A stretch of DNA of 64,000 nucleotides from Lingula anatina (GCA_051362555.1 CM120646.1:2666001-2730000); one strand, 5' to 3'; positions 1-64,000 are shown, counted from the first letter of the stretch. The notes: generated from the letters alone by a model not told the origin. Numbers and translations: made by a program.

Positions 1-92
1 TAGTCCATGTTTAGATGATGAAAGGTTGACCAGATGGTTGTCCGGAAGGGGTTAGAGGTGTCCCACTCCTGTATCAGTTTATTTAAATTAAC

Positions 93-123
<31 letters not shown>

Positions 124-1504
124 TATTGATGAATTTATTTGGATTCAACAATACAAATATGTTCAGAGGACTTTACAATGCAACGAAAAAAATAATTTTA
201 AGGCAAGTAAAAGAAATGAAAAATCAATTACCCGAGGAAAATTCAATTAAAATAAATTATGTAGAAATTAAAAACGTTGCTTAATCACACTCTTTAAAAG
301 TCGTTTATAATAACTGTATTCATAATTTTTTTTTAAATTAAACTTGAAGAAATTTCATTCGTTGTAAGTCTACCTCAACTTGCTTTGGCCATGATGCCAT
401 GTGTGTTATGGACGCATGAGACGGCACATACGCCCAACGCGACAAATGGTGTCTGTATCTGAACAATTTTGAAATTCCACGCAGTGCACACATTACGGAT
501 TAACGTTACGTCGACATCCCTCATTATTGACCCGATATTATCCGTTACTAACCATGAAAAGGATTCTGCGCTACGTTTCTGGTAGCCGCTTTCAATTATA
601 CACATCTTTAATTATACTTTTACGTATTGCGCCGGGATCTCCTTCTATCTTTGGTTGATCTTGACGCAATAACGTGCCGATCAAAGGTTTATAGAGAAGA
701 TGAAACTTGCTGTGATGCTACATCGGAATATTTTGTCCATTTCAAATGTAAAGAACACAGGGAACGTTTATTGTCATTTTCCATAGTGCTACGTCTCAAA
801 GTATTAAAACCATCTTGATTTAAGCAAATGGTCTATTTAGGGTCCAGTAAGTGTGGACTAAGTGTGGTCTGTCTGTCTGTCTGTTTGAATGAAGTGATTG
901 TATTTTTAATAGGAGTTCGGGAGGGGAGTTCGACAGTGTTTCCTTTGTACTACACGCGTATGTTCTGACATTGTGTTTTTAATCTGTGAATTACAGATTG
1001 CATCGGTGGTTCATTGCACACAACCTAGAACCCAATGGGTCTTTCTTCTTGTGTAGATTCGTTTCGATAACCCAATTATTTCCGTAATTGTACACGCACC
1101 TAATGCGTGATTATCACGCCCTACCTCATGGTTGGCTAATATAGTGATGTTGTTATTAAGATTTTTGTCTTTTAAATAGACAGATATCCCTGATGGTTCC
1201 ATATAAGTGACAATTAAGATGACCTTCTTGGGACATTTATGCAACCAGTGTCACAATGACCCTAATGTTAACAGATATTGTAAAACATGACCTTTGTACA
1301 AGTATTTGCCGTTCGTAGTGACACAGTTCCGATTCGGTGGTTAATAACCTAATCTCAATACATAATACATAATCTCTGAGCATTTGGGTTTGTGGTCCTC
1401 TTCAGTGTAAGTTGTCTGTAAAGACGTGATCGCAGTCATGTAGAAAACGATTTTTTAAATAGTTTTCTAAAGTGTTTCTCTCTGTTCGAGGTGGACAACA
1501 GAAA

Positions 1505-4500
1505 ATGGCGACTGCCAGGAGCTCTTACCTGAAGCTTTTTGCGCTGGCATCGATGTATTTGATAGTTTATATTGCCCACAATGGCATACAAAATTTACAG
1601 AGCACATTGAATGCCAGAGGCGGCCTTGGAGTTGTCGCCCTCTGCTTAGTCTACACTGGGATTATCGTATCTTCCTTCTTCGCTCCCGCGGTGGTGGCGA
1701 AACTGGGGCCAAAGTTTGTGGTTGTCTTGGGCTTTGTGTCCCACGCACTTTGGCAAGCATCGAATTTTTACGTTGCACCGTATACACTGCTACCGGGCGC
1801 CTTACTGCTTGGACTTATGTGGGGACCTTTATGGACCGCCCAGGGGATCTTTCTTACCATCTACGCACTCGACTACTCCAAGGCTACCAATCAAAAGATT
1901 CCTATAAGCATAAGCCGCTTCACTGGGATATTTTGGCTGATTTTTAAGACGTCTCATATTTGGGGCAATGCGCTATCCTGGTTGGTTTTTAAGCAGACTG
2001 AGCATGATGATTCCGACCTCGGAAACGTTAGTATGAGTAACGTGACTGCTTTCTGTAGCAGAGACAGCTGTCCACTTGTCACAGAAACAAAGCACAAACA
2101 CGTTCAGACAAATTCTGCCAGACCGCCAGATCACTTGGTGTATATTCTAATTGGCGCGTACCTCACGCTAGTACTGATAGGTTGCACTTTACCGATTTGT
2201 CTCCTGAAGCCTATAGATCACAAAAAACACGCTGCTCCAAATATAAGAGGGCCCAAAGCGCTATTGCTCAGTACAGTTTCATTATTCCTGAAGGAAACAA
2301 AGATGCTTTTACTCATCCCCTTGCTTTCATTTAATGGGTTCCATCAAGCTTTTATATACAGTGTTTTTACAAAGGTGAGTTTGTTACATTTCAGGAAATT
2401 GGTACTTATTTGATTTGAGGAGAACAACTATACATGCGTAGAAGCAAGTGATTCTATCTAAGTATGTACGGATAAATAAGCCTCCATTGTCACCGAAGTT
2501 GACACTGCAGTTTCTGGCAATTTTAAAAGTAGTATTGTGAGGGCTGCGATTGCATATTAAAGCATATATCTGGTGTATTTAAGACTAGTTTTCTCGATCT
2601 TGTACTTACACCTACTTTTTGAAAACCGGTCAACCAGGTTGAAAGACATGCTCGAAGCACACATGCCATTACCATTTACGTAAAAATGTCTAGGTCGCTG
2701 ATTTAGCAAATGTATTATTATTATTGTTTGTCTATCTCCAAATCAAAAGTGAAACTTTAATCTCACGAGGCGTCGCACATATGGCATAATATTTAACCTG
2801 TGAATTACCAAAACCTTGATTATTGCCAAAAGTATACGTTATGGCGTTGACAGATGGTGACACAGTATGGGTGGTTCACTCGGCGATGCCACAATAAATA
2901 AGTATCATATTGCAAATGCAACGAAAATAACATTAACCTGTAATAAATATAAGTATCAAAGGTGACAGTGATGAGAGTGCATGAGAAGGCCGATCAGCCA
3001 TGCATAATCTTCATTATATACAGCACTGGTCAACTTCACACTACTTAATCGGATATGGGTCAGTAGCTCGATTGTGAAAGGGGGTACAGATACGATAACC
3101 ATTGGTACATGTAAGAGGTAAATTTGTATACGTACATAGTGTTTAATGAATGTATGTATACATAAACATATAGTGCTGTCAGTTACGTTGAATAGAGAGA
3201 GAGAGAGGGGTGCGTCCTTACAGGTGCCTATGTCTGTACCAATGGTGAGAAACTGAGGGTCTGCGAATTACCCACTTTCCCCCTTTTCCTCCGTTAATGT
3301 ACAAAAACTGTATTAACCGCTTTATTAATGCTTAGCAGACCTTATTCCCCCTCCCCCACTGAATCCACCAGTGGTCTTAGATATAGAAACACTTATAATT
3401 TTAATTTTAAAAGATCCGAAACAAATCATTTAAAGCTGAAAGTGTATGAGCCGTGTCCTCATGTCCCCTGCATGATAGATTGGTTCATACATTTTGTCCT
3501 GTGTTTCTATCTTAAGACCGGGACTTTTCTGATGCATTGTTCGATAGTGAAGTGGATCATAAGTATTAATTATTTTTTAACTTTTCAAGATTTCTTCCCT
3601 ACAGATTCCGTCGGCGTGTTGCCCGTACACAGAACCGTTAGGAAAACAAACGGCGACTTTTATTTTTCGAGAGGGCATTATCCTGACGACGCGTCAGCCT
3701 GCTTTTCATTCTGAAATTTCTCTTTTCCAGGCGTTCGTGGCTTGTGAGCTGGGAATAGAATGGGTCGGCTATACCATGATGTGTTACGGCGTCACCAGCG
3801 CCATCTCCCCCTGGGTCTTTGGTCACCTCCATAAGTGGATCGGATTCCCCATCAACTACACTGCGGCAGGAATCATTAATATGGCCCTGTTTATCCAGAT
3901 GTTGGTCTACCCGGTGTCTAAAGAGCATTTAGGTTACTTCTTCTTCATACCAGGGATTTGGGGAGTTTTGAATGGGATGTGGCAAAGCCGAACTCTTGGT
4001 GAGATTAATTTATGTATTTTCATGTATATTAAAATAGGTTTTTCATGGTTTTGTGCGTCATGATGGTTAAAAGTCAAATCGTTTTTATGAGGATACATGT
4101 CTTAATCATTTTGGTGTAAAAATACGATTAGTCTCTTTAAGATTATGTTTTTTGTCATATTTTTATTGAATATATTTTATTGAATTTTGTAAGTCCTCTG
4201 GATATCGAGTTATCTTGAAAAATAATAAATAGTTTATCCTCATTTAGCGCACTTGTAAGTCTGTGGGTCCACACTTTATACTCTGAATCCATATACATAA
4301 CGTGTCATGGGAATGCTGGGCACTCATTGTTTCTATTTGGTTTTCACTGAAAACACTTAAACTGATGTAAACTGAAAACCATATTGTGTATTGTGCATTT
4401 TTAAATGTGTAAGTTTTTACGTTAACGTATGTCTCGCTCGCAGACAGACACGTTTATAAGCGTTATACATCCGTATCTTTTGTAATATTGTGATTTATTT

Positions 4501-5062
4501 GAATTACTGTTAAGAAACTAGAAATTTATGATAAAATACTACTTTGTTTTTTTTTCTAGCCCTGCTTGGGATACATTTCTCACACAACCAGCGTCCAGCG
4601 TTTGCAAACTATCACCTATGGCAAGGGGTGGGGTTTACAGTGTCCTTCGCCTATGGAAACCTTCTATGCGTGGCAACGAAGATCTACATTTGTATGACCA
4701 TGCTTGTGCTTTCTCTCTTGTTATACTACGTGGTGGAAATCAAAACGAGACTTGAGAAAAAGAAGGAAAAATCAGGACAGGTTATCAGTGATGAAAAACA
4801 AAATGGCAACATACCGGAAGCTGAAAAGCTCTCCCCGAACGGTATCAGGGAAGACGACGTTAAAAAGTTAGCTTTATCAACTACTTCACTTCCAAATGAA
4901 TTGAGTATCCCTTTCACGCAAAGTGACTTGTATCTCTATGCCACCGACGTGAACTTCTTAGCAGCTTCCACCGGAAGTATGATCGCCAGATGGGACTCCA
5001 TGTCACGTGACCAGTTCCGTTCTGTTGTGAAAGCCAAGTCCAAGGACAGCGTGCACGCTTAA
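1505..5062 (+). CDS. UNC93A: Protein unc-93 homolog A-like (UNC-93/MFS multi-pass membrane protein), 3 coding exons, ~546 aa
   Basis: Exons 1505-2374, 3731-3998, 4560-5062 join in frame through GT-AG introns (phase 0, phase 1). The motifs NGIQNLQSTLN..GLG..LCLVY, WGPLWTAQGIFLT, FTKAFVACELGIEWVGYTMMCYG and AFANYHLWQGVGFTVSFAY are typical of the UNC-93 family. Orthology to UNC93A is by recognition only. Confidence 0.9.
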
Positions 5063-6925
5063 CTGCAGATCCTTCGGTTTGTTTTAGAAGGGATTTTAAA
5101 CTGAAAACGGAGCTCATATCACTGCTAGTGATGTGACAGAGGTTTTTACTACCAGTCCTCTCCCGTATATCAACTGGAGTCGTCCACGAACCTTCTGCAG
5201 GCTTTCAGCAATTATTGTATCTATGGCTGCCACGAGGATATATTACTGCATCTATCCTTGAGTTCTTATTCAGTTTAGAATACCAACCCCACTTTGGTGT
5301 ACCAATTGAACATTCATTCTTATAAATTAATATTTTATCTTTTAAAACACTGGAAAACACCAAATGAAATATACATCGGCTCTGATGCGTCCTCGAGTCT
5401 TGTTTTAAGAGCCACATAGATGAAATCCAACGCATTTTAAACTTCTTGTTTTAGTTTTTAAAACAGGCTTGCTCAGATAGGTGTTGGGGACAAAACTGCT
5501 GAAACACCACAGAGGTGATCGCATATACATGTACAGGGTAAGCACCGTCTTATGCGGGTTTCAGCTTGGTTAAGATAACAGGCGTACTTCGTCTCAATAC
5601 TCCTGACTTCGACGAGACTGATATTTCGGTTACTGACAGCTAAGTAATTTTATGATGATGCTTAGCGCATTAAATCATATATATTTTACGCCGTGACAGT
5701 GTTTAAAATCTACTTTTGTATATTTAATTGTGATAAAATTTACCGTATAACTAGAGGTGTCGATGCCACACAAAACACGATTCTAGAAATAGGAATACGG
5801 AGACGAATTATGCATGCGTATATTTGGAGACATGGACGGGTGATGGCGCTCCTGACGTAATGCTACCTTAAATTTGATAAATCCTTGATTTAGATAAAAT
5901 GTGATAAGTAATAGGGGTAATTACGACAATAAATGTCCACTTCATACGCTGAGGTAAAAAATGATCCCAGTTACTAGGTAGGGCTATTTGGAGCTGATAA
6001 AGTATATCCGTATATAAATTTGTTATTACGTTTAAGGACCATGTACGGTGATGTACCGGTATATTTTACTCGGCAAGTTCAAGTATGCTACGTCACATTG
6101 ACGTACACGATAACTTACATAAACAATAGCATCAAACTAGTCAATTGATCTCGATCAAAGAAGCCGTATAGGTCTGGCCTTCTTGCCCCGCACAGCAAAG
6201 CTGATGTGTAAAAAAGTGAAATGCCAAGACACAAAACTTTCAAACAATGACACAACATGTGTAATGTTTTTTTTTAGAATTAACAATATTTAACTTTTAT
6301 TAACTCATTTTAATGAATTTTTGATAGGATGATTTGTTAAAACCCATGTTAAGAATTATATGCTATTGATTTGTTGAATAATACAAACTTATGCTCAAAT
6401 AAAACAACCTTAACATCAAAGCATTTTGTGCTCAATATTTCAAATGCTATGTCCCATGTGTATAAGTGGAAATGACTTTTACTGACAAAATGTTTCTTGG
6501 TAAAAACCAAAAATATACAATTTGAAGGTAATCCCATGGTTTTACATTATTACCAATATTGTTCGATATGATATCTTGGCGCTAATATGCACGGAGGCGG
6601 TACGGCAGCGTCACATCTACAGCAATAAGCCATTGATTAAATCAAAACAAAACGTCCTTTCTAGAGCTCTTTAAGTTTGACCCTGCAGTTTTGCATTTCT
6701 CTTTGTAGATGTGAACATTTTGAAAACTCAAAACAATGACATACTTTAAAGATATTAAATATTTTAATTTAAATTCAAAAGTAGATTCAACGGTCATCCA
6801 TTGGTCTTCTTCGGGGAATGTGTTCCCAGGCGCGTCCGCCAGGTGGCCACCCAATTATATCATGACGCTCGTCTTTCACTACAGGCCGCCGTGTACGGTA
6901 TTCAAAATCCTCCGATAATCCCCAA

Positions 6926-6926
<1 letters not shown>

Positions 6927-6965
<39 letters not shown>
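6927..6965. repeat. Poly-C tract
   Basis: Homopolymer run; it produces spurious poly-Pro/poly-Gly ORFs. Confidence 0.95.
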
Positions 6966-6966
<1 letters not shown>

Positions 6967-8658
6967 CCTTTCCAATTGCTACCTGGATAAGTGCCTGTGA
7001 TAAAATAGCTAATTATGAGTTTAGCGCAGGAATAATCAGTCGGGAAATTCTGGCACATAGTAACATCTGTCTGAAGTACACCAAAAGATACTTGTGTAAC
7101 ATATTCGATCATAAGACCAATTACACACGGTTATATAGAAAATCCATCTTTTAATTTCCTAAGTGGTGCAAGAGAAATGTGTGAAATATGATAATCGAAT
7201 CGTGTAGGCTTCTGAAATTATAAGAGGTCTTATGGCAATATAAAAAATTAATTCGTGTACTTTTACTTCGGTCTAGTATATATTACTTCAGATCACAACA
7301 GTGAGTGATTCTTGACATAATGGCTGTGACCCCAATTAGGCGTGTAAATTAGACACATTTTAAACGGTGGACATGTGGTAGTATATTTAATCCAGCTATA
7401 TATTTTCTCAGGGAAACATTGATTAAATTGAACTTTTTTTCTCCGTTTTAAGGTCGGTAGGTTTGTTAGCACTTTGTATTCACTCTTTATCATGGATGTA
7501 AATTCCTTCTTTTACAACGTAACAAGCATGTACTAGGTGCATCATGATGGCCCTTGCTTATTTATTCTTCATCTGGTCCGTAGCCAGCAATTTCAAAAGG
7601 TTTTGTTTTTTTCGGAAAGTTAGACATTTTACAAGGAAACCTTTGTATGAGTAGGTCAAATTTTCCCCAGAATGGATTTTTCCTGACAAAAAGGGTATCG
7701 GATATTCTTTTGAGCCCCCAATCCCCCCCCCCCCCATCCCCTCCCCCCCCCCCCCCCCCCCCGGGCTACGGGCCTGTTCACCTATTCGAACTGTAAATCC
7801 GCACATCGCTAACGGTCAGATAATAATGGTATCGATATTACAATATCCGATACACAGTCATCAATAAAACGTATTTGATTATTTACCTATTGTCCAGTAA
7901 ATATTTCTTCGTGTCTGAATTTCCCAATAGTCATATTTCACAATCGAATAGTGCAACTCTTTAATGATCGAACAATATTGATTTCAAGGTGCATATGCAC
8001 TTAAGCGCATGGATTGTGGAGAAATGCTATCCCACTGTAATGTGTTTTAAGTCAAATGTCATACTTAAAGGGACAGTTCGTCGCCTGAGGCAAAAATGAA
8101 TCGCTGACATTTTAACACTTTCCCAGTGCTTCTGATGCGTGGTAACACTGATTTTAACCATGCTCTCCAAAAGAAAGTATTGTATAAAAATATACCCATG
8201 ACCTCGGTTCTCAGCAAAAATGAGATTTTTACCCGCTGTAAGTCAAGTTCATGATGGCGGGGAATTCGTTTTGATTTTTGTTTTTATCACAGCTATTTCG
8301 TAGGAATAAAAATGCCTTTCAGACATACGTGCATATTACGCATAACGCACAGATTTTATTTTGATTATTTTTATTTATTGCGAGCTGAAAGACAAAAATC
8401 CTTGTCCATTAAAGATCTATGTCGATGAAAATCAATTTCCCTTAAAGAAATCTTCTATCAGTTACGCTTTTCCCAGATACTTTTCTTCTGAGAACAGTAT
8501 CTAAGACCATTTTTATGAAGATGATAAAGTCAGTAATTGTTCAACTAAAATAATAAAAAGTTGTCTTCAATACAGGTAAAATTAACCAGGGTGACGTGTG
8601 ATACAGTAGATACATATATTTAACACCACAAGTGACATCTGTAGATACGAAGCCCCAT

Positions 8659-11600
8659 TTAAAATGATATCAATGTAAAATTGGCATACCCATGATACGC
8701 GTTTACACCAACTTCATTGCTCTGGGCAATACCAGTGTTATAGGACCCCCCTCCACCTCCGCTCTGGTCAGGACTCCCATTACCCCCGGCACCCCCTGAG
8801 TACCCGCCGCCACCCCCGGGTCCACCAAATTTGCCCTTGGCACCCCCACCACCCCCAAAGCCCCCATTACTCAAAGGTTGATTTTCATTCCCAATTCCAC
8901 CCACCCCACCATTAACAAACGCACTGCCTCCAGTTGCTCCCGTATTGGCGTTTGTCGCGCCATCTGTTAGCAGACCGCCACCGCCGGCTCCACCCGTGTT
9001 GGAACTTGACTCTCCACCTTGGCCATTATCCCCACCGTACCAAGTACCCCGATCCTGCCCCCACGTGTTGTCGGTGGCATCGGATACAGTTTTGTGGTTA
9101 AGTAAGGCGCTGCTACCGCCGCCGCCACCGGCAATGATCAGAGGGACGTCAGTGTCCGTGGTGACAAACGTCCCACCGCCGCCACCAGCACCCGCATGGC
9201 CCGTGTTGCATAAACCCATTTGCCCGACAAGGACTTTCAGTTTTTCTCCTGAAAACAAACGGTTATTGAAAGAGCACTCTCCTATTATGCTATCCAACAA
9301 CAAATTAGCTCTCTTAAACTTTAAAGAATTATAACTATACGAGTTATTGTCTTTTTTCACTTATCCTTTTCGACCTCTCCTTTCTCACATTTGCAGACAG
9401 AGCATTGTTTGTTTTTAGGTGAAGAACAACCAACGCGCTGTACACAAGATAGACTGGTGTCTTGGTATACATGTATTGAGGGGGACAGAGAAAGAGAGAA
9501 TTAAAAAGTCTTTACCTTAGCAAATCTCTCTCTCTCTCTCAAATACACAAACGCCCACAAACACACACAAACACACTCTCGCACTTCAGAAAACTTACCA
9601 CTGACAAAACTAAAAGTGCCTGTCATTTTAGCACCTTGTCCATTGTATGTGTAACAAGTATCTGCACCTCTGTATGTATCTCCCCCGCCCATCGCTCCTA
9701 CGGAGAAAAAGAAAAATCAATATTGAGGTGTATCTAAGAAGTGATTTGCGGTAGGCGTGGCGAACAAGCGCAAGGCATGTTCAAATACCGAGTGTATAAA
9801 ACAAACACAAAAACAACAAATTTAGTGCTTATGCCGGTACATATATGTGGTGCGAAAGCTTGAAAGTGATAAAAGGCTATATATATGCCCATTAGAGGGC
9901 CTTTGCTGATCAATACGTGATAAAGTAATAAACGTAATATAAAAATCAGAAAAAACCAATAGTTGTGTAATGTTATAAGAGTAAAGTTGTTTTCTTCAAT
10001 CAACAGTTAAAATTGAAATTGTTTGCCCCCAATATGTAAATGTACTGACAGTATGTGTTGCAATTTTGCGAAAAGGCAAAGATTAAAGGGATAAACTAAC
10101 AACTGTTCATTTCGACAAAAAATGGATTATTCTTGGGTAAAGGTGTATACCAATGGTTAATGAATCAATTCCGACATCCAATGTTAGTCCCGGTTTTTTC
10201 AAAGTTTGTTTTTTTTTTTTTTTTGTAATATTGCCTCAGATACTTTACACAGTGTAGCCATTTAAGGAGGACACGTTATGAGATGGCAAGCACAAATTCC
10301 AGAATAATTGCATTTACTGCCATTTTGGTGGTAAAATAGAATTTATTGTATTGTTTGCAGTGCATTTATTGTAAAACATGGATGTCATACGAACAGTTGT
10401 TATCCCTTTTAATGTAAATGTACATGGTGAATTGTGAGTACATTCTCTCGCTGAAGCTGGAAGTGGTCTGGCATATACACTGTACATGTACGAGTCAGGG
10501 GCGGATTCAGAGTTATTTCCTGACAGTCTTCCAAATTATCTTTGTTGATCCGTTCTTCATTTTTGACCGTCTTTCGACAGAAAAAATTAGATACCCGCCA
10601 ATGTAAACTTGAAAATCTGACCGTCTTCTGGAAGACCCAGAAGACGCCCTAAATCCGCCCCTGCGAGTGACAGTGTATTATCTGACACATACACAGCAGT
10701 TCTATTTGCCACGCACAGCTCTAGGACATTCGCGATGTAGATCATGCAACAAAACACCACACAATGCTGCACGGTTGTTTTCTTTATTATCAACACACGT
10801 GTCTCCACCAACATGGATTCCTAATATCACGTGGTACAAAAATCCCACCAGAGGGACACCACAAGCAGTGTCACCTCCAACACAATCAAGACAATACCAA
10901 TTCAATAATTCATAACACTACTCACCGCCCACCTCCACCCTGTACGTGCCAGTATAGGGCACTGTGAAGACCTGAATCCCACTGGAAACCTCCACCAAGC
11001 CATCCAGAGTAAGGCCGTCATAATGGCTGCCAACTGTCGTCGGACCGAACCTGCCCTCGGCTCCAAGGTTGGTGAAGTTATAGTGCGTTATGCCAGGAAA
11101 TTGGACCAGAGGTGCAGGAGTCGTGGCTTCAGGGATAAATGAAATAAGTTTGTTTAAGATGGCTGTATAGGCGCATCTCTACAAGGACCTGTTCCATAAA
11201 GGGCTTAAGCCCCAAAAACGGGTCTAAACTTTTAGAACGATATTGTGATCCAAATGAGTGAATGTTGTTAGTCCTCTAGTACAATAAGAATGATAAATAT
11301 GAAGAACTCTGATACTGAAACGTAGATTTTCCAACTGACCGACGTTGCAAAAGACCAGATGACCAGCTATCCAGGTCATTTACTGGTGAAAGGTCTCAGG
11401 TTGAGACTACAACATCGGTCAGTTGCTAAATATAAGTTTCAGTATCCACTTTGGCACCATATTAATTCGTAGTAGTCCAATCAAATAAATAAATTAATAA
11501 ATAAACTTATCTTGGCTTATAGAAAAAGGCATGTGGCTAAACACTCAGACATAGACTCACATTTGTATATTTGTATATTTATATATTACATATCACATAT

Positions 11601-12853
11601 TAAGTGCTAAGAAATGTAATTAATATGATAAACAATCAAGGACATAGTATCATATTCAAATTTTAATGTCAGCTGAATGAATTTTTTTCGTGCAAAAGTT
11701 TTTCATTGTCACATTGAAGTATGTTTGGGACAGAGAGAATATTTTTAGGTGCATAGAGTGCCAACTTACCTATCTTCGGCGCAACACGGGAATATATCTG
11801 AAAACCAAATTCAAACCATCAGTTAGAAAATAATATGAAATCCGGAAAAGTTTTAAATGAAATTGTATCATTGCCATTATTGTAAATAACGTGACAGTAT
11901 ATGTTTTTATCACAAGTTCAAAATGTGTGCATGCTTACCGTTACTGCTGCATTAAATAAAAAAGACTAATAAATTAATTAAGCAATGGATTATTGAATGA
12001 ATTTTGGACTGTAGGCATAATTCATCAAATAAAACAATATGCACACTTTAAAACTACCTTCCATCCTGTCGAGGGCAGCAGGTCCCCGCTCACGCCGGCG
12101 TCTTCATACGACACACTGGACAACTCGCACTCCTGTGTCACCTCGTTGTGCGCCAGTGACGAGCAGTTCGCTGCCCGCAGACATAGCCCTATGCAGCGTA
12201 ATTTTGTGACAGCTGACAGTTGGCGTGCGACCAGCTGGGAGTTTATTCTGAATCCACTATGCCGCTCCAAGTAACCATCGGTGTTGTCGGAAGAGGCAAC
12301 TGGGAATATACAGTAGTTCAATATCAAGAAAATTGAATTAAATGACAAAATGGCTCTGAAAGTGAAGGAAACATTTACTCCTGTTGTGACTTGAAAAATA
12401 AAGAGGATTAAAACTGGATTTGATTTTCATTCATTATTTCCGCCAAGGCGGTTATGCTTTTTTTTTTTTTTTTTTTTTTGGGGGGGGGGGGGGTGTTATT
12501 TAACAGCCTAACTGAAAATAATATGGACGGATTTTTATTCAAAATACGCGAAGTGAGAAAGTAGATAATGCATGCCAGCATTCAATTGGCTGACGCCAAA
12601 TTTACAAAAAATGTTCGTAAACTAGCGGAATAATGGCTGGCATGTTGTAAAAAATTTATAAATACTAGGAAAATTAATTAAGCGCATTTTTACAAAATGT
12701 AATGCAGTTTTTAAATATTACTTTTAAAAACACAATATAGAATCGTTACAAAAGATGAAAATGCTCTCAATCTAACCTGAAATATTTCCTCTTCGTCTTA
12801 CCTTTTACTAAAACACCAAATATAAGTAATTTCAAGGCAGTCTTGCGCTCCAT
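8659..12853 (-). CDS. Secreted protein: signal peptide + PAN/apple domain + ALK/LTK-type glycine-rich domain, 6 exons, ~403 aa
   Basis: Exons 12853-12802 (MERKTALKLLIFGVLVK), 12299-12058 (PAN: RCIGLCLRAANCSSLAHNEVTQECEL), 11797-11770, 11126-10926 (YNFTNLGAEGRFGP...GIQVFTVPYTGTYRVEVG), 9697-9599 (GQGAKMTGTFSF) and 9248-8659 (GEKLKVLVGQMG..GGGGGTFV..PLIIAGGGGG..GGFGGGGG..GGGGGYSGG..GGGGGSYN) total 1212 nt in frame. All introns are GT-AG. No TM or kinase exon precedes the stop. Confidence 0.85.
10087..10408. mobile_element. Kolobok-like MITE (TTAA target, AGGG terminus)
   Basis: TTAA-AGGGATAA...TTATCCCT-T-TTAA. It is an inverted relative of 32178-32514. Confidence 0.65.
10496..10663. mobile_element. 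168-bp MITE with CAGGGGCGGATT termini and a 5-bp TSD
   Basis: CGAGT flanks both ends. A second, 5'-truncated copy lies at ~47600-47750. Confidence 0.75.
11311..11446. repeat. Imperfect inverted repeat (~37-bp arms), MITE-like
   Basis: GATACTGAAACGTAGATTTTCCAACTGACCGACGTTG pairs with CAACATCGGTCAGTTGCTAAATATAAGTTTCAGTATC. Confidence 0.6.
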
Positions 12854-13899
12854 GTCGGCCCAGTGGCTTTAACGGAACTCGAGTGACAGTATGTCCACGT
12901 TCACAGCGACAGCTGCATCGATTTTCAATATTGTTGCGAGTTCTTTGCGTAATTGATGCAATAGTTGGCTGGCTGTGCAAATATCAACACTACCTGTATC
13001 TGTTCGGTTCCCAAGTTTCTGATTATATATATGACCTTGTCATTAATTACAAAATGAGGGGTGACCGGGGCCAGTTAGACACTTGTGCAGCCAGTCAGGA
13101 ATAAGTAGGTGCAACAAAACCGGTTTTAGAACGGTCTCCCCTAAAGTTGGAAGCGTTATAACGTTTATTTGATATGACAATGAAATTTTTTTAGTACTGG
13201 GATACCTCTGCGACGAATAACAGCTAGCTCATCAACTGACGGCAGTTTTTTTTCTTTTTAATTTTGCTCAAGAAGATAGGTTATTGGAGATCTTACGCCT
13301 TTTAATTTTTTCCCCTTTTTCAGTAACATCAGTAACCGCCCATTGACGTCATTCTCATTGACTTCATTGATTAACTATAAAATCTAACTTCAATGTCCAG
13401 TGGTTCGGTTTTGACCAAGACGTTAACAGGTCATTGACAATGTCCTGTCATATACACATTGGCCTAACCTTGACAACTTCAGTCAAATATTCCAACAATG
13501 ACCGTAAAAATCATTACATCGATCAATGCACTAATGGACATCGGCTTTTTGCATCCTTTTGCATTCAGTGACTGAATTATCTAATAGGCCAAAAAACGAC
13601 TCATTCGTAATTACTGTTGTTTATTGTTTGTTCCTAAAACAAATTTCCTATATCTGTTTTATAACCATTAACATAAAAAGTCACATTGTCTTGTTTTGGT
13701 CGTAAGGTTTAGTACCTACATATGTACAGTACCCGTGTACTAGTATTATTGTTATCGATTCGTATTGGAATCACGGTCTGTTATCGACAATTTGCGAGTA
13801 CACACCCATCCTGTCTGTACCACCATTTTGAACAGGGGTTTGAACATCTGTCATTTTATTCAAACCGTTCTGCAGTTGTGACCAAGTTGTTGACTTAAT

Positions 13900-14142
13900 G
13901 GGAGACCGGAGCTAGTTGGACCCCGGTGTAAGTTGGTCCCCCATCAAGTCTCTTTAATAAAGTTACTTAAAGATGCTAAACTATTTCATGTGGACTTACT
14001 GCCAACACTTTCTTAGCATTATTGGATACGGTCACTTTACAAAATGATGTGATCAATTCTTTTACCCCATAGTTAATGTGTCATGAATTGATGGAGGGGG
14101 GGGGGCGACTTACCCCGGGGTCCAACTAGCCCCGGTCTCCCC
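13900..14142. mobile_element. MITE with GGGGAGACCGGGGCTAGTTGGAC-type TIRs (related in style to the 20632 element); a smaller relative lies at ~13058-13141
   Basis: GGGAGACCGGAGCTAGTTGGACCCC ... GGGGTCCAACTAGCCCCGGTCTCCCC-TA. Confidence 0.65.
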
Positions 14143-14632
14143 TATCTTTGGTTGTAACGCGAGGTAGTATACTTTTCAGCGCCGCTGCCTTTCTATTTTT
14201 TATCTCTGCCACATGCAATCTCTTGTGGTCTTTTTCCCATTTACATTACATTCCTCTGCTTAAGTATTATGAGGACATGTCAATTAATTCAGTTTATCTA
14301 CAAAACATGCCCCTCTCTTTATTCACTCGTGGCTGTCAATTACTATCATTACACAGTTTAAGACAGATTTTCAAAACTCGACTCAAGTTAATCGAGGCAC
14401 AGTTTTCTTTTTCTAATATTTGTATTGAAAGATGATGTATTTTAGGCATTCAAATCCGACGTGATTTTTAATATATGCATGAAGGCGAATTAAAGAAAAA
14501 TAAACGAATGAAATTAACTTTTTACAGCGCCCGTTCCGCATTTCGGGTGTCTTTTATAAAATAAAAGCCCTCCTTGTTTTTATCTTCTTCCAGAGATAGG
14601 CCCCTACGTATTAGATACGTACTCTCGCTATC

Positions 14633-14639
<7 letters not shown>

Positions 14640-14670
<31 letters not shown>
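14640..14670. repeat. (CT)n microsatellite
   Basis: Direct observation. Confidence 0.95.
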
Positions 14671-14673
<3 letters not shown>

Positions 14674-15125
14674 CATCACCACCGCCTGCTCAAACACGTG
14701 CCCTAGCTAAAATGGTAAACACATATGTCACATAATATGGACTGTAAATACATGGTGATTATTCTGATAAACTTAATGGATTTGTATTATAAATATTTAA
14801 ACATGTATACTTGATACTTTTTATGGCATTGTGTATCTATGTCTAGGCGAATCAACATTCTTTTGGCGTGCTGTTCTGGTTCCAATAGCTCCAAATTATA
14901 GCTATTTGACTAAAAGATACCAATGAATCCACCTATTTACTATGTTATAATGTATTAATTACCATCTGCAGTTACGCTCATATCTTGTATTTACCCATTT
15001 AGTTCTGTAAATACACGGTGTATATACATGTATAATTGATTCCAATTCGGATAACACTCTTTACCTGGTATGACGTTTTCATTTCCAGAAAGAAAAAGGC
15101 ATGGCTACGCAACGTGAAAGAAGAC

Positions 15126-15126
<1 letters not shown>

Positions 15127-15176
<50 letters not shown>
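15127..15176. repeat. (CA)n microsatellite
   Basis: Direct observation. Others occur at ~16744-16782, 35497-35526, 46867-46895 and 55285-55340. Confidence 0.95.
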
Positions 15177-15178
<2 letters not shown>

Positions 15179-15221
15179 CTTTTATAAGCACATCTTCATT
15201 TTTTGAAGGAAAGAATACCAG

Positions 15222-15456
15222 TACTTCCGCCAAGGCCCTTGACATTTACTCTATCTCGCAATGGTAAAGAACCCTTAACTTATTGGATTCAGATGATGAT
15301 CTGGACGATGGATCACCATCAAAATCTAAACACTTTGAAGTGAAGCCATTTCAGAACGATCCTATATATGTCATCAAAACCCATCTGCTACTTTTTTTGA
15401 GTTAGGGTGGTGACGAACAGAAAGATAACGGAGTTGAAAATATAACCTCCTTGGCC
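15222..15456 (-). mobile_element. Short interspersed repeat with DINE-1/Helentron-associated-like structure; a 5' fragment lies at ~12433-12545
   Basis: The minus strand begins GCCAAGGAGGTTATATTTTC and ends CCTTGGCGGAAGT. 12433 has TTCCGCCAAGGCGGTTATG. Classification is from remembered structure only. Confidence 0.45.
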
Positions 15457-15510
15457 TTCCGGTTTTACGAATTTGAGGGTCCGTGGAACAGACAGTCCAC
15501 CCTCCACTTA

Positions 15511-15725
15511 GGGCGTATTCCCAGAGCTTTTAGGTCGATCTATCCCCTCGGGGAGTCTCATTAGATTACGGTCAGATAATCCGGCTTAAATGTCCGTCCC
15601 GCCTACTACAAGCTGTAAGGGGGTAATTGACTTTAGTGCCCGCTCGGCTGACAGCTATTTAGCGTGAACCCCCAGGGAGTTAGGTCGATCTAAAGTAGAT
15701 CGATCTAATCTCTGGGAATGGGGTC
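15511..15725 (-). mobile_element. Tourist/Harbinger-type MITE family A, copy 1
   Basis: ~215 bp with imperfect ~30-bp TIRs (..ATTCCCAGAG..AGATCGATCT) and TTA on both sides. Five related copies occur in the window. Confidence 0.85.
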
Positions 15726-16740
15726 TTAGTAATAATGTTTAGGTTTAGCCAAAATGGAGGCCGAGGCTTACCTGTAGACAATTAATCGGAAGCGGAATCT
15801 CTATCATGCGGGACTCTCTGTTAAATAACACGCGTACCGGAAAGGTTAGTTCCAGATGCGGGTATTTGCCTATGATCGATACCCACGTGGAGCAAGGGTA
15901 ACCGGCGCCGATAGCACTGGTTCTGTTTGTACTTTATTTATGCAAAAATATTTATATTGGTGGCTTGTCCGATGCCTAATAGCCCTTTGTAAAGTGTCCC
16001 CGGAAGCGTATTTTGACTTCTTTTTGAATTAGCTTTGCAAAGCAACTTGGACCGATTGATATTGATTTTTGTGTAAATGATAATGTCCAAGTCAGAATTA
16101 CCGCGTAAATAATAGTCTTCGATCAGTGAGTTGGGGGTGTTTGACAATTTAAGCATTTTTGTTCTTTATTCTTTCACCTTTAAAGTTGTGCCTTGTATTA
16201 CTAACTCTAATTACATGGAAGAAACCATCATTGGAAAACAGTTTATGTGTTTAATGGCGGGCCTTGTTGTACGTTTTCTTATGCAAATATAATCCTGGAA
16301 CAAAAGACTGCCCCTTCACCTACATGTACAATGGGCACATGTTTGATACCTATTCCATGAAATAAATCTTCCTAGGTTTTTCTCGCCAAGCTGGACCTTT
16401 TGGTTCTGCTTGCAAAGTGTAGCCGGTGGACCTGCAAGTGCATCAAACATACTTTATAACTCCAAAAATTGTTAACTTTTCCAGCGTGTTGCATTATTTT
16501 GCTCGGTAAATAAACGAGGTTATTGATAAAAAACGGCTATGAATTCCACTGGCTCCAAAGCGAGAAAACAATTCCAACCTTTTGTACCATTACTAAAGCA
16601 CCCTAACTACAGTAGGTAGAGAATTATCTGATGCAAGAGGTCGGAAACAAGACAAATGACAGGGTTTTTTTATAGTAAATGGAGTGTAAAACTTTGCACG
16701 CTTTGTGATTCTGACCTTTGTATTTGAATTAAGATTTGTC

Positions 16741-16783
<43 letters not shown>

Positions 16784-17056
16784 TTTGCTGTCTTTCTCGT
16801 ATAGTCATAGGAAAATGTACGGTGAAATCATTCGTGAATTAAGTTTCGTGTTACGAAAAAAAATTTTTTAATTAATTAAATTAATTTTTAATTAAAAGGA
16901 TAAAACCTGACTCATGCTTAAACGTGAATATTGCGTTCCTATCCATGCGTTGTGTTTGGGCGTTAATTCTTTCTCAACTGTTGCAATTTGTAGTAGATAA
17001 TTCTTGCTTCTGTGCTTATACATTTTTCTTATTATTATCACTCCTACTGTAACTAG

Positions 17057-17287
17057 GGGTGCATTCCCAGAGATTGAGATCGGTCCAGAGATTTAGATTT
17101 AGATCGACCTACATGTACCACCCTGGGGGTTCACGCTAAATTGCAGTCAGCCGAGCGCGCACCATAGTTAATTACCCCATTACAGCTTTTAGAAGACGGG
17201 ACTGACGCTTAAGCCGGCTAAGCTGACAGTAATCTAGTGAGACTCCCCACAGGGATAGATCGATCTAAAATCTATGGAAATGGGGTC
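17057..17287 (+). mobile_element. MITE family A, copy 2
   Basis: Same internal sequence (CCCTGGGGGTTCACGCTAAA..GAGACTCCCC) with TAG on both sides. Absent from the paralogous promoter at ~27640. Confidence 0.85.
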
Positions 17288-17965
17288 TAGCACTATACAA
17301 CAACAGCAACAACTATTAATAAATAAATAAATAAATAAATATAACACTGTTGTATAAACCTGCTGCACATTTTTCATTATATTCGTCAGTCTTTCTTTCC
17401 CTGATCATGTTCCTAAAAAAACATTGCATGAACTGTTGTGGATCAATCTGTAGAGCAACATGTGGCAAACTGACCAGCGAATGACACGGGCCTGATCGAA
17501 TTTTTAAAGCTGCTGTCAAGGTTCAATGGCATTATATAGTTTAGAAATGCCACGTTGTAAAATAAAAAAAATTAGATAGTTACACGAACAGCATAAAAAT
17601 GAGGAATCATTGTGTCGAGAAATGGGAATGATTTTAGTTCGTCACAATTAGAATTGGGGAAAAAATGAAGGCGAATGAGTCACTATAGTGAGCACTAGGA
17701 AATGACCTTATTTTTCGTGCACAATATTGTATTAACGTTTCATAATACTTCCTTTTTATGGTAGCAACATGTGACTGTGTGTGACTTTTACAAATGATTA
17801 AATTCTAAAACGCTTACACATCGTGAAGAGAGGAGTCTATTTTAATTGAGGATGGCGTAAGCGTCATCGACATCAACCCTCGAGAGACAGCCCTCAGCCC
17901 AGACTCAAGACAGTGGAAACAGGACCCAGCACTGAGCCTGACGCCAAGCCACTGAGAGTGACCAG

Positions 17966-18699
17966 GCCCCCGTTTCACAAAGAATCTTAAATCCGTAGAC
18001 GTCTTACTCGAGCTGGGTGGCCTAGCTAGGTCGACTTAGCTGAAGTCGACTTGGAGTGTTTCACAAAGAATCTAACGTCTTAGCTTGGCGTGCTTACCGT
18101 AGTCGACGCGCACGAGAAACTCTTCAAGAAAAGGAGGTGTAAAATTGCAAAAGTTTCACAAGACATGACGTTTCATGGCCTCTTTCGGCCGAGAACGATC
18201 GTTTATCAACAATAAAAGTCAGCCAAAACACAAACAAAGTTTGTTTTTGAACTTTATTGATAAGTTTAACTTCAATACAACTTCAAAGTAACAGTTAAAC
18301 ATTAGCTTGTCGTGGAACACTACTGAGGGACGTCTAGCGGTCAAAAACATAAACAAACACGCGATCGGCTGGGTAAAGTGGAATTTTATTTTTTATTTTA
18401 ATATTCCATAAATGTCAGTGCTATTCAAGGATATTATAACACAATATCTTGAAGGAGGTATGTTCTTTCCAAATTTTTGTTGTTTATGCTCTCATTTATC
18501 GAGTTTTAGTTGAGCTTGCCGACTTAAGTCTCCTCCCGAGGAGGCTTGACATCGTCGACTTACAGCTAAGAAAAAAACGACGTAAGCGACCTTTTAGATT
18601 CTTTGTGAAACGGGACTTAGTGACGTAACGACTTAATTACGTTGGTAACCAAGCCCTAAGTCAGGGAAACCGACTTAAGTTTTTTTGTGAAACGGGGGC
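17966..18699. mobile_element. Non-autonomous DNA transposon (PIF/Harbinger-like), 734 bp
   Basis: TIRs GCCCCCGTTTCACAAA / TTTGTGAAACGGGGGC with internal subterminal copies. The flanks are CAG and CTG. The paralogous empty site at 28440 reads GTGAC-CAG-ATGGCG. Confidence 0.85.
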
Positions 18700-18702
18700 C
18701 TG

Positions 18703-21700
18703 ATGGCGGGTCTGGTGCATGAAAATGGCAGGAGAGACATCATTATTCTAGTGCTCCTTTCTTCTCTCATCGGAGCTGTCAGCAGTGAGAGTACTGGTAC
18801 AGGTACGTGTGCCCCTCCCCCCATCCCCGACGAAGCCAATTTTGAGAAAATATATCTTGCAAATAATTCTGCCGGGAAGGTCCCATTTTTTCTGCTGACC
18901 GTAGTTTACAGGTAGTATGACGAGGTGCTATACCGGGAAAGCTACCAACCACGTTATAGAGCACGATGAGAGCCAAAGCGGTTCACAAAATGGCGGTGTT
19001 AGTTCTGAGTAGTCTCTTTCATTTCAAACGTCCACTGTGGATTTGCCCCGGGTACTGTATGAATATATGTACAGTCTTGATAAGCAAGGCCAAATAATGG
19101 GGGTGGGGGCATTAAAAAACAAAATGTATGGTTAGGTAAAGCAACAGCGACAATATGACTTTTGAAAAAACATTTCTAGCTGAAAGTCCCAACGAGCAGA
19201 TAGTTTTTTTTTTTTTTGTGAAAGAGCTGTACGCCATGCATGACGCCATGCCGGGTAAGGTATTGACTCAATTGAATTTTGATCTGTTGCGTAGTTGGTA
19301 AAGGATAGAGATCAATGGCCATCCCCGCCATGCCGACATGCCGTTACGATGGTTTGCTGATGAATAGTTTTTCTTTTTTTTCTTTGCAACCAAGCACGCT
19401 ACCGACTTCGATGTGAGTGAACCGCCACACTCTTATAGTAATCAAACGCAATTTTTAGAAATTATTTCGAGCAGGACATCTTGAACATTTTGATATTCGA
19501 ACCCGCGTATTTATAATTGTCTAGCAATGTGTAAGAGGACGACGTTAACAAGGAGCCATACATGTAGCAGCTTCGTTAATTAGCTACGGATCAATTATTA
19601 GAAAGTTTCTACTTCTCACAGAGAGGGCCAGTTTGGCTGTACACAGGGGCGGATCGAGGATTATTTGAAGGAGGGGGTCCGATTTTTCAGGAATGACAGG
19701 CCTCGAATAAGAAGCCGACCCTCGCCCCCTTGGAGTGTTTTGGAGGGCAAACAGTGTCATTTTGAACGAATAAGAATTATAAATCTGCTAGTCAAATTCT
19801 TATTCCAAGAGGGGAATTTCAGTGTGAATTTTTTTCAGAAACAGAAAGGGGGGTATCAGGACTCCCCTGTGTGTGTTCGCTACATTTGATAAGAAAAGGG
19901 CATCCGCACCTGCCACCGTAAATCGTTATTTTAAGATAAGCCGTGTATTTGAAAGGGGGGAAATTAACATCTATAGCTAAAGATTTTATTTCGTTTTTTT
20001 TAAAGTAAAACCTCAAAATGTTGATCTTTTTGGCCTTTATGTTAACCCGCCAATGTAGTTTGATCTATTAAACTGAAAATACTACTACATTTACTATAAC
20101 TACTACTACTACTACTAATAATAATAATAATAATAATAATGACTATTTCAAAATTCAAATAGACGATCATTTATCCCCTTTTGTGTATTACCCCTGAAGT
20201 AAAATGCGTTTTCCTCTAACTTTCAGAAACGTGCGCAACAAAATATAGAGATTGCTTTTGCGAAGACAGACACTGCTTCTTCCTCGTTGATAAAAATATG
20301 ACCTTCAGCTCTTCTGAGCAGTATTGTCTTGAACAGGGCGGACATCTAGCGACAGTTCGGAGTGCCAACATGCAGCGAAGACTACATGGGATAGCTGGAG
20401 AAAGACGTGTTTGGATTGGTGCAAGGGAACACGTGATGTCGACATGGACGTGGTTGGATGGATCTTCATATATCCCAAGTAGTAGTCCGTTTCATTTCCT
20501 CTAATGATTTACTGTATGGGACTAAATTATAACGCCTATTTTTGGGGGCATGCGGTTATATCATAAATATAATTGTTAAACCTTTTTTGTCTTACAAAAG
20601 CTCTTTTAAAACGGATGCCCATTTACTAGTAGGGGAGAGCGGGGTTGGTTGGAACAGTTTTCACCTTTTTTGCGATATCTCAGCAGTCAAAGCTTTGGGG
20701 ACAAAAATAAAAAATCTGATAGGGGAAAATTATATGCCGCACTTATCTATGTAATAAAACATCAAGTAGGTCTTTTTATTTTAGAGTAATAAATGCTCAA
20801 AGTTGGCTCCTAAAACGTTCCATCTCACCCCACCCGCGGGGTCAGTTGGAACAGGCAGTGGGGTGAGTTGGAACAAGAGGGCGAGTTGGAACGCTTGCAT
20901 ATAAATTCAAAGTATAATTCATTTTAAGAGTAGGTTTATCTATATTAATTTCCCAACAAGTACGTGTTACTTTGTATTCGTATCTCCATAGTTTGTAAGC
21001 ATTTTTTACGTTTACAATTTGCTTTCAAATAGTCTTTTCGATGTATAAACCATATCCAGTTACACTTCATTTCATAATGATAACAAAAGTGGTGTAGTTT
21101 AAGAGAAAAGAAATTGAACACATATAACTCAACCTATTAACAACATTATGTTAGACCTACAAATGAAAACTGTATCTCTTTCAACTCAACAACTCAGAAT
21201 CAAAATCGCAGTTCTGACATATGTAGGCCCTACACTTGGTCAACCTTTGTACAGTCTTCATGTGACCACTTTAGACAAACAATGCATTTAACCCATTGCT
21301 CTTTTGGTCGGCTGTTAATGAACGGCTCCCCACAAACCAGACATGGCCACTCTTCTTCTGACTCAGAATCGCTGGTCATCTTTAATTTCCCTTTTCTTGA
21401 TTTTCTCTATCGACTAGAAATCTTAAACTGTTTTTTATTTTTGTTGCGCTTGTCCTTTTTAATTTTGTTGGGCTTGGCCTTTTCTTTTTCGAGTAGCTCA
21501 TTTTCAGGTGTGTCAGTTAGTACTGCACTGCATCGTTTTCTTCTTTTAATCTTTGGAATGCGACGGTGAGCCTTTGGAAAGGGTCTAATTATTGCTGGAC
21601 TTGAGCTGTTTGGGGTTTTTCTTAAGTGAGCTTTAGTGTGCTGTAGCACCTCTTCCGGTGAGGGCAACTGAGATTTCAACTGAATCTTTGTCTAAGTTAC

Positions 21701-24700
21701 GAGGTGAATGTTTGTCTTTTCTGGCGGATTTTGTACCGTCGTTCACTAAACATTAACAGCAACCCCCAATCCATTACTTAAAACATTTGAAACCACATCG
21801 GCAGAGTTGGTGTTGTATAGTTTATCCATAACATAGGCTCTCAGCTAGAATATTTTCATTTTGCCGCGAAAAGCAGAGTAATAATCAACATTTCCTTCCA
21901 CATCTAAAAGCAATTTATCGCAAAAAGCAACAGTGGGCATGCAGACCCCTTTCGACCAAACAGCTAGGAACTGCATTTAACAAGCAATGACCCCCCCCCC
22001 CTTGTATCTTCTACACGCATGTACATTCCGGCATCTTGGAGATGTTCTATCAGCTAGATTCCGTCTCCAGTTGGAGTTGTACTGGGTTACTACGTTACTA
22101 CTCTCTTCAAAGTTGAAATTAAAACATTTAGAGAGGTTTAAAAAATGAAAAACACCGTGCGGGGTGGGTTGGAACACCCCTGACAGTGTTCCAACTGGCC
22201 CCATGTCAAATGTTCCAACCAGCCCCCATGACGTCATCGCCTACTTATGACACTGTATTTCTTTAACACGTGGGAAGTGATTAAAAAAAACAACAGCCTT
22301 TTGAACATCAAGGTGGTCCTAAACGCTATGCACAATTTCAGTGATATAATCCTTATACTTTAGTTTACAGCACGATGAATGTCAAAAATATGAAAACTTA
22401 CTTCGAGTAGCGAAAATACGTTTTTTTCGCATAAAACTTTTACTGCATTTTCGAAACTTCCACAAGTTTACCGGATGAATAACCATGCCACGTGACATTT
22501 TTATTCTGAAGGAGCACATGATCGGTCTTGTGATTTAAGAAATAAAGCCAATGTTCCAACTTACCCGCGTTCCAACCCACCCCGCTCTCCCCTACTTTTT
22601 TTATTGTACCCTAGTACTGTACAAGGTGCTAAATATGTCACTCATAATATACAAACGCTAGTAAATCTGTTTTGATCCGTACAGCTCATGCTGATCCATG
22701 ATTTAGAAAAGTATCATTTACTTAGTTCCTTGATTTTCTTACAATTTTTATAAAACCATTTGAATATGTATCTCAAATTGCAACTATATTTGGTGATATC
22801 TCTTTAAAGAAAATACATGTGTTCTACATGTAGGTGGTTTCAATCAATTTGATACCTCAAACAGCGAGTCCACAGCTGTGATGCTTTTAAGGAGCAGGGG
22901 GCAGTGGACTTGGAAATCAAGCTCTAAATTCGGAGAAAAAGGTTATTTGCGAAACAGGTGCGTTATAAATTTCTTTTAAATAATTAAGATCACATACGTT
23001 ATTGTTTTAAAATTGTGTGTATTTCCATTGAAGAATCATTTCAGTTTTAATAACCAGTCTGATTAAATGTTATCGTAGACCTAATAGGCAACAAAATGCC
23101 CTCTTGAGAAAAGGAATACATTTGAAAGCAGGTAAATGAATGAATGAAGAAATAAAGACAAAAAAACTCCAATTACTTAGAACATTGTCTATAAGATTGG
23201 TTTAACGCAATGTTCAAACATCTGACTAAATTGTCTTGCCTACAGGTAAACTTGAACTGAACTGTACTCCCAGCAATGACGATAACGTCGTGGTATATGA
23301 ATTGGATGGTCGTTGTATTCTATACAGTCTAGGCAAGCAGTACTACTCGTGGTATCAAGCGAGGCAAACATGTAACAGCTTCAATGCAGATCTCATAAAA
23401 ATGGCAAACGAAGAAATTCAGACAAAACTTTGGTCGGTTTTTGGTGTTTTGGCGCCTGACGAGCGTTGGATTGGACTGCGGAATAATGTATGGAGATGGG
23501 AGTTATGCGGTTAGTATTATCAAGAAGTTATATAGAGAAGGACCTTCTCTTTATAACTTCTTGGTATTATCATTGGTTCTTATAATCATTGGGTCTAATT
23601 GTTTAACTACATCACACTTGAGAATTTGATATTACAGTTGAATAAATAGCTTCCAGTTGAATAAACAGCTTTCATTAATATTTTTTATCCTGAATGTGCA
23701 TTTCAGTAGTCAGATAAATTACCAATTTAACAGTTTGATTTTAAATATTGAAAACATACTCTGTGCAGATTAAATGATAATGAAAACGATTTCTTGATCT
23801 GTTACTTATAATGCATCTTACTATAAATAATTATTCAGTATGCTTGCAAACGGCCGTGAAATAAGAATCAAACGCTAAGAATTAATGGTCCTATTATCTC
23901 TTCTAGGTCAAGAACTAAAAGAATGGCACTGGTCAGATAGGGTGGTTGGAGGAGAATCGAAACATTGTGTCATTCTTGATAATCGCTTACCAGAATTTAG
24001 AAGCTGGGAACCAGTATCCTGCACGGAAGCGCACAATTTTGTTTGCGAAATTCGAGGAGAGGTACAAAAGAAGGAGGAAAAAGAAAAACACTCAAAAAGC
24101 GCAGGCAAGGCAACCAAATCTTTATTGTGAAAAATCCTTTTAATTTAAAGTATAGTTTGTAATGAAGGTGGCAAATCGCAGTACGAAGCGTTATTTGTTC
24201 ACCTTAAACGGACATACTAAGCGGTTTAACTCGGAAATGATGCACAAAAACGCCACTTTCACAACATCAAACACTCTAAATTAAGAAGACCTAATTCAAA
24301 TTAACGTCAGACACACGACAGCTCTTATCATCTTAACAACTATGATAGCACTCTTCCTCGGTTTGTGTGTCCCTTAAAGCAGGTTTACTAACTGCATCGG
24401 TGACTGTTGTAATACAACGTTTTTCCCCAACCCATCTACATGTTCCTCTAACTCGTCAAGCGCATTTATTCAATGGTCTTGAAATTGTCAGGATTTATCG
24501 AAAAGGGGCTATATCTGGGTGGTAATTTTAATTAAAAAGGGTTTCAGACAGACCATCAGAAGGGCTTGAACGGAGAAAACCCTTCAGGAAACTCTATTTG
24601 AATTGCATTTGTGTTTTGTAAATAGAGTCTAAATTTTAAGAAAATTTTCAAACTTCATTTCCAGAAAAATCTCAAGATTCCGCCGGTAATGCGTTGGATT

Positions 24701-25515
24701 TTTGCTTCCGTTCATTTTACAATAGCTTCAGCCAGAAAGTTAAACTTAACTTTTTGACAAGAATTCAAAATAAATCTACCATAGTCAACTTGATAGTAAA
24801 GGCATCGGTCTGAAACATTAGTCATGCACTGACATACGATGTGCTTTATAAGGCCCACACTTCAACTTAGATGTTTAAGAATTGAAAGTCATTTTCTGCT
24901 AGAATACTCTGTTCTGCCAATATTTTATATTTTAACGCTATTATTCTGCATTTGTCAATATAACATTTGTATTTTATTTCAATAGGAACTATAGCAGGGG
25001 CATGTGTTGGTGGGTTAGTGTGTATCATAGCCCTATCCATTGGCATCATCATTTTTGTTCGACGGAGGTGAGCATTTTTTGAACATAAATGAAGCTGTAA
25101 ATGAAGTTACCGTCAGAGCTATACTATTGGATTACATTTTATTCTGTTGTTGCTTCAAGTCGGTGATCCTGTACATAAGTATAATTTTTTTACATTTTTA
25201 TTTACCGTAATACTTATCCCCCTGTAGTGGTTTTAATTGATGATGAGTTTAATAGCTGTTTTAATTTAAAATTAAGATTTTTATTTTTAATTAAAATGTT
25301 TCAGAAAACAAAAGACTCGACAAGAGACAAGAGACGGTGAAAGCCAGGATGCGAGATACTCAGATCTCTACACTACACCAATTAACTTTCAATCTAATTC
25401 TTCAGCTCCGGAAGAGCCTCCACAATACACACGGCTCTTCGTTCTCAGTTCCAGTGAATCTCCCTCGAATGAACCTGAATATGTAAACATAGTTGAGAAC
25501 GATTCATATGGCTGA
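18703..25515 (+). pseudogene. Double C-type-lectin-domain type-I receptor, copy 1. A 2-nt deletion in exon 3 makes it a pseudogene, a truncated allele or an assembly error.
   Basis: Exons 18703-18802 (signal), 20227-~20484, 22834-22957, 23246-23509, 23907-24104 (GC donor), 24986-25067 (TM GTIAGACVGGLVCIIALSIGIIIFVRRR) and 25305-25515 (tail ending EYVNIVENDSYG*). Exon 3 is 124 nt against 126 nt in copy 2 (GGTTATTTGC vs GGTTTTATTTGC), which gives a stop at the start of exon 4. Confidence 0.75.
20632..22592 (-). mobile_element. Internally deleted Tc1/mariner-superfamily (pogo-like) element with a decayed transposase C-terminus (PHD finger)
   Basis: TIRs GGGGAGAGCGGGGT.GGTTGGAAC, a TA target duplication and repeated GTTGGAAC motifs. 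The minus-strand remnant reads IRPFPKA..LTDTPE..CLVCGEPF..WVKCIVCLKWSHEDC..YICQNC, with a stop and a frameshift. The element is absent from the paralogous intron at ~30150. Confidence 0.8.
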
Positions 25516-25760
25516 CTCGTTTGTTTTGTGAGTTAAGTAGTTAGGTTCGTGAACATCGTAAACGAAAGTTTTACCAACACAGGTAATAAATATCTAATGA
25601 TAACCCACAGAACAAACTAAACAAAACCTATTCTCATTTCGCAAACTGTGTAAATATGAAAAAGTGAGATCTATTCCATGTTTTTATTTACATAAAAATT
25701 CTAAAAATATACGTTGGCTTTGATTGACATAAATTATAGTGTGATTTGCATTATGAGTAG
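24880..25760 (+). repeat. Inverted paralogue of ~42725-43735 (intron end, TM exon, intron, tail exon, 3'UTR)
   Basis: Shared TATTATTCTGCATTTGTCA, an 82-nt TM exon ending GTTCGACGGAG|GTGAGCATTTTTT, TCAGATCTCTAC, TATGGCTGACT and AAGTTTTACCAACAC in the 3'UTR. Confidence 0.85.
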
Positions 25761-27496
25761 TATATTATGTAAAGTTCCTAACTTCATGGGTATTTTAAGC
25801 TGTTAGATGACGCGATAATTTTGCCAGACTCGGCTGTGCGATGGTTAGAGCACGGTATTGTATACTTGTATTAAATACAAGCAAAGTCCACTGAAGTTTC
25901 TGATTTAATAGGCCTTAATCGAACTGGGGAATACATGCACCCACGGCGCGAACAGAGTAAGTCTCGTATCGTTTATTGCCCCGGCGTCCTCTACATAGAA
26001 ATGACTAAACTGACTGGAATACCTCTAAATGATTCTTTAATAGGAGTCACAATCTTATTGTCCGGTCATAACCGACCATGTCCATTACCATTTTATCGAC
26101 TGTTCTATTTCATTAGCATTTTTATCAATTGTTCTATTAAATCATCATTTCACTGTTAAATCGTTTAATGATGCATGTGTGAATTTCCTAAACATTGACC
26201 GTTCATTATCAATAAAACCATGATGTGCAATACGCAAATCCGGCGTACTCATTGACTTAATGACAAGATCACCGATAACAATGTATACATACACAAAAGA
26301 CAAATACCATTTTGTCTTAAAATTAACTTCACTGAAATAATTAATGCCTACATGCAAAGCGTTTCATAGTCCTGTTATACAGAGTTACAAGTCATATTCC
26401 TGGCGTTCTGTGCTCTGTTGCGTTGTGAGAAAACGGATCGCAATTGGCATTAATTGCTTGTGATAACTTCCTTCTTCATCTGTTGGTAAAATATTCCATT
26501 TTGTAGGACAGTTTTTGATCCATCAGATCGTTTTCCTCGGTAAAAATGCAAAATGGATGATAATTTCAATAACCACAGCACTTTTCAGATGGGATTTATA
26601 GACTTTTATTAATGGAATCATCATCTGTCATTAATTTAAATAAAAATGTTGAGCTCGTTATAATTAACATTTTTCTACAGAATACATTTATTCAGAGGAG
26701 TGTATCGAAGAAAAAATGGCTATGAATTGTTGAACCCTTTCCTGGCCACAGAGACTGGTCAAGTCATCACCTTCGGAATCTGCAGAATAACACAGAAAAC
26801 AATGCGCTTTACTCAAATGTCATAACACCTTTATTTTTTCATCGTAATGTCTTGAAATTCTCACTGTTGTGGAAAAATATAAATGCAAGCGTACTTCAAA
26901 AGTATTCTTAAAAACTTGTCATAGCACCAGTGTATTTTTTAAATTGACATTTTTCCTTTTCCGAATTATTATCTTTGCTTTAAATTTTCATGGTGTTCCG
27001 ATGATATTCAATGCAGGCACTTTAGAAATAATGATTTTTTAAATAAAAATATAATTATAATATAAAACATAGAAGTATCGTCTTGCTGCAAAGTTTCATC
27101 CAACTTTCTGTCACGATAGTCAATTTCAAATTTAAAAAAAAACATGGACCCAGCACAATTTTGACTTTCATATGTTGTCTGCTATGGCTGTCCTACACAA
27201 TGTAATTTGCCAAATTTCAAACCGATCGTAAAAATAGAGATATATTCAATTTATACAAGCTATTTTGCGCTTACTTATGATCTCATACTGGGGATCTCAC
27301 TGGCTGGTGAAAGTGAAACGCTCCTGGGCCTTAAGAATAACTGTGTCTCCTACATTCCTCGGCGTTTGCTCGAGCGATAAGTCTCTGACGGTTGTCTTTT
27401 CGTGAATTTTCCAATTTAATTCAGGTTGGATAGTTTTGCCGATGGACCAAAAAGTGCATCAGATATAATATGATCTGACTCTTCTAAAAAAAGGAG

Positions 27497-30400
27497 TGAA
27501 ACCTGACTCAATGCTTTAATGTGAATATTGCGTTCGTATCCATGCATTGTTTTCGAACGCCGCAACTGTGGCAATTTGGAGTAGATAATTCTTTCTTCTG
27601 TGCTTTTACATTTTTCTTATTATTACCACTACTATCCACTATTACTAGAAATATAATAAAAATAATTAATATTATTTAATATCACAACAACAACAACAGC
27701 AGCAATAACAACAACAATAATAACAATAATAAATAAATAAATAAATAAATAAATAAATATAAACACTGTTGAATAAACCTGCTGCACATTCTTCATTATA
27801 CATGTATTTGTCAGTATTTGTTTCCCTGATCCGTCGTGTTACGAAAAAATGTCGCATGAACTCTGTTGAATCAATATGAATATCAATCTGTGGAGCAACA
27901 AGCTGTATACGGGCCTGCGAATGACACGGGACTGATCGAATTTTTTAAGCTTTTGTCAAGATTCAGGGACGTTATATATAAGAGTGCTCAATTTCACGTG
28001 CAACCATAGTCACAGTGGAGAAAATGGATTTTCCTTTCTCATATGAAAGAAAAAAGAAGTATAAGTTTACAACATGTCAACGCATGATTCGAAATCAGAG
28101 GCCCTTTTTAAGGAGGCGAATGAGTCATAATGAGCACCAGGAAGTGACCTAATTTTACATGCACCCGTGTACCGGTATGTCGATAATATTGTTTTATGTT
28201 TTATAATGCCCCACTTCTCATGTTAGCGACATGTGACCGTGTGTAAAAGGTTTACTGCGTGTTGATTGACTTGATTGACTTCTAAGACACTTACACAGCG
28301 TGAAGAGTGGAATCTGTTTTTAACTGAGGATGACGTAAGCGTCCTCGACATCAACCTCAAGTGACAACCCTCAGCTAATTAAGACTCAAGACCGCGGAGA
28401 CAGGACCTAGCACTGAGCCTGACGCCAAGCCAGTGAGAGTGACCAGATGGCGGGTTTAGTGTATGAAAGTGACAGGAGAGACATTATCGTTATTCTAGTG
28501 TTTCTTTCCTCTCTCATCGGAGCTGTCAGCAGTGAGAGTACTGGTACAGGTACGTGTGCCCCCCTGCCCCCTGCCCCCCCCCCCCCCTCTTCGACACCTC
28601 CCTTTGCTTTGTGTTTTTTTATACATGTACCACCCATTTGTCAGATTCTCACACCTAAGTCTTAAACTCTTCTCATAGCTTCGTTATTCATAGCTGGCGT
28701 ATAGCTGGCGTTTTTATTCTACAGCAAAAAATACTTTTCGTTATGGATATCAGTACCAGGTTATGGTCAGGTCATAGCTAAGTAAACTTTAGTATTGACA
28801 TAGCCCCGTATTCGACTCCTCCGAATGTCTGCCGTCACGTTGTATAAGCCAACCCGGCCCCTCCCCCAAATTCATTTCTAGTGCTATCAACACACGTACA
28901 TGTACTTCCTCCTTCCCTCCTAAGTCTCTCTGTCGTCATTAACCCCTTCCCCCGGGGGTCATAGTGCCCCTAAGAGCCGCACTCAACCTAAACCCTCTCC
29001 TGTAGTTGTCAAGCGCTCCTCCCCCCCCCTCCCCCCCCCCCCCCCCACACACACACACACACACAAACCTCTTGGCTCACTCTGGCAACACTGCCCTTCT
29101 CCTGTGGGCTCTAAGAAGTCGGTTCACTCCCACTCTGTTGTCATTAAACCCACTTACATGTATCCCTGTACCCTACTCCATTCAAAGTCTATTCCTCAGT
29201 CTGTGGAAGCCACTGTGACAGTTTAGCTTGTATTCAGAATCAATTTGACCCCTTTCCCTTCCCAAAACGTGTCACTAATGAAGGATTTATTTACGTTTGC
29301 GTACATATATACACAGTACAATCTTGGTAGATAACACTATATTAACAAAAGTGCTGGGTAAAGTCACAACGAGTTTATAGTATAAAAATATAACTTGCGA
29401 CTTCTACATTCACCAGTAAAACACATACTTGGGTACGTGAGAAGCAACTTTCTCGTACATTAATTAACGTCCTGATGCAAATACTGAATATTAACACCCG
29501 TGATAACGTTTACCACGTTAACTTAAGTATTTTATTACTTATAATTATGAAGAGACATATTATAAGTATAGCTGTTTAAACCCAGTTAAGAACACTATGG
29601 GTAGTGTATATCTCAGATATACTATCTGGTATATTCAGAATCCCACAGCCAATCTTATATCACAATGTGATGCTAATTTCTCCCGATTTGTGTATTAACC
29701 ATGTAGTAAATAGGGCATTTTCCTCTTTTAGAAAAATGCGCAGCAAAATATAAAGATTGCTTTTGCGAAGACGACCACTGCTTCTTCACAGTTGATAAAA
29801 ATATTACCTTCAGCGCTGCTGAGCAGTATTGTCTTGAACAGGGCGGACATCTAGCGACAGTTCGGAGTGCAAACGGGCAGCGGAGACTACATGGGATAGC
29901 TGGAGAAAGACGTGTTTGGATTGGTGCTAGAGAGCACGTGATGTCGACATGGACGTGGTTGGACGGTTCTCCATATATCCCAAGTCCTAGTTCGTTTCAT
30001 TTTCTCAAAGGGTTTACAGCATTTTCTCAAAGGAATTACATTATTGGACTAAATTATAACGCCTATTTGTTGCGGCATACGGTTATATCATAACATAATC
30101 GTGAAATGAAACTTTTTGTCTAACAAAAGCTCTATTAAAACGGGTGCCCATTTATTCCTTTTTACTTTACATGCTGCTATCTATGTCATTTTATGCAAAC
30201 GCTAGTAAATCTATTTTGAATCATTCAGCTCTTGCAGATCCATCCATTTAAAAAAATATCATTTACTAAGTTCATTGATTTTTTACTTTTAAAATTGTTG
30301 AAAAATTAAAAATTAATCGATTGAAAATGTATCTCGAAATGCAACTTTCTATGTTGACATCTCTTTAAACCAATGCATGGATCTGATGTTTTCTACATGT

Positions 30401-31540
30401 AGGTGGTTTCAATCAATTTGATACCTCAAACAGCGAGTCCACAGCTGTGATGCTTTCAAGGAGCAGGAGGCAGTGGACTTGGAAATCAAGCTTTAAATTT
30501 ATAGAAAAAGGTTTTATTTGCGAAACAGGTGCGTTATAACACCCTTTTAAATAATTAAGATCACATAAGTGAAGATGTTTTAAAACTGTATATTTCCATT
30601 GAAGAATCATTTCAGTTTTAATAACCAGTCTGTAAATTTTAATATGTTATCGTAGGCCTAATAGGCAACAACATGCACTCTCGAGAAAAGGAATAAATTT
30701 GAAAGCAGGTAAATGAATGATTGAAGAAATAAAGACTAAAAAACTCAAATTATTTAGTACATTGTCTATAAGACTGGTTTAACGCAATGTGCAAACTTTT
30801 GACTAATTTGTCTTCCCTACAGGTAAACTCGGAGAGAATATGAACTGTCCTACCAGCAATGACGATAACGTCGTGGTATATGAATTGGATGGTCGTTGTA
30901 TTCTATACAGTCTAGGCAAGCAGTACTACTCGTGGTATCACGCGAGGCAAACATGTTTCAACTGGAATGCTGATCTCATTAAAATGTCTACCGAAGTATT
31001 TCAGACAAAACTTTTGTCGGTTTTTGGTGTTTTGTCACCCGACGAGCGTTGGATTGGACTGCGGAATAATATATGGAGATGGGAGTCGAGCGGTTAGTAT
31101 CAACATTGGATCTTATTTGCGTCTAATTGCGGAACTACATCACACCGTTTTAACAGTATTTCGATTTGAAACATTTAAGACGTACCCCATGCAGATGAAA
31201 TAATTATAAAAAACGATTTCTCGATCTGTTACTAAGAATGGGCTAACCAGAAATTCTCATTGAGTATGCTAGCGAGCGGCCAAAACATCAGAATCGAACT
31301 GTGATAATTAATGATACCATTATCTCTTCTAGGCCAAGAACTAAAAGAATGGCACTGGTCAGATAGAGTGGTTGCAGGAGAATCGAAACATTGCATCATT
31401 ATTGATAATCGCTTACCAGAATTAAGAAGCTGGAAACCAGTATCCTGCACAGAAGAGCACTGCTTTGTTTGCGAAATTCAAGGAAAGGCGCAGAAGAAAG
31501 AGGGAAAAGAAAAGCACCCAAAAAGCGAAGGCAAGGCAAC
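27497..31540 (+). repeat. Segmental tandem duplication, unit 2
   Basis: Colinear with 16900-24110 but lacks the insertions at 17057, 17966 and 20632. Confidence 0.85.
28121..28340 (+). promoter_or_regulatory. Candidate AP-1 (TGAGTCA), ETS (CAGGAAGT) and CRE-like (TGACGTAA) sites upstream of lectin receptor copy 2
   Basis: The motifs are at 28121, 28138 and ~28331. The paralogous promoter keeps TGAGTCA (17676) and AGGAAATG (17697). Motif matches only. Confidence 0.35.
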
Positions 31541-33194
31541 TCAGTATACAACTGTATAAGAGTTGAGAAGCCTCCGCGGAAGTCTGTGCTCTCTGGGTGC
31601 TTTTCTAGTTATAGGTGTTTTCATATATGTTCTTTTTATAATAATATTACATTTTTTAATTTCTTCAGCAATATCCTCATATTTTCCTCAAATGTGTGTT
31701 ATTGCTTTTATTTGCCATTATCTAAACTGTTTTTTTTAAAATATATTTATTCTTTTATTTTTATTTATTATTATTATTTTTATTGTAAAAATATCATGAT
31801 AACGTGATTCTATACCATCGTCCAAAAATACCTGGTAATAAAATGGTTAAAGAGAGATTTAATGTAAAATATCTTTACAGGTGCTCCATCGCAGGGCAAT
31901 GTGGTCGGTATAGCAGTAGGCGTTGTGGTAGCAGTTCTCGTTATAATTGCTGTAGTGGTGCTCGTGGTGATTTACAAGCGACGTAAAAGGTGGGCCAGTA
32001 GGTCTGAAAAAAAACTTGTCTAAGCTATTACTAACTCATTCTCTCTGTCTTTTTTAAGTTTTTTTACTGTTGTTCCTGTTTCTACTCATACTTGCCTTTG
32101 TCTAAACATTTTTGATATTTGAAATAGGCCTACTCAAAAAGAATAACGATAGGAATAATATATTATGTATTGCTTAAAGGGATAATAACTCTTCGTATGA
32201 GATCTATATTTCACAATAAAAACCTTGTGAATAACTCATAGAAATATAATTTATTCTGTTTTACCACAAAAACAGCAGTTACAGCTATTATTCTGATATC
32301 TGAACTTGTCTTTAGACTACGTGACCTCCATTGATGTCTATACTCTGTTAAAATCTCTTAAGAGATTTTAACAAAAAACCAAACTTTTTAGAAAAAAACC
32401 AGGGACTAACTTTGAATGTAAAAATGGATTCATTAACCATTGGTAAGTATGGGAAAATTGTTGTTTACTCCAGGAAAATTCATTTTTTGGCCGAAACGAA
32501 GAGTTATTATTGCTTTAACTGATATTGCACTTTTTGTACCTAGAAATCGCCTTAATCGAACATTTAATATTTGAAATACATAAAAAGAATAACAAAGGAC
32601 TAATTAATTATGCACTGCCTAATTGATATTGTACTCTTTTTACTAGAACTTGTCTTAATCGTAACATTAAATATTTAAAATACACAAAAAGAATAACGAC
32701 AGGTATAATTGTATTATGCATTGCTTAATTGATATTGTTCTTACGCTGGAAATAATTTGTTTACACACAGGGCGGCTCAAGCTAGTGACGGTGTTCAATA
32801 TTCAGAAATTCCTCGAAGTGGCGTACAGGACAAAAACACAAACCAAGACACTTACGCCTATGCTTCCACCGTTCTTCCAGCAAATTGTACGAAAGATACT
32901 ACGGATGCAAGTGCGTACAGTTACGCAACACCCCGTGTACGCATGGCACCTCTCGGTCTCGAGGAAGAGAATGCGTACGCATACGCAACAAATAACCCAT
33001 CTAAACATACTGGCAAGGCAGCAGTGACAGAAATCAAAATTTCAGATGGACCGAAGAAGGATAACGCAAATAGTGATCGAGATGAGGATGTGAGCCGTTT
33101 ATACAGCAAACCGAATAAAGCCAAGAATAGAAATGTAGACGAAACACAGAATTTTGTAGAGCTAAAGGAAAACGAATTATATAATCACGAGTGA
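28447..33194 (+). CDS. Double C-type-lectin-domain type-I transmembrane receptor, copy 2, with ITIM and tyrosine-rich tail, 7 exons, ~495 aa
   Basis: Exons 28447-28549, 29732-~29989, 30403-30528, 30823-31092, 31333-31530 (GC donor), 31881-31989 (TM VVGIAVGVVVAVLVIIAVVVLVVIY) and 32771-33194 total 1488 nt in frame. CTLD motifs: AEQYC..GGHLATV..VWIGA..WTWLDGS..FICE and ARQTC..ADLI..RWIGL..WRWE..HCII..W.PVSC..FVCE. Confidence 0.85.
32105..32745 (+). repeat. ~105-bp intronic tandem triplication
   Basis: AACATT..ATATTT.AAATA..AAAAAGAATAAC...TATG.A.TGC.TAA.TGATATTG occurs three times. The first unit is interrupted by the Kolobok-like MITE. Confidence 0.7.
32178..32514. mobile_element. Kolobok-like MITE
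   Basis: TIRs AGGGATAATAACTCTTCGT / ACGAAGAGTTATTATTGCT with TTAA on both sides. It is inserted into one unit of a local tandem triplication whose third unit shows a single TTAA. Confidence 0.75.
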
Positions 33195-34597
33195 TTTGAA
33201 AAAGAGATTTATCTCACTTTTTTCAGGACGCAGAGAAACTGAACACAGAACAATTACTTTCATAAATTTCAGTTTTATCATGTTTTTTTTTTTTACTTGA
33301 AGAGCTTGTCATATGCAAACGCCAAATAGCTTGAGTTACAGTGTAAATGCTTGGTGAATATATTGCTTTTGTAACTTTCAAATAAATTTTGTGGCTTACT
33401 AAGACAGGGAGAGGTGGCCAGATAAGGAAAAAGAGAGAAAAAAATGAGGATTTTCTGAGATGTGCCGCACCATGCTCATTATGTCCATGGCCGCACAAAC
33501 CATTGCTGATATCAACACCTAAAGGGATTCCGGCTTTCTCTAAATCCCTTAATAATTTTTCGCTCAGTCTGTGATTTTGTTTAACGACCTTCCCTTAAAA
33601 TAAAATATCGCACAGGTTTTGCCTGAATTTGTTGTTAATGTGTTATCAGTGAACCGGAGAGAGTGGGGCCTGACGCTGCAGCTCGGAGTCTGTCTTGCTT
33701 CCCAACATTACAACAGTTAATAGATAAAAGCTAGATACAATTTGCTTAGTTCCCGATGATCAACTATTTTTCATCCATATGTGTGCCGATTTTATTTATT
33801 TATCTATTTATTTATTTGATTTTTTGTTTTGTACACTTAAATGATGCTAAAAATCATTCAAAACTCATGGTTACGTGACAACAAATAATCTTATTATAAT
33901 CTCGGACCGTGTATCTACGGAACGTCTTTGTATAAAAAGGAACGCATTGTTCGTTTTTTTCTGTGACCAAATCCACTTGCACTCATCAGCTATGGAAGTA
34001 GACCCCGGAACGATCGCAGGGAACAGCTTAATGATCACACAATTAAGGTATCTGATTTATCAGACCGGCCACTGATAGGTAGTGGTATCACTTTGTCCAA
34101 ATTCAGACACACGGTGCGCAATCAGTTAAGCGATAGCAGTCGTTGTCAGCGTTGGGTCTGTAATCATTATGGACGAAACACGCCCGTCTTGTTTTGTACT
34201 GTTGGAAGCTTTTAACAGATAATCGATCACGTTAAGAGGTAAGGTATTTGTTTTTGTCTATTTGTATTTATGTAGCTGTTCAAGTCTAATGAATCGCCGT
34301 GTTTTTGATTGTTGAAGGAATAGTTTATAGTTTGCCCAATACCAAAATAAGTGTCGAAGATGATATAAGAAAAAGCAAGATTTACAAACACGTGTTTTCA
34401 CTTTTAAATGAATTGTTTAGAAAGAATTGTTCATCAGTAGGGCAAGATTGCAAACACAATAATTATGCTGAGGTTCTACAGAAAACAAACATATGCTACT
34501 TCTGATTTTTGCTTCTAATTACGTGCACATATCATACAGAAACTCCATTGTGTTATCTTATTGTTGTATAAAATTAAGGTATCACAGCAACCAGGCC

Positions 34598-35494
34598 ATG
34601 GCAACTCAAGGCTACTGGCCGCCTCCTGGGACGGACAACACCACTCCTAACAGTATTACGCCGTCGTCAACCACGCCCCCCGACCCATTAGTCGCCCTCC
34701 GGGAATGGTTTCTTGGTTTAAAAATAGGTATTGTCACATGCACCAAATGCATTACTGCCGTGATAGAATATTTAAACTTTATTCAAGTTATTTAAACGTT
34801 CTTGTCATTCTCTTGGCAAGGTGCGGCAGATAAAACGAGCACAATTCAATGAAATCAATGTAAAAAACAAGTTATTGTAATCGGATGTCTATAATGTACT
34901 ATTTCCTATTTCGCCATGCGTATATATACCAGTATGTCCTCTGCACGTTAGTTCAATAACATACAGGTTTCAATTGATTCTAGTGTAAATATACCTTCCA
35001 CTGGTTTTATCCATGCTGTCTATTTAAATACGGTGAAATCTTTTTCCTCAAGATATATATATAAGATTATATAACATAACGACGCGACGTGTAAATATCA
35101 GCCCAGAGTTAACATTTACAAATAATGCATGTCTCTCAATTCAGTACCCAATTAGCCCCAGATTCACAAAAAAAAAAAGAATTAAGTCAGGCCCCCTGCC
35201 TAAGAACTTTATCACCAAGGTTACACTGTCACATGGTCACATCTTACCCTATCAGGGGCAGTGTAACAGTACTCTCATGAAAATCCTAGTCAACTAAGCC
35301 AGAGAACTGACAATTTGTTTTGTGAAATTGGGCCTGGTCTAAATTGCCGTTAGCTTTGGAGACGATTACATCAATTTGGTATCAGTTAATTTATGAGATA
35401 ACAGCAGATTGGTGATGATATACACCGAGTCACTTTAAATAATACACCTGTAATTTCATATAATTGGAAACATACTGTCAATGACGGATCTGGG

Positions 35495-35529
<35 letters not shown>

Positions 35530-38500
35530 GGGGTGATTGCAAAAGTATTTAAAACAGTGGACGGGGACACCTTTATTTTGATGTGCAAGGCACAGGTATG
35601 GTAACACACTGCTTTATATTGTCTCGTTTTGCTCGTTATTCTGTTTGCTGAGGAAAGAGAAGAGGGTGTGGAGGGGGTAGAAAAGTAGAAAAGGGTAGGA
35701 GAGGCACCTGCTCGCTGTAACCCTCCTGGACCCTCCCTTGATTATGTGCCATCGGAGGAAAACCGTCACTATATACAGATTATGATAACATGTAATATGA
35801 GTCATGGATAGGTTTGAAATACAACCAGTTCGGCCCACCAGGCAATGATAATAGTCAGAAAAGCAAAAACATATTGTATAGGCCCTATTATATCACAAAT
35901 GCGACTTGACAATTTTGTTCCATTGGGTATATAGATAAATATATCTACAAAAAGCATTATATCAAGGAGATTAAGAACCAACACGGAATTTCGCTTGAAT
36001 AAGTAATATCTAGGAAAATAAATTTAATACTTTTTAAAGTCGATACTTTGCTTACGAATAGTAGCTGTTACATATTTATCGTTATCGTCGAATAACTTTT
36101 ACATTTCCATTATTAATTAATTAATGGTAACGTATAAACTATTTAATTAATTTATAACCGTTTATGAACTCCATCATTTGGTATTTGACCAAAAAACCTG
36201 TAATAATCAAAATAAAAACAGATTATGTTCTAAAATATTTGAAATTATTCAACCAAAAATAACAGTCAGTGGAAGAGTCAACCAAACTAATGAATACAAA
36301 TAATAACAGAGCCTCTATCGGTTGCAAATCTATTTGACCTGGTGACAACTGACTTTTTTCATGAAAATACTAAGTTGCACGTTATCTTTTTTACAGCTGT
36401 GAAAGTGGGAATTGGATGTTCACTGGTGTTTATAGTGGCCGTCATCATCATGCTCGCAATTTTCATTTCCCACCGTTGCAAGTGAGTACAAGAAATACAC
36501 TGTTAAGTACATTTAGTTACAGGTGAGTACAAGAAAAAATATAGTTACAGGTGAGTACATAAAACAGTATAATTACAAGTGAGTACATGAAAACATAAAG
36601 TTACAAGTGCGTACATGAAAACAGTTACAAGTGAGTACATGAAAGCATAAAGTTACAAGTGCGTACATGAAAACAGTTACAAGTGAGTACATGAAAACAT
36701 AAAGTTACAAGTGTGTACATGAAAACAGTCACAAGTGAGTACATAAAATACTAAGTTACAAGTAAGTGCACGAAAAATATAGTTACACTGTACATGTACA
36801 AAGATAAACCTTTAAACGTAAAAGCAGCATTGATTTAATCTGTGTACATACTAAATCACGTTCTTCACATGGATGTACATGTACTGTACACAGTGTATGT
36901 TTGACGCCATCGCGCGTGCGCCACTGTCATCAATTATATAGCCTGTTTGTAAATCATATATTTTATGTTGTACAGTCTAATGAACATTCCATGAATTTTA
37001 TATGATTATTTTGATATTACATTTTCATTTATAATTATTCATTTTATAACAGCAACAACGGGACTTTTCTCCAGCTATCATCTTAATTTTCTCCTCTTTG
37101 ATTCATATAATTTTTTTTTGTTTGATTATTTAATGATGACGAGAATAATAGAAGCAACTGCTTCTCCTCTTCACTCATCGGTTGCTAATTCAAATTTTGC
37201 AGTGGAAAAAATAAACCGTGTGGAGGGTTTTAAATACTGTGAAATGACGCCAAGTGCTGTGCAGGCACATTTATAACATTTTGAATACAATATCAATATA
37301 TTTTACACAAAGTACCAATGAAAGGTCGTTATGTATGTGATTGCTAAAGAATGAATGCATATACCAAAGGTTAGTTATGAGGAAGATTAATTTGAAATTG
37401 TCCACATGTATTACGATTTTATATCCATACATATTTTATTAGGAAATCAAAGATACCCGTCAACCTTGAAAACGAGGACCTGTTCAAGAGCCAGTACCAA
37501 GGCAGAGGAAGCGGAAGTCTCGGGATCAGAAATGGTCTTGAAAATGACGGCTGCGCCGACCTCACTTCCGTTCACTCCAACTCCAACTCCAACTCTAAAA
37601 GCACTCTCCTCACGGCCTCCTATACGAAAGGACTTACGGGAGACGAGGACAGGGTGTACTTACACACCAGTCTGGCAGACTACCGTTACTCGTCCACCGA
37701 AACTGACTTCAGAATAAGCACAGATACCAATTTCTCCTCTGGCGCCACTTATAGTAAAAACAGCTCGGGCCACAGCTCGGGCCACAGCTCCAATGCCAAG
37801 CATTCAAGTAACACCAGCACTCAGCATATCACCTACTGCATCGCCGAGGAACGCGAGGAGGAGGAGGAGGAGGATTACGATGATTTAAAAGGCGCCGATG
37901 ACGAAGATTATTATGCCGTGCCTCCTCTGGAGAAGTCCCTCATCCCAGTTCCCGCGGCTCATCGCTCTCACCCTACACACGGGCATGACAGACCTAAATC
38001 CCAGCGTGATTCGGGATACCACGCGACCACAACCTCGGAAAGTTGTGATGTGTACACCTTAACTGACCAGACAGACTCTGAACATGTAGAATATGCGAAT
38101 CATTATCCCGAGATCGACGGCTTGCCTCCTTCGTCTTTGGGCACCCTACCAGAACAAGCACACGAACACTTTCAACAAAATCGTACATCTGCTGTGGACA
38201 CGTATTCCGTAGGCTTCCAACAGGCTGAACACAGCCAACCCGCTATGGACACCTATTCTTTAGAATCGCCACAGGCTGAATATCAAGAATTTGATTCCTC
38301 TGCAGTGGATACGTATTCTTTCGATCAACCACAGACTGGATATCAAGGATCAGATGCCTCAACAACGGATACGTATTCAGTCGGTAATAAGCGCCAGACA
38401 GTGAGCGATAGTCTGTATGCCGATATGGATCACCACAACTCATTCCGAGACAGGAAATGGACCGACACCGCCGCTCAAGCCAACCGGCAATCCGACATCT

Positions 38501-38745
38501 ACCTGAACCACGACTCCTTCCGCCTCGATGTGGCTAGCGGAAGTGACGCAGAGGAAAACGGAAACGAGGTCAAGAAGCGAACGGCAGGTCAAGAACCCGG
38601 GTCGCGCTGCGTTAGAGACAGTAGCATCTATGTGAACAGTGACCCCTATAGCAGTACAAGTGATGAATATTTGCGCGTTCTTAATGGATACCTGGATGGT
38701 CCCCTCGCCGAAATCGAGGCTGAATTAGGCAACGCAATAAATTAA
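34598..38745 (+). CDS. Type-III single-pass membrane protein with a short ectodomain and a long Ser/acidic tyrosine-rich tail (transmembrane adaptor-like), 3 coding exons, ~505 aa
   Basis: The ATG is in a gccATGg context, with a probable 5'UTR exon ending at 34238. Exons 34598-34727, 36397-36481 (TM VGIGCSLVFIVAVIIMLAIFI followed by SHRCKK) and 37443-38745 total 1518 nt in frame and include the 363-aa ORF 37654-38745. Confidence 0.8.
36482..36790 (+). repeat. Minisatellite, ~11 units of 24-28 bp, starting at a splice donor
   Basis: Unit GTGAGTACATGAAAACATAAAGTTACAA, with alternating 28/24-bp units in the middle. Confidence 0.9.
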
Positions 38746-39255
38746 CTGCATATTTATGCCTAATAGCTGTAATCTTGGCTTATGACGGCCTCAAATGTTG
38801 TACATAAAGCCTATTTATTAATAACAATTTTAAAAATTATGTTTGCATGCGCTGATTTGACCTGACACATACATATTTCGCTTCTTTCATTGTTAAAAAA
38901 AAAGCTGAATGCGTACATAGTAGGGTATTAATGCTCAACACGCTTTCTGTTGAAACTAGATCAGATTTTAGACTAAGCAGCGACCTACACTACCAATTCC
39001 TTTAATTATGTTTGAAGGTTTATAAACATAATATCAACATTACAGCAATGATATTGCAGTGATATAACATGTTACATCGGTTTTATACCATCTGATTGTT
39101 GGAAGGTACTGTAAAGCGCATTCAAAACTCAATGCATGAAAGTGCGCATAATTTTGTATATAATTTTTGCATCGAAAAAAAGTTTTTAACCATAATTAAA
39201 AACATGTTAATGAAAGATTAAATTAAATTAGGCATAATCGTATATCTGTGGGATT

Positions 39256-39293
<38 letters not shown>

Positions 39294-40773
39294 AAAAAAG
39301 TTTATTCTTCGTCCTACACTAGAAAATCCTAAGCAGGCTGTAGCTGAGATTTTCGAAAGTTTTTGTCTTCTGAAAAAATGGACCTTTTACATTAAACCTT
39401 TGTGTATATGTATCAAATGTTACCCAGAGCGGACCTTTTCCGGCAAAAAGGGCGGTTAGTTCGAACCCCACGACACCCCCCTCCCGGCTTTGGGCCTTCG
39501 AGGTTCGTGTCTGACGCCCTTTCAACTGTACTAATTCCTAACGAAAGCTGTATATTCAAACAGAACGTCAACACGATTTGTTGTTGCGCGCGTCAGTCCA
39601 TACATAAGTACCTGAATAGGGACAAAGGGCTCTACCTCCTACTAGCGGATTAAAGAATGGCACGAGTCATTTTGGTATAATAAAGTTCAATGTAACTTTT
39701 CAATCTGTTTTGTTTGTCTTTAGAAGTAGGGTCACTCGGTTGACTCAGGGAATACAGTGAAGTAGCGAGATTTTTGGTTAGATAAGATCACGTTTTTATA
39801 CCAATACAATGTATTTTTGGATAGTTATATCTTTCATAATCCAAGATACTTCTTCTTGTCTTTCAAAAACATACTTTGGACACGTATGGTATTATCAGTG
39901 AAAAATAAACTAAAAAGAAAGGAGAAGAATATAAGATTTCTTCGGGAAAACGCATGTAATGGAGCAGAAATGTAATAAGCATTTCAAACAAATCTAATGA
40001 ATGCGTTCATTTCATCAAACTTGACCTAAAGTCAACGCAGACTGTTATTTCAACAACTACGCGCGCTAGTCTTAACAAAACAACAACATCTTAACAATAG
40101 GTCTGAGGTATTAAAGACTTGTAACTACAGAAAGTTTGTTTGAAATATAAATAGACACCATACTCTGGTAAGTTACAAGTAACGACACAAGCCGCCATAC
40201 CCTATGCTTGAGTACAGTGACAGCAGTACTTCCAGAACAGGATGGCTAATTAAGATATTCACTCACTTTGGATTAAGGACTATTTAATGCCTGTTCACAG
40301 CTCACGTATAAATAAGGATGACACCGTAATGACTACGTGACGCTTAATATAATATCGTCGTAGTGCCAGAAGCAAGAGTAGCGGCAGATCGGTCAAAATG
40401 GTCTTTCGACAGGCGAAGTTACAGTGTACCCAAGGAGAGTGAATGTGAATCAAACTGAGGACTATAAAAGACTTGCTGATCTAAACCATATACCGAGAAA
40501 AAAAGGTTGGTGTCCCGGCAGCGCAGAAATTTCCGAGTACCGATTTAAATCTCTATTTTGTTCTACTGCACCCGAGGAGCCGCTGATTGAGAAGGATTGT
40601 AATTCTGTCCTGATATCTCTGATTAATGAGGAAATCAACAGACATTCAAATGAAACTGACCTATTAAATGGCACTGAAAATATTTCAATTTACAATAGAG
40701 CAAACAAAAGAGCAGCAATATTTCCCCAAAACAGCTAGTTCATAATCAAAAGTATTTTGAGAGAATCAAAACC

Positions 40774-41883
40774 ATGTCAAAGAGAAAACCAAAGCAGCCC
40801 GTCGCCATAGAGGTGAACCCGATGGACAAAATTGTGTCGCATGCAAGGAAGAAAAATCTCGGAGTAAGTACGTGGCAATGAGCGGTGTTGCTGTAGTTGT
40901 TGTGAATGTTGTTGTTGTTGTTAATGGTGGGAGTGATAAAAGTGTGGTAATTGGCTACTTAATAATTTTCCAATTTTTTTAGGGGGGGGGGGTAAATCCA
41001 ACTACAAGACGGCTGCATATTAGCACAGCTGCAGGGGACAACAAGGAGAAAATAGTGAAAGAGTAAAAGAGGGGAAAAGGAAATATATTTCATTCAAAAT
41101 GAGATATTTGAGTTTTGGCATCAAATACTGTGTAGTGTGGGTGGAGACAGGGTGATGTTTTTATAAATGAAGATCAATGGAAATATGTATGCCGGGTGCG
41201 CTGTGCACTTTCTGTGTGCGGCAAATGTTGCGTGTTATTTTTAGCAACCTATGCAGTTACGTTTTCTTAATTAACTTACTGCTATATTAATTTCATTTTA
41301 ATATACTTATGTGAAAGGATTGTCTTAACGATTTGGTCTATTAATTAATGTATTCATTCATTCATTCACTTATTCCTTTCTTCACTAACTAATTTATTCA
41401 TTTATTGAAAAGGTAAAAATAAATATAAATTCTATTCATTTAAAACTCATATGTATATATATTAATATACAAACTCTATTCCAGCAAGGCAGTGTAGAGG
41501 AGACCATAGACTGCCACACCCAGATCACAGCCCATCACTTCACGGGGCCCATCCAGAGACTCTGGCTCACCATCCCAGACGTGGACAAGAGGGTACTACA
41601 GGGCATGCAAAAATTCGTACAAAACGAATCAAAACTGGATTTTACAAATGCCAAAATCTACGTGATCGGTCTGAAGGTCTGCCTTGTGCTCCACTGTGGA
41701 GATTGTCGAAATCAGTACATAGCCACTCTTGACGACAAGGACAAGGTCGCCACCTATTGTGAGAAGAAAGGGTTGCGTATAAAATCAAAACTTGGAGTAA
41801 GGATCATATGGAACGAGCCTCCGCCAAAGAAGGTAGCACCTCCACCCAAGGACAGTGATGACGAGTCCTCGGACGAATTCTAA
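40774..41883 (+). CDS. Hypothetical 162-aa soluble protein, 2 exons
   Basis: accATG at 40774. Exon 40774-40863 ends at GGA|GTAAGT. Exon 41485-41883 follows CCAG and is in frame with ORF 41581-41883. The N-terminus is basic and the C-terminus is Pro-rich then acidic. No family recognised. Confidence 0.65.
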
Positions 41884-42121
41884 ATGAATAATTCCCACAA
41901 AAAATTAAAAAAAGAAAACTGAGAAATGCAAACAAAGACGGCACCTCAGTCACAAGTGGTAATCCTTCTGCAAGGATTTACTTGACAGTTATCATCTCGA
42001 CGCCCATGGCATACCACAGCCCGGATTATCTATTCAACAATGGGAATTTTTAATGGAATAAACACTTAGACACTTACATATAGGGGCCTACTGGAGAGTG
42101 TGAACTGACATTAGAAACGTA

Positions 42122-42320
42122 GACCCCATTTCCAGAAGTTAGATCTATCTACTTTAGATCGACCTAACTCCCTGGGGCTTCACGCTAAATAGCTGTCAGC
42201 CGAGCGGACACGAAAGTTAATTACCCCCTTACAACTTGTAGTAGGCGGGACGGACATTTAAGCCGGATTATCTGACAGTAATCTAGTGAGACTCCCCGCG
42301 GGGATAGATCGATCTAAAAG
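42122..42320 (+). mobile_element. MITE family A, copy 3 (right TIR truncated)
   Basis: Near-identical interior to 52492-52705. Confidence 0.8.
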
Positions 42321-43010
42321 CCGTAGATTATGGCCAACAATGGGGAAAACCATGTTCACCAGTGACACTACGGGCACTTGTCTCGTCCTGTCACTTTCCC
42401 TCTTCCCTCAGTGTAACAAACAAAGCCCAAAAATTCATAGTAAATTTGCCCTTGACTTTTTTTATCTTTTTTTAAAATCTTTTTTATCTTTTTTATTTTT
42501 GACCCCCAATCAAAATCCTGGAACTGCCAGTGATCAAGAATCGTGATACATGTTTTTATATTTTAATCAAAATCGGAACTGTTCGTTATGTAATAATAGA
42601 AATTTTTGCGCTGCAGATGTATAAAACAAAGATACAAATATACGTTCAACTGATTAATCTGAACCACAAGTCGACACCTTTATCCTATATCTATGTTGAC
42701 TATAGCGCACGCCACACATTATTGGTGAACTGCTCAAAATACAAATCAAAATAATTTTGTGTCATTCTAAGCCAAAGTATATTTCAATGACTTTATGTAC
42801 ATGTACCAGTAAATGAAAACGAGGGATGCCTTACTTTAAAAAATGCATACTGCAGTTTGTGAGCAAATAGTTGGTTTTGTATAGTTTATTTTATATGTTA
42901 TCCATGAGACTTAACTTCCGGTGTTGGTAAAACTTTTCGTTAATATATATTCCTGGTACGCTCTGCACGTACCAAACATTTTATATGACAACTCTCAAAA
43001 AACAAAACAG

Positions 43011-46000
43011 TCAGCCATATAAATCATTTTCAACCATGTTTACAGAGTCTTCAGTGCCGGTGTCATAGAGTGAATTTGTTACCAGAAGAACGTCAGTTGA
43101 GCATTCGGGTTCCTTTGAGGGAGTCTCGCTGGGGCTGTGAGTAAGAAGCGTCGTGTTTTGTGGAGCCTCTTCCGCACTTGAAGTATAAGTATTGGCTTTA
43201 AATTTGATCGGTTTAGCGTAGAGATCTGAGAGCCTAGCCCCCTGATTGTCACCGTCTTTCTCATCTCTTGCCTCGGTGATGGCACCAGAACTATCTCGTT
43301 CAATTCGTTTTTCCTCCAAAACAGTATTTCGTTTTCTAAAACAAAATTAACACATAAAAATGAAATGCGAACAGAACCAACAAAAAAGCATTTAATTATA
43401 GCCACCATGATGACAATTAACACAAACCAAGGAACAAAAATTACTATAAACAAAGACACAATTATGTTGAGATACATGGCCATCTTGTGGGAAGTTAACT
43501 CAGGTTAATATACTTCATTTATATCTTTATTCATGCTCAAAAAAAATGCTCACCTCCGTCGAACAATAATGATGATACCAGTGCATAGGGCTGTGACACA
43601 CGCAAACACACCAAGACATATCCCAGCTATGATTCCTATGAAAATAAATAAAATCCTAACAGAGCAATGACAAATGCAGAATAATAGGGTCAAAAGTAAA
43701 ATACTCATTTTGAGCATTAAATGCACTTTCAATTATATTTACAGGACCCCAGTGCTTTAAAGTGTTCATAATTCTTTACATATATATGGCATGTATGTAC
43801 CTTTACAAAGCATATATTCTTGCAGAAATCGCCCCTCCAATCAACCTGTACGTAGCGTGGGTCTTATATATCGTAGCATAATTTCTGTTTTATGATAATG
43901 AGTTTATACCTAATGTTTAAGAACAATACTGATATCACCAAGCTGAATACAAAGGACTGTTTTGAATTTTGATCTGCAATTTAAATCCAACTTCCTGGTT
44001 AAAGTTCTATTTTAAAGTAAGGTCCTGGGGCAAAAGCAAGAACCGGACCACTTACCGGCTGAAACTTGAGATTTATCTGGAACCGAACAGAAAGGCATTA
44101 AGCATGAGGTTTTCAAAACTAGTGAATCATATGAAAAATACAAAATTCACTCTCAAATTAAAAAAAAAGCAAGCTGCAATAAGCAACCACGTTATGTGAC
44201 AGAAATTATTGTAAGTATAAACGGAATAGCAGTGTCACAATTAAAAAAAAATATCACACCTGGAATTTTGTGACAGGTGCCCGGTGTCGTGTCAAATGTT
44301 CCGTTCTGGGTACACCTCAGCGTTTTGGACGTGTCACCCCCACCCAAAGCGTAACCCTTGCTGCACAGTATGGTCACCGTCTCGTTGAAGGCGTAGGGTC
44401 CAGGGGAACTAGGCATAGAATGTTCTACATGTGAGAGGTCTGGGCAAGCTGGAAATATACGAGAGGAACTGTTCACTATTTGACACGCCATGGGCACATG
44501 TTGCACTTATCTTCCCGTTTTTGATGTGAAAACTAGTCGATCTTTTGAAACTTTTTTCTCGTTTCGCTAAAGGCCTAAATTTGCCCTAAGTTTTTGATTT
44601 TTTTTTTTTTTTTTTCAATTTTAAGATACGGTTTACATGATAATGAACTTGAAATGTTTGTAAACTAAAATGAAAACGAAAACATTCACTACAAAACCAA
44701 ACTGTTGATTTATATTCACCTGGGAAACACAACGGAAATGGCTTGGCAAATGTTCCATTGGCTAAACAGGTGAGTATCTCAGTTTCTTTGACGGCAGTGT
44801 CAAAAAAAAATCCCTCTTGGCATCGCACTATCACGTCTTCCCCGCGTCTGTACGGTCCTATCTTTTCTGGAATAAGGTGACTGGCGATAAGCTCAGACGC
44901 GCGACACATGGCCTCGACACAAGGCGGGATGTGACCAAATGTTCCATTCGCGCGGCAGCTCTTGTTGATGCTAGATGCGCCGCTGAGTCCTTCTAGTTCG
45001 TATCCAACAGCACAGGTGTAAGTCACAATGTCTTTGTAGTGGTAAGTTTGACGTGCAGGGGTAATTGTAGCGTTGTTGACTTTATCAGGTATGCACTGCA
45101 CAGCTTAATATAGAAAATGCAAATAATAGGCTACTACAGTGTATTCTATTTAATAATGATAATAATATCGCTTCATTTTTGCAGTGACATAAACAATATG
45201 AATGTACAGAACAGAAAATATAGTAGAAACCCCATATAATGACATTTTGTTGGGCATCTGTATGCAGTTTAAACCATGTGACTGTCTTCCAGTTTGACAC
45301 AAACTTCCGGGTGACTTTTTTAAAAGTCAATATTAAAATATGTTTTCCAAGCTGAATCGAGAGATCGTATAATAGGCATATCAATCTAAAGCACTTGACT
45401 ACATATAAAAGTTGTCACTCACTTTCGTTGCAGCTTCTTCCTGTAAACCCCGTGTTACACAAACAGCGAGACCTCAAACCGTAATCCCTCTTGGAGCAGA
45501 CGCCATATTTGCACTTATCAATATCACCCCCACAAACCACATCTAGACAAAATGATATTTGAATATTTGTCACTTTTGGGGATTCAAATTAATAGGAAGA
45601 AATCACATAAATGAACTTGGCAACATAGTGTGCACTAGATATATCGAAATGAGCTAAATGTATATATTAGTTGTGTAGCACATGAACATAAAAATGCAAG
45701 AAATTAGAGATTCATATGAGAAATTAGATAACGAATAACAAATTAATTACCGAATGGAATGAAAAAATCAACACGTACTTTTGCACGTTGTATTGACAAT
45801 GTACAACGTTGAATCGACCGCCTGTTCTCCCGCTTTACACGCTTGTGATTCCGAAAAGGTAAAACAGTTCCCCTCTTTGTCAACCGTCCCTGGCCGGAAG
45901 ACCTGAAAGGCGGCGCATCCAGAGCCACGAGTGTCACAGATTTCCTTGCAGCACGACAGGGTGTTACAACCTTTGGCTCCCCGTGAACTTATGCCACTTA

Positions 46001-46864
46001 CTTGTAGTGAGTGATTATAATATATCTGCTTCACGTCAAGTGCAACTGAAATCGAGAAAAAATCTTTTTAAAAAAATCAGGCGAGCAGCATAGAACGCAT
46101 AATTGTATGTAAGTGTTCGTGTGATCATTTGTGGGGTGTGGTAGGCCTAACCTTCTAGATAAAAGCAGTGCAGTTAACCCCCCCCCCTCCAGAAATGTAA
46201 TAATAATAAACACCCAGCCCTACAGTCAAGACTTATAATTCCTTTACAATATGAAGGTCATAGAGACGATTGATCTGTTGTTTTCCTTCATGATGTTTGA
46301 ATTGCGATTAACGTGGAAATGGGAGGAGAGAGAGAGGAGGCTGAACATCACCTCACGCTGTGACAAACAATTCAAATTCGAAATTAAAATGGTTTTCAAT
46401 TCATCGTCTAAATAAAACATGTCGAGATGGAAAAAAGGGGGCGAGGAAGGTGGGCGGGGGTGGGGTGGGGTGGGGTGGGGGGGTGGGTGGGGTGGGGTGG
46501 GGTGGGGTGGGGGGGTGGACTGTATTATGCGGTGGTCGCATGTTATACAGGCTCCGCGTTGACACAGTGGGGGTTGTCATTTACAATGGAAGGCTGCCAT
46601 TTAATATACAGCTTATGCGGCCATAACAATATCTTCCTCATGCACTAACGATGGAACACGTAGCCATGCTTACTTCGGGTTCACACTGAGCTAAAAATGT
46701 CACAAGTAATATGAAAATATCAAACTGTTGATTTAGAAGTTTATTGTATGTGACATAAATAAAAATCTGCTTAGTATTGTGAAATGAGAGCCAATGACCA
46801 AATATAAACGACTGTCAGAAAAGTATACACTGTATCTTATCATATCTTGTCACAAGGTCTGTTG

Positions 46865-46897
<33 letters not shown>

Positions 46898-47160
46898 TAA
46901 TTGTTTTTGAAGGGGTGCGAGACTGACAAAAAGCGGTCGAATGACTTAACTGTGGTAATTTAAGACACAGGAAAGACAGAACGCATACCTGTAGATCTCA
47001 CGCGCACAGGTATAGGCCTACATGTACGTACTAGTAACAAGAAGCTCTTCACGCTCTATAAACTTAAGATATGTTTACACTCACCTGTGGTAACTATAAG
47101 ATGAATAGGTAACAATACTGCCACAGCAAAAACAGAATTTGAGATAACTTCTGATAACAT
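43011..47160 (-). CDS. Type-I receptor: signal peptide - PAN-like - EGF - 3x sushi/CCP - TM - tyrosine-motif tail, 7 exons, ~480 aa
   Basis: Exons 47160-47085, 46045-45779, 45542-45423 (CKYGVC..CLCNTGFTGRSC), 45103-44720 (2 CCP), 44448-44260 (CCP), 43635-43554 (TM) and 43335-43011 total 1443 nt in frame. All introns are GT-AG and the ectodomain introns are phase 1. Confidence 0.85.
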
Positions 47161-47599
47161 TGCTGTACCCTTGGCTTAATGCCGCGTCCTTCTTCCTCTT
47201 TCTCATCTCAGACGTGTGACGGATATTGTAAGAAGGTCCGATATTAGTCACTGAAAGTGAGCTACAAATACTCCTGACCTAGATAAATTAAACGACACAA
47301 GTTCAAAAATAAACTGTTGAATGTGAGCTAGTGTTGACTAAGGCTTACAGGATATATTGTTTGATATCCGGGAGGTTATTATAGTGTGCGCTAATGGAAT
47401 AGGACTACCGGTACGGCAGAGATAAGCACGATATATACACGTACATGTTTCTAACTTACTAAAGGTACTACCCTATCTGAAGGAAAAGAGGGGTGGATGG
47501 GCAATAGCTTATCCCAATAAAATGAACTTGTCAATATAAGAAATGCGCTATGGGCATAGGGGTGCCGTCTGTCCCTTAATTAACTGAGAAGACCCAAAG

Positions 47600-47750
47600 A
47601 TATTTTCTGACAGTCCTCCAAATTATCTTTGTTGATTCATCTTTCATTTTTGACCGTCTTCCGACAGAAAAAATTAGAAACCCATCAATGTAAACTTGGA
47701 AATCTGACCGTCTTCCGGAAGACCCAGAAGACGGCCTAAATCCGCCCCTG
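47600..47750. mobile_element. Truncated copy of the 10496-10663 MITE
   Basis: CTGACAGTC.TCCAAATTATCTTTGTTGAT...AAATCCGCCCCTG is shared with 10520-10663. Confidence 0.75.
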
Positions 47751-49417
47751 TGTGGGGGGGGAGGTTTATGTTTCGTGCAGTGTAACTAATTTTAAGTTAC
47801 TGTACGTGGAGCTTCGGGAAAATTAGATAATGACAGAGTGACAATAAGCCAGTGACCAGTGAGAAACATTTTGTTTTCTATGCCCCCCCCCCCTCAAAAA
47901 AGACTCGTTTCGAAACCGGACGCCTGCACCCCTAATGACACGTACATCCGGGGACAGGTGATCAGCGCGTGCACCACCATCTTTCCATTTTCCTGCCCAA
48001 AAAATGCTGAATAATAAACGAAGCGAGATGTACGAAGCCAAGCAGTTTTCTGTCCCTATACCTAACATGTAACAGGTAATTTTGAAATTGTACTTGTGTA
48101 TTATGTATTTTTCGATCGAATTGAAACATTTCTTTTAAACTCCCCCCCCCCCCAGCATAAATGTAAAATGAACGAAATGTACTGTAACACTGATTTTTAT
48201 AAGATAGTTCCTATGTGTGACGCAAATTTCTTAGTTTCTAAATAATTTTACGATGAGACGACTTTGCCATTTGGCAAGGACTAATTTAATTTTTTTTTTA
48301 ATATTATGCCAAAAATTAACTTCGCCTCAAATAGTGGAATGATGTCATTCAGACGTGACGTAAGAAAGTCGGAGGTCAAATTTATCTTATACTGTATTAA
48401 ACATCTAAGCCCTTTTTTTAACTTCACTTGTGTCCTATTGCATCATTTAATCTAGTGTTTACTGATACTGATCACGGATATAACGTTTACTTAATGTAGG
48501 GTGAAATTTCTATACAGAAATATCTGTATTGAATTTTTATTCCTTTTATTCCGAGTGGTGTCAGGAAAAATCAACGCTTTGTAGACTTGTGAAAATGATG
48601 ATAAAATATGGATAACCCTAAAACAGTTGATTTTCACATGTAAGTATATATTAAGTATAATTTATTTCGTAAATTTTGCAGCAGCATGTGTGCTGGTGAA
48701 AATAATGCACGTTCTACACAAAAAGCGAAATAACAAAGACAATGACAATAATACACTCTTAGACGTGTACAAGTTATACCCTGTACCAGAGTGGCATATA
48801 TTATAGGCACATTTTCCACATTCCCAAATGTGCCTATATAATATCTACCACCTTGGTAGAGGGTATACAAGTTATACGAACAAAAAAAAGATGACCGGAA
48901 TCAAGTGTCAACCTCAGACTAGCTGGACGATGTAGTAAGAAAAAAATTTTACTGACTTTGTGGAACGTATAAAAATGTCTACTGACATTTATATCTAAAA
49001 CAACTACTCAAGGAGTAACTTGGAAGACAAACAAGCAGTACAAAAAAAATTAAAAACAATCTTGTGCTTAGTCTGTTCTATAATGTGTAATCAAGTGATT
49101 GTATTTTATCGTTTTCTAACGTGCCTTTTAACTTATCATCAATCGATAATCAGTAACTAATCAATTAGTTACAATCATTACTTGAAATTTTAATTTGTAG
49201 AAAAAATGTGTAAACATGTCAAATCTGTTTCTATTGAACAAATATCACAGCTTTCATACGTCGTTTGTAATTTATAATTGTTTAAGTATCTTATAAAAAT
49301 GTTCATATAAAAAGATAAAGTCAAATCGAATCACTTAAAATATTGACAGCGTCAAAAAGCACCATAAAAACACTGTAAACAAGTCACAACGATGATTCCA
49401 TCGACCGGCATTTCCAT

Positions 49418-52400
49418 CTATCCGTCCCCGTATAACTCATTTTCAACCAAGACCACAGGTTCAGAGCGCATACTAGCACGTGCATCACTCTCATAGAGGT
49501 CGTTGTCAACCAAGAAAATCCCTGTAGGAGACCCGACATCGTTTTCGTTTTGATCGGGAACGCCTTTTACGCTAGTTTTCATTTGATTTTCACGTTCTTC
49601 CAAAGAAGGGGACTCTTTTCGCTTTTTGGCAGGTTTCGCGTACAGGACTTCTCGAGCATCTTCTGTATCAACTTGAGCTGAAGGCGACACCATCGGGACC
49701 ATTTCCACTGCATCATCCATAGGTGGAGCGTCATTCGTTCGCGTTTTCCTTTCGCCGTTGGTCTTATTTCTAAAATATTAAATGATATCAAAACAAAATA
49801 TAATTGTTTAAATTGCCTTAGCAATGAGTTACTCACTTCCAATATTGCACAAACACTGTTTTCTAAAAATAAATAAATAAATAAAATAAACAAAGACAGT
49901 GAAATTTAATTCAGAATTAAATAAAGTGCCAAGAAATGACTAAATATATTATGTGAAATAAATTAACCAGCTAAATTAAAAAAAAGAAATAATCGAAGGT
50001 GCACTAACAGCTGATCAAGCAAACATGTAAAATAACACATCTTTTAATCAAGCAGGCAAATTACATGTGCTGATGAAACATTGGCAATATCAAAAGCAGT
50101 TAGACTCTCATCTGTCCACCTTTTAGTGTTCATCATATAAAATTTATGAATCAATTGGCTTATAAATGTAGCATCTGACCAGCCACTGCCTACCTCAAAA
50201 AACAGCACACAGCAAGGAGTATCACCAGTGCAATTACCAGAACACCGCCCACCCCTATACCCGCCACAGCGCCTGGAAAATAAATAAATAAATAAATAAA
50301 TAAATACAAAGAATAAGGTGCTAATCTACTTGTTTCTGTAACTAAAAAAATATTGCACAGAAGAATATCATGGATACATGAAGCTTATTTTTTTCTCTAA
50401 CCATTAAGGTACCCGGCTTGTGTTTCCCACAACAATGAACATTTTATGTACCGGTACTTCATAATTAAATTACTATATTTTGTCCACAGCATATCCTCGG
50501 ACGGTTTATATTAATACAAATGTTATTTTAATTTGATTTCCTCTTTTTTTTTAATTCGGCAGATGTCATTTACGAATTGGGGGATGCCGATTAAATCTTC
50601 AAATAAGTTTATGGTACTGTAACACCAGTGTTTACCTAAAGAAAGTCCTTCCTTTGCAACTGTAGGATCACCCGAATCTGAAAAATAAACTATTATTGTG
50701 CACTAGAGAAAAGTAGTCACTTGAAGCAGTACTAATATATGTATGTAATGACTTGACTGCTACATGTAGCCTACCCGTGTTGAACAGACCTACATTGTAC
50801 TTTGACGACATTAATACACAAATAGGCATATTTGTCAACAGACTTCAAAACAATATCTATACTGCATTTCAAAATCACAAATGCGTCTGTTTTATTTAGC
50901 GTTCGTACATTATAATAATAAATATGAGCCCACATGCCCCCACCCCCTCTATTTGCTTTTTCTGCAGTTAATATTCGGAAAAACATCTTTATGATATAGT
51001 GGTTCGATATTTACCCAAACATTCCAGTGACGTCACGTTGACAGACAAAGTTCCGCTCGGGTTACACGTCACATTAAGAGTGACGTCACCATTCTTGAAA
51101 CTCTTACCCTGGGGGCACCGTAGATTAACATTTAATGGGCCGGCAGTTACGGATATTACGCTGGATTTAATGTTCTTGACGTCACATCCGCCTGGGAGAC
51201 AAATGACGTCACTAGTATCGATAAATCCGCTTTCCTCACACTTTAATACCCACGACGTTTGTCCTGAGCGTGACGTATAACCGGGCCGGCAGGTATATGT
51301 GATCGAATCATTGAGGTCATATGGCCCTTTATGATCTGGGGTAGCGTTTGTAATGTTGTCTGGAGCTGGACACTGTATTGGTTGACAATCTAAGAAAGTT
51401 CTGTCAAAGGACCCATTTGATAAGCATTTCAACAGAACTTGATTTTTTTCACTGGTAGACCTGTAACCTTTACTGCACTTCACTAAAACCAAGGTGTCTA
51501 CATTGAAGATTGGTCCATCTCGATATTGTAAATGCAAGTGCTGTGGCATACGGCATTTTCTTGCCACGCAGTCTGGTATTGTCTGAAACTCGCCGTTTGC
51601 CTGGCATTCCACGGTGATTTTTGACTGGCCATTTGAACCTTCCAGCTCAAAGCCTTGGCCGCATGTGAAGTCCACTTTATCGCGGTAGAAATACGTAGCT
51701 TTCCGTGGCTGCATTTCGCCTTTGTTCTTATAATGCAGCTCGCAGATGACCCCTGAAAGAACGAAAAGTTGTACATCAAAACATATTGCATCAACATTGA
51801 AATCACGCAGGCGTATTTATTTCATATACAGCTTTAAAATAACAGAGCGGTATGTGTTCAATTTTACATTAAAAGAACATAATTAAGTATAATTTTGGTC
51901 TCAACTTTTATACGGAGGCGTTTAAACAACTTTAACTCAGGACTGATCTCTGAGGCAAATAGCATAGTGGTCTAAAACAAGACCAATTCGTTTACTTTAT
52001 TGTAAATGATGTCATGAAGGAAGCCAAACATAGGTCGTCTTAGACTGCGTCTCTGTCTTAAAATTAAAAACAAATGTGAAACGGACTCTAGGATATTACT
52101 TTGGTCGCAACGTCCTCCTTTGTATCCATCAAAGCACAGACACTCATCCGGAGTCCACGGTTTGTCCTTGCAAACTCCATGTACGCAAGCGCCTTTGTAC
52201 GTGCAACCCTCTATACCTGCTATAAATTAAACAAATAAAATGAACATAGAATAATGACAAATAAGTTAATCAAACAGCCAATTAACATAAGTTAAATAAT
52301 TTACATAAATACATGTACATGTACCTACAGAACTACACACGCATCGATATCTATCACATATCGAAATAATGTAGATTTAGTATTTTAGTAGTCTTATATC

Positions 52401-53527
52401 GTTCAAAAGCCTGGGCATCTATTTTAATCATGACTGACATGACTGGCATGTAAACATAATAAGCTTAGTAATATGAGGAAATGCTATATAAGACCCCATT
52501 CCCAGAGATTAGATCGATCCAACTAGATCGACCTAACTCCCTGGGGGTTCACGCTAAATAGCTATCAGCCGAGCGGGAAAGAAAGTTAATTACCCCCTTA
52601 CAGCTTGTAGTAGGCGGGACGGACATTTAAGCCGGATTATCTGACAGTAATCTAGTGAGACTCCCCACGGGGATAGATCGATCTAAAATCTATGGGAATG
52701 CGCCCTAAGTGTGCATCTGAATTATAGAACACTACAAAATAATACTATTAAATAAATAGATAAATATATAAACGAATTTTAATAAAACTGAACGCAAGAA
52801 TGCCCCTTCCAATCAGTACAAGTACAGTCCCGACACCGCCCACCACTAATTCTTTCTTCCAGGGTGATAAAAAAAGATTTCATAATACACACAAAAGTAA
52901 CAAAGAAAAATATTGTATTATTCACCAAACAGATAAATTAATTCAGGACAAAAAACGAAACTAAAAAAATCCATTCAGTGCAACCATGGGCATGACGTTA
53001 TTTATTAATTAGGTGTAATTCCATACCTCCACAAAAATATTCCTTGAGTAAGTACAAAGTAACACCTGTTTCTTCCCTGGCTTTTCTACACATACTAGTG
53101 TTGGTGTAATAGGTGCACTTATGCTGAGCAGACCCCGGTTGATTTCTGTACTCCAGTGCCGTACAAGATGGGTTATTATTACAGTAACCCAGGCAGCAGG
53201 CGACGGAGGAACACCGATGGAATACCTCGCTTCCAAACGTCAAATTCTCAAACACTTGAAATACATAACTTGGGTCTGTAAGTTAATGGGGAGAAAGCCT
53301 TAATTCATGCATATTTTATAGAACGATCCGTGAACAAGCATTCGTTGAGCAGTTTATATGTGATGTGGTTCAACAACCAACGATTACCACTGAAAATAAC
53401 CCCAACCAATTCGTGTTGACATCTTGTATACGTTCGATAGAAGCAGTTTTACTTAAGTATGGAACCGATAGCAATCGACATGAGTATATAGAGCATGCGT
53501 GTACATCAGTACGCTTGGTCTCCGTAG

Positions 53528-53603
<76 letters not shown>

Positions 53604-55284
53604 CTTACAGCCACACACTAAAGGAGTCCTCTCGCAGTCCCATGTTTGGTCTTCAAGACATGTGCAATGGGCGCTTCCCATCACGTGAACACGTGGTAAG
53701 TCACAGGTATAGCTGATGGTGTGGCCAGGGTCATACTTGTCAAGTCCCGATGTGGTGGAGGCGTAGGCAGGTGTCTGCGGTCTTTTACAAACTGAAGTCA
53801 AAAAACCAATGCAACATGTACTGTATAATTTGCTCCTCTTTTTTCCAAGCTACAGACGGTCAACTATGAACAAAATTAGAGCCATCATATATTAAAAAAT
53901 CGCATTATGGGTAGGTCAATAAAGTTCCAGTAAAGCTTTGTAGACTTTATAGACTATGAATCACTGATACGATTGCAGATATTACGAAAAGGTAATGCAT
54001 AGTTATCCCCCTTGATTAACCCAGCTTACAGATTGTAAATAAAAATTGATATGTCTTGCTTCATGCACTTGCATTGACTTGCCATGCACAATGAACAATT
54101 AATGTTCGCCTTCGAAAGGTCATTGTAATGACACTGAGTGGCTCGACTGAAGAAAAAAAACATAATTCATCTTCTAAAAGTGTTGCTCATCAACAAAATT
54201 ATTCCGGCTACTAATGCCTCTCAGTATGGAGGAGTCGATTTTATCTTAATTTAAATGGACCCTTAGACTGGGTTCCCACAGATTTAGATCGGTCCATCTA
54301 GATCGACCTCACTCCCTGGGGGTTCACGGTAAATTGCTGTCAGCCGAGTGCCCACGAAAGTTAATTATCCCCTTACAGCTTTTAGTAGGCGGGACAGACA
54401 TTTAAGCCGGCTAAAATGACAGCAATCTAGTGAGACTCCCCACGGGGATAGAACGATCTAAAATCTGTGGGAATGCAGTCTTAAACACCTTAAACACCTT
54501 GGTCATGTCACTTTCGATAATTTAATTTAATTTAATTTAATTTTGTTTTTTGAACTAACATGGTCATTTTGATTTGCCACTTGATGCACCTGTAAGCCTG
54601 TGAGACATAACTTAAATATTTATAACGGTCCTAGGTAAGTATGAGAAGAGCCTTATACGGATCGAGAGATCAAATAAAAGTGCTCCTTTCAGTTATAATC
54701 AAAACGTTATCGGGTGACTCAGGGAAAGTTCCGATATTGCTCTACGTCCAAACGCATATCCTCCAGATGTACTGAGTTGATTACGTGGAAAGTCCAGCTA
54801 TACCAAGACAGAAACCAAAAAAGAAAGTGCGCCAATCGTCATACGTGAAGCCGTCAAGATAAGGAAACAACCTGCCCGAAGCGTTAACGTTGCCGACGGT
54901 AATATGCTGGAAAATTTTCAGCAAAGACGAGTGCGCTGTCTCAGATCTGGTATTGGTAAAGATGTGTGATTGTTACACCTTACCTTTCCCCGACCTGCGG
55001 TTGATAATGTCTCAAGTATAACTGGTATAACGGCGTGAGGGAAGCGGCTTCAGGGTATACCGCAAAAAAAAAAAAAAACGCATTCCCGAATACATGTATA
55101 ACTTAGGCCACCCCATGTCACACGTACACTACAGTGAAGTTATTGTCACCTGTGCTGGTACATGTACGTGTGTGTCCCCTCCCCCCCCCCCCCCCCCCCC
55201 CCCCCACACACACACCTAATTCTGCCCAATTTGTTCATACACTCCCTTACCCCTCACAACCTCCTATATTATGTTTTTTAAACT

Positions 55285-55328
<44 letters not shown>

Positions 55329-55433
55329 CACACACACACATTAACAAACAGACAGTTCTGACGCACCTGATGTTGCTTGATCGGCCAAAATAATGATGAT
55401 GACGACCCTAAAGACTGAGCTCTTAGCGGCCAT
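49418..55433 (-). CDS. Type-I receptor: signal peptide - CCP - PAN-like - EGF - 4x CCP - TM - tyrosine-motif tail, 8 exons, ~609 aa
   Basis: Exons 55433-55367 (MAAKSSVFRVVIIIILADQATS), 53791-53609, 53275-53027, 52219-52100 (CVHGVC..CLCFDGYKGGRC), 51752-51015, 50677-50636, 50272-50194 (TM AVAGIGVGGVLVIALVILLAVCCFL) and 49769-49418 total 1830 nt in frame. It is a paralogue of the 43011-47160 gene (shared TY.Y.D.V..TC..G.ELEG..G.S.I...C.ANG.F..IP.CV). Confidence 0.82.
52492..52705 (+). mobile_element. MITE family A, copy 4
   Basis: GACCCCATTCCCAGAG...CTATGGGAATGCGCCC with TAA on both sides. Confidence 0.85.
53531..53600. repeat. Compound (GT)n(GA)n microsatellite immediately downstream of the donor of the CCP exon 53791-53609
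   Basis: Direct observation. Confidence 0.95.
54266..54480 (+). mobile_element. MITE family A, copy 5 (variant TIRs)
   Basis: GACTGGGTTCCCACAGATTT...AAATCTGTGGGAATGCAGTC with TTA on both sides. Confidence 0.85.
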
Positions 55434-57414
55434 GCTGATGCGGGCACTGGTTTGTTATGTTAAAAGCGATTAAATGGCATGTATTTTGTTCAATATAGAA
55501 GAAGGAAGTATGTAGGCTATAGTGGTATGTACACTCAAAACGTGACCTAGATTAAAGCAAGAGATCCGCGTGACCTAATTCTGTACTCGTGTTTGTTTTG
55601 TGACTGCGTAAAAAGAGAAATGGTTGTTATCAAGCCTATAAGTAAGGAGTGGTATTCGGTTCAACATTGGCAGATCAGATATTGCTTTGGGCTTATTTAA
55701 AATACGACGGTCTGGTTTTCGTTTCATATATTCCTATATTTCAATATTCCTATCCATACATTTCCTATTCCTCCTATTTTTATTTATTTATTTATTTATT
55801 TATTTTTATTTTTATTTTTTATTTTTTTTGCTGTTGCGTCGAAAAAAACATTCCATAGAAATAAAGATAAATAACAAATTAAAGCAGTGCGCAATTTGGC
55901 AAAAACGAAAGAAAGACATTACCCAAAATGTACAGTATTTCCAGTAATGGCTACCACACTAAAACAGTCAATAAAAATTATGAGAGCAAATGATAACCAT
56001 ACTGTCAAGAGTAGATTACCCCAGGATATATACAAGTAAAAAAGTAAAGTCCATTCCTTGTGTATCGCACTACATATGCGTCTCAGCGCGTTTTACATTC
56101 GACGCCTGGGCAATCTTGGCCCTGATACAGTCTGGGTGATGACGCAATCGCCTCCCTTCAAAAATTCCATATCTTATACTGTTCGTCTTCATAGTGCATA
56201 TAGTGCTTTCCTGGGTAAATGTATGTACCACCAGGGGGACTGTGGGCTTTGTTATAATGGAATAATACATGTACATGTACCATAAAGAAAATCTTAATAA
56301 ACAAATGAGTCTTTGCATTTTATCAGGAGTAGGGGTGACAAGACTTATGGTGTTTTCTCTACAAAAGGTCTTCTAGCTGTGAAAAATGTATGAATGACGT
56401 ACAATTTTGTAACAGCAAAAATAAAATCTTGTAGAGAGTGAGATATGCTCGCGGCGGACGCAGATGACGTGGCGAAGTAAGAAAACATAGACCCTAAGCT
56501 TCCTGCTGCACCCGCGCTTTATCTACAAATCGATACATATATTGGTTATTACCGATACAACCTTATCCGTTTCCAGGAAATAATGTATGTCAATAAATCT
56601 GATTATAAAACACTTCCTGGACGTAACGGATTGTATAATTTACACAACACAAATGTTACTTATTGATTCTTGCTCGAGTCTCGGAGGTGCAACGCAACTT
56701 TAATGTTGTGTCCGCATCGGATCAAATATCCTGAACCTGAAACTTCAAAACGCACTTTAATAACTCAAATCTTTTCGGTGATACTACTGTAACAATAAAA
56801 AATAATGCGTTGCACTGTTTCGTGCCACTGCTTCTTGCACGTACAGGTATATCTTTTACTCTGTATAGCTTTTGTAATATCCCTGTGCAGCTTTTGATTT
56901 GTAAAACCCATATAAGTCTTCAAACACTTCAAACATTCCATTATACAAAAATGCTTTACTGGCCTTTCTTCTGTATACTAGCATTTAAAAAAATTGGAAC
57001 GTTTATTTTGATCGGATAAAAAGCCCCTCCGACGCCTTTCTTTTCGATTTCATTTGTTTTTTAGTTTACACATCCGGATCGATCGACTTTCATGTAGTTG
57101 TATTCGTTATTTAATACAATCAGATTGATAGGAAGTCTCGAAACAATTCAAATAACATTTGCATTACTGACCAATTATAATGATATGGCGCAGACTGCAA
57201 ATAATTAGGAACTGTCGACCTCATATCGATCAACACAGAGCGTGAGGGAATAATTACATGTATTATCCGCAAATACACGGCATTCTATCTCTGATATTTT
57301 CACACGAAATTGTTATAAAATTGTAATGCTTTCATTGATTGGTTTTGACGACAGTAACAAAGATATAAAACATCACCAGTTGATGGCCTTCTCTTGGCAT
57401 TGAGTAGAATACAG

Positions 57415-58186
57415 CAAAGTTAATCTGTTTACCTGATTGCATTCAGCAAGAGTCTCTGCTTTATTATTTTGAATTACACAGGACGGTAATTTCACTGTGT
57501 ACGAACCCTTAAACTAACAGAATATTCCGTTGACTACTGGCCTGTGGAGAAATTATTTCAGTAATGCATTGCAATATATTTGCAGCCAATATCATGCAGG
57601 AAACACTTTGTCATACACTGGTAGGACTTTGAGAGAAGAAAGGACATGAACTACAAAATAGAAAGTTGTCATTTATTAAAAGTATATCCAATCGCTGGCC
57701 GAGTTGATACGTACTGTACGTACATTACGTTATCACTTTGTGCGTATAGTGTATAGTGTGTTGTTCTCGTTCATAATTGAACGAATCAAGCTGCTAGGGA
57801 GACTATAATGGACAGCTCTATACAGCCATGCCTATTGCGCATCTGTGGTTACATAAACACCGGAAATATGAAATGTGAAAACAGGAAATGCTTACATTGT
57901 ACACTCAAAAACACAAAGCAATCCTGTCAATGACAGCCATCACGGAAACTGCCTAATGTCCGTTCAATGGCCATTTGGTTGGAATGCTATTTAAATAAAA
58001 ATCCTGAATTGATAAAACACTCATGCACTTTACATATGAGTCCACACAACCATTACGTTTCTACGTTACAAACGTCAAACAAAGTGTAAGGGCTCATTCT
58101 CATTGAAAATATATCGGTCTTCGTAGTTTGATCCAACTCCACGGGGACTCTTGCTGAATGCAATCAGTTTAACGGATTGACATGCC
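57415..58186. repeat. Inverted repeat pair (~45-bp arms, ~0.7 kb apart), probably an old DNA transposon
   Basis: CTGATTGCATTCAGCAAGAGTC at ~57433 and its reverse complement GACTCTTGCTGAATGCAATCAG at ~58146. Confidence 0.6.
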
Positions 58187-58719
58187 TGTTTCTATCGTGG
58201 AATAGAATGCAGAAAATGTGGTAATTACCGTACGATTATGTTGAAAGCAAGAGGGGACGTGTTTTTCTGTTAATCGTGTTGCTTTCAGCGAGAGCCACAG
58301 AGAGTTGAATAGATCTATGGAAAACGAAAGTTTCGCTGATAATGGACCCTTAGAGTTTTGCTACGTTTGTTAAACAATAGTTACTTATTTGGGTTAAAAG
58401 GAGAAGATATGGTTCTTCTGTTCAAACTTCACTTGATTATAAGCACAAATGAAAAGAACGCGGTGAATGTATCTGATATCAAGTGAAAATATTGAATAAT
58501 TTCATTTTGAAGCTGCTGTTTGATTGGTATCAATTTAAACTGCTGCATGTAACTGCAGGGACATAGTATAAAATAATGAAAACCATTCAAGTAACGCCTT
58601 GAGCACCTTATGTGAAGAGACACTTCCACGTATTTTAGGGTCGATATTACAATGCACTATGGGAAATCATTTCTCGCTTTTCACTTTGAAGAATCAGTAT
58701 TGCGACTTCATATTTGAAA

Positions 58720-59781
58720 ATGACAACGTTGCCAACCCGTTTCTCAGCAGCATGCATGCTATTAATGTCACTGTTTGGTGCCTCGATTTCTGCCTCTTCG
58801 TGGTTTTGGATCCAACCTCAGACTAAATTTGATGCAGATTTTATCCTTCATACAACGCATCCTCCATCTGAAAGTCACTGCGCTGGTGATTGCCTCGCTT
58901 ACAGCGGTTGTCGCGCTGCATATTACTGCGGTAACACCAAGACTTGTGCTCTGACAGATTCAAGTTGTTCCTCTGTTCAGGGCGGTTTTCTTTTGAGCGA
59001 TCAAAACTGCAACTACTTACAGACACGTAATCGCACAGAATCCTATTTGGTAAGTTTTTTTCATTGAATGTTGAAACGAGCTAGATGGATTGATCAAAAG
59101 TTATTTTATTAAAAGTTAAATCAAATCCTAGGATTTATCAATTTAGGAATATGATTCTACATAATATCTTTGCGAAAGATTCTTGCGAATATCTAGGGAT
59201 ATGGCAAAATGCACTTAAAATCAGTTATACATGTACCATTGATGTAATATAAAACGCAGCATACTGATAATAAATTGTTCGACCTCAACCAAATTCCTAA
59301 AGTGAAGAATTGGACATCTTATTTACTGATAGAGGAACGCAAGAATCACGAAAATAGCTTGCTTTGTCGTGTTTCAGGAATGCAGATGCCAGAATGGCGG
59401 GACATGGATCAACTCAACGGAGGCGTCTGATTCACAGAACAAGTGTGTCTGTCCCGTCCCTTACGGTGGGCCATACTGTGATAGGAACCGTGAGTACACT
59501 TTCTATAGCACCATGACCAGTTTTCAGAATAACTTTTGACCGAAAATGGATTTATTCTTTAGTGAATTTGGTCTTTTTAAACCCTAAGTAAGGCAATGAT
59601 GGTCTATTTAGATTGATCAAGGCTTTGTTATACACGTACAGTACAGTACCCAGTTTGTAAAATTGAATTTCTAAATCTGTATATATCTTGAACTGAAAAG
59701 TACACCAATTTTTCTTCTAAACGTTGAGTCCAATTATTTAAAGTTCTTTTGTGGGTCTAGTCGTATGTTTTTTTTTTTTTT

Positions 59782-59813
<32 letters not shown>

Positions 59814-62356
59814 GTCACCTTCATCTTGTGATATAATGTTTATAAAAATTTAATTGAAAGCAAAAGCAGTCACTGATGATAGTTGCTTACTATCAAAACT
59901 TTATCCTGATTTTCAATTTCCGTTTTTAAGTATAGTTCGATAAAGTATAAGCAAATCACATTTATATTCGTTTTATTTGGTTTCAGATTTGAAGATATTT
60001 TGTACATGTTTTAGGTGTGTTTCTGAGCTAATTAACGACGATAATAGACACTTCAGTGTCGTTTTAAAGTCATTTCATGGTCTGGGATATGCTTTATTAT
60101 CTATAATGTAATCGAGCGAGTAGAATATTAGGAATATACGTATATCAGATGGGAGCTAATATACACATGTATAACGTTGTAATGCGTTGTGTTTTAGTGC
60201 TTACTGCAGACAAAAATCACACTGAATTTATCTGGAATATAGGGTAAAATTACAGTCTTAACACCTACAGAGTAAATAACTGTTTAGACAGGTTTTGGAT
60301 CAATAGGCTGTTACTAGGATGAACGCAGGAAACAAAGAGGGAATAAGTAGTAGAATACTGTTTAATTCAGGAGGAGGAAATCATACTCTTACTCTGTAAA
60401 TACAACACTGAATGGAACGTAGACATGTCCAATAGTTTTTGTATTGAAAACTGTGTACAAGTCCGGTTCATTGGTAACAGAAGTAAGGTGACCTTTTGTG
60501 GGAGGTAGACTTTAGGTATACTCAAGGAAGTTTTCTTGGGTGAGACTAGAAGTGGTCACTGTGTTTCGTACTATGAGTTGTTTGCAGGACTAATGGAAGT
60601 TATTGATAGTTGGATTAGGTTTTTATTGCCGACAAGGTCAAAGGTGACAGTAATTCCACTTCAGACGAGCTGAATCAGTGGTCATACTGTAGGCGTTTGA
60701 GAAAGTAGACAGCTTGTAAAGGTCAAGGAATGTCGTGTGATAGAAAGAGATATTGAGGAGGGTCTTCGCGTGCACAGAAACAACAGAGCAATAACCATTT
60801 CAAGTGATTTATAAGCGAATCCATGAAATGCTACATTTGGGCAAAGCGCATTTTGGAGTACAATTGCAATGGATTTTACTCCGCACAGTTGTCGCAAAGA
60901 CTTACATGTACCAGTATAACCAAAATGCCATTTCCAGATGATGAGCAGTGTTTTAGTAATTGAAATTAAAACTTTGAATTCAGTGCGTTTTTTTCATAAA
61001 TGCGATCACGATGAAGGATTTCCGAAAATAATCTTAATTTCCATAATCCATTTATTTCCTCACATACTTAACGTTTCATAATGGCGATCGATACGTGACC
61101 GGGCTCAGTATTTTGCACTGATTTCGATTTTTGTCCTGTATGCCGAACGGTGTCCATTGATTTGTACAGGCTTGGCATAATAAAACATTTTAATAAAACA
61201 TTTTCGTTAGAGGTAGAGGTAAGCTCTATCCTAGATTCTGGACAATCGACGTCACGCTAACCCTGACCTGTGTGAACCTAATGGACGGCTCTTTACTCTC
61301 AGATGTGGAAAAAGCTGTGTACACAAACAATATCTGATAATAATATTTAAGAACACATGTAGATATAAACTATAATTGATACAATTAGTGTCTTGAATAA
61401 TTTCTATTTCTTTTACTTTGCATAAAAGTGACTTGCCCGCCGCAGTATGAGGCCCTGTTCCGGTCTAGTTGCTACAGTTTCAATACGACATTGACAGGGA
61501 CATTCGACGAGGCCAAGGCACACTGTGAAACGATGGGAGCGAGGCTAGTCGCTGTGAATGACGCAGAGGAGCACAGTTTTATTTCACAATACATTGCTGC
61601 CGATGCTGGTAAGAAAAGACTACCACTTCAACATTCAGTCACTGGCCCGTTTTTTTTCCCCTAGAAGGTGGGGGGGGTGGAATATTGCATTTTTTCGGGG
61701 ACACTTGCTATCAAATTTAAGGTAGTATGAGATAGAGAGAGTTATTGGGTTTTTGTCTCTTTATTATTTTGTGCGGGTGGGGATAAGAAGGAGGTTCGTC
61801 CAAGGCCAATATAAGGGAAAAGGCAATGTAACCCATATTGCAATTGCATATTAGGTTATTTGAAAGGTTTAATAGAAATGTCCACCTTTTTGTCAGAAAA
61901 CTTCTTCAATGAGTTAATACTTCATAGATTGTGACGTCTAACGGTCACTGTGTACCTTTCAGCACGTGCTGCTTGTTCCTGGTGGACAGCAGCAACAGAC
62001 GCAGCCTCTGAGGGCCACTGGACACTGTCCGGCTGGGGTGACATCCCGGCACCATTCACCGCGTGGAGCGGAGGTACGTATTCACACCTCCCCATAACAT
62101 AATATGCAAAGGTTGAGGGATAAAAATTGTTGGATCGGGGCCATTTTTATTTAATGCTTTTATATTTTGATTAAACTACCTAGTATAATTTCGATTCCCT
62201 ATTTTTTTGGGTTATTCTTTGTATTCATAACACAAAGTCATTGGGAATATTGGTATGCTGTAGAAATGGCACGTGGTCGTAACCATGGGAACGGATAAAA
62301 TCCCACGTGGCCACCGTTGTTTCGTCAGGGGACACCAAAATAAAGCACTTAAACAA

Positions 62357-62389
<33 letters not shown>

Positions 62390-62614
62390 GGGGGGGGGGA
62401 GATTTGCCACTCACATCGCGTAATGCCACGCGCTTTGCCAAATAAAATGACGTCACTGCATGCACGTGATACGCTTGCCCTTTCTCTTTTAGGTCAACCA
62501 GACAATAACGGCGGCAATCAAGACTGCTCGAGATACTGGGCTGGCGGAACATTATGGGATGATACAGCGTGCACAGCAGTCTTTAACTTTATTTGTGAAG
62601 GTGACGCGATATAA
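58720..62614 (+). CDS. Secreted PAN - EGF-like - C-type lectin (QPD/WDD, galactose-type motif), 5 exons, ~284 aa
   Basis: Exons 58720-59049, 59378-59489 (CQNGGT..CVCPVPYGGPYC), 61429-61608, 61963-62073 and 62493-62614 (GQPDNNGGNQDC..WDDTAC..FICE) total 855 nt in frame. A possible donor GAAG|GTGACG just before the stop could extend the gene. Confidence 0.85.
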
Positions 62615-63176
62615 GATAATTTTGATCTTATAAGACGAATAACGTAAACTATTTATAGCAGAGGGTCCCATTGGAGGGAAGGAGAGTGATCAAAATTCAC
62701 GGGAAATAAAATCATCAAATCACAAATCACGGTGAATAAAACTTAATTCGTATCTCACAGCAGATGCGAGTCCGGCGAGTAATTATAACCATCGAGTAAA
62801 ATGAATTCGTTGGGTCGAGGAATGTAAAGCGACATTAAACGTTTCACGCATCTCGGGGAATAAAAAGTGGCGTTCACAGGGAAGAAAAATACCCAACGGC
62901 GAATGAATGCTGACAGGATAACAAAAAGAGAATAATGACACATCTGCCAGTATTTCAATTTTACTGTTATTCAAGCATTAAAACACATACAAGGTTTGTG
63001 GACCACTAAAGCATCGCCTGGTGTCCATAGAAAAACTACCGGGTAGACAAGATACTGAGACATACACACATACACTCAACATATCAACACGTTTTGTCGC
63101 TGATTACAGTTGGAGTTTTTTAAAATGAACGCAATTCTAAACAAAGAGCCATGTACAATATCTAAAACACGAAGAT

Positions 63177-63297
63177 CCCTAACGAAAAAGTCCTATAGGA
63201 TCCTATAAGATCCTATAGGATCCTATAAGATTTTGGGCCAATTTCCTATAGAATCCTATAGGATCTTATAGGATCCTATAGGACTTTTTCGTAAGGG
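63177..63297. mobile_element. 121-bp near-perfect palindromic MITE (CCC..GGG ends, 2-bp AT flanks; EnSpm/CACTA-like)
   Basis: CCCTAACGAAAAAGTCCTATAGGATCCTATAAGATCC... is mirrored at the right end, with 11-bp internal repeats GATCCTATAG/AG. Confidence 0.7.
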
Positions 63298-63591
63298 ATA
63301 TCACAGACGAAGAGTGTTAGACCGCAACCAAATCTAGAAAAAATGCCTCAAAAATATTTACAAGTAAACATCAACTCGTATTCCTTTTTCCAAACTGAAT
63401 AATTTATTTGAAACTGAACCTGAGAAAGCTACCTGGGTTTCATTAGTTTATTGAGAATCTACGGGATCACGTAACTGTTTTTCTATGCTCTTAATAAAAC
63501 GCAACTCATTTCAAATTAATAATAATACCAATAAACATTTAGTGAATACCCTGCAAAGATTTTTGCGTTTTGCTCTGTTCATCGGTCTCAG

Positions 63592-63804
63592 TTACTTTAT
63601 TCTCGAGAACGTAACGACTTCTCTCCCTGTTATACTTCCGGTTACATCATCCATCTGAAAAATTCCATAACTCCGTCCTTCTCCATAGATGTCGCTGTAC
63701 ACTCTCACTTCCGCTAGGTAAAGATGGCGGTCTGCCATGAAATTGGGACCTATGGTTTCGTAGTGAATCAACACCATGTCGTTGGTCCCATATTCAAGTC
63801 CAGT
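63592..63804 (-). CDS. Probable terminal coding exon of a gene starting beyond the right edge; product unknown
   Basis: An acceptor TTTCTTTTAAG precedes an open frame TGLEYGTNDMVLIHYETIGPNFMADRHLYLAEVRVYSDIYGEGRSYGIFQMDDVTGSITGREVVTFSRIK* with coding-like composition. Confidence 0.5.
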   Translation of the reverse strand, partial: TGLEYGTNDMVLIHYETIGPNFMADRHLYLAEVRVYSDIYGEGRSYGIFQMDDVTGSITGREVVTFSRIK

Positions 63805-64000
63805 CTTAAAAGAAACGGGAATATGTCCGTGCTAACGATCTAAGATTTTTAAAAAGACTACGGTTTTACAAATATTATTAGTATTAAGAGTAATAAGTAT
63901 CAGAATCCACTCCAAAACGAAAATCTATCAGCATTCTTTTCTCTTGAAAGAATCGTTTCAGCGTCTGTAGTTAAGCGCTATTTACAAGTGGCTTGTAATC

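Follow-up and report, generated by a model that had tools for sequence, protein, structure and literature searches.

A cluster of single-pass receptor genes in Lingula anatina with unrelated ectodomains, a common tyrosine-motif tail and a tail cassette apparently moved between receptor classes

The window analysed here is the whole of a 64 kb stretch of DNA from Lingula anatina. Within 37 kb of it there are six genes, A to F, five of which are single-pass membrane genes (Table 1). A, B, D and F are type I receptors with two unrelated kinds of ectodomain: A and B have two C-type-lectin domains (CTLD), and D and F have PAN-EGF-sushi. Every receptor has a phase-1/phase-2 transmembrane (TM) exon followed by one tail exon, a feature first proposed for all four in a sequence-only reading of this DNA and seen in all four here. 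All of the ectodomain exons are phase 1-1, so a membrane-plus-tail cassette fits behind any of them. No catalytic domain was found in the receptors. Their membrane helices lack charged residues, as judged on the best-scoring 21 residues in each of B, D and F and on the core of the TM exon of A. PAN genes flank the block on both sides, as had been claimed, and both QPD and WDD occur in the secreted gene at 62.5 kb.

Table 1. Genes and features of the receptor cluster, in positions of the 64 kb window
Feature	Position	Strand	Exons or contents	Basis
Flanking PAN genes	about 12.0-12.4 kb	-		domain scan
B-like part of A	16894..24114	+	upstream region and exons 1-5	self-blastn to 27489-31540; tiles; exon identity
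Gene A, chimeric double-CTLD receptor	18703..25515	+	18703-18802, 20227-20478, 22834-22957, 23246-23509, 23907-24104, micro-exon 24665-24685, TM 24986-25067, tail 25305-25515	
D-like cassette of A	24596..25761	+	micro-exon, TM exon and tail exon with the two introns between them, and 3' UTR; in the opposite orientation to D	
Tail module of A	25366..25515	+	LYTTP ... VENDSY-G-stop	
Gene B, signal peptide-CTLD-CTLD-stalk-TM-tail, 493 aa	28447..33194	+	28447-28549, 29732-29983, 30403-30528, 30823-31092, 31333-31530, 31881-31989, 32771-33194	open frame; RNA joints
Tail module of B	33099..33194	+	LYSKP ... ENELY; upstream, three Y-x-Y repeats and one ITIM-like VQYSEI	
Gene C, predicted adaptor-like membrane protein, 505 aa	34598..38745	+	34598-34727, 36397-36481, 37443-38745	open frame
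Gene E, predicted orphan of two exons and about 160 aa, without a TM helix	40774..41883	+		gene model
Gene D, signal peptide-PAN-like-EGF-3 sushi-TM-tail, 487 aa	43011..47160	-	47160-47085, 46045-45779, 45542-45423, 45103-44720, 44448-44260, 44076-44056, 43635-43554, 43335-43011	open frame
Tail module of D	43011..43223	-	LYAKP, two NxxY	
Gene F, signal peptide-sushi-PAN-EGF-sushi repeats-TM-tail, 608 aa	49418..55433	-	55433-55367, 53791-53609, 53275-53027, 52216-52100, 51752-51015, 50677-50636, 50272-50194, 49769-49418	open frame; Pfam
Tail module of F	49418..49645	-	LYAKP, two NxxY	
Flanking PAN genes	58.7-62.6 kb	+		domain scan

Gene B matches the L. anatina RefSeq entries XP_013397310.1 and XP_013382504/5.1, the first of which, on a 41-kb contig, differs from the B of the window at 5 of 493 residues. 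D is nearly identical to XP_013382509.1. The RefSeq labels of 'lymphocyte antigen 75-like' for B and 'SVEP1-like' for D are automatic names. The architectures of Ly75 and SVEP1 are far from the two lectin domains of B and the three sushi domains of D, and orthology is rejected, the likeness being one of folds only. No database protein was found for an intact A, C or F, which annotation gaps or missed matches may explain.

In a Pfam scan of 24 fragments, Lectin_C (B exons) and Sushi (D and F) were above the curated cut-off. The PAN_1 and EGF of F fell just under it, and the PAN exon of D, without a Pfam match, is called by its position and cysteine pattern only. The ectodomains originally proposed are supported by these matches, and F gains an extra sushi exon that precedes PAN. 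No Pfam family was found for the three tails scanned, for C or for E. The large sushi exon of F had no matches among 785 protein candidates over 430 aa. An Atlas search with the membrane-plus-tail part of D gave scores of at most 0.88, and its fragments of SCIMP, LIME1 and MUC1 are leads only.

Transcription was assessed in five of nine Lingula RNA runs (X1, X3, X4, X5 and X7; tissues unstated), of which 6-25% each was read at 92% likeness. Among the RNA joints listed are introns 1, 2 and 6 of B, together with a shorter stalk form that is RefSeq isoform X2, and six of the seven introns of D (38 further joints); none of those listed, again with 38 further, is a splice joint of F. A and B are covered by RNA reads in X4 and X7, with almost no depth in X1 and X3. 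D has depth in X4 and X7, and weakly in X5, and F in X4 and X7, with neither in X1. In X4, each of the four receptors is read in the sense orientation. In the three runs that cover both halves, A, B, D and F are all on in X4 and X7 and next to silent in X1. The receptors have reads in the same runs, and C and E have next to none there.

The four receptors have a common C-terminal layout of LYxxP ... ENxxY-stop. In a six-frame scan, LY[AST][KT]P occurs exactly four times in the 64 kb (25366+, 33099+, 43223- and 49645-), as does EN[DE][LS]Y (25495+, 33168+, 43031- and 49444-), and the last exon of each receptor holds one of each. This confirms the four receptors of two ectodomain kinds with these tails that had been described, and such pairs are found nowhere else in the window. 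Across 60 simulated windows the mean counts were 0.43 (maximum 2) and 0.07 (maximum 1), and a looser pattern of LYxxP ... NxxY ending at most four residues from the stop was observed four times versus 0.23 in simulation; the patterns were fitted post hoc to the tails of A, B, D and F, so these figures overstate the surprise, and since the tails of A and D are common by descent there are at most three independent cases.

In a scan of tyrosine contexts, every receptor tail had YxxP and a terminal NxxY, and those of D and F had a second NxxY (p 0.02 and 0.01, uncorrected). ITIMs, part of the vertebrate design with which the locus had been compared, are essentially absent, an ITIM-type motif being present in just one of the four tails (B; shuffle p 0.18). 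No ITAM was found in five tails, and ITAM signalling is rejected. Apart from the pair of A and D, the likeness of the tails at the DNA level is weak, with a z of 4.2 between D and F and of no more than 0.6 between B and the others, so part of the sharing may be motif convergence. A profile built from the four tails had four matches among 1.84 billion representative proteins: the D model, the B model, and P0002 and P0003, two repetitive proteins that are set aside as chance. The profile thus recovered the D and B models but no wider relatives, neither outside B/D-type genes among these representatives nor in the PDB; as a short motif is unable to reach significance in such large searches, this null says nothing on the rarity of the motif.

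Gene A joins the two receptor classes. Its promoter region and exons 1-5 are B-like, the exons being 88-95% identical to those of B, and exon 5 ends in a GC donor. In a self-blastn of the window, A matches D, inverted, over 24,921 to 25,761, and this match together with 150-nt tiles places the switch from B to D between 24,114 and about 24,600. Over 100 shuffles, the TM and tail exons of A have z of 16.5 and 16.9 against D and of 2.5 and 0.5 against B. A 21-nt micro-exon precedes the membrane exon in both A and D, with 18 of its 21 bases identical and its splice sites kept, and the intron of the cassette aligns between A and D with a score of 146 versus a shuffle maximum of 42. A and B have a common ectodomain and different tails, and A and D a common tail and different ectodomains; this implies at least one graft within this intron. 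From these comparisons the tail cassette of A is judged to have moved between receptor classes at the DNA level, and the graft may have gone either way.

The near-identical ectodomains of A and B are thus on different tails, both of which keep the same core motifs. A and B are nonetheless rejected as paired receptors in which both partners are intact and give opposing signals, A being frameshifted and the core motifs being the same. Exon 3 of A has 124 nt versus 126 in B, and is 2 nt short within a T-run, which leads to a frameshift and a stop at the start of exon 4 in this haplotype. Of the four receptor models, B, D and F are open and A is not. At the site of the missing 2 nt, where depth is about 1, there is no insertion among the read variants listed, and it is possible that a sequencing error lies behind the frameshift. 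By eye, a cryptic donor in exon 3 would restore the frame; it is a poor match to the consensus.

No intact A-type protein is present among 3 matches from 7,999 scored candidates, and the joint from exon 5 of A to the cassette is not among 15 RNA joints listed (26 further). RNA depth in the tail bin of A is 4.5 in X4 and 0.8-1.7 in X7, and D, at about 80% likeness to the tail of A, should not supply it. The X4 reads on exon 2 of A have the base of B at both of two listed sites and are spliced to exon 3 of B, which suggests that they are probably from a B allele. Several other RNA joints join exons of A to exons of B, as expected from mosaic alleles. A is likely to be a side product of the swap, either in decay or dependent on the allele.

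The alleles of B and D are highly variable and retain the tail motifs. Compared with P0007, a RefSeq version of B, the B of the window has no difference over the 34 positions of the signal exon, and 9 over the 127 of CTLD1; there are 28 of 140 in CTLD2 and 9 of 140 in the tail, and the divergence of CTLD2 exceeds that of the tail (Fisher p 0.0012). That P0007 is an allele of B is inferred from its contig, which has the same length (703,171 bases) as that of the D model, and from near-consecutive accessions. D and P0001 have six differences in PAN, one in EGF, none in sushi and six in the tail. A confinement of the variation in D to PAN would fit P0001, but is contradicted by the reads, in which the sushi exons have 12 variant sites among those listed, from other individuals. 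Among the listed read variants (annotated from 40 of 368 and 40 of 259), 19 of 25 in B and 22 of 32 in D are non-synonymous, and none alters a motif residue. P0001, P0004, P0007 and P0008 likewise keep both tail motifs, the one change being from L to I at the terminal motif of P0001.

Allelic divergence is high. Between A and B the ectodomains have a dN of 0.082 and a dS of 0.169, and a dN/dS of about 0.5 does not indicate positive selection. Some variation is common to the paralogues: five of the seven listed X7 variants in the TM exon of D carry the base of A (rough p 2e-5), and P0007 matches A at 9 of the 27 sites in the second lectin domain that distinguish A from B. From the RefSeq models, the cluster appears to exist in at least two other haplotypes.

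The reading favoured here, by a modest measure, is that the single-pass receptors form a cluster rich in alleles, that a membrane-plus-tail cassette has moved between their unrelated ectodomains, and that the tail would likely act as a phosphotyrosine dock to one PTB-adaptor pathway. The sequence-only reading is supported in part: the receptors are clustered, lack a kinase, are rich in alleles and join unrelated ectodomains to one kind of tail, with the triangle of A, B and D recording the transfer of a tail in the DNA itself. EPN, QPD, WND and WDD, for which the lectin domains were checked as calcium-sugar motifs, are absent from B and from the exons of A. Without EPN, QPD and WND, these domains would be likely to bind protein or other non-classical ligands. 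Clustering by ligand would allow phosphorylation of the tail by a kinase of the Src type. SH2 domains of the Crk/Nck/RasGAP type bind YxxP, and an SH2 protein of this kind would bind that of the tail. A PTB domain of the Dok/Shc type would dock at the terminal hydrophobic-E-N-x-x-Y, and changing recognition domains would thereby feed one PTB-adaptor pathway. The role of the receptors would likely be non-self recognition. As described in PMC8007030, an NxxY lacking the proline is present in non-mammalian CD200R, and that of VEGFR3 binds Dok2. Y1062 of RET is given as a PTB site bound by Dok and Shc (PMC2150770). Counting against this reading, the specificity of PTB domains is described as set by flanking residues (PMC4985636).

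The same cassette swap could also have produced receptors for uptake or adhesion, the terminal NxxY being a phosphorylation-independent signal for internalisation or for the cytoskeleton, as in the tails of the LDL receptor and integrins. Motifs of the NPxY type are described as serving mostly in trafficking (PMC8007030), the solved structures closest to B are those of the endocytic receptors Ly75/DEC-205 and PLA2R, and the tails have no ITAM and one weak ITIM. However, the likeness to Ly75 is restricted to the lectin fold and allelic divergence is high. The second conserved motif, YxxP in an acidic context, the doubled NxxY of D and F and the extra tyrosine repeats of B would also suggest SH2 docking, and an uptake role is considered unlikely. 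Were the tail only an uptake signal, the locus would still be a clean example of exon shuffling.

It is less probable again, and rather improbable overall, that membrane genes which evolve fast and have generic invertebrate tail motifs simply lie here in tandem, A being a dead by-product of recombination and the role a non-immune one in mantle, shell, gamete or epithelial surface. Similar terminal motifs are probably present in many mollusc membrane proteins. The frameshift in A, the silence of C and E in the RNA runs examined and the tail of B, which cannot be aligned as DNA with those of D and F, are all consistent with such a patch. It is harder to reconcile with motifs that are kept across haplotypes, with the common on/off pattern of the receptors across runs and with the concentration of divergence in one ectodomain part of B, CTLD2.

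Gene C sits in the middle of the block, and together with the orphan E it had been proposed as part of the wiring of the receptors. LAT-type adaptors work without a charged helix. It has no signal peptide, and its 43-aa outer part, one TM helix and 433-aa tail with 26 tyrosines, three YxN and one YxxM correspond to the adaptor build described in PMC3342071. The numbers of YxN and YxxM do not exceed chance (p 0.14 and 0.13); only the 21 cases of an acidic residue one to three places before a tyrosine do so, versus 12.3 expected (p 0.006), and this is one of 35 tests. The tail exon of C had no matches among 3,726 candidates of 238-758 aa. It has no RNA depth in X4, X5 and X7 and a depth under 1 in X1 and X3, and no splice joint of C is among the RNA joints listed. 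With neither a homologue nor RNA support, C is a candidate only. Its expression may be low or inducible, given the 6-25% of each run that was read. E has next to no RNA depth in four runs and an Atlas score of 0.80; no link to the receptors was found, and a role with them is rejected. That the four receptors signal through C as one recognition complex is very improbable, despite its build, its position and its acidic tyrosine contexts, since neither C nor E has more than trace RNA in the runs that show the receptors, the receptor helices lack charge and the tails have one weak ITIM. C is likely to be a separate adaptor used elsewhere.

A bolder form of the favoured reading is doubtful. According to this, brachiopods would have a portable immunoreceptor module of their own, a cassette of micro-exon, membrane and tail exons with a YxxP and a terminal PTB site, which unrelated recognition domains would still be acquiring by grafting, A would be a working hybrid in other individuals, C would be an induced downstream adaptor of the LAT/LAX type, and the kinase-less system would have arisen apart from ITAM/ITIM.

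No literature on this locus was found by title or start of abstract, and an earlier listing in a Lingula immune survey or in supplements is possible; the main survey of Lingula immune genes is reportedly that of Gerdol et al. 2018, which is cited in PMC10140915. The lectin receptors of the vertebrate NK complex, whose design had been invoked for this locus, have type II topology and either an ITIM or, for pairing with an ITAM adaptor, a charged residue in the membrane. In lacking calcium-sugar motifs, the lectin domains of A and B are like theirs. Here, however, the topology is type I, with a signal peptide and a C-terminal tail, an ITIM is present in one of the four tails and no membrane residue is charged, and membership is rejected. 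CD200R1 is a parallel in signalling, as a kinase-less receptor whose signal is described as relying on an NxxY PTB site and not on an ITIM (PMC8007030), as would that of the Lingula receptors. It differs in its Ig ectodomain, and its EEDExxPYxxYxxKxNxxY, as given in that paper, is in none of the four Lingula tails; there is no homology. With the defining motif absent from all four and no Ig ectodomain by Pfam, membership of the CD200R family is rejected.

The adaptors LAT, NTAL, LAX and PAG are like C in having a short outer part, a single helix and a long tyrosine tail with YxN and YxxM, as outlined in PMC3342071. C has a single cysteine after the helix and no juxtamembrane CxxC, in which, by the same account, it is like LAX and unlike LAT, NTAL and PAG. 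No sequence homology to adaptors of this type was found, and C is a predicted, invertebrate protein.

The nearest parallels are in other invertebrates. In the snail Biomphalaria, the GRC and PTC2 clusters are likewise lophotrochozoan and rich in single-pass genes whose ectodomains are unlike each other and whose alleles show high non-synonymous divergence, as reported in PMC4361660 and PMC7494358. The snail clusters are mapped there to parasite resistance, whereas the Lingula cluster maps to no trait, and the domains differ. In the portions of these two papers available, no common tail motif or tail swap was found. The Alr genes of Hydractinia are reported to be clustered single-pass receptors with one exon per module, exon shuffling, expressed frameshifted pseudogenes and tyrosine-motif tails (10.1101/2022.03.04.482883, PMC9546547), and Alr30 is described in the same sources as having an Alr2-like outer part on a different tail. 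In Alr, by the account of PMC9546547, shuffling is within one Ig family and the tails, with ITAM/ITIM, are more divergent than the ectodomains. In Lingula the tail cassette crosses unrelated ectodomain classes and carries YxxP and a terminal NxxY.

In snails, resistance to parasites is governed by polymorphic clusters of single-pass receptors, as is the recognition of tissue in hydroids. The Lingula locus supplies a short, testable tail motif common to unrelated ectodomains, and a candidate bait peptide for the adaptor. Its dated-looking tail graft between receptor classes is an example of how new receptors can arise in invertebrates. The kind of cluster is known from snail GRC/PTC2 and Hydractinia Alr. 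What differs is the tail cassette that crosses ectodomain classes, with an NxxY rather than an ITAM/ITIM code.

Exon 5 terminates in a GC donor in both A and B, the two double-CTLD receptor genes. A shorter stalk results from an upstream exon 5 donor, which is in use in RNA run X4 and in RefSeq isoform X2 of gene B and is without a GT in the haplotype of the window. Stalk length is therefore allele-dependent.

The database matches included no protein like F, a PAN-EGF-sushi receptor, although its tail is one row of the tail profile searched; this absence possibly reflects presence/absence variation or an annotation gap. The 200-nt dispersed repeat, which has high cover by reads originating elsewhere, could mediate rearrangement. 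X7 depth exceeds 1000 at the high-copy element.

Features of the window, by position
Feature	Position	Strand	Remarks
UNC-93 family membrane protein	1463-5059	+	Pfam E 6.7e-22
PAN exon, then glycine-rich-domain exons	8662-12426	-	
200-nt dispersed repeat, 5 copies	15505-15728, 17062-17341, 42121-42319, 52489-52711, 54273-54476		
Exon 5 donors of A; B	24104-24106; 31482-31531	+	GC
High-copy element, inverted ends	32174-32518		inside intron 6 of B
AT-rich minisatellite	36472-36787		immediately 3' of membrane exon of C
DTYS motifs	38246-38378	+	tail exon of C
Open stretch, 118 codons	40382-40735	+	upstream of E
Gene F	49418-55433	-	
Predicted secreted protein gene	58.7-62.6 kb	+	signal peptide-PAN, EGF-like, C-type lectin

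Internal repeats have produced the four DTYS motifs of the adaptor-like gene C, and donor-like sequences are repeated within the minisatellite. The open stretch near the predicted orphan gene E has no Pfam match and zero RNA depth in the runs aligned.

The predicted secreted protein unites module types from both receptor classes in one gene. Its C-type lectin has both QPD and WDD, with no middle lectin exon found. The glycine-rich domain, without a match in the Pfam scan, is reminiscent of the ALK/LTK ectodomain.
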